A DNA stretch of 64,000 bases from Auanema rhodensis (Eukaryota > Animalia > Nematoda). The translations under genes and the position numbers were made by a program. Positions 1 through 64,000 of this stretch are shown here, piece by piece (positions within the stretch are counted from its first letter, which is position 1; each line of letters starts with the position of its first letter). Under the pieces are notes generated by a model. It was not told the DNA's origin, did no database searches, and worked only from the letters and a program-made list of their open reading frames with translations. The stretch is from the NCBI GenBank assembly GCA_964057225.1, contig OZ059895.1, forward strand, positions 13,268,001-13,332,000. The letters are read 5' to 3'.

Positions 1-304
1 TTAGATAGCTCAACCCAAGGCATCAAAATATCTTCAATCTTATTTCTATATTACAGTTATAAACCAGTAGTTTATGAACCTTCATCTTAACTTTACTGTT
101 TCTATCTATTTCCTATTGAAACAAACATTGTTTTAACACTATACAACTGTGAAACCTTTTTTAATTTATTGTATTTGGAGCTCATAAGATTTGATATCAT
201 CGAGGAATTTAGATGTAACGTAGAAAATTACATAACTAACATGAAATTGGAAAAAAAACAATAACGAGGATAAGTATGTAAATCATTGAATATCAGGTAT
301 TTTC

Positions 305-423
305 GCTTACGACCATACCACGTTGAAAGAACGCCATCCCGTCCGATCTGGAAAGTCAAGCAACGTTGGGCCCGGTTAGTACTTGGATCGGAGACGGCTT
401 GGGAATCCCGGGTGCCGTAAGCT
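305..423 (+). rRNA. 5S rRNA: 5S rRNA (variant T26A, C48A)
   Basis: 119 nt GCTTACGACCATA...GTTAGTACTTGGATCGGAGACGG...GTAAGCT followed by a T-run Pol III terminator; close to the C. elegans-type nematode 5S sequence. Confidence 0.97.
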
Positions 424-438
424 TTTCAATTTTTTTTA

Positions 439-464
439 ACGATCATACCACGTTGAAAGTACGC
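439..464 (+). repeat. Partial 5S duplicate (5S nt ~5-30) in the spacer just after the terminator; present in every unit
   Basis: ACGATCATACCACGTTGAAAGTACGC versus 5S ACGACCATACCACGTTGAAAGTACGC (1 mismatch). Confidence 0.9.
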
Positions 465-833
465 AATGCAGCTGATTTTCAATTTTATCTCTTCCGTAAC
501 AAATGTTTTTAATTTTCTAGCAGTTTTACTTAGATAGCTCAACCCAAGGCATCAAAATATCTTCAATCTTATTTCTATATTACAGTTATAAACCAGTAGT
601 TTATGAACCTTCATCTTAACTTTACTGTTTCTATCTATTTCCTATTGAAACAAACATTGTTTTAACACTATACAACTGTGAAACCTTTTTTAATTTATTG
701 TATTTGGAGCTCATAAGATTTGATATCATCGAGGAATTTAGATGTAACGTAGAAAATTACATAACTAACATGAAATTGGAAAAAAAACAATAACGAGGAT
801 AAGTATGTAAATCATTGAATATCAGGTATTTTC

Positions 834-952
834 GCTTACGACCATACCACGTTGAAAGAACGCCATCCCGTCCGATCTGGAAAGTCAAGCAACGTTGGGC
901 CCGGTTAGTACTTGGATCGGAGACGGCTTGGGAATCCCGGGTGCCGTAAGCT
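834..952 (+). rRNA. 5S rRNA: 5S rRNA (variant T26A, C48A)
   Basis: Same 119-nt gene. Confidence 0.97.
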
Positions 953-1362
953 TTTCAATTTTTTTTAACGATCATACCACGTTGAAAGTACGCAATGCAG
1001 CTGATTTTCAATTTTATCTCTTCCGTAACAAATGTTTTTAATTTTCTAGCAGTTTTACTTAGATAGCTCAACCCAAGGCATCAAAATATCTTCAATCTTA
1101 TTTCTATATTACAGTTATAAACCAGTAGTTTATGAACCTTCATCTTAACTTTACTGTTTCTATCTATTTCCTATTGAAACAAACATTGTTTTAACACTAT
1201 ACAACTGTGAAACCTTTTTTAATTTATTGTATTTGGAGCTCATAAGATTTGATATCATCGAGGAATTTAGATGTAACGTAGAAAATTACATAACTAACAT
1301 GAAATTGGAAAAAAAACAATAACGAGGATAAGTATGTAAATCATTGAATATCAGGTATTTTC

Positions 1363-1481
1363 GCTTACGACCATACCACGTTGAAAGTACGCCATCCCGT
1401 CCGATCTGGCAAGTCAAGCAACGTTGGGCCCGGTTAGTACTTGGATCGGAGACGGCTTGGGAATCCCGGGTGCCGTAAGCT
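1363..1481 (+). rRNA. 5S rRNA: 5S rRNA
   Basis: Same 119-nt gene. Confidence 0.97.
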
Positions 1482-1891
1482 TTTCAATTTTTTTTAACGA
1501 TCATACCACGTTGAAAGTACGCAATGCAGCTGATTTTCAATTTTATCTCTTCCGTAACAAATGTTTTTAATTTTCTAGCAGTTTTACTTAGATAGCTCAA
1601 CCCAAGGCATCAAAATATCTTCAATCTTATTTCTATATTACAGTTATAAACCAGTAGTTTATGAACCTTCATCTTAACTTTACTGTTTCTATCTATTTCC
1701 TATTGAAACAAACATTGTTTTAACACTATACAACTGTGAAACCTTTTTTAATTTATTGTATTTGGAGCTCATAAGATTTGATATCATCGAGGAATTTAGA
1801 TGTAACGTAGAAAATTACATAACTAACATGAAATTGGAAAAAAAACAATAACGAGGATAAGTATGTAAATCATTGAATATCAGATATTTTC

Positions 1892-2010
1892 GCTTACGAC
1901 CATACCACGTTGAAAGTACGCCATCCCGTCCGATCTGGCAAGTCAAGCAACGTTGGGCCCGGTTAGTACTTGGATCGGAGACGGCTTGGGAATCCCGGGT
2001 GCCGTAAGCT
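1892..2010 (+). rRNA. 5S rRNA: 5S rRNA
   Basis: Same 119-nt gene. Confidence 0.97.
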
Positions 2011-2420
2011 TTTCAAATTTTTTTAACGATCATACCACGTTGAAAGTACGCCGTGCAGCTGATTTTCAATTTTATCTCTTCCGTAACAAATGTTTTTAAT
2101 TTTCTAGCAGTTTTACTTAGATAGCTCAACCCAAGGCATCAAAATATCTTCAATCTTATTTCTATATTACAGTTATAAACCAGTAGTTTATGAACCTTCA
2201 TCTTAACTTTACTGTTTCTATCTATTTCCTATTGAAACAAACATTGTTTTAACACTATACAACTGTGAAACCTTTTTTAATTTATTGTATTTGGTGCTCA
2301 TAAGATTTGATATCATCGAGGAATTTAGATGTAACGTAGAAAATTACATAACTAACATGAAATTGGAAAAAAAACAATAACGAGGATAAGTATGTAAATC
2401 ATTGAATATCAGGTATTTTC

Positions 2421-2539
2421 GCTTACGACCATACCACGTTGAAAGTACGCCATCCTGTCCGATCTGGCAAGTCAAGCAACGTTGGGCCCGGTTAGTACTT
2501 GGATCGGAGACGGCTTGGGAATCCCGGGTGCCGTAAGCT
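2421..2539 (+). rRNA. 5S rRNA: 5S rRNA (C36T variant)
   Basis: Same 119-nt gene. Confidence 0.97.
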
Positions 2540-2949
2540 TTTCAATTTTTTTTAACGATCATACCACGTTGAAAGTACGCAATGCAGCTGATTTTCAATT
2601 TTATCTCTTCCGTAACAAATGTTTTTAATTTTCTAGCAGTTTTACTTAGATAGCTCAACCCAAGGCATCAAAATATCTTCAATCTTATTTCTATATTACA
2701 GTTATAAACCAGTAGTTTATGAACCTTCATCTTAACTTTACTGTTTCTATCTATTTCCTATTGAAACAAACATTGTTTTAACACTATACAACTGTGAAAC
2801 CTTTTTTAATTTATTGTATTTGGAGCTCATAAGATTTGATATCATCGAGGAATTTAGATGTAACGTAGAAAATTACATAACTAACATGAAATTGGAAAAA
2901 AAACAATAACGAGGATAAGTATGTAAATCATTGAATATCAGGTATTTTC

Positions 2950-3068
2950 GCTTACGACCATACCACGTTGAAAGTACGCCATCCCGTCCGATCTGGCAAG
3001 TCAAGCAACGTTGGGCCCGGTTAGTACTTGGATCGGAGACGGCTTGGGAATCCCGGGTGCCGTAAGCT
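2950..3068 (+). rRNA. 5S rRNA: 5S rRNA
   Basis: Same 119-nt gene. Confidence 0.97.
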
Positions 3069-3478
3069 TTTCAATTTTTTTTAACGATCATACCACGTTG
3101 AAAGTACGCAATGCAGCTGATTTTCAATTTTATCTCTTCCGTAACAAATGTTTTTAATTTTCTAGCAGTTTTACTTAGATAGCTCAACCCAAGGCATCAA
3201 AATATCTTCAATCTTATTTCTATATTACAGTTATAAACCAGTAGTTTATGAACCTTCATCTTAACTTTACTGTTTCTATCTATTTCCTATTGAAACAAAC
3301 ATTGTTTTAACACTATACAACTGTGAAACCTTTTTTAATTTATTGTATTTGGAGCTCATAAGATTTGATATCATCGAGGAATTTAGATGTAACGTAGAAA
3401 ATTACATAACTAACATGAAATTGGAAAAAAAACAATAACGAGGATAAGTATGTAAATCATTGAATATCAGGTATTTTC

Positions 3479-3597
3479 GCTTACGACCATACCACCTTGA
3501 AAGTACGCCATCCCGTCCGATCTGGCAAGTCAAGCAACGTTGGGCCCGGTTAGTACTTGGATCGGAGACGGCTTGGGAATCCCGGGTGCCGTAAGCT
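3479..3597 (+). rRNA. 5S rRNA: 5S rRNA (G18C variant)
   Basis: Same 119-nt gene. Confidence 0.97.
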
Positions 3598-3961
3598 TTT
3601 CAATTTTTTTTAACGATCATACCACGTTGAAAGTACGCAATGCAGCTGATTTTCAATTTTATCTCTTCCGTAACAAGTGTTTTTAATTTTCTAGCAGTTT
3701 TACTTAGATAGCTCAACCCAAGGCATCAAAATATCTTCAATCTTATTTCTATATTACAGTTATAAACCAGTAGTTTATGAACCTTCATCTTAACTTTACT
3801 GTTTCTATCTATTTCCTATTGAAACAAACATTGTTTTAACACTATACAACTGTGAAACCTTTTTTAATTTATTGTATTTGGAGCTCATAAGATTTGATAT
3901 CATCGAGGAATTTAGATGTAACGTAGAAAATTACATAACTAACATGAAATTGGAAAAAAAA

Positions 3962-4298
3962 CGTTCCATTCGGAAATCAATACGTAGCAGGCGGGTTAGA
4001 ATCAGACGACATGAGGCTGAGAGAGGACGACACGCCCTTCATATGGAACACAGACTTCAGCTTTGCCTTATGGAATGACTATGGATGGTTGGTCTTCCTT
4101 TCTTAGCTCTCTTTCACTTTATATCTTTATGTAGACTTATATAACTTATTGTAATCATGTAGACATAATAAACCTTTCTTTCTCGAGTCTTATGTTTATC
4201 CATTATGCTCTTTATCTACCGCTACATCTGGAATACTATCACACTCATCTTGTAGGCTTTATTGGTCTATAGGATCGACGTGAGAGCATAACGGAACG
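3962..4298 (+). repeat. Gypsy 5' LTR (CGTTCC...GGAACG)
   Basis: Identical by eye to 15091-15427; 6-bp terminal inverted repeat; AATAAA at ~4167. Confidence 0.95.
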
Positions 4299-4311
4299 TG
4301 GAGGTTCCACC
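4299..4311 (+). promoter_or_regulatory. Primer-binding site, tRNA-Gln type
   Basis: TGGAGGTTCCACC immediately after the LTR; complement of the tRNA-Gln 3' end (...GGTGGAACCT-CCA). Confidence 0.85.
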
Positions 4312-5708
4312 TCGAACATTTTTATCTTGATTTCTTGACTATTTTCTCTTATATTTCGTTATTTTTACTACATTTCATTGAATCTGAATTCTCTTATATC
4401 TCTACACCATCTACTCCATGTCTTAACACAATACGGTGGGGCCAACAACGTTTAAAAGGGAACAGATGCAAGGACCACTCCTTTTGGAGATGGATTTTAT
4501 ATTTTTTGAAACTGAAGTTATATTTTCCCGTTTGTTCACAATTTTCTGTCTGTCTGAACCCAACAATTTTTATATCCTTGCTGTTAACATCGAATACTCT
4601 GTTACCCGAACTCGAAGCATTTTTGAGGACCCTAGGATGAATTAGTGAACAAATTCACCCAAGGATAATTTTTTTTGAGATTTATGCCCACACTTTCTCC
4701 TTTTAAGGATTGATTTTGGCTTCGAGGAAAGAATAGCCACGGTTATTTCTTTATTTTTGTGGATGAAACAATTTTGCGCACCAATTTGAGATTCTTTCAT
4801 ATTTTGCGATCAGGACTATTTTATTTTGCGTTACATTTCTGTTCAGACAACTTTTTGCCATTAACATCCAAAAATATTTTGATAACGCATTGAATTTACA
4901 CGGGAAACCTCACCTAAATGGGAGGAATATTATGAAAAGTGAATTTTAAGATCGCTATAGTCCGAAAAATCCTGTACAATTTTACGAACTGAATTATTAT
5001 TAGTGATTGTCTATCAGGTCGTGTTGGCTTAAGCATATCAGTTTGGATTTTCTCCCCTTACTATATGTCACCTTCCTCATACCGTTATTGTTGTTTTGAA
5101 GCATAAGACTCACTCCTAAACACCATAATTCTTTAAATATAGTTATTGTAATCTTTAGTCATCTATTCCTAGTCATAATTTTAAAACTAGATTTCTGATC
5201 ATGATGGGACTACGGTACTCATTCGTTTTCCAAATTGCTTCCTTAAAAGAGTAATGCTATTACGAATGTACATTATGAAAACCGCTAAAATCCTTTGAAC
5301 ATTTACCAAAGTCCATTTTCGTGGCATTTTCGATCACTCGTGAGTCCAAGAAGATCAGAATCGTCAGAAAAAGAAAAAAAAATGGGAATAAGGACTAATG
5401 AGATTGCTCAGGCATCAATCAAGTAAGCACTGAACATTTTTTGAACATATACAAACTGGTTGAATTATATACATTTAAGAATATTAAATTGGAAAGCGAA
5501 CAAAGTCCAAATTTTCATACGGTAGTAGGCGGATCTCTGTTAAAGGCCACAACTTAGATTCATTCCTTAACGCCGACTATACAAACCAGTTACTCACAGC
5601 TTTCTCACCCCTTTTCCAAAACTCCTTATCCATAACACTCATTAACGTCTCAAAATCCCCCACGTTACTAAACACTCAAGGTTTTTCCAAACCAAGAGCG
5701 CTACCAAA

Positions 5709-8700
5709 GTGGATAAGCGATTCCGATCAGCTGTACCTCTCAGTACACGAACTGATTTTGATCTGCGAGACTCAGCTCCACTCACCAGAAGCCGAGCTCG
5801 CGCACAAAGCATCGCTATAATCGAAGACGAGCAGAAAGCCGAGCACAAAACCGACAAGTTCTTTACTCCTCGTGCAGGCACTTATTCACCTACTGAACGA
5901 TTAAGCGACGAGGATTACGTACCACCAGGAGGAGAAGAAACATCCATCATAGTGGAAGAACAAACACCAGTTACTGCTAAAAAGGTACGCTCCTCTAATT
6001 CAAATAAAAATAAGAAAAATAAAAATAAAAACTCAAGCAAATCGGACGCATCTCTCTCTCTGTCCATCCCTGAACCAACAGTTTCACCTTCAGTAGCCAC
6101 TACTAGTGCAGGCGGTTTACAAACTTTTAAAAACATAGTTTCTGATCTCTTCAATCGTTCACCAAAAGATCGAAACTTGAACACCAGCCACACGAATAGA
6201 TACTCGTCGGTTCCAAACATTAATTTATCTCCCATACAACCACCCGAACATACACATCTTGCTATTACTGATAACCAAACTTCAACCCCAATTTTACCAA
6301 ATACAACAACAGGAAGTTCAAAAGCACCAAACCAACCCAGCCGCTCAGTACACACAACCCCTGTGTCTGAGAACTTATTAACAACAGGCAGAGTGATAAA
6401 AATGCCATCTGCCCGTACAAGTAATATGGCAACTGAACCTTCTTTACCTGGGGCAGGGAAAACTACCATAGCGCAAGCCTTGTTATCACCCTACTGCCCA
6501 ACTTATGATGGCAGTCGCAACTTTCGAGATTTCACGGCTAAATTCAACCTATTTGCCAACGCTGTAGGTCTGGTAATCCCGGAGAGATTAGCCCTTCTAC
6601 CTTTGCTTCTTAAAAACGAAGCAGCGGAAGAAGCGTACAGGCAAGTACCTGAACAATTAAAAACCACCGGTTCATGGAATGACCTGTTAAGAGCTTTAAC
6701 ATCTAAGCTGTGTCCTGAATATAATCAGGACCCCGCGCTGATCAATCTCCAAAATACAACCCAAGGGGATCTGACAATTGACGCTTACGCTCAATCACTG
6801 AGAACGATTGCACTAAGCGCTTTTGCCACGGATGACCCTCACAAAGATCACATATTAAGATCAACTTTCCTCAGAGGACTGAAAAATACTCTGAAACCAG
6901 CTGTGATTCGAGCGAAGCCAAAATCCTTCACGGATGCGATTGAGGCCGCTCGCTGGGAAGAATCGATAATGAACCAGACAACAGACACGCAGTCCATGCT
7001 AGTCAATGCTGTAAACAAAGCACTAGCTCCTTTCGCGCGCACAAACGAGAGACGAGATAACCGAAATTTCGACCGTAATTATCCACGTGATAACCAAAAC
7101 AATAAAAATTATCATAATTATCAAAATTATCAGAAAAATAAAAACTTTTCAAAATATAATAACAACCAAAATCGTAACGGCTCTTTTGCTAATTATCGCC
7201 GTAACAATAATTATGAACGAAATTCGGGACGATTTAATAACAACTGGCATTCAAACAATTTTAATCCTTCAAACAATAGTAGAAGAGGAAGGACTAATGA
7301 ACATAACGGACAAAGAAGAGTCCATTTTAACAATCAAAGAGATCAATCAAGAGGACGAGATAGAAGCACACCACGAATTAACTCTGTGACCCTTTCACCG
7401 TTATCACTAACGGTTGTAATGGCAATCACAGTAGCAATTTTCCTGCCATGTGTAACTTCATATCAAATTTGCACAAAAGCAACTGGAGGAGCCTTATTAG
7501 TTCCACCAGTAGTAAAGAAATGTAAATTAACAGAAACAAATCATGTGCTACGTACACAAATCCATCTATACACGCGAAACCACACGGCACACGAGTGGGA
7601 CGCGTGGCGCTGCTCGAAGGAAGTACACAAGCTGTGTGTACGCGATTTGTTATTCCTCCGCGACACAAACAGAACAATCGATAGGGTGCAGCCTATAGCG
7701 GCGCACGAGTGCAGGCAGGCGATTCGCGATCGCAAATGGAATAACATGGAGCTGGAGAGAATCGATAGTATAGCACAAGCAACCCCAGAGCCCTCCTATG
7801 ATCCGGCGCGCGCGTTTAGCCGCGACGAGTGCGAGGAGCGGCCGCGTTTAGTACTAGAGCGCGGAGTCATGACCCGCATGCCCGATGATACAATATTATC
7901 CAATTTAATACTAAACACTGAAGGTTGTAGTTCTCATCATGGTAATTGCAAATCAAATACATCAATAATTATATGGGATCCCCAAACATCGGATTCCCGT
8001 TGTAATTATATCGATATGCATTACTACGATGCTATAATAAGCAAAGAAACTATTTTGATTCCAAGTACACAATCAGCGCTTATCCTTTCGAGTAAAATAA
8101 CACCAAAACCAATTGCATCCTGCTTTAGACAACCAGCATTCCATACAACATCAGGAAATTATATAACATTCCCCAAATATCCTAATGATAACAATATCAC
8201 ACTCCTAATTGAACGAGAATTTAAGAAATTGCCGTTCAAAAGACCTAAACGCGCAACTTCTACAAAATGCTCATTCCCATTCGATCAGGATAGAATAAAT
8301 GATGTTGAAGATTTTGAAACGTACACGCTTCGAATTTGCCCATATCCATTTTTAAGACCACTTATGAGTAATCCAGGAATTACACAAATTATTCCTCTAA
8401 TTAAAGGAAGACGTATGGTAGACCCTACATATTCCTTGAAAGAATGGATAAAAGCCCATCGTGAAAATTTTGAATTTTTCTTTAAAATTCAAATTTATGA
8501 GAAATCTTTAAGACATTTTCTCAAACAATATGATTTTCGTGATAAAGACGAAGCCATTTTACAATATGTTGCTCAAAGAGAATTAGCTTTAGCTACTAAA
8601 GCTGGAATATCTTATTTAACATCCAGGCAACTTCTTCAACAAATATCAGATCGTTTGACCGTTATTGAATTTGATCGGTTAATTCGTACAAAAGAAGGCA

Positions 8701-11700
8701 CTTATCGAGAACGTGCTGAAACTATTGCTCTTGATTTAGCCAATACACCAGTTATAATTGAAGACAAATTAACAGTTCCATCAAGACAAGAAATATTGAA
8801 AGCATTCGTAAAAATGCCACCAATAAGAAAACAATTATTAACTGATCAAGAAGAAAGAAACAGCAAATTTATAAAAGATACAATTGACCTTGTACATGAG
8901 CTTAAAACTCTCGTTACGCTTAGAAGAAATAAAACAGCAGCTGATATTGATGACATAAAATTTATAAACCTTCCATCTTCACGAATGTTTGTACTTGATA
9001 CGGATAAATTGTTCTATGACATCAAGAATAATTTTGGAATACAAATTGGACCACATCCCAAGCTCATAGAGCCCAACAACATCTCTAAGGACTTATTATT
9101 GGAAATATTTTTACCACTACTAAACGATAATATTTTGCCTAATACATCTAGTAGAATATCATCAGAACAGTTAAAAAGATTAATGACAGAGAAAATCCAA
9201 CTTAAATCGTTGCAAACCACGACGCGTGCGCCAAGCAACGCGGCAGGCGGCGCGGCCGAGATGGCAGCCCTCCCTATAATCGATCGTGAGGCGCTGATCA
9301 CAACAGATCCCGCAATACTGCCGCAAACATCTACAAGCCCTCGGGCAGCCGCAGCAACTACCGCGCGCGCGCCTTCATCGATGGCCCAGCCCGAAACAAC
9401 GGCGCGCCATACAACCGCAACGACAACCGCGCGCGCAACAATATCGACCCGCGCGCCGCCAACGACTATTCTCTACGCTGTTCATCAAGATCAACAAATT
9501 CCAATAATGGAAGAAACTACATATACACCAATATCTTTGATTCGTAAACATAGAGCATCATCAACGCCTACAGCCACCGATATAGAGTCTGTACACGCTA
9601 ATGCTCAATACATTGCCACAAAAGTTGACTCTGAACAACAGTTTCGCCAAAACATAACAAGCAGAATTGCACAAGATCATTTGCAATATGCTACAACTAT
9701 GATTCAAGAAGAACTGCAGAAACATTTTAAAGAGTCATACGAATCAATATGTGAGATCCAAAATAGGTATCTTGAATTATGGAGATCAATTTTACAAATT
9801 GAACCAACAATAGCTATGCGTACAATACTGGGAAGAGAAGATATAGCCGCAAGATTTGTAGGCAGCGAGATATTACATATACATGTTTGCCCGGTAGTAT
9901 TACAAAAGAATATATATCACAATCACACTGTGAATGGCACATGTTATCTCGAAACCCCTGTATTAACACAAGAAGGACAATTACTGTTTGCCGCACCAGG
10001 ATCGAAAGACCTATTACCTCATGGTAAAGAAATTAACTGTGATCACGTACCAACAGACGTATGGTCAACAGACGGTGAATGGAAAGGAATTAATGGTACT
10101 GTAGACGTCAGTCTCATATCCATGTGGGACGGACTTCATCATGAAAAGATCACACCATTAAAATTCACCGGAGCACACTTATACACCAACTTATCATCTC
10201 GAGTGTACTCAATGACAACAGCCATTGCTTATGGTGCTAGTTTAGCATCGATTCGTCAAAATCACGTGCTTCACACAATTCATCATGATCCAAAAATATC
10301 ATCAGCATTCAGCATATTGAAGAAAAGTAGTGATTACATCTCCAAAGCCAATGAATTCACCAAAAGTACATGGAATTCTTTTGTCGATACAATAGCAGGA
10401 ACGATTGAACGAACACTCATCACTATTGGAGCAATTACAATTATTGTAGTTATACTGATCGTACTAGCCTTCGTTGCGAAAATATATTTCTTCAAACCAA
10501 TAGGCATGCAAGTCATGCATATCGAACTCCGAGATCAAACCAACGATCTTCCCACATATGAAGAAACATTAGAGCTAGTAAGTCAACCTGATCAGCCAAT
10601 ACCAAGGAACATAATGAAACAGTACTATCCATCGTTTCTCACTTTAGTTCCACTAGCTATGCCCATAGTTTGTTCAGTTTCCAATCGCAAAGACCAATCT
10701 CTACCACTGCTATTGATGACTGTTAACGATAGACTAATCCTAACTCTTTGGGATTCAGGATCATCGATTAGTTATATCAGACTCTCGACATTACATTACT
10801 TAACTTTGAATGATTTTGTAAAAAAGGATAAATCTGTTGCGACGACAGCAAACGGATCAGCATTTCGATTTCTGGGAACAATTGATTTGACCGTAGAAAT
10901 CGCTGGATATGAAATAGATCATACATTCTTCATTTCAAGAGATGAAGACTGTCCATCACCAGCATTAATTGGATTAGATTTTATGAAAACACTCGATCGT
11001 CAAAATATCGGTATGAAACTTCGACCATTCAAACAAACGTTAGAAATCGGAAACCGCGTAGTACCGTTAGCCAATGGAAATAACGGGAATATTAGAAAAA
11101 CATCATTTGTCATTAATTTGATAAACTTAAATCCACAATGTATCTTTCCTCATCAGACCTGTAGAATACCAGTAAGGTTAGCTGAACCCATATCACACAA
11201 CGAAATCGCCATGCTACAACCCGATGAAGAAAATACGATATCTACCACCTACGAAACAGCATTTCGAAACGTCAATTCAATTACCATGACATTCAAAAAC
11301 AACACTGATCATCCTATAGATCTATCACCCGGAAACATTATTGACAAAGCAAAAATAGGCGTACTGCCACAATACGAGATCTTTACGACCGAACACAATC
11401 CAGACTATATACCACCCGAAGCGGATTGGGAAAATAAATTACCTCATTTCCCTCAGGACTTTATGAACGATCTTGATTTAAAAGACGCCGACCTAACTAA
11501 AGAACAAAAAGATCTTCTTCAGCTTTGTATTCTCCGTAATAGAGATGCATTTTTAAATGAGGATAAACAAATAGGACTATTTAAAGGACCTGTAGAGCAT
11601 TCAATACCTCTAAGAACAGATATGGACATGCCTAGACCGCGTATAACGCGTATCCCTATAGGCAAACAAGAAGAAGTCGAAAGACAGGTACAGGAGATGC

Positions 11701-14393
11701 TGAAGCAAAATATAATTGAACCATCCACATCTCTTTTCAATAGTCCTGTAGTTTTAGTCAAAAAGAAAGATGAAACATTCCGTTTCGTAACCGATTTCCG
11801 TGCTCTAAATAACGTCACTCGCAAGCAAACGTACATCATACCTAACATCTCTGACATTGTCGATATGGCAGCCGGATCACAATATTTTTCTAACTTTGAT
11901 TTAGTATCCGGATTCTTCCAAATAGCATTGAAGAAATCAGATCGACCATTAACATCATTTACAACAAACACCGGTACTTATCAATATAGAAGGATGCCTA
12001 TGGGGTTATGTGGAGCGCCACATACCTTTCAAACAGCAGTACGATACCTTCAAAGCCGATGTAAATGCCGACTCTTTGTTTATTTGGATGATTTACTTGT
12101 TATATCAGACACTGCAGAACAACATCTTGACGATATAGCTGAGATTCTCAGAGAAGTAAAGAAATTAGGCATGAAAATTAAACTCAATAAATGCGCTTTT
12201 GCAAGACCTGAAGTAAAATTTCTTGGTTTAATTGTCGGAAGAGATGGGGTCAAACCAGATCCACAGAAAGTATCCGCCATTCAAGACTATCCTGCTCCAA
12301 AGTCACCTACAGGAGTAAGAGCATTTTTGGGAATGGTAGGATTCTTTAGAAAATTTATTAAGGATTTTGCACACATCGCAAGCCCTTTATACGACCTTAC
12401 AAAACTTGATGTGGAATTTCAATGGAATGACAAAAGTCAACAAGCTGTTGATACACTAAAAAGAAAATTGATCCAAGCACCGGTCTTAAAACCACCAAGA
12501 TCAGACCGTATGTTCATTATAGAAAGTGACGGTAGTAATATCGCAGTGGGAGCAGTGTTATTACAACCTGAAGATCCCAATGAACCACTCAAAAACTTAC
12601 ATCCAATTGCATTTGCAAGCCGTAAACTTGTAAAAGCAGAACGTAACTATGCTCCTATTGAAATAGAAGCGTTAGGACTCGTATACGCTTTAGCTCAGTT
12701 TCGAACATATATACTTGGATCACATACAATCTGTATCACAGACCATCGACCATTAACAAGCTTATTGACTCGTAGAGACCTTTTTGGAAGACTAGCAAAA
12801 TTTCAATTAGTCATACAGGAATACGATATCGAGATAAGATACCGAGAAGGCAGACTAAACAAAGTCTGTGATGCTCTCTCACGATACATTGGAGATGAAG
12901 CAAACGATCCTAAACCGGAAAAGAAAAAGAAAACAAAAGAAATTCCGAAAGCTCAAATTAATTTCGTTAATGTACCTGACATTAGAGCAATTCAAGAGGA
13001 TACACCTTGGATAAAGAGAACTATCGCCGAAATAGAATACAGAGCGAAAAAGAACATGCTTTCTAATGATCGTTATTGTGTTATTGACAACATGTTATAC
13101 ACAAAACCAAGCAGAAAACGACCACACCCAGCTTTGATTTTACCAAGGGAAAGCAAGCTTATCAACAAGGTTATCGAAGAATTTCACGAAGACCCAGCAA
13201 TTGGAGCACATCAAGGAATTAACAAAACTAAAGAAGCCATACTACGAAGATTTTGCTGGACAAATATGCAAACGGACATAGCAAGTTTTGTGAAACAATG
13301 CGTTAAATGCGCACAAAGGAAGAAAGATCCTCACGCTATGACCGTTCAGCCTATGGGTCAATTTGAAATACCATCAAAACCATTTGAGAGAATACATATG
13401 GATATTATGGGACCATTCCCTACTTCAAAAAGAAACAACAATTATGTCCTAACAATACAAGATTCATTCTCCAAATGGGCGACAACCATCGCTATACCAA
13501 CAATTGTCACCGATGTCATCATTGATAGATTCCTCAGGAATTTCGTATATATTTTTGGACCACCAAATCGTTTAATAACCGATCGTGGATCTAATTTTGT
13601 ATCAAAGAAATTTGAAGAAATGTGTGAAAAACTTGGCATTAAACACGAGCCAACAGTCCCTCATCAGAAAAATTCTAATGGACAAGTCGAAAGACTACAC
13701 AGAACGCTAGAAGAAGGATTAACACACTATCTGAACGAAGACGTAACTGATTGGGACATGTATTTACCAAAAATTACTTTTGCGTTAAATACAATAACAC
13801 ACGCAACCACAGGAATCTCTCCATACATAGCATTATTCGGAAAAGAAAGTCGTATGAGATTAGACAAAGAATTATTCCCCGAGACATTACAACCAGAGAT
13901 CTTGGAAGAAATTGAGAATACCGAATATATCAGAGGAGAAAGAAGAACCATCATTCAAGAAAATCTTGCAAAACATCAAGAAACCGCGAAGAGAAAACAT
14001 GATGGACGACAACGAATAGAAGAAAGAGATATCCGAAAAGGAGACCAAGTTATGTTAGCAATTAAAGCGCATAAACCAGGTCAAAAGCTTCGCAAATCAT
14101 ATGATGGACCATTTGAAGTCATCAACGTTGAAGGAAACATGGTACAACTCAAGAATCCATTTGGAAAAATTCAAGACGTACACAAAGACAATCTAAAACT
14201 TTTTGATCGCAAAATGGAGCATACAATCGCTCAAAACACGCGATCAAATACAACGACTTATGACACGGACGATGACAGCGATATTGAGATCATAAAAGTC
14301 ATAAATGGTAACGATAACTATGACTCTAGTGAAGAAACAGAACCAGAAGACCCATCGGACCAAAATTGGCTACCACCAAGAAGAAGACGATGA
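5709..14393 (+). CDS. Gag-Env-Pol polyprotein (Gag; gB-like class III fusion glycoprotein; aspartic protease; RT; RNase H; integrase). Start uncertain: first in-frame ATG is at 6402
   Basis: Gag PTYDGSRNF...FLRGLK; signal-like segment LSLTVVMAITVAIFLPCVTS; Cys-rich ectodomain, KRPKR furin-like site, TM (~10415-10495); LWDSGSSISY protease; FNSPVVLVKKKD, MPMGL, YLDD RT; IIESDGS...TDHRPL RNase H; HQGINKT...CVKC, DIMGP, TDRGSNF, NGQVER, GPF integrase. Confidence 0.95.
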   Translation: MDKRFRSAVPLSTRTDFDLRDSAPLTRSRARAQSIAIIEDEQKAEHKTDKFFTPRAGTYSPTERLSDEDYVPPGGEETSIIVEEQTPVTAKKVRSSNSNKNKKNKNKNSSKSDASLSLSIPEPTVSPSVATTSAGGLQTFKNIVSDLFNRSPKDRNLNTSHTNRYSSVPNINLSPIQPPEHTHLAITDNQTSTPILPNTTTGSSKAPNQPSRSVHTTPVSENLLTTGRVIKMPSARTSNMATEPSLPGAGKTTIAQALLSPYCPTYDGSRNFRDFTAKFNLFANAVGLVIPERLALLPLLLKNEAAEEAYRQVPEQLKTTGSWNDLLRALTSKLCPEYNQDPALINLQNTTQGDLTIDAYAQSLRTIALSAFATDDPHKDHILRSTFLRGLKNTLKPAVIRAKPKSFTDAIEAARWEESIMNQTTDTQSMLVNAVNKALAPFARTNERRDNRNFDRNYPRDNQNNKNYHNYQNYQKNKNFSKYNNNQNRNGSFANYRRNNNYERNSGRFNNNWHSNNFNPSNNSRRGRTNEHNGQRRVHFNNQRDQSRGRDRSTPRINSVTLSPLSLTVVMAITVAIFLPCVTSYQICTKATGGALLVPPVVKKCKLTETNHVLRTQIHLYTRNHTAHEWDAWRCSKEVHKLCVRDLLFLRDTNRTIDRVQPIAAHECRQAIRDRKWNNMELERIDSIAQATPEPSYDPARAFSRDECEERPRLVLERGVMTRMPDDTILSNLILNTEGCSSHHGNCKSNTSIIIWDPQTSDSRCNYIDMHYYDAIISKETILIPSTQSALILSSKITPKPIASCFRQPAFHTTSGNYITFPKYPNDNNITLLIEREFKKLPFKRPKRATSTKCSFPFDQDRINDVEDFETYTLRICPYPFLRPLMSNPGITQIIPLIKGRRMVDPTYSLKEWIKAHRENFEFFFKIQIYEKSLRHFLKQYDFRDKDEAILQYVAQRELALATKAGISYLTSRQLLQQISDRLTVIEFDRLIRTKEGTYRERAETIALDLANTPVIIEDKLTVPSRQEILKAFVKMPPIRKQLLTDQEERNSKFIKDTIDLVHELKTLVTLRRNKTAADIDDIKFINLPSSRMFVLDTDKLFYDIKNNFGIQIGPHPKLIEPNNISKDLLLEIFLPLLNDNILPNTSSRISSEQLKRLMTEKIQLKSLQTTTRAPSNAAGGAAEMAALPIIDREALITTDPAILPQTSTSPRAAAATTARAPSSMAQPETTARHTTATTTARATISTRAPPTTILYAVHQDQQIPIMEETTYTPISLIRKHRASSTPTATDIESVHANAQYIATKVDSEQQFRQNITSRIAQDHLQYATTMIQEELQKHFKESYESICEIQNRYLELWRSILQIEPTIAMRTILGREDIAARFVGSEILHIHVCPVVLQKNIYHNHTVNGTCYLETPVLTQEGQLLFAAPGSKDLLPHGKEINCDHVPTDVWSTDGEWKGINGTVDVSLISMWDGLHHEKITPLKFTGAHLYTNLSSRVYSMTTAIAYGASLASIRQNHVLHTIHHDPKISSAFSILKKSSDYISKANEFTKSTWNSFVDTIAGTIERTLITIGAITIIVVILIVLAFVAKIYFFKPIGMQVMHIELRDQTNDLPTYEETLELVSQPDQPIPRNIMKQYYPSFLTLVPLAMPIVCSVSNRKDQSLPLLLMTVNDRLILTLWDSGSSISYIRLSTLHYLTLNDFVKKDKSVATTANGSAFRFLGTIDLTVEIAGYEIDHTFFISRDEDCPSPALIGLDFMKTLDRQNIGMKLRPFKQTLEIGNRVVPLANGNNGNIRKTSFVINLINLNPQCIFPHQTCRIPVRLAEPISHNEIAMLQPDEENTISTTYETAFRNVNSITMTFKNNTDHPIDLSPGNIIDKAKIGVLPQYEIFTTEHNPDYIPPEADWENKLPHFPQDFMNDLDLKDADLTKEQKDLLQLCILRNRDAFLNEDKQIGLFKGPVEHSIPLRTDMDMPRPRITRIPIGKQEEVERQVQEMLKQNIIEPSTSLFNSPVVLVKKKDETFRFVTDFRALNNVTRKQTYIIPNISDIVDMAAGSQYFSNFDLVSGFFQIALKKSDRPLTSFTTNTGTYQYRRMPMGLCGAPHTFQTAVRYLQSRCKCRLFVYLDDLLVISDTAEQHLDDIAEILREVKKLGMKIKLNKCAFARPEVKFLGLIVGRDGVKPDPQKVSAIQDYPAPKSPTGVRAFLGMVGFFRKFIKDFAHIASPLYDLTKLDVEFQWNDKSQQAVDTLKRKLIQAPVLKPPRSDRMFIIESDGSNIAVGAVLLQPEDPNEPLKNLHPIAFASRKLVKAERNYAPIEIEALGLVYALAQFRTYILGSHTICITDHRPLTSLLTRRDLFGRLAKFQLVIQEYDIEIRYREGRLNKVCDALSRYIGDEANDPKPEKKKKTKEIPKAQINFVNVPDIRAIQEDTPWIKRTIAEIEYRAKKNMLSNDRYCVIDNMLYTKPSRKRPHPALILPRESKLINKVIEEFHEDPAIGAHQGINKTKEAILRRFCWTNMQTDIASFVKQCVKCAQRKKDPHAMTVQPMGQFEIPSKPFERIHMDIMGPFPTSKRNNNYVLTIQDSFSKWATTIAIPTIVTDVIIDRFLRNFVYIFGPPNRLITDRGSNFVSKKFEEMCEKLGIKHEPTVPHQKNSNGQVERLHRTLEEGLTHYLNEDVTDWDMYLPKITFALNTITHATTGISPYIALFGKESRMRLDKELFPETLQPEILEEIENTEYIRGERRTIIQENLAKHQETAKRKHDGRQRIEERDIRKGDQVMLAIKAHKPGQKLRKSYDGPFEVINVEGNMVQLKNPFGKIQDVHKDNLKLFDRKMEHTIAQNTRSNTTTYDTDDDSDIEIIKVINGNDNYDSSEETEPEDPSDQNWLPPRRRR

Positions 14394-15055
14394 AAGAAAT
14401 AATTTTGAGATTGATAAAATTATTGTAAAACTTTGTATCAACACTCTTTTAAAAAACCAGAGCTATTAATATTATTATATCATTGAAAAACTTGAGTAAG
14501 ACGAGATGTAAGCTAATAATCAAAAAGCATTTCAGTTTCAAAGCATATATGATTATAAAACTTCATCAATTTCAAATAATTTCCCGTAAATAAAGAAGAA
14601 ATGAAAGATAAGAGACATTATATTGCATATTCATCTGAGCAACAGTCCTTATCAAGTAGTTAATGATTCAATTCCGGAAATTATATGGGATTTAGTTTAA
14701 TTTTTTTTATTATTACAATTCGCTTTGAATACGCTGAGGAAACATGCTAGCTCCATCGATAATATAGCATGACTCTCGTTTCTCTATACTCAAAGAAGTT
14801 AGACATGCAGCGTCGTGCCTAAAAAGCTATTTTGCGCACTTTCGCTGACAAAATATAGCCCTGGTATTCTAAAAGATTGTTTTATTCCTTAATATTCATG
14901 TATTTTCAAATAATTTTTATTAAATTCTTTTCAGATAATATTGTTTAACATTATATTGTAATTTATCTTTACTATTTTTATGTTAACATTGTAATTTTTA
15001 TTTTTTAAAAACTAAACCTTCTGCTACGATTGAAACAAGCCACATATTTTGCTAT

Positions 15056-15090
15056 TCGCGAGGACGCGACATAAACTCGAAAAAATGGCA
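15056..15090 (+). promoter_or_regulatory. Pre-3'LTR region: GAGGAC hairpin plus short purine tract (PPT-like)
   Basis: TCGCGAGGACGCGA stem-loop, then GAAAAAATGGCA abutting the 3' LTR. Confidence 0.6.
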
Positions 15091-15427
15091 CGTTCCATTC
15101 GGAAATCAATACGTAGCAGGCGGGTTAGAATCAGACGACATGAGGCTGAGAGAGGACGACACGCCCTTCATATGGAACACAGACTTCAGCTTTGCCTTAT
15201 GGAATGACTATGGATGGTTGGTCTTCCTTTCTTAGCTCTCTTTCACTTTATATCTTTATGTAGACTTATATAACTTATTGTAATCATGTAGACATAATAA
15301 ACCTTTCTTTCTCGAGTCTTATGTTTATCCATTATGCTCTTTATCTACCGCTACATCTGGAATACTATCACACTCATCTTGTAGGCTTTATTGGTCTATA
15401 GGATCGACGTGAGAGCATAACGGAACG
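15091..15427 (+). repeat. Gypsy 3' LTR
   Basis: Copy of 3962-4298, followed by AAAACAATAACG resuming the 5S spacer. Confidence 0.95.
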
Positions 15428-15477
15428 AAAACAATAACGAGGATAAGTATGTAAATCATTGAATATCAGATATTTTC

Positions 15478-15596
15478 GCTTACGACCATACCACGTTGAA
15501 AGTACGCCATCCCGTCCGATCTGGCAAGTCAAGCAACGTTGGGCCCGGTTAGTACTTGGATCGGAGACGGCTTGGGAATCCCGGGTGCCGTAAGCT
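15478..15596 (+). rRNA. 5S rRNA: 5S rRNA
   Basis: Same 119-nt gene. Confidence 0.97.
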
Positions 15597-16006
15597 TTTC
15601 AAATTTTTTTAACGATCATACCACGTTGAAAGTACGCCGTGCAGCTGATTTTCAATTTTATCTCTTCCGTAACAAATGTTTTTAATTTTCTAGCAGTTTT
15701 ACTTAGATAGCTCAACCCAAGGCATCAAAATATCTTCAATCTTATTTCTATATTACAGTTATAAACCAGTAGTTTATGAACCTTCATCTTAACTTTACTG
15801 TTTCTATCTATTTCCTATTGAAACAAACATTGTTTTAACACTATACAACTGTGAAACCTTTTTTAATTTATTGTATTTGGAGCTCATAAGATTTGATATC
15901 ATCGAGGAATTTAGATGTAACGTAGAAAATTACATAACTAACATGAAATTGGAAAAAAAACAATAACGAGGATAAGTATGTAAATCATTGAATATCAGGT
16001 ATTTTC

Positions 16007-16125
16007 GCTTACGACCATACCACGCTGAAAGTACGCCATCCCGTCCGATCTGGCAAGTCAAGCAACGTTGGGCCCGGTTAGTACTTGGATCGGAGACGGC
16101 TTGGGAATCCCGGGTGCCGTAAGCT
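16007..16125 (+). rRNA. 5S rRNA: 5S rRNA (T19C variant)
   Basis: Same 119-nt gene. Confidence 0.97.
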
Positions 16126-16536
16126 TTTCAAATTTTTTTAACGATCATACCACGTTGAAAGTACGCAATGCAGCTGATTTTCAATTTTATCTCTTCCGTA
16201 ACAAATGTTTTTAATTTTCTAGCAGTTTTACTTAGATAGCTCAACCCAAGGCATCAAAATATCTTCAATCTTATTTCTATATTACAGTTATAAACCAGTA
16301 GTTTATGAACCTTCATCTTAACTTTACTGTTTCTATCTATTTCCTATTGAAACAAACATTGTTTTAACACTATACAACTGTGAAACCTTTTTTAATTTAT
16401 TGTATTTGGAGCTCATAAGATTTGATATCATCGAGGAATTTAGATGTAACGTAGAAAATTACATAACTAACATGAAATTGGAAAAAAAAACAATAACGAG
16501 GATAAGTATGTAAATCATTGAATATCAGATATTTTT

Positions 16537-16655
16537 GCTTACGACCATACCACGTTGAAAGTACGCCATCCTGTCCGATCTGGCAAGTCAAGCAACGTTG
16601 GGCCCGGTTAGTACTTGGATCGGAGACGGCTTGGGAATCCCGGGTGCCGTAAGCT
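16537..16655 (+). rRNA. 5S rRNA: 5S rRNA (C36T variant)
   Basis: Same 119-nt gene. Confidence 0.97.
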
Positions 16656-17065
16656 TTTCAATTTTTTTTAACGATCATACCACGTTGAAAGTACGCAATG
16701 CAGCTGATTTTCAATTTTATCTCTTCCGTAACAAATGTTTTTAATTTTCTAGCAGTTTTACTTAGATAGCTCAACCCAAGGCATCAAAATATCTTCAATC
16801 TTATTTCTATATTACAGTTATAAACCAGTAGTTTATGAACCTTCATCTTAACTTTACTGTTTCTATCTATTTCCTATTGAAACAAACATTGTTTTAACAC
16901 TATACAACTGTGAAACCTTTTTTAATTTATTGTATTTGGAGCTCATAAGATTTGATATCATCGAGGAATTTAGATGTAACGTAGAAAATTACATAACTAA
17001 CATGAAATTGGAAAAAAAACAATAACGAGGATAAGTATGTAAATCATTGAATATCAGGTATTTTC

Positions 17066-17184
17066 GCTTACGACCATACCACGCTGAAAGTACGCCATCC
17101 CGTCCGATCTGGCAAGTCAAGCAACGTTGGGCCCGGTTAGTACTTGGATCGGAGACGGCTTGGGAATCCCGGGTGCCGTAAGCT
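17066..17184 (+). rRNA. 5S rRNA: 5S rRNA (T19C variant)
   Basis: Same 119-nt gene. Confidence 0.97.
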
Positions 17185-17595
17185 TTTCAAATTTTTTTAA
17201 CGATCATACCACGTTGAAAGTACGCAATGCAGCTGATTTTCAATTTTATCTCTTCCGTAACAAATGTTTTTAATTTTCTAGCAGTTTTACTTAGATAGCT
17301 CAACCCAAGGCATCAAAATATCTTCAATCTTATTTCTATATTACAGTTATAAACCAGTAGTTTATGAACCTTCATCTTAACTTTACTGTTTCTATCTATT
17401 TCCTATTGAAACAAACATTGTTTTAACACTATACAACTGTGAAACCTTTTTTAATTTATTGTATTTGGAGCTCATAAGATTTGATATCATCGAGGAATTT
17501 AGATGTAACGTAGAAAATTACATAACTAACATGAAATTGGAAAAAAAAACAATAACGAGGATAAGTATGTAAATCATTGAATATCAGATATTTTT

Positions 17596-17714
17596 GCTTA
17601 CGACCATACCACGTTGAAAGTACGCCATCCTGTCCGATCTGGCAAGTCAAGCAACGTTGGGCCCGGTTAGTACTTGGATCGGAGACGGCTTGGGAATCCC
17701 GGGTGCCGTAAGCT
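17596..17714 (+). rRNA. 5S rRNA: 5S rRNA (C36T variant)
   Basis: Same 119-nt gene. Confidence 0.97.
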
Positions 17715-18124
17715 TTTCAATTTTTTTTAACGATCATACCACGTTGAAAGTACGCAATGCAGCTGATTTTCAATTTTATCTCTTCCGTAACAAATGTTTT
17801 TAATTTTCTAGCAGTTTTACTTAGATAGCTCAACCCAAGGCATCAAAATATCTTCAATCTTATTTCTATATTACAGTTATAAACCAGTAGTTTATGAACC
17901 TTCATCTTAACTTTACTGTTTCTATCTATTTCCTATTGAAACAAACATTGTTTTAACACTATACAACTGTGAAACCTTTTTTAAATTATTGTATTTGGAG
18001 CTCATAAGATTTGATATCATCGAGGAATTTAGATGTAACGTAGAAAATTACATAACTAACATGAAATTGGAAAAAAAACAATAACGAGGATAAGTATGTA
18101 AATCATTGAATATCAGGTATTTTC

Positions 18125-18243
18125 GCTTACGACCATACCACGTTGAAAGTACGCCATCCCGTCCGATCTGGCAAGTCAAGCAACGTTGGGCCCGGTTAGT
18201 ACTTGGATCGGAGACGGCTTGGGAATCCCGGGTGCCGTAAGCT
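18125..18243 (+). rRNA. 5S rRNA: 5S rRNA
   Basis: Same 119-nt gene. Confidence 0.97.
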
Positions 18244-18653
18244 TTTCAAATTTTTTTAACGATCATACCACGTTGAAAGTACGCCATGCAGCTGATTTTT
18301 AATTTTATCTCTTCCGTAACAAATGTTTTCAATTTTCCAGCAGTTTTACTTAGATAGCTCAACCCAAGGCAGCGAATTATCTCTAATCTTATTCCTATAT
18401 TACAGTTATAAACCAGTAGTTTATAAACCTTCATCTTAACTTTACTGTTTCTATCTATTTCCTATTGAAACAAACATTGTTTTAACACTATACAACTGTG
18501 AAACCTTTTTTAATTTATTGTATTTGGAGCTCATAAGATTTGATATCATCGAGGAATTTAGATGTAACGTAGAAAATTACATAACTAACATGAAATTGGA
18601 AAAAAAACAATAACGAGGATAAGTATGTAAATCATTGAATATCAGGTATTTTC

Positions 18654-18772
18654 GCTTACGACCATACCACGTTGAAAGTACGCCATCCCGTCCGATCTGG
18701 CAAGTCAAGCAACGTTGGGCCCGGTTAGTACTTGGATCGGAGACGGCTTGGGAATCCCGGGTGCCGTAAGCT
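18654..18772 (+). rRNA. 5S rRNA: 5S rRNA
   Basis: Same 119-nt gene. Confidence 0.97.
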
Positions 18773-19183
18773 TTTCAAATTTTTTTAACGATCATACCAC
18801 GTTGAAAGTACGCAATGCAGCTGATTTTCAATTTTATCTCTTCCGTAACAAATGTTTTTAATTTTCTAGCAGTTTTACTTAGATAGCTCAACCCAAGGCA
18901 TCAAAATATCTTCAATCTTATTTCTATATTACAGTTATAAACCAGTAGTTTATGAACCTTCATCTTAACTTTACTGTTTCTATCTATTTCCTATTGAAAC
19001 AAACATTGTTTTAACACTATACAACTGTGAAACCTTTTTTAATTTATTGTATTTGGAGCTCATAAGATTTGATATCATCGAGGAATTTAGATGTAACGTA
19101 GAAAATTACATAACTAACATGAAATTGGAAAAAAAAACAATAACGAGGATAAGTATGTAAATCATTGAATATCAGATATTTTT

Positions 19184-19302
19184 GCTTACGACCATACCAC
19201 GTTGAAAGTACGCCATCCTGTCCGATCTGGCAAGTCAAGCAACGTTGGGCCCGGTTAGTACTTGGATCGGAGACGGCTTGGGAATCCCGGGTGCCGTAAG
19301 CT
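19184..19302 (+). rRNA. 5S rRNA: 5S rRNA (C36T variant)
   Basis: Same 119-nt gene. Confidence 0.97.
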
Positions 19303-19712
19303 TTTCAATTTTTTTTAACGATCATACCACGTTGAAAGTACGCAATGCAGCTGATTTTCAATTTTATCTCTTCCGTAACAAATGTTTTTAATTTTCTAGC
19401 AGTTTTACTTAGATAGCTCAACCCAAGGCATCAAAATATCTTCAATCTTATTTCTATATTACAGTTATAAACCAGTAGTTTATGAACCTTCATCTTAACT
19501 TTACTGTTTCTATCTATTTCCTATTGAAACAAACATTGTTTTAACACTATACAACTGTGAAACCTTTTTTAAATTATTGTATTTGGAGCTCATAAGATTT
19601 GATATCATCGAGGAATTTAGATGTAACGTAGAAAATTACATAACTAACATGAAATTGGAAAAAAAACAATAACGAGGATAAGTATGTAAATCATTGAATA
19701 TCAGGTATTTTC

Positions 19713-19831
19713 GCTTACGACCATACCACGTTGAAAGTACGCCATCCCGTCCGATCTGGCAAGTCAAGCAACGTTGGGCCCGGTTAGTACTTGGATCGGA
19801 GACGGCTTGGGAATCCCGGGTGCCGTAAGCT
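19713..19831 (+). rRNA. 5S rRNA: 5S rRNA
   Basis: Same 119-nt gene. Confidence 0.97.
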
Positions 19832-20241
19832 TTTCAAATTTTTTTAACGATCATACCACGTTGAAAGTACGCCATGCAGCTGATTTTTAATTTTATCTCT
19901 TCCGTAACAAATGTTTTCAATTTTCCAGCAGTTTTACTTAGATAGCTCAACCCAAGGCAGCGAATTATCTCTAATCTTATTCCTATATTACAGTTATAAA
20001 CCAGTAGTTTATAAACCTTCATCTTAACTTTACTGTTTCTATCTATTTCCTATTGAAACAAACATTGTTTTAACACTATACAACTGTGAAACCTTTTTTA
20101 ATTTATTGTATTTGGAGCTCATAAGATTTGATATCATCGAGGAATTTAGATGTAACGTAGAAAATTACATAACTAACATGAAATTGGAAAAAAAACAATA
20201 ACGAGGATAAGTATGTAAATCATTGAATATCAGGTATTTTC

Positions 20242-20360
20242 GCTTACGACCATACCACGTTGAAAGTACGCCATCCCGTCCGATCTGGCAAGTCAAGCAA
20301 CGTTGGGCCCGGTTAGTACTTGGATCGGAGACGGCTTGGGAATCCCGGGTGCCGTAAGCT
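20242..20360 (+). rRNA. 5S rRNA: 5S rRNA
   Basis: Same 119-nt gene. Confidence 0.97.
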
Positions 20361-20770
20361 TTTCAATTTTTTTTAACGATCATACCACGTTGAAAGTACG
20401 CAATGCAGCTGATTTTCAATTTTATCTCTTCCGTAACAAATGTTTTTAATTTTCTAGCAGTTTTACTTAGATAGCTCAACCCAAGGCATCAAAATATCTT
20501 CAATCTTATTTCTATATTACAGTTATAAACCAGTAGTTTATGAACCTTCATCTTAACTTTACTGTTTCTATCTATTTCCTATTGAAACAAACATTGTTTT
20601 AACACTATACAACTGTGAAACCTTTTTTAATTTATTGTATTTGGAGCTCATAAGATTTGATATCATCGAGGAATTTAGATGTAACGTAGAAAATTACATA
20701 ACTAACATGAAATTGGAAAAAAAACAATAACGAGGATAAGTATGTAAATCATTGAATATCAGATATTTTC

Positions 20771-20889
20771 GCTTACGACCATACCACGTTGAAAGTACGC
20801 CATCCCGTCCGATCTGGCAAGTCAAGCAACGTTGGGCCCGGTTAGTACTTGGATCGGAGACGGCTTGGGAATCCCGGGTGCCGTAAGCT
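20771..20889 (+). rRNA. 5S rRNA: 5S rRNA
   Basis: Same 119-nt gene. Confidence 0.97.
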
Positions 20890-21299
20890 TTTCAAATTTT
20901 TTTAACGATCATACCACGTTGAAAGTACGCCGTGCAGCTGATTTTCAATTTTATCTCTTCCGTAACAAATGTTTTTAATTTTCTAGCAGTTTTACTTAGA
21001 TAGCTCAACCCAAGGCATCAAAATATCTTCAATCTTATTTCTATATTACAGTTATAAACCAGTAGTTTATGAACCTTCATCTTAACTTTACTGTTTCTAT
21101 CTATTTCCTATTGAAACAAACATTGTTTTAACACTATACAACTGTGAAACCTTTTTTAATTTATTGTATTTGGTGCTCATAAGATTTGATATCATCGAGG
21201 AATTTAGATGTAACGTAGAAAATTACATAACTAACATGAAATTGGAAAAAAAACAATAACGAGGATAAGTATGTAAATCATTGAATATCAGGTATTTTC

Positions 21300-21418
21300 G
21301 CTTACGACCATACCACGTTGAAAGTACGCCATCCTGTCCGATCTGGCAAGTCAAGCAACGTTGGGCCCGGTTAGTACTTGGATCGGAGACGGCTTGGGAA
21401 TCCCGGGTGCCGTAAGCT
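21300..21418 (+). rRNA. 5S rRNA: 5S rRNA (C36T variant)
   Basis: Same 119-nt gene. Confidence 0.97.
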
Positions 21419-21828
21419 TTTCAATTTTTTTTAACGATCATACCACGTTGAAAGTACGCAATGCAGCTGATTTTCAATTTTATCTCTTCCGTAACAAATG
21501 TTTTTAATTTTCTAGCAGTTTTACTTAGATAGCTCAACCCAAGGCATCAAAATATCTTCAATCTTATTTCTATATTACAGTTATAAACCAGTAGTTTATG
21601 AACCTTCATCTTAACTTTACTGTTTCTATCTATTTCCTATTGAAACAAACATTGTTTTAACACTATACAACTGTGAAACCTTTTTTAATTTATTGTATTT
21701 GGAGCTCATAAGATTTGATATCATCGAGGAATTTAGATGTAACGTAGAAAATTACATAACTAACATGAAATTGGAAAAAAAACAATAACGAGGATAAGTA
21801 TGTAAATCATTGAATATCAGATATTTTC

Positions 21829-21947
21829 GCTTACGACCATACCACGTTGAAAGTACGCCATCCCGTCCGATCTGGCAAGTCAAGCAACGTTGGGCCCGGT
21901 TAGTACTTGGATCGGAGACGGCTTGGGAATCCCGGGTGCCGTAAGCT
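21829..21947 (+). rRNA. 5S rRNA: 5S rRNA
   Basis: Same 119-nt gene. Confidence 0.97.
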
Positions 21948-22358
21948 TTTCAATTTTTTTTAACGATCATACCACGTTGAAAGTACGCAATGCAGCTGAT
22001 TTTCAATTTTATCTCTTCCGTAACAAATGTTTTTAATTTTCTAGCAGTTTTACTTAGATAGCTCAACCCAAGGCATCAAAATATCTTCAATCTTATTTCT
22101 ATATTACAGTTATAAACCAGTAGTTTATGAACCTTCATCTTAACTTTACTGTTTCTATCTATTTCCTATTGAAACAAACATTGTTTTAACACTATACAAC
22201 TGTGAAACCTTTTTTAATTTATTGTATTTGGAGCTCATAAGATTTGATATCATCGAGGAATTTAGATGTAACGTAGAAAATTACATAACTAACATGAAAT
22301 TGGAAAAAAAAACAATAACGAGGATAAGTATGTAAATCATTGAATATCAGGTATTTTC

Positions 22359-22477
22359 GCTTACGACCATACCACGTTGAAAGTACGCCATCCCGTCGGA
22401 TCTGGCAAGTCAAGCAACGTTGGGCCCGGTTAGTACTTGGATCGGAGACGGCTTGGGAATCCCGGGTGCCGTAAGCT
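22359..22477 (+). rRNA. 5S rRNA: 5S rRNA (C40G variant)
   Basis: Same 119-nt gene. Confidence 0.97.
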
Positions 22478-22887
22478 TTTCAATTTTTTTTAACGATCAT
22501 ACCACGTTGAAAGTACGCAATGCAGCTGATTTTCAATTTTATCTCTTCCGTAACAAATGTTTTTAATTTTCTAGCAGTTTTACTTAGATAGCTCAACCCA
22601 AGGCATCAAAATATCTTCAATCTTATTTCTATATTACAGTTATAAACCAGTAGTTTATGAACCTTCATCTTAACTTTACTGTTTCTATCTATTTCCTATT
22701 GAAACAAACATTGTTTTAACACTATACAACTGTGAAACCTTTTTTAATTTATTGTATTTGGAGCTCATAAGATTTGATATCATCGAGGAATTTAGATGTA
22801 ACGTAGAAAATTACATAACTAACATGAAATTGGAAAAAAAACAATAACGAGGATAAGTATGTAAATCATTGAATATCAGATATTTTC

Positions 22888-23006
22888 GCTTACGACCATA
22901 CCACGTTGAAAGTACGCCATCCCGTCCGATCTGGCAAGTCAAGCAACGTTGGGCCCGGTTAGTACTTGGATCGGAGACGGCTTGGGAATCCCGGGTGCCG
23001 TAAGCT
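22888..23006 (+). rRNA. 5S rRNA: 5S rRNA
   Basis: Same 119-nt gene. Confidence 0.97.
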
Positions 23007-23416
23007 TTTCAAATTTTTTTAACGATCATACCACGTTGAAAGTACGCCGTGCAGCTGATTTTCAATTTTATCTCTTCCGTAACAAATGTTTTTAATTTTC
23101 TAGCAGTTTTACTTAGATAGCTCAACCCAAGGCATCAAAATATCTTCAATCTTATTTCTATATTACAGTTATAAACCAGTAGTTTATGAACCTTCATCTT
23201 AACTTTACTGTTTCTATCTATTTCCTATTGAAACAAACATTGTTTTAACACTATACAACTGTGAAACCTTTTTTAATTTATTGTATTTGGTGCTCATAAG
23301 ATTTGATATCATCGAGGAATTTAGATGTAACGTAGAAAATTACATAACTAACATGAAATTGGAAAAAAAACAATAACGAGGATAAGTATGTAAATCATTG
23401 AATATCAGGTATTTTC

Positions 23417-23535
23417 GCTTACGACCATACCACGTTGAAAGTACGCCATCCTGTCCGATCTGGCAAGTCAAGCAACGTTGGGCCCGGTTAGTACTTGGAT
23501 CGGAGACGGCTTGGGAATCCCGGGTGCCGTAAGCT
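23417..23535 (+). rRNA. 5S rRNA: 5S rRNA (C36T variant)
   Basis: Same 119-nt gene. Confidence 0.97.
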
Positions 23536-23945
23536 TTTCAATTTTTTTTAACGATCATACCACGTTGAAAGTACGCAATGCAGCTGATTTTCAATTTTAT
23601 CTCTTCCGTAACAAATGTTTTTAATTTTCTAGCAGTTTTACTTAGATAGCTCAACCCAAGGCATCAAAATATCTTCAATCTTATTTCTATATTACAGTTA
23701 TAAACCAGTAGTTTATGAACCTTCATCTTAACTTTACTGTTTCTATCTATTTCCTATTGAAACAAACATTGTTTTAACACTATACAACTGTGAAACCTTT
23801 TTTAATTTATTGTATTTGGAGCTCATAAGATTTGATATCATCGAGGAATTTAGATGTAACGTAGAAAATTACATAACTAACATGAAATTGGAAAAAAAAC
23901 AATAACGAGGATAAGTATGTAAATCATTGAATATCAGATATTTTC

Positions 23946-24064
23946 GCTTACGACCATACCACGTTGAAAGTACGCCATCCCGTCCGATCTGGCAAGTCAA
24001 GCAACGTTAGGCCCGGTTAGTACTTGGATCGGAGACGGCTTGGGAATCCCGGGTGCCGTAAGCT
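23946..24064 (+). rRNA. 5S rRNA: 5S rRNA (G64A variant)
   Basis: Same 119-nt gene. Confidence 0.97.
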
Positions 24065-24474
24065 TTTCAATTTTTTTTAACGATCATACCACGTTGAAAG
24101 TACGCAATGCAGCTGATTTTCAATTTTATCTCTTCCGTAACAAATGTTTTTAATTTTCTAGCAGTTTTACTTAGATAGCTCAACCCAAGGCATCAAAATA
24201 TCTTCAATCTTATTTCTATATTACAGTTATAAACCAGTAGTTTATGAACCTTCATCTTAACTTTACTGTTTCTATCTATTTCCTATTGAAACAAACATTG
24301 TTTTAACACTATACAACTGTGAAACCTTTTTTAATTTATTGTATTTGGAGCTCATAAGATTTGATATCATCGAGGAATTTAGATGTAACGTAGAAAATTA
24401 CATAACTAACATGAAATTGGAAAAAAAACAATAACGAGGATAAGTATGTAAATCATTGAATATCAGATATTTTC

Positions 24475-24593
24475 GCTTACGACCATACCACGTTGAAAGT
24501 ACGCCATCCCGTCCGATCTGGCAAGTCAAGCAACGTTGGGCCCGGTTAGTACTTGGATCGGAGACGGCTTGGGAATCCCGGGTGCCGTAAGCT
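24475..24593 (+). rRNA. 5S rRNA: 5S rRNA
   Basis: Same 119-nt gene. Confidence 0.97.
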
Positions 24594-25004
24594 TTTCAAT
24601 TTTTTTTAACGATCATACCACGTTGAAAGTACGCAATGCAGCTGATTTTCAATTTTATCTCTTCCGTAACAAATGTTTTTAATTTTCTAGCAGTTTTACT
24701 TAGATAGCTCAACCCAAGGCATCAAAATATCTTCAATCTTATTTCTATATTACAGTTATAAACCAGTAGTTTATGAACCTTCATCTTAACTTTACTGTTT
24801 CTATCTATTTCCTATTGAAACAAACATTGTTTTAACACTATACAACTGTGAAACCTTTTTTAATTTATTGTATTTGGAGCTCATAAGATTTGATATCATC
24901 GAGGAATTTAGATGTAACGTAGAAAATTACATAACTAACATGAAATTGGAAAAAAAAACAATAACGAGGATAAGTATGTAAATCATTGAATATCAGGTAT
25001 TTTC

Positions 25005-25123
25005 GCTTACGACCATACCACGTTGAAAGTACGCCATCCCGTCCGATCTGGCAAGTCAAGCAACGTTGGGCCCGGTTAGTACTTGGATCGGAGACGGCTT
25101 GGGAATCCCGGGTGCCGTAAGCT
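25005..25123 (+). rRNA. 5S rRNA: 5S rRNA
   Basis: Same 119-nt gene. Confidence 0.97.
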
Positions 25124-25533
25124 TTTCAATTTTTTTTAACGATCATACCACGTTGAAAGTACGCAATGCAGCTGATTTTCAATTTTATCTCTTCCGTAAC
25201 AAATGTTTTTAATTTTCTAGCAGTTTTACTTAGATAGCTCAACCCAAGGCATCAAAATATCTTCAATCTTATTTCTATATTACAGTTATAAACCAGTAGT
25301 TTATGAACCTTCATCTTAACTTTACTGTTTCTATCTATTTCCTATTGAAACAAACATTGTTTTAACACTATACAACTGTGAAACCTTTTTTAATTTATTG
25401 TATTTGGAGCTCATAAGATTTGATATCATCGAGGAATTTAGATGTAACGTAGAAAATTACATAACTAACATGAAATTGGAAAAAAAACAATAACGAGGAT
25501 AAGTATGTAAATCATTGAATATCAGATATTTTC

Positions 25534-25652
25534 GCTTACGACCATACCACGTTGAAAGTACGCCATCCCGTCCGATCTGGCAAGTCAAGCAACGTTGGGC
25601 CCGGTTAGTACTTGGATCGGAGACGGCTTGGGAATCCCGGGTGCCGTAAGCT
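25534..25652 (+). rRNA. 5S rRNA: 5S rRNA
   Basis: Same 119-nt gene. Confidence 0.97.
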
Positions 25653-26062
25653 TTTCAATTTTTTTTAACGATCATACCACGTTGAAAGTACGCAATGCAG
25701 CTGATTTTCAATTTTATCTCTTCCGTAACAAATGTTTTTAATTTTCTAGCAGTTTTACTTAGATAGCTCAACCCAAGGCATCAAAATATCTTCAATCTTA
25801 TTTCTATATTACAGTTATAAACCAGTAGTTTATGAACCTTCATCTTAACTTTACTGTTTCTATCTATTTCCTATTGAAACAAACATTGTTTTAACACTAT
25901 ACAACTGTGAAACCTTTTTTAATTTATTGTATTTGGAGCTCATAAGATTTGATATCATCGAGGAATTTAGATGTAACGTAGAAAATTACATAACTAACAT
26001 GAAATTGGAAAAAAAACAATAACGAGGATAAGTATGTAAATCATTGAATATCAGATATTTTC

Positions 26063-26130
26063 GCTTACGACCATACCACGTTGAAAGTACGCCATCCCGT
26101 CCGATCTGGCAAGTCAAGCAACGTTGGGCC
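26063..26130 (+). pseudogene. 5S rRNA nt 1-68, interrupted by the BEL/Pao insertion
   Basis: 5S sequence stops at ...GTTGGGCC, then TGTCACGG (LTR). Confidence 0.95.
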
Positions 26131-26460
26131 TGTCACGGTCAACGTGAAAATACGAACTTTATTGTGTTAACGTTTTGTTGTATTTTTTGTATTAACTCCA
26201 CCCCCTTTAACCATCTGGTGCCTCCCTATAAAAGGGAGAACCAAATGGTTAAAATTTTTATGTCTCACCAATTTTGTTTTGATTTTAGGAATTTCTTGGA
26301 AATTCGTAAATCAATCCACTTGTTCAATTTACTGTTGTTGCATTTTGTTGAATAAACCTTTCTTCATTTAACTTGTCTTAACGCATAATACCGCACTCAT
26401 ACGAACCGACTCCATACTTGGACTGATACTTGGAGGTAATAGTCCAGTTGTCAAACGACA
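26131..26460 (+). repeat. BEL 5' LTR (TGTC...GACA)
   Basis: Identical by eye to 36013-36342; TATAAAAG at ~26227 and AATAAA at ~26351. Confidence 0.95.
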
Positions 26461-26462
26461 TT

Positions 26463-26479
26463 TGGCGACCACGGCAGGA
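26463..26479 (+). promoter_or_regulatory. Primer-binding site, tRNA-Arg type
   Basis: TGGCGACCACGGCAGGA 2 nt after the LTR; complement of a tRNA-Arg 3' end (...CCTGCCGTGGTCG-CCA). Confidence 0.75.
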
Positions 26480-26515
26480 TAATTCAGTTGCTTACTGATA
26501 AGGAAAGTTTAAAAC

Positions 26516-26608
26516 AAAGGTTATATAGAACCGCCGGAGAAATAAATTCCGAAGAACACTGTGTTAAAGGTTATATAGAACCGCCGGAAAAATAAAATTC
26601 CGAAGAAC
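26516..26608 (+). repeat. Two ~42-bp direct repeats in the BEL leader
   Basis: AAAGGTTATATAGAACCGCCGGA(G/A)AAATAAA(A)TTCCGAAGAAC twice, 50-bp period. Confidence 0.85.
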
Positions 26609-26708
26609 TCGTAGAAAATCCGAGTTGACAAGAAATCACTTGTCAAGAAACAATAAGACGATAAAAATATCGCTGAATCTGAAATATCCATTGAGGAAGG
26701 CTAAAATA

Positions 26709-29700
26709 ATGTCCTCCGCTCAAAGATATATTCTCCAAATGGGGAGAGAATTAGAATTTTTGAATAAACTGAATTCTAAAGTTGAAAACTATAAGAAAAT
26801 GACCGATTACTCAGAATTGTCTGAGCCGGTAAATCAAATTATTGCGCAAGAGAATGAATGTGCAAGAGTTAAAAATTACTTGAATATTTTGGAGAATAAA
26901 CTCCAATCAATTGAAACCATTGAAATAAATTTTCAAAGAGTTTGTGAGCTTTTAGAAGAAGAGCTCCAAAAAGAATTAAACAAAAAATTTACAAAAATCG
27001 AAGAAGGTGAAAAAGGAGACATCCGTGGCAATGCCACGTTAATAATTCTGGAATTAAATGACAAGTTGATATTCTTAAAAAACCTCATTGATAAAAATAA
27101 AGAAAAAATCAAAGATATGGAAATACAACTTGAATTACAACAACTTCGGGAAAGAGTTGAATATACAGAAGAAAAAGAATATGAAAATTGTACAAACGAG
27201 GTACAAGAAAAACAAAACAGTTTACCAGATCAGGTAATGCATGATCAGCATGTTAATGAAGTAAGATTGATTAACCAAATACTGCAAAGACCCGTATTAA
27301 AAACTCCAACCTTTGACGGTACTCCGGAAAAATTCCCTTTATTCTGGGATAGATTCATGAGAATGATTGATAACAATGAATCTTTCTCTATAAGTGAAAA
27401 AGTGAACTTCCTATGTGAGTCCTTATCAGGTGAAGCCGAATATCTTCTTAGGGGAATTCCCGGTACCGAAGAAAACTATGAGTTTATGAAAAATTGTTTG
27501 AAGGAAGAATATTCCTCATACGCTGTTGATACAGCAACGCTGATCAACAAGTTGAATAAGGTGCCAAAAGCTTCAAGACGAGCCGATAGTTGTGCTCAAA
27601 CGCTAAGAGAGATAAAAGCTCTGCTGCGACAGATTCAAGCGGCGGGAGGATCATTAACCAAAGAGCTTTATGTTGCTACCGTACTCAATAAATTCCCATT
27701 TGAAATAATCAAAGATATTCACATCAAACAAAATTTTGAATGGTCCCACGAGAAAATCATTGAACATATTTCGGCGCAAGTAAAACTACTACAGATGACT
27801 GAAAACACTGAAACACTGTATCTCAGTAACAATGAAAAAAGAAAAAATCCAGATGGTGATCAAACTAAAAAACAATTTCGATTGAATGAAGTTAAAGATT
27901 TGAAACAAAGAAGGAATTGCGTTTTTTGCGCGAACAATTCACACAATAGCCATATGTGTCCTGTTGAAACAACGGAAAAAAGGAAAATTTTAAGAGAAAA
28001 AAGGCTATGTTATGTATGCTTTGCAGACAATCATCAAAGCAAAAACTGCACATGGCCAAAGTTTAAATGCAACAGCTGTCATGATGATCACAACATTTCA
28101 GTTTGTTACCAAAATAAAAGAAATCAGAATAGAAATGGAGTCATCACCAACATTTCTTTACAGAGGGATAATGATGAAGAAAAGACCAGAAATAATCAAA
28201 CAATTATTCCAAAGAAAGCACATGAAGAACCCACAAGTTTAACCACAATTGTTGGTAATCATGACGTAGAAAAAGGCCAAATAATTTTACGAACAGCAAA
28301 AGCAAATTTGTTCAATTACAATAGCGATAGTTATGAGAAAGTTAACATTATTTTTGATGATTGTTCTCAACGATCTTTTATCAGAGAAGATCTAGCAAAA
28401 AGGATGAAACTACCAGTTAAATCCAAACATAAAAAAACATTTCATGGTATTGGAGGAATGAAACATTCTCATGTTTCAAGTATAGTTAACACAATATTCT
28501 ATACTAAAGAGAAAAATTTAATTGTAACTGAAATGCTCACTAAACCAAAAATCAGTTCCCACATATATAGTCCTTATCTTTCAAGAAAGGATTTGAGTTT
28601 CATTAAAGAAAACAATATTATATTAGCCAACACCGATACAAATGGGGAAGTTTTTGAACCGGATGTTTTAATTGGACAAGATAGATTAAAATTGTTTGTA
28701 AAAGACAATGAAGAATTCAGACTTCCCTCTGATCTTTTATGTAAAGGATCTGTATTTGGAACTCTTATAAATGGAGAAACTAAACTTGAAAAAATTGTAA
28801 CTCTGTGTAGCATTGAAGAGGAACAAAGTCATGAACCACCTCCAGAAACAAAACTGAAAGAACTTTTCCTTATCGATACTATTGGAATAAGCACCATAGT
28901 AGATAACAATGCAGAAGCAGAGAATTATCTTAAAGAATATAGTAAAGAACTATCCATTAAAGCCGGGAGAATTGAAGCTCCGTTTCCATTTAAAAATTAT
29001 TTGAATAAATTGAAAAATAATAAATGGCCAGCTTTTCATAGATTTATGACATTATGGAGAAATCTACACTCTAATAAAGAACAACTAGAATGGTATAAAA
29101 AATTAATAAATGAATACATTCAAAAGGGAATTATCGAGCCAATTGTTGATGAATCAGCCGAAGATGGATTTTTCTTACCACATCATGGAGTGTGGAGAAA
29201 AGAAAAAGCTCGACCTTTAAGAATCGTGTTTGATGCTTCAGCAAAACAAAAAAATAGTCCATCGTTGAACCAAGTTATGCATTCAGGCCAAACATTTATT
29301 CACAAAATTCATGATATATTAATAAAATGTAGAAAAAGTCCAATAATAATAACCTGCGACATTGAGTCAGCATTTTTACAAATAAGCATTAAAGAAGAGC
29401 ACAGAAAATATTGTAAATTTTTCTGGATTAGAAACGAAAATGAATCGGTAAATAAATATAACGTCATGACATACCAATTCAAACGGCTACCATTTGGTAT
29501 AACAGCGTCCCCGGGTATATTAAGCATGAGCTTAGCTTGGTACCTCAATAATCATACCGACCCTTACGCTAGTCACTTGCTCGATTCCTTATATGTTGAC
29601 AATATAATTTTATATGCAAACAGTGTTGAAGAAGCTAAGATAAAATGCGAAAAAGCCAAGAAAATCTTACAAGGCATTTCTATGAATTTAAGAGAATTTA

Positions 29701-30194
29701 TGAGCAACAATCCAAAAGTTACTGAAGATATGAACAATGAAGACAAATACCCACATAATACTACCAAAATTTTGGGTTTAAATTATGATACAAAATTAGA
29801 TTTATTCGTTCTTATACTTAAATTAAAGAAATTTGAAATCAATACGCACAGGAACATGTTAAGTCAAATACATTCAATATTTGATCCATTAGGTATGGCA
29901 AGCCCATTGATTTTACCATTAAAATTATTATTAAGAGAATCAAGTGATCAATTCAAGGGTTGGGATGTTGAATTACCCAAAGAAATAACACATAAATGGA
30001 ATTTAGCCATAAATGAATTATTAAATGAAAAGGAATTGAGACTTGAAAGAAAGTTAAACCTGAATGACTCTATATTATGGGTATTTACTGATGCTAGTAA
30101 ACTAGCCATTGCTGCCTGCACATACATTGAAACCAATGGTAAAATAAGCCAACTTGTAAGCGGAAAGTCGAAAATTGCAAAAAGGGAAATCTAA
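26709..30194 (+). CDS. BEL Gag-Pol, part 1 (Gag with 3 zinc knuckles, protease, RT, start of RNase H); ends at a frameshift
   Basis: PTFDGTPEKFPLFWDRF; CVFC..H..C, CYVC..H..C, CNSC..H..C; IIFDDCSQRSFI protease; FLPHHGV, LRIVFDAS, DIESAFLQI, RLPFG, YVDN RT; FDPLG, VFTDAS RNase H. Confidence 0.93.
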   Translation: MSSAQRYILQMGRELEFLNKLNSKVENYKKMTDYSELSEPVNQIIAQENECARVKNYLNILENKLQSIETIEINFQRVCELLEEELQKELNKKFTKIEEGEKGDIRGNATLIILELNDKLIFLKNLIDKNKEKIKDMEIQLELQQLRERVEYTEEKEYENCTNEVQEKQNSLPDQVMHDQHVNEVRLINQILQRPVLKTPTFDGTPEKFPLFWDRFMRMIDNNESFSISEKVNFLCESLSGEAEYLLRGIPGTEENYEFMKNCLKEEYSSYAVDTATLINKLNKVPKASRRADSCAQTLREIKALLRQIQAAGGSLTKELYVATVLNKFPFEIIKDIHIKQNFEWSHEKIIEHISAQVKLLQMTENTETLYLSNNEKRKNPDGDQTKKQFRLNEVKDLKQRRNCVFCANNSHNSHMCPVETTEKRKILREKRLCYVCFADNHQSKNCTWPKFKCNSCHDDHNISVCYQNKRNQNRNGVITNISLQRDNDEEKTRNNQTIIPKKAHEEPTSLTTIVGNHDVEKGQIILRTAKANLFNYNSDSYEKVNIIFDDCSQRSFIREDLAKRMKLPVKSKHKKTFHGIGGMKHSHVSSIVNTIFYTKEKNLIVTEMLTKPKISSHIYSPYLSRKDLSFIKENNIILANTDTNGEVFEPDVLIGQDRLKLFVKDNEEFRLPSDLLCKGSVFGTLINGETKLEKIVTLCSIEEEQSHEPPPETKLKELFLIDTIGISTIVDNNAEAENYLKEYSKELSIKAGRIEAPFPFKNYLNKLKNNKWPAFHRFMTLWRNLHSNKEQLEWYKKLINEYIQKGIIEPIVDESAEDGFFLPHHGVWRKEKARPLRIVFDASAKQKNSPSLNQVMHSGQTFIHKIHDILIKCRKSPIIITCDIESAFLQISIKEEHRKYCKFFWIRNENESVNKYNVMTYQFKRLPFGITASPGILSMSLAWYLNNHTDPYASHLLDSLYVDNIILYANSVEEAKIKCEKAKKILQGISMNLREFMSNNPKVTEDMNNEDKYPHNTTKILGLNYDTKLDLFVLILKLKKFEINTHRNMLSQIHSIFDPLGMASPLILPLKLLLRESSDQFKGWDVELPKEITHKWNLAINELLNEKELRLERKLNLNDSILWVFTDASKLAIAACTYIETNGKISQLVSGKSKIAKREI

Positions 30195-33100
30195 CTATCC
30201 CAAGACTAGAACTCATTGCCATACTATTAGGTATTATGTTAGCTGATAATATCACATCTACAACCAATCACCTTAAAACTGTACACGTAGCCAGTGACAG
30301 TAAGGTAGCCTTACATTGGATAGCTAACCATCAGAAAACTTTACCACCATATGTAGGCTGTCGCGTCGACAATGTAAGGAAGTATATAGATAAATTGAAG
30401 GAAAACAACATTAAAATCAAACTTTTTCATGTGAATGGTGATTATAACCCAGCCGATATTGGTTCTCGAGGAGCTTGTCTCCAAGAACTAAGTGATTCTA
30501 TGTGGATTAAAGGACCACAATGGTTAACCCAAACAAAGTCGCACATTGAAGAAATTGAATATGAGCCCATTTGGAATATAACAACCTTGATCGATACCGT
30601 TGAACAACAACAAATAACACAAATACCAGTTGAAGATATATTCAAATTACGTAGCAACAACTATACCTTACTGAAAACTATAGTTAAATTAAGTAAATTC
30701 TTGAGACATTGGATCATAAAAGTACATCCCACAGCTATAACAAGGTTAAATAAAGTAATGCAATTAGATGAAAACTGGCAAACTACAGCTAATGATATTG
30801 AGATTATAACCAAACTACTAATAAGTAAAGCACAACAGCATGTAACAATAGATCTCCTCACGAAAAAACATGAAGGTTTTGTATTTTTTCTCGATGAAGA
30901 AATAATCAGAGTTCGTAGTAGATTGAACAACTCGGAATTACCGTTTGAAACTCAAAATCCCATATATCTTCCAAGGGATTCTCCGTACACAGAACACATA
31001 ATTATGCATTTACACAGAGAATGCATGCACCAAGGAAGAGATTTTGTTCTAACACTCTTGCGTCAAAAATACTTTTTAAATAAACCATCAAGCATAGTCA
31101 GATCAGTTCTCAAAACATGCACAATCTGCAATAGATACAACGCTTTGCCGTTTGGAACGTCCTTAATGCCAGCATTGCCTAAGGATAGAGTAATTCTAAC
31201 AAAACCATTCATGAGTACAGGTTGTGACTTATTAGGTCCAATAACCATAAAGGATGGTAAAAAGATATTTATATGTCTGTTTACTTGTTTAGCTATAAGA
31301 GCTATACACTTAGAAATAGTTTTTGACCAATCAACAAAGGCATTCTTAAACGCTTTCGAAAGGTTCATTGGAAGAAGAGGTATTCCAGAAATAATACGAA
31401 GCGATAATGGAGGAAATTTCTTATTAAGTGCTAAAGTAATAGAATTTTACACAGAAAACCATGAATCTAAAAATGAAAAAACATTAACCAATTATCTTGC
31501 CGAAAAGAATATTAAATGGTACTTCAACACACCACAGGCTCCATGGAAAGGTGGAACATGGGAAAGACTAGTAGGACTAACAAAGTTAGCACTATACAAA
31601 ACAATTGGAAATAGATTAATGTCAATTGATGATATACATACAGTAATTGTAAAAATCGAAACAATTTTGAATACTCGCCCGCTTACACATCCGAACCCAT
31701 CCAACCTGAACATTTTGCCTATCAGACCTTGTGATTTTTTAAACCGTTCCATCAGGTTTACACTTTCTTCAAACGTATCGAATACCCGAATTTATGATAA
31801 AACTATCAATAGCAGGACAATACAAACTATAGAGCAAGCCATTGAAGCAATAGAGTTATCTAACGATGTAACTCAATTATTCTGGAAAAAATTCTATTCA
31901 GAGTATTTACTGTATCTTAGAGATATTTACAAACACAACAGAAAACAACCTGCAACGAACGCTAAGAAACCACAAGAAGGCGAAGTTATTATAATACAAA
32001 ATGAGGATTCAAGTAGAGGTAAATGGAAATTAGGACGCATAATAGAACTAATAAAAAGTGCAGATGGGGAAGTTAGATCTGCAAAACTAATAACTGGCAC
32101 TGGTCTCATAACAACTCGTTCATTAAATCACATATATCCACTAGAAGTGAGAAACGCAGAAGCAGCACCGTTTGCGTCAGAACCTCACTCAATGAGATAC
32201 AATAAAAAATACCAAGTGAATCCATTTTTAATCACCGGGACGGTAACACAAAAAGGAAATCGGGTTGAAAATATTGAAATTATTGAAAATACTCAAGAAA
32301 GTGAACAAAGTAACAATGTAATACCACTCGAAATCTATACACCCAACATTAATATCATCAACGACGCAGGAGACGAAAATGATGCTAATAATACGAACTT
32401 AGAACAAGAGGAAGATCAAACAAATGAGATAACTCTTCAAACCGAAAATGAATCCAAACCTTCAAATCTAAATAGATGGTTCAGAACAAAAACACAGGGT
32501 AGTCAAGCAGCGGTAAGAAGTTATTTTAAGAAAAATAAAATAAAAACAAATGTTCCAAAAGTAGCTCTTCTTGGAATAATTCCAACGATTGAGGCTACAT
32601 GCCAATCCTCTGAATTGCTTACAGCGGAAGTATTATATTTCCCACAATGTAATCCATTAACGACTTTGATAACATTTTTCATACCAATTATACTATTATT
32701 TACTATATTAGCAATTTGTAAAAGAGTATTGAAAGCTCATAAAAATGACCAATATTGGTATAAATTTTTAAATGATAATTGGCAAACGATACAAACCGAA
32801 GTTAGAAGTGGAAAACCTAATTCAAAAATATTAACAAGTTCAGACGATGTAGCCGTACAAAAGGAAAACACAGTAGCCACGAAATTTGACAATGTAACTC
32901 CAAAATGGAAAAATGATATTCCAGAAACTATTAAAATTCCAAATTACATGAGAACATCATCATTCACTTCATTACAATTATCGATAGCACTCATGGTATT
33001 ATTAATAACAGTGGAATCTTGTTCAAACTCACATATTAAGCATTCAATAAATATAATTTGCATTAATCGGACAAATTGTTATCAAGAATACGATAATGAA

Positions 33101-34540
33101 ATCAATTTCAATAAAGGCATAAGAGACGCTTGCTTAGAATTCATTTACCAAAATAAATCTATCGGTAAAATAGAAATAACGAAAAAACCAACAGAATACA
33201 TTTGCCAGAAAAGTACGCTATATTATACTCGAGAAAGCACAATTCAATACAAAACTCGATATTCCTGTTATGGAACAGGATCTTGTAATCACACTTGTGA
33301 AGCTATAAATCCTATTGGACAATTACAAGAATTTGATAAAGAAGAAGGACCAACACAAGTTGGTTGTGCTAGGCGATGTGGCTCTCTTTTCTGCGGATGT
33401 TGGTCTCTAGAAGACGGTTGCTCATTCTATCAAACTGAATTTAAACCAATCAATGAAATAGTTTATGAAATAGTAGAATGTGATTCTTGGGAAATGAATA
33501 TACCATTAGAGGTAAAGTATGATCTATTTAAACACAAAGCCAATATTAATATTCTTTTAAAACCATACGACACTGTTAATTTTCCAAACTTTAATATAAG
33601 CTCAATCTCCCATATTGTACCACCAACCCGATATTTAAACACCAAATATGCATTATCAACCATAAACAGTTATTACATGGAACCTCATACTATGAGTGAA
33701 GTAGCATGCAAAACCAAAGATCAAACTACAAATGAATTTAACTCTTGTAAAATACTGAAGTTATGTAACTGTAAAATATCAAAAAGGGAAGAGCTAACAT
33801 GTACCTGTCCATCTGATAATATTTTCAATCAGGCAAACTTATTACCAATGAACACCAAGAACACCCTAATTACCATGAAAGAAAACAAATTAACACTTAT
33901 TCCTCAAACTGATGAATCAACTGTTGTTCTTCAACTACAAGGGAATGTGTCGTCTCGTACCTTCCTGTACGACTTTCCTTGTCGACCGGAATTTAAAAAA
34001 CTTTCCGGGTGTCACAGCTGTAGAAGAACGGCTGTTGCCGAGTTTATGTGTATATCACAAAAGGATTCTTGGATCACAATGCAATGTAGTGAGAACATAT
34101 ACATGATTGAATGCGCCCCACACATGCCACTTACTGCTGTGGAATATTACTCAGAACATTCTGAAATCTATGAAGAATGCTTCGTAACATGTGCTAATGA
34201 AAAACACCGCGTGATCATACAAGGAACATTACAATGGGATAGTAAAATCCCAGATGTTGAAAAAACAATCATCAACATTGTGACAAATGCTAACACCTGG
34301 AGAAACATTTTGGATGTAATTAAAACAAATTGGGCATTATCATTATGCTTCCTCCTGATAACTGTTTTTATACCAGTATTATCTTATATAATAGGAGTAC
34401 AAGCAATAATTGTAATCATCATAATCATACAAAAATTAATCGTTCAGATGATAAAAATTGTAATGATCATTACATCATTACTGAGAAAAATGCTCAGGAA
34501 TCCTAGACACAGAGCTGAGTCTAGCACAAATAAAAATTAA
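30191..34540 (+). CDS. BEL Pol-Env, part 2 (RNase H, integrase, phlebovirus Gc-like class II fusion glycoprotein)
   Basis: LTIPRLEL, SDSKVALHW, NPADIGSRG RNase H; H-H-CTIC, DLLGP, SDNGGNF, APWKGGTWERLV integrase; Cys-rich Gc with fusion-loop-like CARRCGSLFCGCWSLEDGCSFY and C-terminal TM helices. Confidence 0.92.
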   Translation, partial: LTIPRLELIAILLGIMLADNITSTTNHLKTVHVASDSKVALHWIANHQKTLPPYVGCRVDNVRKYIDKLKENNIKIKLFHVNGDYNPADIGSRGACLQELSDSMWIKGPQWLTQTKSHIEEIEYEPIWNITTLIDTVEQQQITQIPVEDIFKLRSNNYTLLKTIVKLSKFLRHWIIKVHPTAITRLNKVMQLDENWQTTANDIEIITKLLISKAQQHVTIDLLTKKHEGFVFFLDEEIIRVRSRLNNSELPFETQNPIYLPRDSPYTEHIIMHLHRECMHQGRDFVLTLLRQKYFLNKPSSIVRSVLKTCTICNRYNALPFGTSLMPALPKDRVILTKPFMSTGCDLLGPITIKDGKKIFICLFTCLAIRAIHLEIVFDQSTKAFLNAFERFIGRRGIPEIIRSDNGGNFLLSAKVIEFYTENHESKNEKTLTNYLAEKNIKWYFNTPQAPWKGGTWERLVGLTKLALYKTIGNRLMSIDDIHTVIVKIETILNTRPLTHPNPSNLNILPIRPCDFLNRSIRFTLSSNVSNTRIYDKTINSRTIQTIEQAIEAIELSNDVTQLFWKKFYSEYLLYLRDIYKHNRKQPATNAKKPQEGEVIIIQNEDSSRGKWKLGRIIELIKSADGEVRSAKLITGTGLITTRSLNHIYPLEVRNAEAAPFASEPHSMRYNKKYQVNPFLITGTVTQKGNRVENIEIIENTQESEQSNNVIPLEIYTPNINIINDAGDENDANNTNLEQEEDQTNEITLQTENESKPSNLNRWFRTKTQGSQAAVRSYFKKNKIKTNVPKVALLGIIPTIEATCQSSELLTAEVLYFPQCNPLTTLITFFIPIILLFTILAICKRVLKAHKNDQYWYKFLNDNWQTIQTEVRSGKPNSKILTSSDDVAVQKENTVATKFDNVTPKWKNDIPETIKIPNYMRTSSFTSLQLSIALMVLLITVESCSNSHIKHSINIICINRTNCYQEYDNEINFNKGIRDACLEFIYQNKSIGKIEITKKPTEYICQKSTLYYTRESTIQYKTRYSCYGTGSCNHTCEAINPIGQLQEFDKEEGPTQVGCARRCGSLFCGCWSLEDGCSFYQTEFKPINEIVYEIVECDSWEMNIPLEVKYDLFKHKANINILLKPYDTVNFPNFNISSISHIVPPTRYLNTKYALSTINSYYMEPHTMSEVACKTKDQTTNEFNSCKILKLCNCKISKREELTCTCPSDNIFNQANLLPMNTKNTLITMKENKLTLIPQTDESTVVLQLQGNVSSRTFLYDFPCRPEFKKLSGCHSCRRTAVAEFMCISQKDSWITMQCSENIYMIECAPHMPLTAVEYYSEHSEIYEECFVTCANEKHRVIIQGTLQWDSKIPDVEKTIINIVTNANTWRNILDVIKTNWALSLCFLLITVFIPVLSYIIGVQAIIVIIIIIQKLIVQMIKIVMIITSLLRKMLRNPRHRAESSTNKN

Positions 34541-34668
34541 AACACTAATCTTACTGTAGTAATAAAAAAAAAAAAAAAAAAAAAAAACTTTATTAATTAG
34601 CTATAAGAACAGTTTAAAAACACAAAAAAAAAAAAAAAAAAAACAAAAACAAAAACAAAACAAAAACA

Positions 34669-35094
34669 CTATATACTTGAAATATCTGGATACCCCTCAC
34701 CATCATCGTCTGACATCTACAACAATACTTACATTCACAGTTAAAATATATAAGCTTACCTCCTCACGTTCGTGGTGGCGGGGGTTCTTTGCCCTGCAGA
34801 ATCTGCAGTTGGGAGGTAACGGCATCCTCGAGAACATGTAGATGAGCTGCTCCCGAGTTGGCTCGACTCCATCCTCCGGATAAAGCTCATCGTCTGTCAT
34901 CTGCAACAATACTGAGATAAAATAAAATAAACAAATAAATAAATAAATTAAATTAAATTAAAAAAAAATAATAAGCTTACCGGGCCCTCCCGTATGCGAT
35001 GAGTATCTTGCGCCTTGCATCGTTCGCATAGTTCATATGGACCGAGCTCGTCTTCTCCAATCTCCTCTTCAACCTGATACTGTAATTGTGACAT
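34669..35094 (-). CDS. Predicted 3-exon antisense accessory gene of the BEL element (exons 35094-34981, 34900-34760, 34716-34669; 100 aa, acidic, two CxxC-H modules)
   Basis: Each exon is preceded by TTGTTG(C/T)AG and starts with ATG; exons 1 and 2 end at GTAAGCTT donors; exons are 114, 141 and 48 nt (all phase 0); introns 80 and 43 nt. Confidence 0.65.
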
Positions 35095-35541
35095 CTGCAA
35101 CAATTACAACTATAAAAATAAAAAAAAAAAAAATAAAAAATAAAAAATAAAAATAAAGTCAAGAGGGAAGTACAAAAACTTCACGAATACAATAAAAATT
35201 AAATTACTAATCACACGTAGTACAATAGTAAAAAATATAAACAAAGCAAAAATAGGTCATAAAATAATATAAACAAAAGAAAATCACTACATATAGAAAC
35301 AAATGCAACAGTTATAAACAAACAAATCTTTTTATCAAGATCTTCAATCTTTGATAACATCAAGTTTATTTATCCGAATAATATACATAAAAAGTAATCC
35401 TTTGTACAGGCTTTTTTATACATTGTATCCGTAAACACATACTATTCTACAATAAACTAAGGGACGTTTATCATAGGTCAACCCACAGATGCGAACAAAT
35501 ATATAAAGAGGGAAACCATTGTTTTTCTCAATTCAGTGCTA

Positions 35542-36003
35542 ATGGATGAAATAACGTCCAATTTAAGTGAGAACACTTCCTTTGAGGAAGATCTCAAAAA
35601 TTATTCTCATCTACCCAACACCACTGCCAACCTAAGGCAGCTAATGGTTCTAGAGAAGAGGTTTTATGATAACCTCGCCAGCGCTGTCAACCACATTTCC
35701 GCGCGCCTGGATAACATCAACAACACACTGAATCTAAAGCTCGATAATTTAGCTGTTCAGACGGCTCCTAAAGCCTCCTGCATATTCTGCAACAAGCCTA
35801 CAGCTGATGGCCATCGTACAGCTGCTTGTCCGATTTACCCCTCGTCCCCAGAGCGTACCATACGCTTACACGAATTGGGACTATGCATAAAATGTTTGAA
35901 CCCAAAACATTCAGCAATGTGCGAAGTATCCTGCTATAAGTGCAAGGCCGATACTCACCATGGGGTGGTCTGTGGTGACGTCAAACGCAAAAGATATACA
36001 TAA
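35542..36003 (+). CDS. BEL accessory protein: coiled-coil plus triple zinc knuckle (Gag nucleocapsid-like)
   Basis: CIFC...H....C, CIKC....H....C, CYKC....HH...C mirror the Gag knuckles; upstream TATAAAG (~35503) and TTTTTCTCAATTCAG acceptor. Confidence 0.75.
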   Translation: MDEITSNLSENTSFEEDLKNYSHLPNTTANLRQLMVLEKRFYDNLASAVNHISARLDNINNTLNLKLDNLAVQTAPKASCIFCNKPTADGHRTAACPIYPSSPERTIRLHELGLCIKCLNPKHSAMCEVSCYKCKADTHHGVVCGDVKRKRYT

Positions 36004-36012
36004 TGCCGGGAA

Positions 36013-36342
36013 TGTCACGGTCAACGTGAAAATACGAACTTTATTGTGTTAACGTTTTGTTGTATTTTTTGTATTAACTCCACCCCCTTTAACCATCTGG
36101 TGCCTCCCTATAAAAGGGAGAACCAAATGGTTAAAATTTTTATGTCTCACCAATTTTGTTTTGATTTTAGGAATTTCTTGGAAATTCGTAAATCAATCCA
36201 CTTGTTCAATTTACTGTTGTTGCATTTTGTTGAATAAACCTTTCTTCATTTAACTTGTCTTAACGCATAATACCGCACTCATACGAACCGACTCCATACT
36301 TGGACTGATACTTGGAGGTAATAGTCCAGTTGTCAAACGACA
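36013..36342 (+). repeat. BEL 3' LTR
   Basis: Copy of 26131-26460, preceded by GCCGGGAA. Confidence 0.95.
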
Positions 36343-36398
36343 GGGCCCGGTTAGTACTTGGATCGGAGACGGCTTGGGAATCCCGGGTGCCGTAAGCT
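36343..36398 (+). pseudogene. 5S rRNA 3' part (nt 64-119) after the BEL insertion
   Basis: GGGCCCGGTTAGTAC...GTAAGCT resumes the 5S gene. Confidence 0.95.
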
Positions 36399-36723
36399 TT
36401 TCAATTTTTTTTAACGATCATACCACGTTGAAAGTACGCAATGCAGCTGATTTTCAATTTTATCTCTTCCGTAACAAATGTTTTTAATTTTCTAGCAGTT
36501 TTACTTAGATAGCTCAACCCAAGGCATCAAAATATCTTCAATCTTATTTCTATATTACAGTTATAAACCAGTAGTTTATGAACCTTCATCTTAACTTTAC
36601 TGTTTCTATCTATTTCCTATTGAAACAAACATTGTTTTAACACTATACAACTGTGAAACCTTTTTTAATTTATTGTATTTGGAGCTCATAAGATTTGATA
36701 TCATCGAAGAATTTAGATGTAAC

Positions 36724-37136
36724 TGTTCCATACGTGTCCTATAAGTAGAGCGATTGACAACGTCAATCGCTTATAAAACGGAACATTATAAAAACAAATA
36801 GCTGACGCTACATTTGAGAAACAGGAATTCAATGCAATAAAGAACGAACACTTTTTCATATTAAGTTTAATCAAAGAAAGCCCAATTCAAGCGGAACCAA
36901 GTTCCGCGGACCTGATATAACGACTTTTTATGCTCGTAAGGAAAACTATATAAGTTTTCCTTACGAGTCCTTTGGGCTGCGACTAGGAATCATTATGTAA
37001 CTTTTATTATTGTAATTTGTATACTTTATCATGAATAAACCTTTCTCTCTATACTCTTTATCATTTATATTTGGAAGAAAAGAAAGTAATTCCATGTGGT
37101 TACCCAGCCGGAACCCTGGGGAACCACCATGGAACG
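36724..37136 (+). repeat. 5' LTR (413 bp, TGTTCC...GGAACG), copy 1
   Basis: Matches 45184-45590, 46144-46556 (rc), 55090-55502 and 63546-63958. Confidence 0.94.
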
Positions 37137-37155
37137 TGGAGGTTCCGCCGAGATT
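37137..37155 (+). promoter_or_regulatory. Primer-binding site, tRNA-Gln type
   Basis: TGGAGGTTCCGCCGAGATT directly after the LTR; complement of the tRNA-Gln 3' end. Confidence 0.88.
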
Positions 37156-39623
37156 CGTCTATAACCGACGAATCTCTAAGAACCATATTTCGCTACATAA
37201 ATTTAATTTTGTTGTCTTTCATACATCTAATTAAAGAATTATATTTCGATTATGCTATATGAATTTAATTTGAAATCTTTCTCTTCTTTATTTCATTCAT
37301 TCAAAAAAACTTTATTTTGATTTTGATTCATAAATTAATACTGAAATCTTATATACATTTATTTAAAAAGATATATTTTGAAACAACTTAATTTTGAAAT
37401 TTTATATTCATTCATTTAAAAGAAACATTTCGATTTTTATCCATATTCTAAGATCTTTCATTCATTTTTGAGGAAAAACTTTGTTTATAACTATCATAAA
37501 TTAATTTGAAATTCTTTTATATTTATTCATTCAAAGAAAGGTATTTCGATATTTTTTTTTCTGTCAATCTTTTCTTTTTCTGTTTTTTTAATCAAAATCT
37601 ATTCTATCTCTCATAAAATTTTGTTATAAAGTTTCAAACAATTTTTGAATCAAAAATGAATTAATTTCTTTCATGAATCATCAAAAAATTCATTGTTTTA
37701 TATATATTAAAATTCATTAATTTCTATTCTATCCTTTAAAATGTATTACTCATTTATATATATATATATATTTATGTACAAAACTATTCTATACTAGTAC
37801 TATATTCCTACTATATTCCTACTATATTCCTATTTTATTTTTCTTTTATCTTCTTTTAAATTTTATCTTTTTCCCTCTCTTATTACTATTATTTTTTTTC
37901 TTCTTCCTAATATAACCCAGAAAACAGCCAAATAATTTTGAAATTTTTTATCTGAATCCCGAACCTAAGATTTACAATTTTGCATTTTGATCCTAAAAGT
38001 AGCCCGTGAGAAGCAATACCAGACTGTCTCGAGAACTGAGCGGAGGCAACCACTATTTTTGATATAAGACGTACGCATTCCTGATTTTGAAGATCCCTTT
38101 ACAGAATTAGTCGAGAATGAAAGTGTTAGAGTGGTCTCACCATGAAAAATCAGGGGAGCAGAATTTCGTTAAGGGAGCGATTTCTGTAATTTTTCATAGG
38201 CAAGAGAAGTCTGGGAAAGTGAATGTTCGAGGCCTGAGCACCTAATCTTGTCGAAAGACTGAAAGGGAATACTGCTTAGATCACCGTCGTATATTTCACG
38301 CCTATTCGAGAGATGGGAACTTGATCCTAGAAAGGGCGCACCGGTCACAGGCCCGTGTATGTACCCGATTGAGCAATTCTCCGTTAGAAGATTCGCTGCA
38401 GGCTGGCCCCCTAGCAAGCGTCACGCATACAACCCCATATTGCCTCTCACGTTGTATATATATTTTTATAAGTTTCGCATCGTTGGTATAATAATTTCCT
38501 TTCCAGGAAAACCAACAAGATGACGGACTCGAAGAGTAAAAATCCTCCGCAGGATAAAACAAATCCACAGAGCGCAGCCCCCCGGTAATGATACGCACGT
38601 CGAGCCAGTACTCGAGCAGAATCAAAGAAAGAGAGGACCTCCAAATGTTTATGAGCCGGACACGAAGCGCCGACCTACTGCTGCAAAGAAACCACCCGCT
38701 ATACCGGGTACCCCCGCGAAAAAAAATAGGCACAACAGCTATCAAAACTTCTCGCCACGCTATTACTCTTAGTAAAATTAAAACGTCTATTAACAAACAA
38801 ACTCCTAAACGCAATTCTAACGTTATCAAAAGCTCTAGCTATGTTTGCACAAATACTTCCCCTTGTAAAGATTATTCTCAAATATCATTTTCATACCCAA
38901 ATACTGCTATTCTTTCTTCTCCTCTTCCTCGAAATTCACCAAACTATCAGAGAAAATAGAAGAAAACGCAAGAAAAGAATTGTATGAGGAACGGAAGAAG
39001 GAGCCACCCACAATTAAGAAATGGAGTTCAGCACTTAAATTGGCATTGGGATTAGAAGATAATTCTCCTACAACGCCAGCAAAGCCTTATCATGTGCCGA
39101 TAAGGTATCACAGCACCATACCAGTAACAGAGCCGAAGAAGAGAGTTTCGAAGAGTCCGATCCCGGACCCAAACTTCGTGGCACCAACAGTACCAGTCAT
39201 CCATAAGAAAAGACCGTCAACAGTTATTGGGACTACAAGTAAGAAGCTAGAACAATAGTAAAAATCCATAATTTCTATATAAAAATCACAAAAAGTATAA
39301 TACCATTTTCATAATTTTCATCTAAACTTGAACCTATATATGATTTTTTTTTCTCATTTAAGTAAGACATAAAATTCTACACAAATTATTGTACATTTTT
39401 ATTTTTTCACTCTCATAAAAATATTGTATCAATAACCAAAATTTCAAAATAAAATTATACATCATACTTGGAATCTTTCAAAAATCACTGCAAAGTTTTA
39501 ATCAACAATCTTCATCATTTTTTTTCACCTAACTGGTCAAAAAGGAGGCGACAAAAAGGAAGGAACAGACCGACCTAGTTTTAAAAAGGATAAAAAGGAC
39601 AGAAAACAGTAACAAAGATAACA

Positions 39624-40226
39624 ATGTCCACCCAACTCCCTGAAGCCGTCGAAATTCCCCTCATGATGGCCAAAAAGAGATGGCTTTCAATTCAACTATT
39701 AGTAAGAGAATTGAAGCAGCTAGGCGCCAATACCATCGCCAACCGCCCCAGGAAAGAGAAGATCCTGAAAGAGTTAGTTCAAGGACTAACAAGAGCGAAC
39801 ACCAGTACTGAAACGCTCAAAATCCTATGTTACCAATACGACAAGGATCAACTGTCGGAGGTTGACCACTGCATAGGACCATGGACCAACACAGCAGGAG
39901 TCATCCGAGATGCCATTGCTGAACTAAGGGACCAACTAGGTTATTCACCTAGTTGCGATTCACCAGAACAGCAGACACCAAACTGGATTATTGCTGAGAC
40001 CCATTCGGCCTATCAAGAATGGAGCCTGCAACATTGCAGCGAACTGCCATCCACAGAGGCAAGAAAAAGCATTTTAAATGCTCTACAAATATTTCTGGCA
40101 TCACCAGCAACCACCAAGGAAGAAATGGAAAGAAAAACGGATTTATGCAACAAGACTATGGATCTTCTCCACGACCTAGGATCATCACCATTACCAGAGA
40201 TACACCAGTATTATGAAGAATACTAA
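39624..40226 (+). CDS. 200-aa hypothetical, probably helical protein of the non-autonomous element
   Basis: Clean ATG-to-stop ORF, GC-richer than its flanks, open in all three copies; no recognisable domain. Confidence 0.6.
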   Translation: MSTQLPEAVEIPLMMAKKRWLSIQLLVRELKQLGANTIANRPRKEKILKELVQGLTRANTSTETLKILCYQYDKDQLSEVDHCIGPWTNTAGVIRDAIAELRDQLGYSPSCDSPEQQTPNWIIAETHSAYQEWSLQHCSELPSTEARKSILNALQIFLASPATTKEEMERKTDLCNKTMDLLHDLGSSPLPEIHQYYEEY

Positions 40227-40479
40227 AAAGAACTTTTGAAAGATTCCCAGTATGATATATGATATATTATTTTGTAATTACATTGTTTTCCTTTATTTTT
40301 TTCTCATAAAATTGTTCTGTATTATCAGTATTCTTTTATTTTTTTGAAACATTTCATACAACTTTCACATTTGCATGGAATTTCACTTTCTCGATGTAGC
40401 TGAGGTCAGCTACTTTTTCGATATTAGGCATGTTCCATACGTGTCCTATAAGTAGAGCGATTGACAACGTCGATTGCTT
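40222..40479 (+). repeat. Duplicated pre-LTR segment plus first ~49 nt of LTR (upstream flank of the viral insert)
   Basis: Direct repeat of 44977-45232; truncated LTR begins TGTTCCATACG at 40431. Confidence 0.92.
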
Positions 40480-40524
40480 TTCTCCTTCTACTAGATTGAC
40501 ACTTTATTGTGTCACCTGGTAGTT

Positions 40525-43500
40525 ATGGATGACTGCACGGCCGTTTCGTCTAATAACTTAATTGTTATGGACGACACCGGTTACCGATCTGAAAAATTTC
40601 CAACAGATGATAAATGTATGGGAGACTTTCTTTTATCCGTATCAGCGGATAAAAATTTTGATCCCGTCCTTAAAAATGTAATCCTTAACAACCCAAATAG
40701 TAGTGTTGCAGCAGCTGTTAAAGCCAGTGTATTGGACAACCGTATGAAGTGAATTAATTTTGACTCTTCGGGACGAATTTTGATTAGATTACAACAGATT
40801 TTATCTAGTGAACAATTACAAGACATTCAAAAAAATTTTTCTTGTTTTAGAATTGAGACCAGTAACACCGATGGTGGACCTCATTCACTAGCTCGTGCCT
40901 TACGCACTGTAGCTTTTTACTACATAAGATACCAATTCTTTCGCTCTTTGGAAATGTTCAAGACATTAACACCCAGCGGTAAATACCATGTAGTACAAAA
41001 GGATATAGGATCAAATCCCATGCAGTTTGTTAATAGTGGCTTTTACTCCGTTCACTGTTGCTGTCCAGTTGTGAACACGGCTGACGTTTTTAGACGTAAT
41101 AATTACGTAGCTCAAGCAACTATGATTGTGAATAATTCCTTTGATAGCAATAAAGTTTATCATTGTAAAAAAATACTCTCTATGGATTCTAATTATATTT
41201 GTTCTCAACTTTCCCAGTACTGTAAGATAAAAGCCCCTTTTGTATCCTTTTTACATTCTGTTTATGATCTTTCTCCAGCTGACATTGTTCAGACCTTAGA
41301 TAACTGTGAAGCTATTAGGGCCGTCGGAGTTATATTATTCGACCCCGTTGTTTTAATTAAAAAAAATGGTATGTTACCAGATATTGACGCATCTTTTACC
41401 CGCTATAAACAGTTTGGAGTCGAATATATTAGATTCTCATTTGATAACGATGTTCAATTGTGTTACACTCATCGTTGGGACACTTATATTTTTATCATAA
41501 AAGCTTTTGTTCTAACTTCTACCACCTCTTTATATAGTTATGCGGTGGCTGGGCTATTACAATTTAAGAGTCATTTTTTCTTTGACATTGCAAGGATTGA
41601 CACTTCTATTCCCCGTCATATTAGCGGGCGTACTTTTAAATTGAACTCCGACAAAAAATCCTATATTCGTACATACGATTTTGATGAATCTTCATCTTTT
41701 TTTAAAACCAAAAATAAATTGAAATATGCTTATATCTGTGTATCAACTAGCTTGTTTGAAAACATGTTAAAACATGGTATGACCTTGGGTGAGGGTAAAT
41801 TCACCGTCAAAAATATCCTGTCAATGGGTATTTCTCTTGATAGTCGTGTTGTAGTCAATGGACAAACAATCTCCAGTTCTGACGAACGACATTCTGCTGA
41901 TACTCTCCGAATACTGGCTCATACTGTTTATATGCTAATTTATGTCAGCAATTACAGTTCAACTAAGACTATAAAGGAATTGACGGATGACATTTCTATT
42001 TCTAGATCTTTATCCTTATTTCCCCGGTTCACCCGTTTATTCTCCATGATGAAGTATTCCGACAAGACCGAAAACCTATTGTCCGCCATGTCTAAAGCTC
42101 ATGACAATGACCTTACAGTGTCATCAATGTCAGACCAGACTGTTTGCGACGACACATCTCGGATGAAGGGTTGGCGGGATTGTGTACTGGGCGGGACTCT
42201 TTATGATATAAAGATTTTCCGTAATATCGGTTATATTGATATTGACCGACAGGTTTCCCAACTTGTCCATCGCGAAGTACGGAAGACTATTGACCATCCC
42301 CTATATAAATTGTGGTTGCCTAATGACTTCGAATGTTCATCTGGTGAAGATTCTGATGAGTATTTTGATGCAGAAGAGGGTGTTATTGATACTTCGACGT
42401 CTTTTGAACCGGTATCTGTGTCGGTTTCACATTCCTGCCAAAGTAACGTTGAAATTATCCCCACTCCTGGTGACGGCGACTGTCTTTTTCACGCTTTGAG
42501 ACTTACGGGTGCTACTACCGATAGTCCACCATCAATTCGTGATAAACTTAGCCATGCCCCTAACATCGGTGAGAAGACAAAGAATCTTCTGTTAGCCGGT
42601 ATTAACGATCCCTCTAATGTTGATAATTGGGGAACAGATGAGCATATTGAGTTGTTCAGTGGTCTATACCGTGTTAAGATTTGCTTACACGATACTTCCA
42701 CTGGTCAGTTTCGACTTTATACTCCTCGTACGCTAGCATCTGAACAATTATATCACGTTCATTATACGCCTGGTCATTTTTCTGCTTTGAAAGTTTGTCC
42801 GAACCGTTTGATGGTATTAACATCTGACGATGTGTTCGATTGTAACGACGCTCCTTTGATTGATAAATTCAGAGACATTTATGACAAAACTTTTGAGAAT
42901 GTCTCTAATCGTAAACATAAGCTGATTAAAAACATAATGACTCCTACATCTAATATCGGCACTGGAGGATACATTTGTCGCTCGGCCTTAAAACTGTGCG
43001 AATTACACGCCTTTGGGCTGATCGATTTCTGTTATGTCGATATAATCGACTTATGTTCTAGCCCCGGAGGGTTTTCTGAATATTTATTACATAACTCTAA
43101 CAGTTTTATTCATGCTGTGCCTGGACCTAAATCCATGTTAATATTCGATAACCGTTTAACTCCCTATTGTGACCCTGTAACAAGATCGTCAAATTTGCTT
43201 GATGACGATATTCGAAACTCTATGGTTGAATTAATAAAGAAGAACACCAATGACAGACTACTTATTTTAGCTGACGGAGCCATATCTGAAACAGCTGTTA
43301 ATCCTCTTCTTCGTGCTGACAATAACTATGATCTCATTTATGCTGAAATCTCCACCGCATTCGATCTATTGCATGATAACGGCAAATTGGTTATTAAACT
43401 GTTTTACCCTTATGCTATTAGTACTCAGATTTTATTGCGCCGATTACTTTCGAGATTTGCGAAATTAACGGTTCTTTTCTTGTCTACCTCCACACCTATT

Positions 43501-44994
43501 TCTTGTGAATTTTATGTTTTATGTGAGGGGTATACTAAATCCGAAATTGTAAGATCTGATTTTAACTACACCGGGTTTTTCCGCTCCGTTTGTAACAATT
43601 TTGATATAAAAAGATCGGACGGATTAAATACCTATCTTCAATATAGTAAATATTACGACACTCTTGATAAAAAAATCAAGGATATATCCGGTAAGGACTT
43701 CCCTTTCAATCATTGCGATATTGAACTAGAATCCACATTACGCAAGTACCTAAAACCTCAAAAATTTTTGGGTTTATATGGTGGTGGTCTTGTAAGCTCA
43801 AAACCGTCATGTGATCCAGTCTTAGATCCAGATGTGTGCGAAACAGAGGATGTTATCTCTCGTCATCACGAGTTGTCCCCGTATAATTTAATTTGCGTTG
43901 ATCAGGGAATTGCAAAGCCCTTTATTTATTGGTACTTAAAGAAGAGGGTCGAGACACTTGGTGATTCCGATCTTCTACGTGCTGTTGAGACTTCCAACGA
44001 TGATTTTTATCGTCTGCATAAATACTTCGTCGCGAAAAAGTATACCGACATGGTATTATCTCAAGAAGCTATTAGATATTTTGAGAGATTGGTAAATTTC
44101 TCAATTGAATCCCATATTATTCATCCACCGTTGGATCCTGTTTTCTTATCTTTTGACAGACAATTGGGAATGTCTGGAAATTTAGGTGAAAACTTTTATG
44201 GTAACTGGTTGCGGCGTACTCCACTTACAGAATTGGAAGAGACTAAATTTACTGATGTATTACCAGAAATATCGGTTGTTAAACCAATATTTACGTCGAC
44301 ACCAGATGCTACCCAAGACACTACTTTCACCTTTAATGTAAAAAAAACCAAATTTCTCAAATTTTCGTATTTAAATCTATTTGTTGGTGGCGCCTTTTCC
44401 TATTATTGCTTAAATAACCTCTATAAACGTTCGTATTTTATAGATTCGCATCACAACCAATGTGTTAATTCTTTGTATAACTTATTATCAGTTCATAATG
44501 TATATAACAGTCTCCCTAAATCCATTTGTATGTCTAATATTATTTTTAATAATTTATGTAGAAATTCTGTAAAATATGATTTTATATCCTCTACAGTCGC
44601 ACAACAGGTTCACGTTGATTCAAAATTTAATGCCACCGCAATATTTTCGGGCATTGCAGCCCTGTTAAGATTTTTGACTGCCTTTCGAATTGACTCAACT
44701 GAGGAACTTGTTCCTAATGACTACAACGCCGGTAATACCATTAAAGATAAACACCATCCACACACTATGTTCTCAACAACTCTCTTCAACGGTGTTAGAG
44801 AATATATCGCTACCAAATTGCGTAAGTCTAGGGCTAATGAATCTGACACTTCAGAAAATGTGATCGATGATATCCAAAAAACGTCAGCAACTATCCCAAC
44901 TCCGATTTTAAATAATACTACACCCTTTAATGATGCAATTGAAGAGTATGCCGAATATTTGACATTATATTCTAAGACTAAAAAGGACTTTTGA
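40525..44994 (+). pseudogene. Endogenous viral element: 5' part of a nege/kita/virga-like (Martellivirales) replicase (capping MTase/GTase, OTU protease, FtsJ 2'-O-MTase); in-frame TGA at 40750; truncated before helicase/RdRp; copy 1
   Basis: PHSLARALR, KDIGSN, VHCCCP...DVFRR, LHSVYD, FSF...YTH match the tobamovirus-like MTase; PGDGDCLFHAL...WG...GHFSAL is an OTU motif set; RSALKL, DLCSSPGGF, LADG, VIKLF, SCEFY give the K-D-K-E FtsJ tetrad. ORFs 40507-40752 and 40780-44994 are in the same frame. Confidence 0.93.
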
Positions 44995-45183
44995 AAGATT
45001 CCCAGTATGATATATGATATACTATTTTGTAATTACATTGTTTTCCTTCATTTTTTCTCATAAAATTGTTCTGTATTATCAGTATTCTTTTATTTTTTGA
45101 AACATTTCATACAACTTTCATATTAGCATGGAATTTCACTTTCTCGATGTAGCTGAGGTCAGCTACTTTTTCGATAGTAGGCA

Positions 45184-45590
45184 TGTTCCATACGTGTCCT
45201 ATAAGTAGAGCGATTGACAACGTCAATCGCTTATAAAACGGAACATTATAAAAACAAATAGCTGACGCTACATTTGAGAAACAGGAATTCAATGCAATAA
45301 AGAACGAACACTTTTTCATATTAAGTTTAATCAAAGAAAGCCCAATTCAAGCGGAACCAAGTTCCGCGGACCTGATATAACGACTTTTTATGCTCGTAAG
45401 GAAAACTATATGAGTTTTCCTTACGAGTCCTTTGGGCTGCGACTAGGAATCATTATGTTATTATTGTAATTTGTATACTTTATCATGAATAAACCTTTCT
45501 CTCTATACTCTTTATCATTTATATTTGGAAGAAAAGAAAGTAATTCCATGTGGTTACCCAGCCGGAACCCTGGGGAACCACCATGGAACG
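45184..45590 (+). repeat. 3' LTR, copy 1 (407 bp)
   Basis: Differs from the 5' LTR by a 6-bp deletion and one substitution; followed by TAAC TSD. Confidence 0.94.
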
Positions 45591-45679
45591 TAACGTAGAA
45601 AATTACATAACTAACATGAAATTGGAAAAAAAACAATAACGAGGATAAGTATGTAAATCATTGAATATCAGGTATTTTC

Positions 45680-45798
45680 GCTTACGACCATACCACGTTG
45701 AAAGTACGCCATCCCGTCCGATCTGGCAAGTCAAGCAACGTTGGGCCCGGTTAGTACTTGGATCGGAGACGGCTTGGGAATCCCGGGTGCCGTAAGCT
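45680..45798 (+). rRNA. 5S rRNA: 5S rRNA
   Basis: Same 119-nt gene. Confidence 0.97.
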
Positions 45799-46016
45799 TT
45801 TCAATTTTTTTTAACGATCATACCACGTTGAAAGTACGCAATGCAGCTGATTTTCAATTTTATCTCTTCCGTAACAAATGTTTTTAATTTTCTAGCAGTT
45901 TTACTTAGATAGCTCAACCCAAGGCATCAAAATATCTTCAATCTTATTTCTATATTACAGTTATAAACCAGTAGTTTATGAACCTTCATCTTAACTTTAC
46001 TGTTTGTGTTTACTTT

Positions 46017-46054
46017 ACGGGATGGCGTACTTTCAACGTGGTATGGTCGTAAGC
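46017..46054 (-). pseudogene. Inverted 5S fragment (nt 1-38) at the inversion breakpoint
   Basis: ACGGGATGGCGTAC...GTAAGC is the reverse complement of the 5S 5' end. Confidence 0.92.
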
Positions 46055-46745
46055 GAAAATATCTGATATTCAATGATTTACATACTTATCCTCGTTATTG
46101 TTTTTTTTCCAATTTCATGTTAGTTATGTAATTTTCTACGTTACGTTCCATGGTGGTTCCCCAGGGTTCCGGCTGGGTAACCACATGGAATTACTTTCTT
46201 TTCTTCCAAATATAAATGATTAAGAGTATAGAGAGAAAGGTTTATTCATGATAAAGTATACAAATTACAATAATAAAAGTTACATAATGATTCCTAGTCG
46301 CAGCCCAAAGGACTCGTAAGGAAAACTTATATAGTTTTCCTTACGAGCATAAAAAGTCGTTATATCAGGTCCGCGGAACTTGGTTCCGCTTGAATTGGGC
46401 TTTCTTTGATTAAACTTAATATGAAAAAGTGTTCGTTCTTTATTGCATTGAATTCCTGTTTCTCAAATGTAGCGTCAGCTATTTGTTTTTATAATGTTCC
46501 GTTTTATAAGCGATTGACGTTGTCAATCGCTCTACTTATAGGACACGTATGGAACATGCCTACTATCGAAAAAGTAGCTGACCTCAGCTACATCGAGAAA
46601 GTGAAATTCCATGCTAATATGAAAGTTGTATGAAATGTTTCAAAAAATAAAAGAATACTGATAATACAGAACAATTTTATGAGAAAAAATGAAGGAAAAC
46701 AATGTAATTACAAAATAATATATCATATATCATACTGGGAATCTT

Positions 46746-49700
46746 TCAAAAGACCTTTTTAGTCTTAGAATATAATGTCAAATATTCGGCATACTCTTCA
46801 ATTGCATCATTAAAGGGTGTAGTATTATTTAAAATCGGAGTTGGGATAGTTGCTGACGTTTTTTGGATATCATCGATCACATTTTCTGAAGTGTCAGATT
46901 CATTAGCCCTAGACTTACGCAATTTGGTAGCGATATATTCTCTAACACCGTTGAAGAGAGTTGTTGAGAACATAGTGTGTGGATGGTGTTTATCTTTAAT
47001 GGTATTACCGGCGTTGTAGTCATTAGGAACAAGTTCCTCAGTTGAGTCAATTCGAAAGGCAGTCAAAAATCTTAACAGGGCTGCAATGCCCGAAAATATT
47101 GCGGTGGCATTAAATTTTGAATCAACGTGAACCTGTTGTGCGACTGTAGAGGATATAAAATCATATTTTACAGAATTTCGACATAAATTATTAAAAATAA
47201 TATTAGACATACAAATGGATTTAGGGAGACTGTTATATACATTATGAACTGATAATAAGTTATACAAAGAATTAACACATTGGTTGTGATGCGAATCTAT
47301 AAAATACGAACGTTTATAGAGGTTATTTAAGCAATAATAGGAAAAGGCGCCACCAACAAATAGATTTAAATACGAAAATTTGAGAAATTTGGTTTTTTTT
47401 ACATTAAAGGTGAAAGTAGTGTCTTGGGTAGCATCTGGTGTCGACGTAAATATTGGTTTAACAACCGATATTTCTGGTAATACATCAGTAAATTTAGTCT
47501 CTTCCAATTCTGTAAGTGGAGTACGCCGCAACCAGTTACCATAAAAGTTTTCACCTAAATTTCCAGACATTCCCAATTGTCTGTCAAAAGATAAGAAAAC
47601 AGGATCCAACGGTGGATGAATAATATGGGATTCAATTGAGAAATTTACCAATCTCTCAAAATATCTAATAGCTTCTTGAGATAATACCATGTCGGTATAC
47701 TTTTTCGCGACGAAGTATTTATGCAGACGATAAAAATCATCGTTGGAAGTCTCAACAGCACGTAGAAGATCGGAATCACCAAGTGTCTCGACCCTCTTCT
47801 TTAAGTACCAATAAATAAAGGGCTTTGCAATTCCCTGATCAACGCAAATTAAATTATACGGGGACAACTCGTGATGACGAGAGATAACATCCTCTGTTTC
47901 GCACACATCTGGATCTAAGACTGGATCACATGACGGTTTTGAGCTTACAAGACCACCACCATATAAACCCAAAAATTTTTGAGGTTTTAGGTACTTGCGT
48001 AATGTGGATTCTAGTTCAATATCGCAATGATTGAAAGGGAAGTCCTTACCGGATATATCCTTGATTTTTTTATCAAGAGTGTCGTAATATTTACTATATT
48101 GAAGATAGGTATTTAATCCGTCCGATCTTTTTATATCAAAATTGTTACAAACGGAGCGGAAAAACCCGGTGTAGTTAAAATCAGATCTTACAATTTCGGA
48201 TTTAGTATACCCCTCACATAAAACATAAAATTCACAAGAAATAGGTGTGGAGGTAGACAAGAAAAGAACCGTTAATTTCGCAAATCTCGAAAGTAATCGG
48301 CGCAATAAAATCTGAGTACTAATAGCATAAGGGTAAAACAGTTTAATAACCAATTTGCCGTTATCATGCAATAGATCGAATGCGGTGGAGATTTCAGCAT
48401 AAATGAGATCATAGTTATTGTCAGCACGAAGAAAAGGATTAACAGCTGTTTCAGATATGGCTCCGTCAGCTAAAATAAGTAGTCTGTCATTGGTGTTCTT
48501 CTTTATTAATTCAACCATAGAGTTTCGAATATCGTCATCAAGCAAATTTGACGATCTTGTTACAGGGTCACAATAGGGAGTTAAACGGTTATCGAATATT
48601 AACATGGATTTAGGTCCAGGCACAGCATGAATAAAACTGTTAGAGTTATGTAATAAATATTCAGAAAACCCTCCGGGGCTAGAACATAAGTCGATTATAT
48701 CGACATAACAGAAATCGATCAGCCCAAAGGCGTGTAATTCGCACAGTTTTAAGGCCGAGCGACAAATGTATCCTCCAGTGCCGATATTAGATGTAGGAGT
48801 CATTATGTTTTTAATCAGCTTATGTTTACGATTAGAGACATTCTCAAAAGTTTTGTCATAAATGTCTCTGAATTTATCAATCAAAGGAGCGTCGTTACAA
48901 TCGAACACATCGTCAGATGTTAATACCATCAAACGGTTCGGACAAACTTTCAAAGCAGAAAAATGACCAGGCGTATAATGAACGTGATATAATTGTTCAG
49001 ATGCTAGCGTACGAGGAGTATAAAGTCGAAACTGACCAGTGGAAGTATCGTGTAAGCAAATCTTAACACGGTATAGACCACTGAACAACTCAATATGCTC
49101 ATCTGTTCCCCAATTATCAACATTAGAGGGATCGTTAATACCGGCTAACAGAAGATTCTTTGTCTTCTCACCGATGTTAGGGGCATGGCTAAGTTTATCA
49201 CGAATTGATGGTGGACTATCGGTAGTAGCACCCGTAAGTCTCAAAGCGTGAAAAAGACAGTCGCCGTCACCAGGAGTGGGGATAATTTCAACGTTACTTT
49301 GGCAGGAATGTGAAACCGACACAGATACCGGTTCAAAAGACGTCGAAGTATCAATAACACCCTCTTCTGCATCAAAATACTCATCAGAATCTTCACCAGA
49401 TGAACATTCGAAGTCATTAGGCAACCACAATTTATATAGGGGATGGTCAATAGTCTTCCGTACTTCGCGATGGACAAGTTGGGAAACCTGTCGGTCAATA
49501 TCAATATAACCGATATTACGGAAAATCTTTATATCATAAAGAGTCCCGCCCAGTACACAATCCCGCCAACCCTTCATCCGAGATGTGTCGTCGCAAACAG
49601 TCTGGTCTGACATTGATGACACTGTAAGGTCATTGTCATGAGCTTTAGACATGGCGGACAATAGGTTTTCGGTCTTGTCGGAATACTTCATCATGGAGAA

Positions 49701-51215
49701 TAAACGGGTGAACCGGGGAAATAAGGATAAAGATCTAGAAATAGAAATGTCATCCGTCAATTCCTTTATAGTCTTAGTTGAACTGTAATTGCTGACATAA
49801 ATTAGCATATAAACAGTATGAGCCAGTATTCGGAGAGTATCAGCAGAATGTCGTTCGTCAGAACTGGAGATTGTTTGTCCATTGACTACAACACGACTAT
49901 CAAGAGAAATACCCATTGACAGGATATTTTTGACGGTGAATTTACCCTCACCCAAGGTCATACCATGTTTTAACATGTTTTCAAACAAGCTAGTTGATAC
50001 ACAGATATAAGCATATTTCAATTTATTTTTGGTTTTAAAAAAAGATGAAGATTCATCAAAATCGTATGTACGAATATAGGATTTTTTGTCGGAGTTCAAT
50101 TTAAAAGTACGCCCGCTAATATGACGGGGAATAGAAGTGTCAATCCTTGCAATGTCAAAGAAAAAATGACTCTTAAATTGTAATAGCCCAGCCACCGCAT
50201 AACTATATAAAGAGGTGGTAGAAGTTAGAACAAAAGCTTTTATGATAAAAATATAAGTGTCCCAACGATGAGTGTAACACAATTGAACATCGTTATCAAA
50301 TGAGAATCTAATATATTCGACTCCAAACTGTTTATAGCGGGTAAAAGATGCGTCAATATCTGGTAACATACCATTTTTTTTAATTAAAACAACGGGGTCG
50401 AATAATATAACTCCGACGGCCCTAATAGCTTCACAGTTATCTAAGGTCTGAACAATGTCAGCTGGAGAAAGATCATAAACAGAATGTAAAAAGGATACAA
50501 AAGGGGCTTTTATCTTACAGTACTGGGAAAGTTGAGAACAAATATAATTAGAATCCATAGAGAGTATTTTTTTACAATGATAAACTTTATTGCTATCAAA
50601 GGAATTATTCACAATCATAGTTGCTTGAGCTACGTAATTATTACGTCTAAAAACGTCAGCCGTGTTCACAACTGGACAGCAACAGTGAACGGAGTAAAAG
50701 CCACTATTAACAAACTGCATGGGATTTGATCCTATATCCTTTTGTACTACATGGTATTTACCGCTGGGTGTTAATGTCTTGAACATTTCCAAAGAGCGAA
50801 AGAATTGGTATCTTATGTAGTAAAAAGCTACAGTGCGTAAGGCACGAGCTAGTGAATGAGGTCCACCATCGGTGTTACTGGTCTCAATTCTAAAACAAGA
50901 AAAATTTTTTTGAATGTCTTGTAATTGTTCACTAGATAAAATCTGTTGTAATCTAATCAAAATTCGTCCCGAAGAGTCAAAATTAATTCACTTCATACGG
51001 TTGTCCAATACACTGGCTTTAACAGCTGCTGCAACACTACTATTTGGGTTGTTAAGGATTACATTTTTAAGGACGGGATCAAAATTTTTATCCGCTGATA
51101 CGGATAAAAGAAAGTCTCCCATACATTTATCATCTGTTGGAAATTTTTCAGATCGGTAACCGGTGTCGTCCATAACAATTAAGTTATTAGACGAAACGGC
51201 CGTGCAGTCATCCAT
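46746..51215 (-). pseudogene. Endogenous viral replicase fragment, copy 2
   Basis: Near-identical to copy 1 (NPFL vs NPLL; KKVF vs KKDF); same in-frame stop. Confidence 0.93.
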
Positions 51216-51513
51216 AACTACCAGGTGACACAATAAAGTGTCAATCTAGTAGAAGGAGAAAAGCAATCGACGTTGTCAATCGCTCTACTTATAGGACACG
51301 TATGGAACATGCCTAATATCGAAAAAGTAGCTGACCTCAGCTACATCGAGAAAGTGAAATTCCATGCAAATGTGAAAGTTGTATGAAATGTTTCAAAAAA
51401 ATAAAAGAATACTGATAATACAGAACAATTTTATGAGAAAAAAATAAAGGAAAACAATGTAATTACAAAATAATATATCATATATCATACTGGGAATCTT
51501 TCAAAAGTTCTTT

Positions 51514-52116
51514 TTAGTATTCTTCATAATACTGGTGTATCTCTGGTAATGGTGATGATCCTAGGTCGTGGAGAAGATCCATAGTCTTGTTGCATAAATC
51601 CGTTTTTCTTTCCATTTCTTCCTTGGTGGTTGCTGGTGATGCCAGAAATATTTGTAGAGCATTTAAAATGCTTTTTCTTCCCTCTGTGGATGGCAGTTCG
51701 CTGCAATGTTGCAGGCTCCATTCTTGATAGGCCGAATGGGTCTCAGCAATAATCCAGTTTGGTGTCTGCTGTTCTGGTGAATCGCAACTAGGTGAATAAC
51801 CTAGTTGGTCCCTTAGTTCAGCAATGGCATCTCGGATGACTCCTGCTGTGTTGGTCCATGGTCCTATGCAGTGGTCAACCTCCGACAGTTGATCCTTGTC
51901 GTATTGGTAACATAGGATTTTGAGCGTTTCAGTACTGGTGTTCGCTCTTGTTAGTCCTTGAACTAACTCTTTCAGGATCTTCTCTTTCCTGGGGCGGTTG
52001 GCGATGGTATTGGCGCCTAGCTGCTTCAATTCTCTTACTAATAGTTGAATTGAAAGCCATCTCTTTTTGGCCATCATGAGGGGAATTTCGACGGCTTCAG
52101 GGAGTTGGGTGGACAT
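51514..52116 (-). CDS. 200-aa hypothetical protein, copy 2
   Basis: One amino-acid difference from copy 1 (TEGRK vs TEARK). Confidence 0.6.
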   Translation of the reverse strand: MSTQLPEAVEIPLMMAKKRWLSIQLLVRELKQLGANTIANRPRKEKILKELVQGLTRANTSTETLKILCYQYDKDQLSEVDHCIGPWTNTAGVIRDAIAELRDQLGYSPSCDSPEQQTPNWIIAETHSAYQEWSLQHCSELPSTEGRKSILNALQIFLASPATTKEEMERKTDLCNKTMDLLHDLGSSPLPEIHQYYEEY

Positions 52117-54645
52117 TGTTATCTTTGTTACTGTTTTCTGTCCTTTTTATCCTTTTTAAAACTAGGTCGGTCTGTTCCTTCCTTTTTGTCGCCTCCTTTT
52201 TGACCAGTTAGGTGAAAAAAAATGATGAAGATTGTTGATTAAAACTTTGCAGTGATTTTTGAAAGATTCCAAGTATGATGTATAATTTTATTTTGAAATT
52301 TTGGTTATTGATACAATATTTTTATGAGAGTGAAAAAATAAAAATGTACAATAATTTGTGTAGAATTTTATGTCTTACTTAAATGAGAAAAAAAAATCAT
52401 ATATAGGTTCAAGTTTAGATGAAAATTATGAAAATGGTATTATACTTTTTGTGATTTTTATATAGAAATTATGGATTTTTACTATTGTTCTAGCTTCTTA
52501 CTTGTAGTCCCAATAACTGTTGACGGTCTTTTCTTATGGATGACTGGTACTGTTGGTGCCACGAAGTTTGGGTCCGGGATCGGACTCTTCGAAACTCTCT
52601 TCTTCGGCTCTGTTACTGGTATGGTGCTGTGATACCTTATCGGCACATGATAAGGCTTTGCTGGCGTTGTAGGAGAATTATCTTCTAATCCCAATGCCAA
52701 TTTAAGTGCTGAACTCCATTTCTTAATTGTGGGTGGCTCCTTCTTCCGTTCCTCATACAATTCTTTTCTTGCGTTTTCTTCTATTTTCTCTGATAGTTTG
52801 GTGAATTTCGAGGAAGAGGAGAAGAAAGAATAGCAGTATTTGGGTATGAAAATGATATTTGAGAATAATCTTTACAAGGGGAAGTATTTGTGCAAACATA
52901 GCTAGAGCTTTTGATAACGTTAGAATTGCGTTTAGGAGTTTGTTTGTTAATAGACGTTTTAATTTTACTAAGAGTAATAGCGTGGCGAGAAGTTTTGATA
53001 GCTGTTGTGCCTATTTTTTTTCGCGGGGGTACCCGGTATAGCGGGTGGTTTCTTTGCAGCAGTAGGTCGGCGCTTCGTGTCCGGCTCATAAACATTTGGA
53101 GGTCCTCTCTTTCTTTGATTCTGCTCGAGTACTGGCTCGACGTGCGTATCATTACCGGGGGGCTGCGCTCTGTGGATTTGTTTTATCCTGCGGAGGATTT
53201 TTACTCTTCGAGTCCGTCATCTTGTTGGTTTTCCTGGAAAGGAAATTATTATACCAACGATGCGAAACTTATAAAAATATATATACAACGTGAGAGGCAA
53301 TATGGGGTTGTATGCGTGACGCTTGCTAGGGGGCCAGCCTGCAGCGAATCTTCTAACGGAGAATTGCTCAATCGGGTACATACACGGGCCTGTGACCGGT
53401 GCGCAATTTCTAGGATCAAGTTCCCATCTCTCGAATAGGCGTGAAATATACGACGGTGATCTAAGCAGTATTCCCTTTCAGTCTTTCGACAAGATTAGGT
53501 GCTCAGGCCTCGAACATTCACTTTCCCAGACTTCTCTTGCCTATGAAAAATTACAGAAATCGCTCCCTTAACGAAATTCTGCTCCCCTGATTTTTCATGG
53601 TGAGACCACTCTAACACTTTCATTCTCGACTAATTCTGTAAAGGGATCTTCAAAATCAGGAATGCGTACGTCTTATATCAAAAATAGTGGTTGCCTCCGC
53701 TCAGTTCTCGAGACAGTCTGGTATTGCTTCTCACGGGCTACTTTTAGGATCAAAATGCAAAATTGTAAATCTTAGGTTCGGGATTCAGATAAAAAATTTC
53801 AAAATTATTTGGCTGTTTTCTGGGTTATATTAGGAAGAAGAAAAAAAATAATAGTAATAAGAGAGGGAAAAAGATAAAATTTAAAAGAAGATAAAAGAAA
53901 AATAAAATAGGAATATAGTAGGAATATAGTAGGAATATAGTATAGTAGGAATGTAGTATAGAATAGTTTTGTACATAAATATATATATATATAAATGAGT
54001 AATACATTTTAAAGGATAGAATAGAAATTAATGAATTTTAATATATATAAAACAATGAATTTTTTGATGATTCATGAAAGAAATTAATTCATTTTTGATT
54101 CAAAAATTGTTTGAAACTTTATAACAAAATTTTATGAGAGATAGAATAGATTTTGATTAAAAAAACAGAAAAAGAAAAGATTGACAGAAAAAAAAATATC
54201 GAAATACCTTTCTTTGAATGAATAAATATAAAAGAATTTCAAATTAATTTATGATAGTTATAAACAAAGTTTTTCCTCAAAAATGAATGAAAGATCTTAG
54301 AATATGGATAAAAATCGAAATGTTTCTTTTAAATGAATGAATATAAAATTTCAAAATTAAGTTGTTTCAAAATATATCTTTTTAAATAAATGTATATAAG
54401 ATTTCAGTATTAATTTATGAATCAAAATCAAAATAAAGTTTTTTTGAATGAATGAAATAAAGAAGAGAAAGATTTCAAATTAAATTCATATAGCATAATC
54501 GAAATATAATTCTTTAATTAGATGTATGAAAGACAACAAAATTAAATTTATGTAGCGAAATATGGTTCTTAGAGATTCGTCGGTTATAGACGAATCTCGG
54601 CATAACGAGGATAAGTATGTAAATCATTGAATATCAGATATTTTC

Positions 54646-54764
54646 GCTTACGACCATACCACGTTGAAAGTACGCCATCCCGTCCGATCTGGCAAGTCAA
54701 GCAACGTTGGGCCCGGTTAGTACTTGGATCGGAGACGGCTTGGGAATCCCGGGTGCCGTAAGCT
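54646..54764 (+). rRNA. 5S rRNA: 5S rRNA
   Basis: Same 119-nt gene, intact. Confidence 0.97.
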
Positions 54765-57700
54765 TTTCAATTTTTTTTAACGATCATACCACGTTGAAAG
54801 TACGCAATGCAGCTGATTTTCAATTTTATCTCTTCCGTAACAAATGTTTTTAATTTTCTAGCAGTTTTACTTAGATAGCTCAACCCAAGGCATCAAAATA
54901 TCTTCAATCTTATTTCTATATTACAGTTATAAACCAGTAGTTTATGAACCTTCATCTTAACTTTACTGTTTCTATCTATTTCCTATTGAAACAAACATTG
55001 TTTTAACACTATACAACTGTGAAACCTTTTTTAATTTATTGTATTTGGAGCTCATAAGATTTGATATCATCGAAGAATTTAGATGTAACTGTTCCATACG
55101 TGTCCTATAAGTAGAGCGATTGACAACGTCAATCGCTTATAAAACGGAACATTATAAAAACAAATAGCTGACGCTACATTTGAGAAACAGGAATTCAATG
55201 CAATAAAGAACAAACACTTTTTCATATTAAGTTTAATCAAAGAAAGCCCAATTCAAGCGGAACCAAGTTCCGCGGACCTGATATAACGACTTTTTATGCT
55301 CGTAAGGAAAACTATATAAGTTTTCCTTACGAGTCCTTTGGGCTGCGACTAGGAATCATTATGTAACTTTTATTATTGTAATTTGTATACTTTATCATGA
55401 ATAAACCTTTCTCTCTATACTCTTTATCATTTATATTTGGAAGAAAAGAAAGTAATTCCATGTGGTTACCCAGCCGGAACCCTGGGGAACCACCATGGAA
55501 CGTGGAGGTTCCGCCGAGATTCGTCTATAACCGACGAATCTCTAAGAACCATATTTCGCTACATAAATTTAATTTTGTTGTCTTTCATACATCTAATTAA
55601 AGAATTATATTTCGATTATGCTATATGAATTTAATTTGAAATCTTTCTCTTCTTTATTTCATTCATTCAAAAAAACTTTATTTTGATTTTGATTCATAAA
55701 TTAATACTGAAATCTTATATACATTTATTTAAAAAGATATATTTTGAAACAACTTAATTTTGAAATTTTATATTCATTCATTTAAAAGAAACATTTCGAT
55801 TTTTATCCATATTCTAAGATCTTTCATTCATTTTTGAGGAAAAACTTTGTTTATAACTATCATAAATTAATTTGAAATTCTTTTATATTTATTCATTCAA
55901 AGAAAGGTATTTCGATATTTTTTTTTCTGTCAATCTTTTCTTTTTCTGTTTTTTTAATCAAAATCTATTCTATCTCTCATAAAATTTTGTTATAAAGTTT
56001 CAAACAATTTTTGAATCAAAAATGAATTAATTTCTTTCATGAATCATCAAAAAATTCATTGTTTTATATATATTAAAATTCATTAATTTCTATTCTATCC
56101 TTTAAAATGTATTACTCATTTATATATATATATTTATGTACAAAACTATTCTATACTAGTACTATATTCCTACTATATTCCTACTATATTCCTATTTTAT
56201 TTTTCTTTTATCTTCTTTTAAATTTTATCTTTTTCCCTCTCTTATTACTATTATTTTTTTTCTTCTTCCTAATATAACCCAGAAAACAGCCAAATAATTT
56301 TGAAATTTTTTATCTGAATCCCGAACCTAAGATTTACAATTTTGCATTTTGATCCTAAAAGTAGCCCGTGAGAAGCAATACCAGACTGTCTCGAGAACTG
56401 AGCGGAGGCAACCACTATTTTTGATATAAGACGTACGCATTCCTGATTTTGAAGATCCCTTTACAGAATTAGTCGAGAATGAAAGTGTTAGAGTGGTCTC
56501 ACCATGAAAAATCAGGGGAGCAGAATTTCGTTAAGGGAGCGATTTCTGTAATTTTTCATAGGCAAGAGAAGTCTGGGAAAGTGAATGTTCGAGGCCTGAG
56601 CACCTAATCTTGTCGAAAGACTGAAAGGGAATACTGCTTAGATCACCGTCGTATATTTCACGCCTATTCGAGAGATGGGAACTTGATCCTAGAAATTGCG
56701 CACCGGTCACAGGCCCGTGTATGTACCCGATTGAGCAATTCTCCGTTAGAAGATTCGCTGCAGGCTGGCCCCCTAGCAAGCGTCACGCATACAACCCCAT
56801 ATTGCCTCTCACGTTGTATATATATTTTTATAAGTTTCGCATCGTTGGTATAATAATTTCCTTTCCAGGAAAACCAACAAGATGACGGACTCGAAGAGTA
56901 AAAATCCTCCGCAGGATAAAACAAATCCACAGAGCGCAGCCCCCCGGTAATGATACGCACGTCGAGCCAGTACTCGAGCAGAATCAAAGAAAGAGAGGAC
57001 CTCCAAATGTTTATGAGCCGGACACGAAGCGCCGACCTACTGCTGCAAAGAAACCACCCGCTATACCGGGTACCCCCGCGAAAAAAAATAGGCACAACAG
57101 CTATCAAAACTTCTCGCCACGCTATTACTCTTAGTAAAATTAAAACGTCTATTAACAAACAAACTCCTAAACGCAATTCTAACGTTATCAAAAGCTCTAG
57201 CTATGTTTGCACAAATACTTCCCCTTGTAAAGATTATTCTCAAATATCATTTTCATACCCAAATACTGCTATTCTTTCTTCTCTTCTTCCTCGAAATTCA
57301 CCAAACTATCAGAGAAAATAGAAGAAAACGCAAGAAAAGAATTGTATGAGGAACGGAAGAAGGAGCCACCCACAATTAAGAAATGGAGTTCAGCACTTAA
57401 ATTGGCATTGGGATTAGAAGATAATTCTCCTACAACGCCAGCAAAGCCTTATCATGTCCCGATAAGGTATCACAGCACCATACCAGTAACAGAGCCGAAG
57501 AAGAGAGTTTCGAAGAGTCCGATCCCGGACCCAAACTTCGTGGCACCAACAGTACCAGTCATCCATAAGAAAAGACCGTCAACAGTTATTGGGACTACAA
57601 GTAAGAAGCTAGAACAATAGTAAAAATCCATAATTTCTATATAAAAATCACAAAAAGTATAATACCATTTTCATAATTTTCATCTAAACTTGAACCTATA

Positions 57701-57985
57701 TATGATTTTTTTTTCTCATTTAAGTAAGACATAAAATTCTACACAAATTATTGTACATTTTTATTTTTTCACTCTCATAAAAATATTGTATCAATAACCA
57801 AAATTTCAAAATAAAATTATACATCATACTTGGAATCTTTCAAAAATCACTGCAAAGTTTTAATCAACAATCTTCATCATTTTTTTTCACCTAACTGGTC
57901 AAAAAGGAGGCGACAAAAAGGAAGGAACAGACCGACCTAGTTTTAAAAAGGATAAAAAGGACAGAAAACAGTAACAAAGATAACA

Positions 57986-58588
57986 ATGTCCACCCAACTC
58001 CCTGAAGCCGTCGAAATTCCCCTCATGATGGCCAAAAAGAGATGGCTTTCAATTCAACTATTAGTAAGAGAATTGAAGCAGCTAGGCGCCAATACCATCG
58101 CCAACCGCCCCAGGAAAGAGAAGATCCTGAAAGAGTTAGTTCAAGGACTAACAAGAGCGAACACCAGTACTGAAACGCTCAAAATCCTATGTTACCAATA
58201 CGACAAGGATCAACTGTCGGAGGTTGACCACTGCATAGGACCATGGACCAACACAGCAGGAGTCATCCGAGATGCCATTGCTGAACTAAGGGACCAACTA
58301 GGTTATTCACCTAGTTGCGATTCACCAGAACAGCAGACACCAAACTGGATTATTGCTGAGACCCATTCGGCCTATCAAGAATGGAGCCTGCAACATTGCA
58401 GCGAACTGCCATCCACAGAGGCAAGAAAAAGCATTTTAAATGCTCTACAAATATTTCTGGCATCACCAGCAACCACCAAGGAAGAAATGGAAAGAAAAAC
58501 GGATTTATGCAACAAGACTATGGATCTTCTCCACGACCTAGGATCATCACCATTACCAGAGATACACCAGTATTATGAAGAATACTAA
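57986..58588 (+). CDS. 200-aa hypothetical protein, copy 3
   Basis: Identical protein to copy 1. Confidence 0.6.
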   Translation: MSTQLPEAVEIPLMMAKKRWLSIQLLVRELKQLGANTIANRPRKEKILKELVQGLTRANTSTETLKILCYQYDKDQLSEVDHCIGPWTNTAGVIRDAIAELRDQLGYSPSCDSPEQQTPNWIIAETHSAYQEWSLQHCSELPSTEARKSILNALQIFLASPATTKEEMERKTDLCNKTMDLLHDLGSSPLPEIHQYYEEY

Positions 58589-58886
58589 AAAGAACTTTTG
58601 AAAGATTCCCAGTATGATATATGATATATTATTTTGTAATTACATTGTTTTCCTTTATTTTTTTCTCATAAAATTGTTCTGTATTATCAGTATTCTTTTA
58701 TTTTTTTGAAACATTTCATACAACTTTCACATTTGCATGGAATTTCACTTTCTCGATGTAGCTGAGGTCAGCTACTTTTTCGATATTAGGCATGTTCCAT
58801 ACGTGTCCTATAAGTAGAGCGATTGACAACGTCGATTGCTTTTCTCCTTCTACTAGATTGACACTTTATTGTGTCACCTGGTAGTT

Positions 58887-61800
58887 ATGGATGACTGCAC
58901 GGCCGTTTCGTCTAATAACTTAATTGTTATGGACGACACCGGTTACCGATCTGAAAAATTTCCAACAGATGATAAATGTATGGGAGACTTTCTTTTATCC
59001 GTATCAGCGGATAAAAATTTTGATCCCGTCCTTAAAAATGTAATCCTTAACAACCCAAATAGTAGTGTTGCAGCAGCTGTTAAAGCCAGTGTATTGGACA
59101 ACCGTATGAAGTGAATTAATTTTGACTCTTCGGGACGAATTTTGATTAGATTACAACAGATTTTATCTAGTGAACAATTACAAGACATTCAAAAAAATTT
59201 TTCTTGTTTTAGAATTGAGACCAGTAACACCGATGGTGGACCTCATTCACTAGCTCGTGCCTTACGCACTGTAGCTTTTTACTACATAAGATACCAATTC
59301 TTTCGCTCTTTGGAAATGTTCAAGACATTAACACCCAGCGGTAAATACCATGTAGTACAAAAGGATATAGGATCAAATCCCATGCAGTTTGTTAATAGTG
59401 GCTTTTACTCCGTTCACTGTTGCTGTCCAGTTGTGAACACGGCTGACGTTTTTAGACGTAATAATTACGTAGCTCAAGCAACTATGATTGTGAATAATTC
59501 CTTTGATAGCAATAAAGTTTATCATTGTAAAAAAATACTCTCTATGGATTCTAATTATATTTGTTCTCAACTTTCCCAGTACTGTAAGATAAAAGCCCCT
59601 TTTGTATCCTTTTTACATTCTGTTTATGATCTTTCTCCAGCTGACATTGTTCAGACCTTAGATAACTGTGAAGCTATTAGGGCCGTCGGAGTTATATTAT
59701 TCGACCCCGTTGTTTTAATTAAAAAAAATGGTATGTTACCAGATATTGACGCATCTTTTACCCGCTATAAACAGTTTGGAGTCGAATATATTAGATTCTC
59801 ATTTGATAACGATGTTCAATTGTGTTACACTCATCGTTGGGACACTTATATTTTTATCATAAAAGCTTTTGTTCTAACTTCTACCACCTCTTTATATAGT
59901 TATGCGGTGGCTGGGCTATTACAATTTAAGAGTCATTTTTTCTTTGACATTGCAAGGATTGACACTTCTATTCCCCGTCATATTAGCGGGCGTACTTTTA
60001 AATTGAACTCCGACAAAAAATCCTATATTCGTACATACGATTTTGATGAATCTTCATCTTTTTTTAAAACCAAAAATAAATTGAAATATGCTTATATCTG
60101 TGTATCAACTAGCTTGTTTGAAAACATGTTAAAACATGGTATGACCTTGGGTGAGGGTAAATTCACCGTCAAAAATATCCTGTCAATGGGTATTTCTCTT
60201 GATAGTCGTGTTGTAGTCAATGGACAAACAATCTCCAGTTCTGACGAACGACATTCTGCTGATACTCTCCGAATACTGGCTCATACTGTTTATATGCTAA
60301 TTTATGTCAGCAATTACAGTTCAACTAAGACTATAAAGGAATTGACGGATGACATTTCTATTTCTAGATCTTTATCCTTATTTCCCCGGTTCACCCGTTT
60401 ATTCTCCATGATGAAGTATTCCGACAAGACCGAAAACCTATTGTCCGCCATGTCTAAAGCTCATGACAATGACCTTACAGTGTCATCAATGTCAGACCAG
60501 ACTGTTTGCGACGACACATCTCGGATGAAGGGTTGGCGGGATTGTGTACTGGGCGGGACTCTTTATGATATAAAGATTTTCCGTAATATCGGTTATATTG
60601 ATATTGACCGACAGGTTTCCCAACTTGTCCATCGCGAAGTACGGAAGACTATTGACCATCCCCTATATAAATTGTGGTTGCCTAATGACTTCGAATGTTC
60701 ATCTGGTGAAGATTCTGATGAGTATTTTGATGCAGAAGAGGGTGTTATTGATACTTCGACGTCTTTTGAACCGGTATCTGTGTCGGTTTCACATTCCTGC
60801 CAAAGTAACGTTGAAATTATCCCCACTCCTGGTGACGGCGACTGTCTTTTTCACGCTTTGAGACTTACGGGTGCTACTACCGATAGTCCACCATCAATTC
60901 GTGATAAACTTAGCCATGCCCCTAACATCGGTGAGAAGACAAAGAATCTTCTGTTAGCCGGTATTAACGATCCCTCTAATGTTGATAATTGGGGAACAGA
61001 TGAGCATATTGAGTTGTTCAGTGGTCTATACCGTGTTAAGATTTGCTTACACGATACTTCCACTGGTCAGTTTCGACTTTATACTCCTCGTACGCTAGCA
61101 TCTGAACAATTATATCACGTTCATTATACGCCTGGTCATTTTTCTGCTTTGAAAGTTTGTCCGAACCGTTTGATGGTATTAACATCTGACGATGTGTTCG
61201 ATTGTAACGACGCTCCTTTGATTGATAAATTCAGAGACATTTATGACAAAACTTTTGAGAATGTCTCTAATCGTAAACATAAGCTGATTAAAAACATAAT
61301 GACTCCTACATCTAATATCGGCACTGGAGGATACATTTGTCGCTCGGCCTTAAAACTGTGCGAATTACACGCCTTTGGGCTGATCGATTTCTGTTATGTC
61401 GATATAATCGACTTATGTTCTAGCCCCGGAGGGTTTTCTGAATATTTATTACATAACTCTAACAGTTTTATTCATGCTGTGCCTGGACCTAAATCCATGT
61501 TAATATTCGATAACCGTTTAACTCCCTATTGTGACCCTGTAACAAGATCGTCAAATTTGCTTGATGACGATATTCGAAACTCTATGGTTGAATTAATAAA
61601 GAAGAACACCAATGACAGACTACTTATTTTAGCTGACGGAGCCATATCTGAAACAGCTGTTAATCCTCTTCTTCGTGCTGACAATAACTATGATCTCATT
61701 TATGCTGAAATCTCCACCGCATTCGATCTATTGCATGATAACGGCAAATTGGTTATTAAACTGTTTTACCCTTATGCTATTAGTACTCAGATTTTATTGC

Positions 61801-63356
61801 GCCGATTACTTTCGAGATTTGCGAAATTAACGGTTCTTTTCTTGTCTACCTCCACACCTATTTCTTGTGAATTTTATGTTTTATGTGAGGGGTATACTAA
61901 ATCCGAAATTGTAAGATCTGATTTTAACTACACCGGGTTTTTCCGCTCCGTTTGTAACAATTTTGATATAAAAAGATCGGACGGATTAAATACCTATCTT
62001 CAATATAGTAAATATTACGACACTCTTGATAAAAAAATCAAGGATATATCCGGTAAGGACTTCCCTTTCAATCATTGCGATATTGAACTAGAATCCACAT
62101 TACGCAAGTACCTAAAACCTCAAAAATTTTTGGGTTTATATGGTGGTGGTCTTGTAAGCTCAAAACCGTCATGTGATCCAGTCTTAGATCCAGATGTGTG
62201 CGAAACAGAGGATGTTATCTCTCGTCATCACGAGTTGTCCCCGTATAATTTAATTTGCGTTGATCAGGGAATTGCAAAGCCCTTTATTTATTGGTACTTA
62301 AAGAAGAGGGTCGAGACACTTGGTGATTCCGATCTTCTACGTGCTGTTGAGACTTCCAACGATGATTTTTATCGTCTGCATAAATACTTCGTCGCGAAAA
62401 AGTATACCGACATGGTATTATCTCAAGAAGCTATTAGATATTTTGAGAGATTGGTAAATTTCTCAATTGAATCCCATATTATTCATCCACCGTTGGATCC
62501 TGTTTTCTTATCTTTTGACAGACAATTGGGAATGTCTGGAAATTTAGGTGAAAACTTTTATGGTAACTGGTTGCGGCGTACTCCACTTACAGAATTGGAA
62601 GAGACTAAATTTACTGATGTATTACCAGAAATATCGGTTGTTAAACCAATATTTACGTCGACACCAGATGCTACCCAAGACACTACTTTCACCTTTAATG
62701 TAAAAAAAACCAAATTTCTCAAATTTTCGTATTTAAATCTATTTGTTGGTGGCGCCTTTTCCTATTATTGCTTAAATAACCTCTATAAACGTTCGTATTT
62801 TATAGATTCGCATCACAACCAATGTGTTAATTCTTTGTATAACTTATTATCAGTTCATAATGTATATAACAGTCTCCCTAAATCCATTTGTATGTCTAAT
62901 ATTATTTTTAATAATTTATGTAGAAATTCTGTAAAATATGATTTTATATCCTCTACAGTCGCACAACAGGTTCACGTTGATTCAAAATTTAATGCCACCG
63001 CAATATTTTCGGGCATTGCAGCCCTGTTAAGATTTTTGACTGCCTTTCGAATTGACTCAACTGAGGAACTTGTTCCTAATGACTACAACGCCGGTAATAC
63101 CATTAAAGATAAACACCATCCACACACTATGTTCTCAACAACTCTCTTCAACGGTGTTAGAGAATATATCGCTACCAAATTGCGTAAGTCTAGGGCTAAT
63201 GAATCTGACACTTCAGAAAATGTGATCGATGATATCCAAAAAACGTCAGCAACTATCCCAACTCCGATTTTAAATGATACTACACCCTTTAATGATGCAA
63301 TTGAAGAGTATGCCGAATATTTGACATTATATTCTAAGACTAAAAAGGTCTTTTGA
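58887..63356 (+). pseudogene. Endogenous viral replicase fragment, copy 3
   Basis: Near-identical to copies 1 and 2 (NDTT vs NNTT); same in-frame stop at 59112. Confidence 0.93.
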
Positions 63357-64000
63357 AAGATTCCCAGTATGATATATGATATATTATTTTGTAATTACAT
63401 TGTTTTCCTTCATTTTTTCTCATAAAATTGTTCTGTATTATCAGTATTCTTTTATTTTTTGAAACATTTCATACAACTTTCATATTAGCATGGAATTTCA
63501 CTTTCTCGATGTAGCTGAGGTCAGCTACTTTTTCGATAGTAGGCATGTTCCATACGTGTCCTATAAGTAGAGCGATTGACAACGTCAATCGCTTATAAAA
63601 CGGAACATTATAAAAACAAATAGCTGACGCTACATTTGAGAAACAGGAATTCAATGCAATAAAGAACGAACACTTTTTCATATTAAGTTTAATCAAAGAA
63701 AGCCCAATTCAAGCGGAACCAAGTTCCGCGGACCTGATATAACGACTTTTTATGCTCGTAAGGAAAACTATATAAGTTTTCCTTACGAGTCCTTTGGGCT
63801 GCGACTAGGAATCATTATGTAACTTTTATTATTGTAATTTGTATACTTTATCATGAATAAACCTTTCTCTCTATACTCTTTATCATTTATATTTGGAAGA
63901 AAAGAAAGTAATTCCATGTGGTTACCCAGCCGGAACCCTGGGGAACCACCATGGAACGTAACGTAGAAAATTACATAACTAACATGAAATTGGAAAAAAA

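Follow-up and report, generated by a model that had tools for sequence, protein, structure and literature searches.

The 64-kb window analyzed here (the whole stretch of DNA under study) contains, within its 5S rDNA, an LTR element without pol that appears to have been loaded with the front 4.5 kb of a nege-like virus. We put a probability of roughly 0.8 on the reading that this unit arose through two template switches by a borrowed reverse transcriptase (RT) and subsequently entered a 5S spacer, producing a 4-bp target duplication. The loaded unit occurs three times in the window (copies A, B, and C, with B inverted), in all three cases at the same 5S site.

A pol-less LTR unit in the 5S rDNA

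Copy A is an 8.87-kb LTR unit on the forward strand (36724-45590) lying within a 529-nt 5S array; Rfam gives 30 matches to 5S rRNA in the window. It displays the hallmarks of a non-autonomous LTR retrotransposon, viz., two LTRs, a primer site, a purine tract, and a target-site duplication. The 5' LTR (413 nt, TGTTCC...GGAACG; 36724-37136) and the 3' LTR (407 nt; 45184-45590) are one substitution and one 6-nt gap apart, and the unit is flanked on both sides by TAAC (36720-36723 in the 5S spacer and 45591-45594), which occurs just once at the same position of the empty 5S unit. Directly 3' of the 5' LTR is a TGG-starting primer-binding site (37137-37154), which we take to be of the tRNA-Gln type; the LTR end and primer site have 16 consecutive bases in common with a Ty3/gypsy element of the same window (4293-4308). 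The purine tract is short and imperfect.

The element body (37155-40218) consists of an AT-rich leader and short ORFs. None of the four body ORFs scanned had a Pfam match, and neither homolog nor Atlas searches of the tested ORFs recovered gag or pol, although a highly diverged gag could still be encoded among them. The largest body ORF (39624-40226, 200 aa) is predicted as a helical model of low confidence (mean pLDDT 57), with no homologs among 181 candidates and no Atlas matches. These observations agree with the preliminary description of this DNA, which had proposed an LTR-bounded unit with a TAAC duplication and a primer-binding site, devoid of pol and located in the 5S rDNA. None of the listed short-read contigs bridges the 5S-LTR junction, and the evidence for the insertion site therefore comes from the assembly.

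The viral insert

The insert (40480-44973, in the sense of the element, with each end uncertain by ~7-13 nt, likely due to microhomology) comprises ~4.5 kb from the front part of ORF1 of a nege-like +ssRNA virus. It includes neither the helicase nor the RdRp, and both are absent from the rest of the 64-kb window. The viral ORF1 starts with the ATG at 40525, and its first 75 codons are ended by an in-frame stop (40525-40752, with the stop at 40750-40752) that is present in 3/3 copies; a related protein (P0011) aligns on both sides of this stop. The long viral frame of 1413 codons (40753-44994) represents only the downstream piece of ORF1, and the supposed intactness of the unit does not extend to this broken viral gene. 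Given this break, we most readily view the insert as a passive fossil.

The long frame contains an alphavirus-like capping methyltransferase/guanylyltransferase (MTase; 40816-41865; Pfam Vmethyltransf, E 9.8e-25; nsP1 fold, E 4e-18) that retains His44, Asp84-x-Gly86, and Arg114 (long-frame numbering). Further downstream are an OTU-type cysteine protease (42436-42783; Cys577, His675) and an FtsJ-type 2'-O-methyltransferase (42970-43533; Lys747, Asp841, Lys882, Glu919; Pfam FtsJ, E 5.7e-16). All three enzymes had been predicted earlier: Pfam recovers the capping MTase and FtsJ, whereas the OTU region gives only a weak match (E 0.009, below the Pfam cut-off) and is instead recognized by motif conservation and profile searches. 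Its Cys577 and His675 are invariant in 36/36 aligned proteins, and a profile of this 36-protein alignment matches nairovirus and coronavirus-type OTU/replicase structures (E 7e-6 to 1e-3). The remainder of the open frame (43534-44973) has no helicase motif and no homolog, the best match of its last 480 residues among the fetched proteins being at E 0.3; from the continuity of the frame and the shared contigs, we infer that it is viral too.

Relationships of the captured virus

A HMMER search with the insert protein yielded 340 matches at E<=0.001, and 13 of the top 15 also bear RdRP_2 and helicase domains, the remaining two being fragments. The named matches are nege-like and kita-like replicases rather than cellular proteins, in line with the viral origin proposed at the outset. 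The MTase-OTU-FtsJ region is collinear with nege-like ORF1 proteins, the best relative being P0001 (2488 aa), with 30% identity over residues 8-954. We also considered a cellular origin for the FtsJ domain, which is rejected because the domain is collinear with the viral ORF1 proteins. When residues 1-1000 were used in a word-based protein search, none of the 7993 candidates (777-2473 aa) matched; these candidates stop short of the best relative at 2488 aa, and the other relatives, which like it were recovered by HMMER, are distant. A search among viral contigs gave no confirmed relative.

The succession of MTase and FtsJ follows the nege/kita-like ORF1 order of MTase, FtsJ, helicase, and RdRp, as outlined in PMC7154061, with the last two absent from the window. 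The order MTase, OTU motif, FtsJ is likewise that of ORF1 in the Drosophila River Almond nege-like virus and Bemisia tabaci nege-like viruses 2 and 3, and of Wuhan house centipede virus 1 and Loreto virus ORF1, with the catalytic residues kept. Unlike these, the insert ends before the helicase, is only 20-35% identical to them, and forms a branch of its own with the fragment P0011. In an MTase tree of 36 rows (IQ-TREE), this pairing has an SH-aLRT of 100, and the insert joins P0001 and P0004 weakly (89), with the deep forks unresolved. It does not group with Loreto virus, Fort Crockett virus, or Tomato fruit blotch virus, and we accordingly do not place it in the negeviruses proper or the Kitaviridae. 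A helminth clade was similarly set aside, as the connection that FastTree had drawn with Fasciohepa virus 2 and a virus from a rodent sample (support 0.81) was lost in the IQ-TREE run.

The flanking duplication and the origin of the loaded unit

The insert is bracketed by a 261-nt duplication that corresponds exactly to the element 3' UTR, the purine tract, and the start of the LTR. The left copy (40219-40479) ends with the first 49 nt of the LTR (40431-40479), and the right copy (44974-45232), 95.8% identical to it, continues into the 3' LTR. The two are 4 substitutions and 2 indels apart over 40232-40467 in all three units. We propose that a germline particle from a Ty3/gypsy-type helper would have contained both element RNA and viral RNA, with minus-strand synthesis on a first element RNA copying its LTR start, its purine tract, and its 3' UTR. 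A short homology would then have let the RT switch to the viral RNA at a point upstream of the helicase, from which it would have run nearly to the viral 5' end before returning to an LTR start, this time on another element RNA that differed slightly from the first, thereby recopying the same 261 nt. Integrase would have inserted the product into the 5S spacer, and a later DNA-level fold-back rearrangement would have generated copies B and C. Template switching of this kind has been established for host mRNAs (PMC5131818) and for viral RNA (PMC6797480, PMC3205384).

When compared with the deepest short-read contigs, the 3' part of the unit (LTR and right duplicate) differs at 10/636 sites and the body at 11/2764 (Fisher p 0.002, for assembled majority contigs from two runs, which are mosaics, and with LTRs perhaps varying more anyway); the right duplicate alone gives p 0.025. 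Such a difference would be expected of two element templates. Moreover, it is the left duplicate, and not the right, that agrees with the deepest contig at the substitution sites. The mismatches concentrate at the switch points, with 2 of them in the final 8 nt of the left side (p about 0.008), a pattern that suggests microhomology between virus and element.

An earlier capture appears rather unlikely to us; in that case, the loaded non-autonomous vector would have retrotransposed at least once since, with its LTRs renewed at each round of copying and the internal duplication and the stop building up over time. It would account for the duplication being more diverged than the LTR pair, every cis signal is present, and LTR-captured host retrocopies in Drosophila are reported at more than one site (PMC5131818). 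However, 3/3 copies in the window share one site, the agreement of the left rather than the right duplicate with the deepest contig fits two templates better than age, and the viral part is on contigs of low, flat depth (9-16 in X1 and X8, 37-40 in X4). Element-body contigs reach depths of 448-681 in X1 (insert 13-15) and 666-789 in X4; depth is not equivalent to copy number, but these values hint at an abundant empty family with a form of ~4.1 kb.

There is still less to commend the view that a separate viral cDNA was inserted via DNA repair once an empty element was in place, with duplication of a 261-nt target, which we regard as very improbable. Aedes viral fragments can integrate without LTR parts (PMC8048955), and a repair-type rearrangement is found close by at the locus. 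Yet such a duplication should be younger than the LTR pair and is instead the more diverged; further, the insert is in the element sense and starts near the viral start codon, and the left junction is 49 nt into an LTR copy. As the duplicates have diverged while the 5' LTR of copy A is identical to the 3' LTR of copy C, the insert does not seem to have been added after integration.

Short-read contigs in 3/4 runs (X1, X4, and X8, from three studies) cross the virus-element junctions, which substantiates the earlier claim of capture by a pol-less LTR element. The left junction is crossed with 38 element bases in each of the three, and the right with 43 bases past 44973, of which 30 are past the last mismatch (borderline under a 31-base rule). 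In X10 the insert is covered in scraps only, the depth of this run being too low to read as absence. No RNA run is listed as holding the unit, with three possible RNA runs at shares of 0.05-0.08; the DNA type of the sequencing runs is the guess of the tool ('DNA?'). An assembly chimera or contaminant is the least credible origin, for although tandem arrays with long inverted repeats are where assemblies fail, 80-90% of the words sampled occur in nine runs from three studies, the junction-spanning contigs show no differing letters, and an RNA virus joined to LTR sequence is unexpected in DNA libraries.

Triplication at a single site

Copy B (46144-54601, reverse strand) is missing its 5' LTR together with the greater part of the primer site and has the same 3' 5S flank, whereas copy C (55090-63958, forward strand) is complete, with the TAAC site and flanks as in copy A. 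The fold-back junction between A and B (46006-46016) contains an insertion of 11 bases, some of which match the flank next to it. The common 5S site rules out three independent insertions, and because the site and flanks equal those of copy A, copies B and C are DNA-level duplicates rather than new insertions. Both are known from the assembly; that these two copies are an assembly artefact is a real possibility, though we lean against it.

A candidate helper

The intact Ty3/gypsy element mentioned above (3962-15427, forward strand) encodes gag, a class III fusion-type env, and pol in one 2915-codon frame and has identical LTRs and a 4-bp duplication. The relatives with which it shares the most identity (46-53%) belong to Caenorhabditis and Diploscapter, which indirectly bears out the nematode host assumed in the preliminary description. 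The LTR end, the primer site, the four bases preceding the LTR, and the 4-bp duplication are common to this element and the loaded unit, making it a likely candidate for the helper lineage on the basis of sequence features. Since its LTR outside this end is just 71% alike, over 76 nt only, the true helper may be another family. A BEL element was rejected as helper, as its TG..CA ends, primer site, and 5-bp duplication all differ from those of the loaded unit. Membership in the Cer1 family, with its tRNA-Pro primer site TGGGGGCCG (PMC10309623), was also rejected, given that both the loaded unit and the Ty3/gypsy element have a different primer site.

Implications and comparison with known systems

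The loaded unit shows that the germline of its host, likely a nematode, was once exposed to a virus of a nege/kita-like lineage; among full-length relatives, the nearest one found has about 30-35% identity. The capture product is seen whole, with both junctions, the duplicated segment, and the enzyme-less carrier; the duplicated segment suggests that two element templates and viral RNA were present in one particle. Comparison with a likely empty family, and the candidate helper present in the same array, make both copy-choice capture and small-RNA immunity from endogenous viral elements (EVEs) in nematodes directly testable. We consider it decidedly doubtful that the unit is a working heritable antiviral locus, still mobile with a helper, in which tail-to-tail transcription of A and B feeds dsRNA to the nematode RNAi directed at nege-like viruses. 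Were it so, LTR-driven fold-back dsRNA of several kilobases would include the 4.5 kb of viral sequence, providing a nematode counterpart of mosquito EVE immunity, with capture and inversion inside 5S rDNA.

Our literature searches yielded no nematode nege/kita-like EVE, and they also missed the closest precedent, eBxnv-1, an RdRp of nodaviral origin carried by a Bel/Pao LTR element in Bursaphelenchus xylophilus (PMC5177903). With a +ssRNA virus gene between LTRs already reported from a nematode, the rarity first attributed to the unit was overstated: the kind is known, and what is new relative to that account is the group of virus, a carrier without pol, and junctions that can be read. In both cases the host is a nematode, two LTRs with a primer site and purine tract enclose +ssRNA virus sequence, the copy number is low, and copy-choice capture has been proposed. 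As described, eBxnv-1 lies in a degenerate element with pol remnants, truncated LTRs, and few relatives, and its expression has been shown. In contrast, the loaded unit combines a nege-like virus with a Ty3/gypsy-related carrier that has no pol match, full LTRs, a target duplication, two readable junctions, and an apparently abundant empty family. It is thus an unusually clean further example of a process described once in another nematode (PMC5177903).

As in LTR-mediated retroposition of host mRNAs (PMC5131818), the cargo is inside LTR-element sequence, a double template switch at short similarities is envisaged, and secondary mobilization is possible. The cargo is, however, viral RNA, and while the cargo took the place of some element sequence in the 15 Drosophila cases presented there, nothing was lost here and 261 nt were duplicated. 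The Aedes virus-LTR hybrids and EVEs (PMC6797480, PMC8048955, 10.1101/127498) and the LCMV-IAP recombinants (reviewed in PMC3205384) similarly join non-retroviral RNA to an LTR retrotransposon in the same polarity by copy-choice. As reported in these sources, they are episomal reads, piRNA-cluster fragments, or somatic events, whereas the present unit is complete, belongs to the germline, and lies in the 5S rDNA with a target duplication.

An RNA-virus replicase fragment in an LTR element of the 5S rDNA

The window is a 5S rDNA array with a 529-nt repeat unit (30 5S matches from Rfam and the repeat spacing), broken up by LTR elements of three kinds. In every repeat unit, a second copy of about 30 nt from the 5S gene start stands right behind the terminator (e.g., 1495-1525). 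One of the LTR elements, the loaded unit (36724-45590), has LTRs of 413 and 407 nt that are identical apart from one substitution and a 6-nt gap, a primer site directly 3' of the 5' LTR, and TAAC on either side, against a single TAAC at that place in the empty 5S unit. None of the four ORFs of the element body matches Pfam, and homologue and Atlas searches with the largest found nothing, consistent with the preliminary description of an LTR-bounded unit without pol. An inverted repeat of about 46 nt (84%; 39440-39486 and 40234-40279) brackets the element's 200-aa ORF.

A HMMER search with residues 1-500 of the insert's long viral frame (40753-44994) recovered 340 proteins at E<=0.001. Helicase and RdRP_2 domains occur in 13 of the 15 best matches scanned, the other two being fragments, and the 30 matches looked up include Drosophila River Almond nege-like virus, Bemisia nege-like viruses, Wuhan house centipede virus 1, Loreto virus, and Tomato fruit blotch virus. 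The best relative, P0001, is 30% identical in an alignment spanning residues 8-954 of the frame. Pfam detects Vmethyltransf (E 9.8e-25) and FtsJ (E 5.7e-16) domains; the OTU match (E 0.009) lies under its cut-off, and the catalytic Cys577 and His675 are invariant in all 36 aligned rows. The predicted fold (mean pLDDT 76.6) resembles chikungunya nsP1 (E 4e-18) and cap/rRNA 2'-O-methyltransferases. The insert is viral, and both the replicase origin and the MTase-OTU-FtsJ content read earlier from the sequence are borne out; no helicase or RdRp sequence occurs in the 64-kb window. The viral ORF is not intact: it starts at 40525 and is cut by an in-frame stop (40750-40752) in all three copies of the unit. 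The database fragment P0011 aligns on either side of this stop (56% over 181 residues). It comprises 196 aa from a 1004-nt contig and shares 68% identity with the beginning of the long viral frame, pointing to a much closer relative of the inserted virus, or another EVE, in some other sample.

In a tree of the MTase region (36 rows, hand-picked from 71), the insert and P0011 pair with support of 100, the deeper forks have no firm order, and no grouping of the insert with the named negeviruses or the sole named kitavirus is seen. The insert is nege/kita-like, as proposed earlier, without assignment to any family.

Presence in sequencing runs and apparent inverted triplication

Nine runs from three studies each contain 80-90% of the sampled words; one of the runs may be the source sample. 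In three of the four runs compared (X1, X4, and X8), a contig covering 40442-41292 with zero differing letters reaches across the left junction and 38 bases into the element, and contigs ending at 45016 span the right junction with 43 bases beyond 44973 (an overlap of 30 bases counted from the last mismatch); the shallow X10 covers the insert in scraps only. The virus-LTR junctions are thus crossed unchanged, and the insert lies in real DNA. Contig depth, which does not equal copy number, is 448-681 for the body versus 13-15 for the insert in X1, 666-789 versus 37-40 in X4, and 42-239 versus 9-16 in X8, hinting at an abundant empty element family with no count implied. The listed body contigs track the window with small indels and contain no joint to a pol gene; none of the pieces listed, 481 others apart, bridges the 5S-LTR junction.

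The unit is present as copies A (36724-45590, +), B (46144-54601, -, without the 5' LTR), and C (55090-63958, +), with pairwise substitutions of ~0.1%. Three new insertions are ruled out by the common TAAC site and flanks, from which we read the copies as an inverted triplication. Two changes common to B and C but absent from A, together with 11 inserted bases at the fold-back junction that in part copy the flank, favor a real rearrangement; such inserted bases resemble the outcome of end-joining repair. At the sole insert-side position where B and C together differ from A, however, the run contigs carry the A variant, and the samples concerned may therefore lack B and C.

Proposed capture by template switching and the candidate helper

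The insert is bracketed by two copies of a 261-nt sequence (95.8% alike) made up of the 3' UTR, the purine tract, and the initial 49 nt of the LTR; minus one duplicate and the insert, the unit would be ~4.1 kb. Minus-strand synthesis proceeds from the 3' LTR toward the primer site, and we accordingly read the duplicate-insert-duplicate layout as a double switch: synthesis would have passed from element RNA to viral RNA upstream of the helicase, continued to near the viral start, and returned to element RNA in the LTR start. The mismatches concentrate at the putative switch points, the pattern expected of imperfect microhomology, and this supports the proposal. Compared with the deepest contigs, which are mosaics from two runs, there are 10 differences in 636 sites of the 3' part and 11 in 2764 sites of the body (p 0.002, or p 0.025 for the right duplicate by itself), moderate evidence for the difference that two templates predict. 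The duplicates are 4 substitutions and 2 indels apart in all copies, but the 5' LTR of A and the 3' LTR of C are identical, placing insertion of the viral part not later than integration; a less likely alternative is an older capture followed by further retrotransposition of the loaded unit.

As regards the helper for the double switch, an intact Ty3/gypsy element (3962-15427; identical LTRs, one 2915-codon frame) resembles the loaded unit in several respects: 16 consecutive bases spanning the LTR end and primer site are identical, the same four bases precede the LTR, the duplication is 4 bp long in both, and the LTRs are 71% identical over 76 nt. The BEL/Pao element (26131-36342; identical 330-nt LTRs, 5-bp duplication) shares none of these, and a helper from the Ty3/gypsy lineage is therefore likely, though perhaps of a family other than this element itself. 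In all four runs, a contig departs from the element ~21 nt into the LTR start (40451) and goes on in sequence that is related but not identical; it represents a sister LTR family, whose purine tract is the same and which is a candidate for the true helper.

The highest-identity relatives of the Ty3/gypsy element come from Caenorhabditis and Diploscapter (46-53% over RT-integrase), and most of them carry its fusion-protein domains too; they suggest that the host is a rhabditid nematode. Pseudoscorpion rows score higher but are 33-34% identical, multi-copy gene models. Its env, placed between gag and protease in the single frame, is of the class III fusion type (Pfam Monjiviricetes_fusion, E 9e-13; Glycoprotein_B, E 2e-8), and its LTRs both start and end with CG, not TG..CA, and are inserted in a run of A within the 5S spacer. 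The BEL/Pao element interrupts a 5S gene and codes for a phlebovirus G2-type env (E 5e-49), gag-pol in two overlapping frames split near 30143-30194, and an additional 180-codon Cys/His-rich ORF (35461-36003). The three LTR elements, unrelated or distantly related and with near-identical LTR pairs, lie in a short stretch of the array, all in the 5S-gene sense (unit positions about 68, 443, and 482), which suggests recent activity and, possibly, targeting of Pol III repeats.

Comparison with known systems

The core of the preliminary description, part of an RNA-virus replicase captured by a pol-less LTR element in 5S rDNA, is a real feature. In the literature covered, LTR elements undergo double template switching on host mRNAs, with the element partly replaced in 15 of 15 fly cases (PMC5131818); the same process is documented with viral RNA, in cells of Aedes and in mice (PMC6797480, PMC8048955, 10.1101/127498, PMC3205384); and nematode virus and EVE surveys report virga-, toga-, partiti-, and orbi-like sequences (PMC11445058, PMC12548735). 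The searches of that literature gave no example of a nege-like EVE within an LTR element of a nematode, though they also missed the closest precedent, eBxnv-1. This precedent, from Cotton and colleagues, is a Bel/Pao element of Bursaphelenchus xylophilus in which a nodavirus RdRp lies between two LTRs, accompanied by a primer site and a purine tract; the authors put forward copy-choice capture and demonstrated expression (PMC5177903). The capture route is the same and hence already known; the novelty of the loaded unit is its virus group (nege-like, not nodavirus), its carrier devoid of enzymes, and its junctions, which retain the trace of capture.

What the first reader, a model, noticed from the sequence alone, without database searches (positions are those of the whole stretch)
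37147..64000. Direct-inverted-direct triplication creates ~8.5-kb inverted repeats of the viral cassette: candidate heritable antiviral dsRNA/siRNA locus
Seen: 46017-54601 is the reverse complement of ~37147-45717 (loop ~300 bp) and of 55513 onward (loop ~900 bp). Copies 1 and 2 face each other tail to tail, so each 3' LTR points into the other copy's antisense strand. Known: nematode antiviral defence relies on Dicer/DRH-1-dependent siRNAs, and EVE-derived small RNAs suppress cognate viruses in mosquitoes. Inference: read-through or 3'-LTR-driven transcription would yield long dsRNA covering 4.5 kb of the replicase. Unequal crossing-over in the 5S array could then amplify this 'immune memory' cassette. 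Function is not shown by the sequence.
Basis: inference. Interest (0 to 1): 0.85.

Follow-up and report, generated by a model that had tools for sequence, protein, structure and literature searches.

The report
Captured virus fragment, triplicated and inverted
In a worm's 5S ribosomal gene array, a jumping element carrying a 4.5-kb piece of an unnamed RNA virus sits in three copies with the middle one flipped, likely a by-product of DNA repair that could, if transcribed, make antiviral double-stranded RNA, which is untested.

Summary
The structure is confirmed: 46017-54601 is the reverse complement of 37147-45717 (99.66%) and of 55513-64000 (99.77%), with loops of 299 and 911 bp. The repeated unit is a non-autonomous LTR element in a nematode 5S spacer. 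It holds the first 4.5 kb of a nege-like virus replicase (no helicase, no RdRp; one early stop) between two copies of a 250-bp carrier segment, the footprint of a double template switch. Public DNA contigs bridge the 3' virus-carrier junction in 4 of 4 runs. The copies carry private substitutions but identical homopolymers, and one inversion junction has a flank-templated 11-nt insert, so the inversion is probably real; no read data confirm it. Copies 2 and 3 share two derived changes, so this took two events, not one, and unequal crossing-over cannot invert. The antiviral hairpin reading is geometrically possible but untested: 47% of each arm is carrier or 5S sequence, a 3'-LTR transcript alone gives antisense rather than double-stranded viral RNA, and no near-identical virus was found. 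Precedents exist separately (a retrotransposon-captured nodavirus in Bursaphelenchus; inverted-repeat viral siRNA loci in tomato). New variant of a known kind; interest 0.5.

The parts
36724..37136 (+). Copy 1, 5' LTR (413 bp) of a non-autonomous LTR element; 4-bp target duplication at 36720-36723 and 45591-45594
   Evidence: sequence
37137..37155 (+). Primer-binding site; first 10 letters identical to that of the intact Gypsy element in the window; which tRNA it matches was not tested
37156..40221 (+). Carrier internal region: AT-rich, short frames of 129-210 codons, no gag/pol match
40222..40471 (+). First copy of a ~250-bp carrier segment (end of internal region, purine-tract position, first 48 bp of the LTR) that is repeated after the viral insert
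40472..44976 (+). Copy 1 viral insert: 53-nt leader, start codon 40525, in-frame stop 40750-40752, then open frame with capping methyltransferase-like, OTU-like and FtsJ regions; ends before the helicase
44977..45224 (+). Second copy of the carrier segment; begins with a 9-nt microhomology at the virus-carrier junction
   Evidence: junction bridged by contigs in 4 of 4 runs
45184..45590 (+). Copy 1, 3' LTR (407 bp); private 6-bp deletion and private change in a TATA-like box (45412)
45591..46005 (+). 5S unit between copies 1 and 2, with an intact 5S gene at 45680-45798; cut at unit position 326
46006..46016 (.). Junction 1: 11-nt insert that can be tiled from the last 20 nt of the left flank
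   Evidence: 0.24% of 200,000 random 11-mers do so
46017..54601 (-). Copy 2, inverted: 5S positions 1-38 plus spacer (46017-46143), 3' LTR (46144-46556), viral insert (46764-51268), carrier internal region, cut inside the primer-binding site; no 5' LTR
54602..55089 (+). Junction 2 (blunt, at 54601/54602) and 5S unit with intact 5S gene 54646-54764
55090..63958 (+). Copy 3, complete: 5' LTR 55090-55502, viral insert 58834-63338, 3' LTR 63546-63958; same target site in the 5S spacer as copy 1
26131..36342 (+). Context: BEL/Pao element inserted in the 5S gene just upstream of copy 1 only; identical LTRs
3962..15427 (+). Context: intact Ty3/Gypsy element with LTR ends, primer-site start and target-duplication length like the carrier's; likely type of helper element

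Best explanation
This is a virus-carrying non-autonomous LTR element present three times in a nematode 5S array, likely captured by a double template switch during reverse transcription and likely inverted later by error-prone break repair, with no selected antiviral role shown. Step 1 (inferred from junctions): a Gypsy-type reverse transcriptase copying carrier RNA jumped at a 9-nt microhomology onto a nege-like viral plus-strand RNA, copied 4.5 kb towards its 5' end, and jumped back into the start of a carrier LTR, duplicating ~250 bp. Step 2 (shown): the chimera sits in the 5S spacer with a 4-bp target duplication. Step 3 (inferred): DNA-level duplication in the array gave copy 1 and the copy 2/3 lineage. 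Step 4 (inferred): a break 415 bp past copy 1 was joined, polymerase-theta style, to an inverted copy of the copy 3 lineage that lost its 5' LTR. Likely consequence if transcribed (untested): antisense or hairpin RNA that feeds small RNAs against the carrier family, the cassette itself and, only if a near-identical virus still circulates, that virus.
For: Insert flanked by a direct repeat of carrier sequence with 9-nt microhomology at the 3' junction and an imperfect match at the 5' junction. 3' virus-carrier junction bridged by contigs in 4 of 4 DNA runs from 3 studies; at the 5' junction all 4 reach 30 letters into the carrier, one short of the tool's bridging rule. Same target site in all 3 copies, against 28 empty sites in the window. 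Each copy has private changes while 15 of 15 homopolymers of 7 or more letters have equal length. Copies 2 and 3 share two changes (38334-5 and 44987) where the runs' contigs or the internal duplicate show copy 1's state, and one run (X7) has a 95-bp contig identical to copy 2 across the second site. Junction 1 insert tiles from its flank, 0.24% by chance, matching the templated insertions of polymerase theta joining in C. elegans (PMC4032859, passages). Viral contigs are much shallower (9-40) than carrier contigs (mostly 160-3000) in the same runs, suggesting a large virus-free family, though depth is no copy number.
Against: The inversion rests on one assembly; no whole genome or raw long reads were available. 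The spacer base 8 bp upstream of the 5S gene differs between the downstream flanks of copies 1 and 2 at a site that is polymorphic in the array (17 G, 13 A of 30), which needs conversion or crossing-over under a DNA-duplication model and fits separate insertions equally well. The two copies of the 250-bp segment differ by 5 substitutions and 2 one-base indels in all copies, far more than the LTR pairs, so capture may predate the present insertion; stop-codon counts do not separate the two readings. Three copies with a nearly intact 4.5-kb frame are what selection would also produce. Junction 2 has no microhomology or insert.
Confidence: 0.55

Rival explanations
1. Heritable antiviral hairpin locus: read-through from copy 1 into copy 2, or convergent LTR transcription, makes long double-stranded RNA over the replicase; Dicer products protect against the cognate virus, and the array amplified the cassette under selection.
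For: 8571-bp arms at 99.66% with a 299-bp loop, 4505 bp viral; promoters at both ends; copy 2's 3' LTR keeps all three TATA-like boxes. Young insert (1 stop, no frameshift in 1484 codons), so the virus may still circulate. Precedent in plants: a few inverted-repeat pararetroviral loci give much of the viral siRNA in tomato (PMC9868043, passages); EVE-derived piRNAs in Aedes (PMC6797480, passages).
Against: Needs 1.3-5.8 kb of read-through past copy 1's poly(A) hexamer, across a 5S gene and further hexamers at 46272 and 46646 (hexamers alone are weak evidence). A 3'-LTR transcript folds back only over LTR/5S sequence. Copy 1's 3' LTR lost a TATA-like box. C. elegans edits hairpin transcripts and thereby avoids an RNAi response, and makes antisense 22G RNAs from LTR elements that lack inverted repeats (PMC7084138, passages), so the inversion may be neither needed nor effective. 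Closest database relative is 68% identical over 117 residues, too distant for RNAi by established knowledge.
Confidence: 0.12
2. The cassette is real but the inverted middle copy, or the triplication, is an assembly or library chimera.
For: Long inverted repeats with short loops inside a tandem array are a known form of long-read and amplification chimeras (recalled). Fold-back contigs at low depth occur at this 5S sequence in public runs (joints at 46056/46057 to 54642/54645 in X4).
Against: Copy 2 has 5 private changes (4 substitutions, one 10-bp repeat gain) against both other copies, so it is not a fold-back of either; homopolymers are identical; junction 1 has a flank-templated insert rather than a microhomology; the allele shared by copies 2 and 3 exists in an independent run.
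Confidence: 0.13
3. The virus-carrying element is itself mobile: it was retrotransposed in trans more than once into the same base of different 5S spacers, and one copy was later inverted.
For: It keeps LTRs, primer site and purine-tract position, with ends like an intact Gypsy that also targets this spacer about 40 bp away; flank allele differs between copies 1 and 2; the internal 250-bp duplicates are more diverged than the LTR pairs.
Against: Helper-type Gypsy and carrier use different bases of the spacer, so base-exact targeting is not shown; 0 of 4 LTR variants is shared by both LTRs of one copy, as separate insertions from diverged sources could give (weak); the duplicated unit includes the 5S flanks.
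Confidence: 0.12
4. Mu killer-like locus: the hairpin matters mainly as a silencer of the abundant carrier retrotransposon family, the viral part being a passenger.
For: 3940 bp of each arm is carrier sequence including LTR; carrier contigs are far deeper than viral ones; Mu killer is a partial inverted duplication proposed to give a ~4-kb hairpin by read-through (PMC3440606, search listing with start of abstract).
Against: No expression data; the arms also hold 5S positions 1-38, so a hairpin would yield RNAs against 5S rRNA, a possible cost (inference).
Confidence: 0.08

Closest known systems
eBxnv-1 of Bursaphelenchus xylophilus (Cotton et al. 2016, PMC5177903; parts 1-2 of 4 of the text read)
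   Same: Positive-strand RNA virus replicase sequence inside a non-functional LTR element in a nematode; copy-choice recombination proposed; present in some strains only.
   Different: There a nodavirus RdRp in a BEL/Pao element, single copy, expressed at low level. Here a nege-like N-terminal replicase in a Gypsy-like non-autonomous carrier, with the template-switch duplication still visible, in a 5S array, three copies, one inverted; expression unknown.
Inverted-repeat pararetroviral siRNA loci (TSAs) of tomato (Valli et al. 2022, PMC9868043; passages)
   Same: Endogenised viral sequence rearranged into kilobase inverted repeats, proposed as heritable RNA-based immunity.
   Different: Plant, DNA pararetroviruses, siRNA output measured; here an animal, a non-retroviral RNA virus, no RNA data.
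LTR retrotransposon-virus recombinants and EVE piRNAs of Aedes aegypti (Tassetto et al. 2019, PMC6797480; passages)
   Same: Viral RNA recombined with LTR elements during reverse transcription and integrated.
   Different: Acts through antisense piRNAs from piRNA clusters, needs no inverted repeat; junctions there reported as sequence-independent, here a 9-nt microhomology.
Mu killer of maize (PMC3440606; search listing only)
   Same: Partial inverted duplication of a mobile element that could give a long hairpin by read-through.
   Different: DNA transposon target, plant, silencing demonstrated.
DUP-TRP/INV-DUP and ODIRA triplications (recalled, no paper read)
   Same: Direct-inverted-direct order with short spacers.
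   Different: Those arise in one event at inverted repeats or microhomologies; here junctions are a templated insert and a blunt join, and copies 2 and 3 are closer to each other than to copy 1.
Nege-like viruses, Martellivirales (Drosophila River Almond nege-like virus, Loreto virus, Solenopsis invicta virus 17)
   Same: Methyltransferase, OTU-like and FtsJ regions in the same order, 25-31% identity.
   Different: The insert is a long-branch lineage whose only close row is an unnamed 196-residue fragment, P0024; helicase and RdRp are absent.

Membership tests
Retrotransposon-captured non-retroviral EVE (eBxnv-1 type) | Homology to a non-retroviral RNA virus protein | tested here: met
   454 proteins at E<=0.001; top hits are 2300-2600-residue replicases with helicase and RdRP_2 domains
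Retrotransposon-captured non-retroviral EVE (eBxnv-1 type) | Lies inside an LTR element with LTR pair, primer site and target duplication | tested here: met
Retrotransposon-captured non-retroviral EVE (eBxnv-1 type) | Virus-element junction present in independent genomic DNA | tested here: met
   3' junction bridged in 4 of 4 runs; 5' junction reached with 30 letters in 4 of 4, one short of the bridging rule
Retrotransposon-captured non-retroviral EVE (eBxnv-1 type) | Transcribed | not testable with these tools
   only contig sets were served
Inverted-repeat siRNA locus (tomato TSA, Mu killer) | Long near-perfect inverted repeat of target sequence | tested here: met
   8571-bp arms, 99.66%, 299-bp loop
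Inverted-repeat siRNA locus (tomato TSA, Mu killer) | A transcript running through both arms | not testable with these tools
   no stranded or long RNA reads available; sequence signals only
Inverted-repeat siRNA locus (tomato TSA, Mu killer) | Small RNAs from the arms and silencing of a target in trans | not testable with these tools
   no small-RNA data
Inverted-repeat siRNA locus (tomato TSA, Mu killer) | A near-identical circulating target virus | tested here: inconclusive
   best identity 68% over 117 residues, others 31% or less over long stretches; databases are incomplete
Single-event DUP-TRP/INV-DUP or ODIRA triplication | Direct-inverted-direct order | tested here: met
Single-event DUP-TRP/INV-DUP or ODIRA triplication | Junctions at inverted repeats or microhomology | tested here: not met
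   11-nt insert at junction 1, 0-bp homology at junction 2
Single-event DUP-TRP/INV-DUP or ODIRA triplication | All three copies from one template at one time | tested here: not met
   copies 2 and 3 share two derived changes; low counts, conversion not excluded
Nege-like viruses (Martellivirales) | Viral methyltransferase followed by FtsJ methyltransferase | tested here: met
   FtsJ 59 bits; alignment over the Vmethyltransf region of P0001, P0004, P0005; the insert itself did not reach Pfam Vmethyltransf at E 0.01
Nege-like viruses (Martellivirales) | Placement by RdRp tree; structural genes | not testable with these tools
   helicase, RdRp and structural genes are not in the window; N-terminal quick tree only

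The most novel reading that the evidence does not exclude
A natural hairpin 'vaccine' locus in an animal: a retrotransposon captured the front half of an RNA virus replicase, parked it in the 5S array, and a later inversion turned it into an 8.5-kb double-stranded RNA source that gives nematodes DNA-encoded, amplifiable RNAi immunity to that virus, polymorphic between strains.
Probability: 0.12. Interest if true: 0.85.

Novelty: new variant of a known kind. Interest (0 to 1): 0.5.

Why it matters
Whether nematodes store heritable antiviral memory in DNA, as Aedes does with piRNA-producing EVEs, is open. This locus offers a young insert, a visible capture mechanism, three copies in two orientations and a hint of presence/absence variation among samples, so small-RNA output can be compared across no copy, direct copy and inverted copy. 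Even if it is neutral, it records a retroelement capturing a virus with both template switches legible, and reveals an unnamed nege-like virus lineage that reached a nematode germ line. My searches listed no report of a nege-like EVE or an inverted-repeat EVE in a nematode; the library lacks most subscription papers and I read no supplements.

Tried and rejected
Junction 1 in public data: laid 45936-46085 on 4 of 14 listed runs (X1, X4, X5, X9). The insert 46011-46015 had no cover in any of the 4 and no contig bridged it; loose ends showed only the normal 5S continuations. In one search (X1, X4, X7, X9) no listed contig bridged junction 1 or 2, with 2834 pieces not shown. These are short-read contigs that drop rare paths between very deep repeats and may come from other strains, so this gives no verdict either way. 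Copy number from contig depth: ratios of carrier to viral depth ranged from about 15 to over 100 between runs; rejected as a copy count. No whole genome held. Homolog search at near length found nothing for the viral frame; viral-contig scan 0 of 8 candidates confirmed. Carrier frames: no Pfam match for 4 of 4 short frames, no atlas hit for the 200-residue frame. No spliced-leader motif (recalled motifs) in the 5S unit; no tRNA gene. Tree: careful search unfinished, quick tree only, 45 of 150 hits used, first 440 residues. Stop-codon dating cannot separate 0.05% from 1% divergence. Earlier scan notes: nothing by place or sequence, one unrelated note by words. Rejected: single-event triplication; unequal crossing-over as the cause of the inversion; fold-back of copy 1 or 3 as the source of copy 2.
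Full report
Observation. The structure is as described. Self-BLAST gives 37147-45717 against the reverse complement of 46017-54601 at 99.66%, 46102-54601 against 55513-64000 reversed at 99.77%, and 36343-45632 against 54709-64000 direct at 99.80%. The loops are 299 and 911 bp, and each holds an intact 5S gene. The window is a 529-bp 5S array (30 Rfam hits, all on +) with three kinds of LTR insert. The host is likely a rhabditid nematode: the best named relatives of the Gypsy polymerase are from Heterorhabditis, Auanema and Caenorhabditis. The species was not determined.

The repeated unit. It is an LTR element of 8.9 kb (36724-45590) with 413-bp LTRs, a primer-binding site and a 4-bp target duplication, but no gag or pol match. 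Its LTR ends, the first 10 letters of its primer site and its target-duplication length match the intact Gypsy at 3962-15427, which sits about 40 bp away in the same spacer; I infer a non-autonomous partner of that kind of element. All 3 copies occupy the same base of the spacer; 28 such sites in the window are empty.

The viral insert. 40472-44976 has a 53-nt leader, a start codon at 40525, an in-frame stop at codon 76 in all 3 copies, and then an open frame to the end. The stop region is identical in the contigs of X1, X4, X7 and X9. The frame matches FtsJ and 454 proteins at E<=0.001, the best being replicases of 2300-2600 residues at 25-31% identity that carry methyltransferase, FtsJ, helicase and RdRP_2 domains and, where named, are mostly nege-like viruses. 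No helicase or RdRp part is in the window. An OTU-like stretch is visible by alignment with P0001 and a weak structure-bank hit. In a quick tree of the first 440 residues with 45 of 150 hits the insert groups firmly only with P0024, an unnamed 196-residue fragment, 68% identical over 117 residues and also matching the piece before the stop. Nematode-associated Martellivirales, one with an FtsJ domain, are in print (PMC12770441, passages; PMC11445058, passages); I did not compare sequences with them.

Capture. The insert lies between two copies of a ~250-bp carrier segment (40222-40471, 44977-45224) that runs into the LTR start. The 3' junction has a 9-nt microhomology and the 5' junction an imperfect match to the LTR continuation. 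This is what two template switches during minus-strand synthesis would leave (inference; copy choice is proposed in PMC5177903, parts 1-2 of 4, and PMC6797480, passages). The two segments differ by 5 substitutions and 2 one-base indels, more than the LTR pairs (0-2 changes): either two family RNAs were used, which is plausible since the family's main LTR contig differs at 7 of 403 letters, or capture predates this insertion. The chimera is real DNA: 9 of 14 listed runs, from 3 studies, hold half or more of the words, and contigs bridge the 3' junction in 4 of 4 runs laid and reach 30 letters past the 5' junction. Viral contigs have depth 9-40 against mostly 160-3000 for carrier contigs, which suggests many virus-free relatives but is no copy count.

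Is the inversion real? Probably (about 85%), on internal evidence. Copy 1 has private changes at 45022, 45412 and a 6-bp deletion; copy 2 at 46221, 47180, 48434, 51680 and a 10-bp repeat gain; copy 3 at 55212, 57284, 57458, 63276 (polarised). Yet 15 of 15 long homopolymers agree in length, so these are unlikely to be consensus errors, and copy 2 is not a fold-back of either neighbour. Junction 1 carries an 11-nt insert tiled from the last 20 nt of its left flank (0.24% of random 11-mers), like polymerase theta joins in C. elegans (PMC4032859, passages); junction 2 is blunt. Public contigs gave no verdict on either junction (see Tried and rejected).

Order of events. Copies 2 and 3 share changes at 38334-5 and 44987. 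The runs show copy 1's state at the first site; at the second, X7 has a contig identical to copy 2, while X1, X4 and X9 carry one extra unlisted difference that I assign to this site by contig ends (inference). So the tree is (1,(2,3)), with small counts and conversion not excluded. A BEL element with identical LTRs breaks the 5S gene upstream of copy 1 only. The simplest history is an older direct duplication, then an inverted copy of the copy 3 lineage joined in by break repair, losing its 5' LTR. Unequal crossing-over can explain the direct copies and any later amplification, not the inversion. Separate insertions at one target base remain possible because a flank allele differs between copies 1 and 2 at an array-polymorphic site.

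Function. An arm is 52.6% viral, 46% carrier, 1.5% 5S unit. A full hairpin needs read-through of 1.3-5.8 kb past copy 1's poly(A) hexamer at 45488, across a 5S gene and hexamers at 46272 and 46646; hexamers also occur in the sense path, so this is weak. A transcript from a 3' LTR would be antisense to the virus and fold back only over LTR and 5S sequence; it could still pair in trans with sense RNA or viral RNA (inference). Copy 1's 3' LTR is the only one of 5 lacking the TATA-like box at LTR position 224 (promoter role inferred). In C. elegans, hairpin transcripts are ADAR-edited, preventing an RNAi response, and LTR elements yield 22G RNAs without inverted repeats (PMC7084138, passages). No near-identical virus was found. 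Against my reading: the insert is young, the geometry is ideal, and tomato uses such loci (PMC9868043, passages).

Verdict. Observation confirmed; interpretation partly supported and untested. Best reading: a captured viral fragment amplified and inverted as a by-product of array turnover and break repair, with latent silencing potential (0.55). Rivals: artefact 0.13, selected antiviral hairpin 0.12, mobile virus-carrying element 0.12, transposon-killer locus 0.08. New variant of a known kind; interest 0.5, 0.85 if the antiviral function holds. DUP-TRP/INV-DUP and ODIRA are recalled, not read. No supplements were read; lists of nematode EVEs there could bear on novelty.

Noticed in passing
window 3962-15427 (frame 5646-14393): Intact Ty3/Gypsy element with one 2915-codon frame in which a herpes gB / Monjiviricetes-type fusion protein lies between gag and protease, an unusual place for env; an Auanema protein (P0154) carries the same domain set; LTRs identical.
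   Followed up: partly
window 26131-36342: BEL/Pao element with phlebovirus G2-type envelope, identical LTRs and a 5-bp target duplication, inserted inside a 5S gene at position 68.
   Followed up: partly
window 1-64000: Three different LTR families sit in one 5S array, two of them about 40 bp apart just upstream of the 5S gene, hinting at Pol III-gene targeting; my search listed no nematode report of it.
   Followed up: partly
window 49994-50585 (copy 2 coordinates): Extra contig depth in runs X1 and X4, not X7 or X9, and a contig break at 50448-50475: possibly a second, short fragment of the same virus elsewhere in those genomes.
   Followed up: no
runs X10, X11: Word shares of 0.35 and 0.24 against 0.78 for X9 of the same study; 0.35 is what loss of the viral half would give, hinting at presence/absence variation.
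   Followed up: no
protein P0024 (1004-bp Logan contig): Only close relative of the insert (68% over 117 residues), open across the position of the stop; a related virus or another endogenous copy.
   Followed up: partly
window 5S units, e.g. 15478-26063: The 529-bp unit has a second partial copy of the 5S 5' end just after the terminator, no match to recalled spliced-leader motifs, and higher-order repeats of variant units (18125 and 19713).
   Followed up: no
window 53639/53640 (copy 2 coordinates): Carrier-family contigs in X1 and X9 have 32 extra letters here, so the virus-carrying element has a deletion relative to the main family.
   Followed up: no

Follow-up and report, generated by a model that had tools for sequence, protein, structure and literature searches.

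LTR elements within a 5S rDNA array

Much of the 64-kb window (the whole stretch of DNA that was analyzed) is occupied by what had been read as a "529-bp satellite". This repeat is a 5S rDNA array, with 30 matches to the Rfam 5S_rRNA family. Three kinds of LTR element lie in the array: a Ty3/gypsy element, a BEL/Pao element and a virus-carrying element that is present in three copies. The first two are:

3962-15427, plus strand: autonomous Ty3/gypsy element, with LTRs at 3962-4298 and 15091-15427
26131-36342: BEL/Pao element, carrying a Phlebovirus_G2 domain

The Ty3/gypsy element encodes gag, a fusion-glycoprotein domain of the gB/Monjiviricetes type, protease, RT, RNase H and integrase in a single long ORF. 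The best relatives of its pol that have the same architecture are found in Caenorhabditis, Diploscapter and Auanema, at 49-58% identity, and a rhabditid nematode is accordingly the probable host.

Copy 1 of the virus-carrying element spans 36724-45590. It is a defective, non-autonomous element of the Ty3/gypsy type and is flanked by the TSD TAAC. Outside the virus insert and the repeats that bracket it, copy 1 and its flanks are made up as follows:

36720-36723, plus strand: left TSD TAAC, within the 5S rDNA spacer
36724-37136, plus strand: 5' LTR, 413 nt, TGTTCC...GGAACG
37137-37149, plus strand: PBS-like TGGAGGTTCCGCC, 12 of its 13 nt agree with the PBS at 4299 in the autonomous Ty3/gypsy element
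37150-39623: element interior without gag or pol
39624-40226, plus strand: the element's own 200-aa ORF, an orphan whose stop lies inside the left ACTAAAAAG
45184-45590, plus strand: 3' LTR, 407 nt, with a private 6-bp deletion
45591-45594, plus strand: right TSD TAAC

Because the uninterrupted spacer reads GATGTAACGTAG, copy 1 represents a real integration with a 4-bp duplication. The virus insert thus sits in host chromosomal DNA, as it lies within an LTR element that has a TSD and is itself embedded in the 5S rDNA array.

The 5' LTR of copy 1 contains TATAAAA at LTR nt 50-56 and AATAAA at 37034-37039. For gag and pol, the virus-carrying element gave neither a Pfam match nor similarity to the polyproteins of the window, and it is called non-autonomous because it has no gag or pol of its own. 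Searches with the 200-aa ORF returned no Pfam family, no exact database record and no homologue; a single-sequence AlphaFold model of it is all-helical, with a low-confidence pLDDT of 57. Other family members were sought in metagenome contigs by exact-pattern matching, which gave 0 hits both for a 28-mer from the repeat core and for a 23-mer spanning LTR end and PBS.

The ends of the virus-carrying element resemble those of the autonomous gypsy element. Both have the same kind of LTR termini (TGTTCC...GGAACG in the former, CGTTCC...GGAACG in the latter), GGCA before the 3' LTR, 12 of 13 PBS nucleotides in common and a 4-bp TSD. The PPT of the virus-carrying element is not clearly purine-rich, and only GGCA precedes its 3' LTR. 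At the DNA level, the element interior showed no similarity to either of the two autonomous elements, gypsy or BEL/Pao. The tie to Ty3/gypsy enzymes is one of short common termini and PBS. From the common end features we infer that the virus-carrying element is a non-autonomous partner of the Ty3/gypsy family at 3962-15427, and this autonomous element is the likely source of an RT and integrase acting in trans.

The viral replicase fragment

The insert, which has the same sense as the element, derives from a nege-like RNA virus and comprises its first ~4.5 kb. In copy 1 it consists of:

40480-40524, plus strand: unique stretch of 45 nt that separates the truncated LTR from the viral ATG, presumably viral 5' untranslated sequence
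40525-44994, plus strand: replicase gene of a nege-like virus, 5' part only, with methyltransferase-region homology and FtsJ; its final bases overlap the right repeat

A word-indexed protein search with the viral ORF gave no match. A full HMMER scan with the viral protein returned 246 matches at E<=0.001, the best of them at E=8e-82, and this establishes the viral identity of the insert. The best matches are proteins of 2200-2600 aa with FtsJ, Viral_helicase1 (superfamily-1) and RdRP_2 domains, and the relatives that bear names are insect nege-like viruses and negeviruses together with two flatworm-associated viruses. The alignment to the best match (P0001) covers its residues 53-986 at ~30% identity, and for this reason the viral N-terminus, and with it the coding 5' end, is taken to be essentially complete. 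FtsJ was detected in the viral protein as PF01728 (E=5.6e-16). Pfam Vmethyltransf was undetected at E<=10, and the corresponding region aligns to the domain that Pfam does detect in the relatives P0003 (86-413) and P0004 (120-395).

Searches for helicase and RdRP_2 in the viral gene found neither, and the insert ends upstream of both. The last ~460 aa of the viral protein match nothing and hold no helicase. Since the helicase of the relatives starts at about residue 1400-1570, we place the end of the insert in the variable linker before it. The viral gene is a fragment of a nege-like replicase gene and not a complete one.

In all three copies the fragment has a single in-frame stop and is free of frameshifts. 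Nine of its homopolymer runs are at least 6 nt long and none of them has given rise to a frameshift; both runs of this kind in the flanking repeats differ in length between the repeat copies. Among 56 relatives, 28 residues are common to at least 90%, and the viral gene keeps 28 of 28; real viruses used as yardsticks keep 26-28, these 28 columns having little power to separate a young from an old capture.

The direct repeat, its junctions and the three copies

The virus insert had been described from the sequence as bracketed by a direct repeat of the element's own 3' region, and we recovered this repeat at 40222-40479 and 44977-45232. The features that bear on its history are:

40222-40479, plus strand: left direct repeat, 258 nt, consisting of the element 3' region and LTR nt 1-49 (40431-40479)
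44977-45232, plus strand: right direct repeat, 256 nt
46144-54606, minus strand: copy 2, inverted, with the same 3' flank, both repeats and the viral gene, and lacking both a 5' LTR and PBS nt 1-10
55090-63958, plus strand: copy 3, complete, with flanks and TSD as in copy 1

The repeated unit takes in the element 3' region together with the PPT position and runs on into LTR nt 1-49. Both junctions lie where the sequence-only reading had put them. On the right, the repeat begins at ACTAAAAAG; the stop of the 200-aa ORF falls inside the left 9-mer, while the viral frame passes through the right 9-mer and stops at 44992-44994. On the left, LTR identity ends at 40479 and is followed by the 45 unique nt up to the viral ATG at 40525. 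An element origin of these 45 nt was considered and set aside, as they have no other match within the window. The two virus-element junctions are direct and colinear with the element RNA. The accompanying claim of a virus-element microhomology at ACTAAAAAG goes further than the sequence does: this 9-mer is common to two repeat copies that are both element-derived, and the closest virus protein is 31% identical.

The three copies of the element have common flanks and one insertion point in the 5S rDNA unit. They are segmental duplicates within the rDNA array that go back to one integration event, and the shared flanks and insertion point are the reason why we count them as one event and not as independent evidence. 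Near-identical copies inside a tandem array, one of them inverted and ending abruptly without a 5' LTR (copy 2), are also what might be seen if the junctions or the three-copy palindrome had been mis-assembled in repetitive rDNA. A mis-join between virus and genome would not, however, yield a 258-nt repeat with seven fixed differences, intact LTRs and a TSD, and the copies contain private substitutions. We therefore regard an assembly artefact as very improbable.

The two repeats had been reported to differ at about six substitutions and two T-run indels, in the same way in all three copies. The two one-T indels were found as described, but copy 1 has eight substitutions, and the uniformity among copies is not complete. 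Seven substitutions and both indels are common to all three; one further substitution is private to copy 1 and another to copies 2 and 3 (alignment A1). The left repeat is identical across the three element copies. Three of the seven common substitutions lie no more than 10 nt from the junction ends (P=0.013, post hoc), and part of the "haplotype" difference between the repeats may accordingly be junction-associated, arising by imperfect annealing or misincorporation. If so, the LTR part would shrink to 41 nt and the viral leader would lengthen to 53 nt. As a source of seven substitutions in 258 nt, RT error in a single cycle was rejected, the number being far too high. Hypermutation of the editing type was rejected as well, since the changes are mixed (five transitions of several kinds and two transversions).

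For the 413-bp LTR pairs, a difference at only one or two sites had been proposed. This holds for copy 3, the pair of which differs by one substitution; the pair of copy 1 differs by one substitution and the 6-bp deletion, and copy 2 offers no pair as it has no 5' LTR. Over the five LTRs there are three substitutions and one 6-bp deletion, each private to one LTR, and the 5' LTR of copy 1 is identical to the 3' LTR of copy 3. Because every difference is private, the ancestral 5' and 3' LTRs must have been identical. The excess of repeat over LTR divergence that had been noted from the sequence was borne out (7/258 versus 0/413, Fisher P=0.0012), also with the three junction-proximal substitutions set aside (P=0.018). 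Given the undiverged ancestral LTRs, the divergence of the repeats is older than the last integration.

How much older is a separate matter. LTRs are regenerated at each retrotransposition, and their identity dates the last cycle only; internal repeats are not reset in this way. The chimera may therefore have formed earlier, at another locus and by any route, and have retrotransposed since. Its repeats would then have diverged by ordinary mutation and RT error, the same contrast between repeats and LTRs would result because LTRs are renewed in each cycle and internal repeats are not, and no pair of diverged RNAs would be needed. The clean TSD speaks for a composite that integrated as a unit, and a single stop is compatible with the expectation of such an old-capture model (P of at most one stop, 0.17-0.67). 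However, the viral gene has stayed free of frameshifts through its long homopolymer runs when both repeat runs vary in length, and it has retained all of the highly conserved residues. In addition, retroviral direct repeats of 110-250 bp are lost at ~16-41% per cycle, and more when they lie far apart (PMC3187697); with direct repeats so unstable in reverse transcription, the insert would be expected to be lost fast over many cycles. These points tell against an older capture but none of them decides the matter; we give it about one chance in four.

The two diverged repeats could also be explained at the DNA level, again without co-packaging, if the element was already resident in the genome and a virus-element chimera arrived as cDNA, either recombining with this copy or inserting into its 3' end. 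Of the two repeats, the left would then be the resident and the right the incoming one, and it fits this idea that the left repeat ends within the LTR, as a truncated resident LTR would. The incoming 3' LTR would, however, have had to replace the resident LTR exactly, leaving one TSD and identical LTRs, and more steps would be needed than for a single RT product. Assembly at the DNA level thus appears improbable to us.

Proposed capture by template switching and its known parallels

The insert is in sense orientation, complete on its viral 5' side and cut internally on its 3' side, and it is accompanied by the repeat, intact LTRs and a TSD. Such an anatomy fits two non-homologous switches, and the double template switch proposed by the sequence-only reading remains the best account of it. 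We assign a probability of roughly 0.6 to the reading that a non-autonomous LTR element, mobilized by a Ty3/gypsy-type RT, acquired ~4.5 kb from the 5' end of a nege-like plus-strand RNA virus by copy choice in minus-strand synthesis.

On this reading, DNA synthesis would have set out from the 3' LTR of one element RNA, crossed the PPT position and copied the 3' region. Having reached the A-run in ACTAAAAAG, it would have switched to the viral genomic RNA and copied this towards the viral 5' end, starting at an internal position that lies upstream of the sequence for the helicase. At or near this end the enzyme would have been forced back to an element RNA, landing 41-49 nt into U3. The landing site would lie ~258 nt behind the take-off point, and the stretch in between would be copied twice. 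A second element RNA is called for because the same stretch is copied twice (RNase H/copy-choice model, PMC3187697): RNase H destroys the copied template, and the second landing would most likely have been on another molecule. The finished cDNA would then have been integrated once in the 5S rDNA spacer with the 4-bp duplication, and rearrangement within the array would have raised the number of copies to three, including one that is inverted and truncated. We infer the order in which the switches took place, the involvement of a second RNA and the identity of the element that gave the enzymes.

What did not stand as it had been put is the claim of two diverged co-packaged RNAs, for the reason that LTR identity dates the last retrotransposition only. 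Two different co-packaged element RNAs are plausible. That the two templates were already ~2-3% diverged in the same capture event is a more tentative proposition, to which we give somewhat less than an even chance.

Endogenous fragments of RNA viruses are mostly found in an eroded state in which the joins to the carrier retroelement are gone, and their origin has been argued mainly from hybrids found in cell culture. As germline records of RNA-virus capture by LTR retroelements go, the locus described here is unusually complete. One capture product is seemingly whole, with both joins, the repeat, identical LTRs and the TSD, and offers a step-by-step record of RT template jumping. Should both repeat types occur in empty elements, the locus would document a Ty3/gypsy-type particle that contained two distinct element RNAs alongside a virus genome. 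The locus further brings a nege-like virus into the record of what is probably a rhabditid nematode. The composite might be a still-mobile, virus-gene-carrying retroelement, with the near-intact capping-enzyme gene or its transcripts kept and multiplied in the 5S array for the benefit of host or element. We give this idea little credence; if the composite were useful, it might for instance give rise to antiviral small RNAs.

Events of this kind are already known, and what is new here is a nege-like virus in a probable nematode, borne by a non-autonomous carrier at a 5S rDNA site. Geuking and colleagues reportedly described in 2009 an LCMV-IAP recombinant cDNA in mouse cells that arose by illegitimate recombination during reverse transcription and was then integrated. 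That case likewise joins an exogenous RNA virus to an LTR retroelement in the course of reverse transcription, followed by integration. In contrast to the LCMV-IAP recombinant, which is somatic, experimental and mammalian, the copy described here is fixed and has element sequence duplicated around its insert.

Retroviral transduction and duplication provide a second parallel, with insertions and duplications that arise by RT switching, are favored by homopolymers, show junction errors and come from particles in which two RNAs are packaged (PMC3187697). In that system, RT switching is promoted by homopolymer runs, errors are present at ~6% of the recombination junctions, and copy choice is driven by RNase H (PMC3187697). 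Here the captured RNA is a virus genome and not a host mRNA, and the enzymes are of the Ty3/gypsy type, whereas the published rates are retroviral.

Replicase fragments of alpha-like viruses that are endogenised and associated with retrotransposons are also known from insects, both as virga/nege-like EVEs (Kondo et al. 2017, as cited in PMC6338049) and as retrotransposons holding viral helicase domains (PMC5563155). Unlike these, the fragment described here resides in a non-insect host and its nearest relatives are ~30% identical. It comprises the methyltransferase/FtsJ part and not the helicase, and it is unfused to a retrotransposon protein.

A further likeness is to the vDNA and EVEs of insects, where copy-choice hybrids of LTR-retrotransposon RNA and RNA-virus RNA have been documented in mosquito cells (PMC6797480). 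Examples are hybrids of SINV or CFAV with Ty3/gypsy or Ty1, and a CFAV EVE in Aag2 cells that is flanked by a Ty3/gypsy LTR and gag (PMC6797480). As in the present case, non-retroviral RNA-virus sequence is joined directly to an LTR retrotransposon at a repeat-rich locus, and RT template switching is the accepted cause. The case presented here differs from the insect examples in its non-autonomous carrier, nematode host, nege-like virus and 5S rDNA site, and in that both junctions, the flanking repeat, the intact LTRs and the TSD are all preserved.

The 5S rDNA array as host of LTR elements

The 529-bp tandem repeat represents a 5S rDNA array, as seen from 30 Rfam 5S_rRNA matches, and neither SL RNA nor any further RNA gene besides 5S was found within the 529-bp unit.

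1-4000, 15400-26130, 36343-36719, 45595-46143 and 54607-55089: segments of the 5S rDNA array, 529-bp unit (Rfam 5S_rRNA)

All three LTR elements of the window are hosted by 5S rDNA units (insertion starts at 3962, 26131 and 36724). The sites of the two Ty3/gypsy-type elements, one autonomous with its own gag and pol and one non-autonomous with the nege-like virus insert, are spacer positions ~46 and ~89 nt upstream of the 5S gene, and the BEL/Pao element sits within a 5S gene (partial 5S match at 26063-26150). Pol III genes may be preferred targets of the LTR elements inserted in 5S units. Alternatively, the array may simply tolerate insertions.

Palindrome and orphan ORF of the non-autonomous element

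Copies 1 and 2 of the non-autonomous element form a large palindrome around window positions 45458-46276; its centre spans ~300 nt and contains a single 5S gene. At its truncated end, copy 2 stops 10 nt inside the primer-binding site and directly adjoins 5S spacer (54572-54640), and this join lies 2-3 nt from the spacer position used by the autonomous element in another unit. A comparison with 5.8 billion proteins gave no homologue of the 200-aa ORF (39624-40226), nor did the ORF match any Pfam family; an all-helical fold was predicted with low confidence.

Fusion-glycoprotein domains in the other two elements

The LTRs of the BEL/Pao element (26131-36342; 330 nt) are 100% identical to each other, from which its insertion is judged to be very recent. 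Downstream of its integrase it carries a Phlebovirus_G2 fusion domain. The autonomous Ty3/gypsy element (3962-15427) has a single long ORF with a gB/Monjiviricetes-type fusion-glycoprotein domain in frame with pol, located after gag and before the protease. Caenorhabditis, Diploscapter and Auanema also have predicted proteins with the identical domain set.
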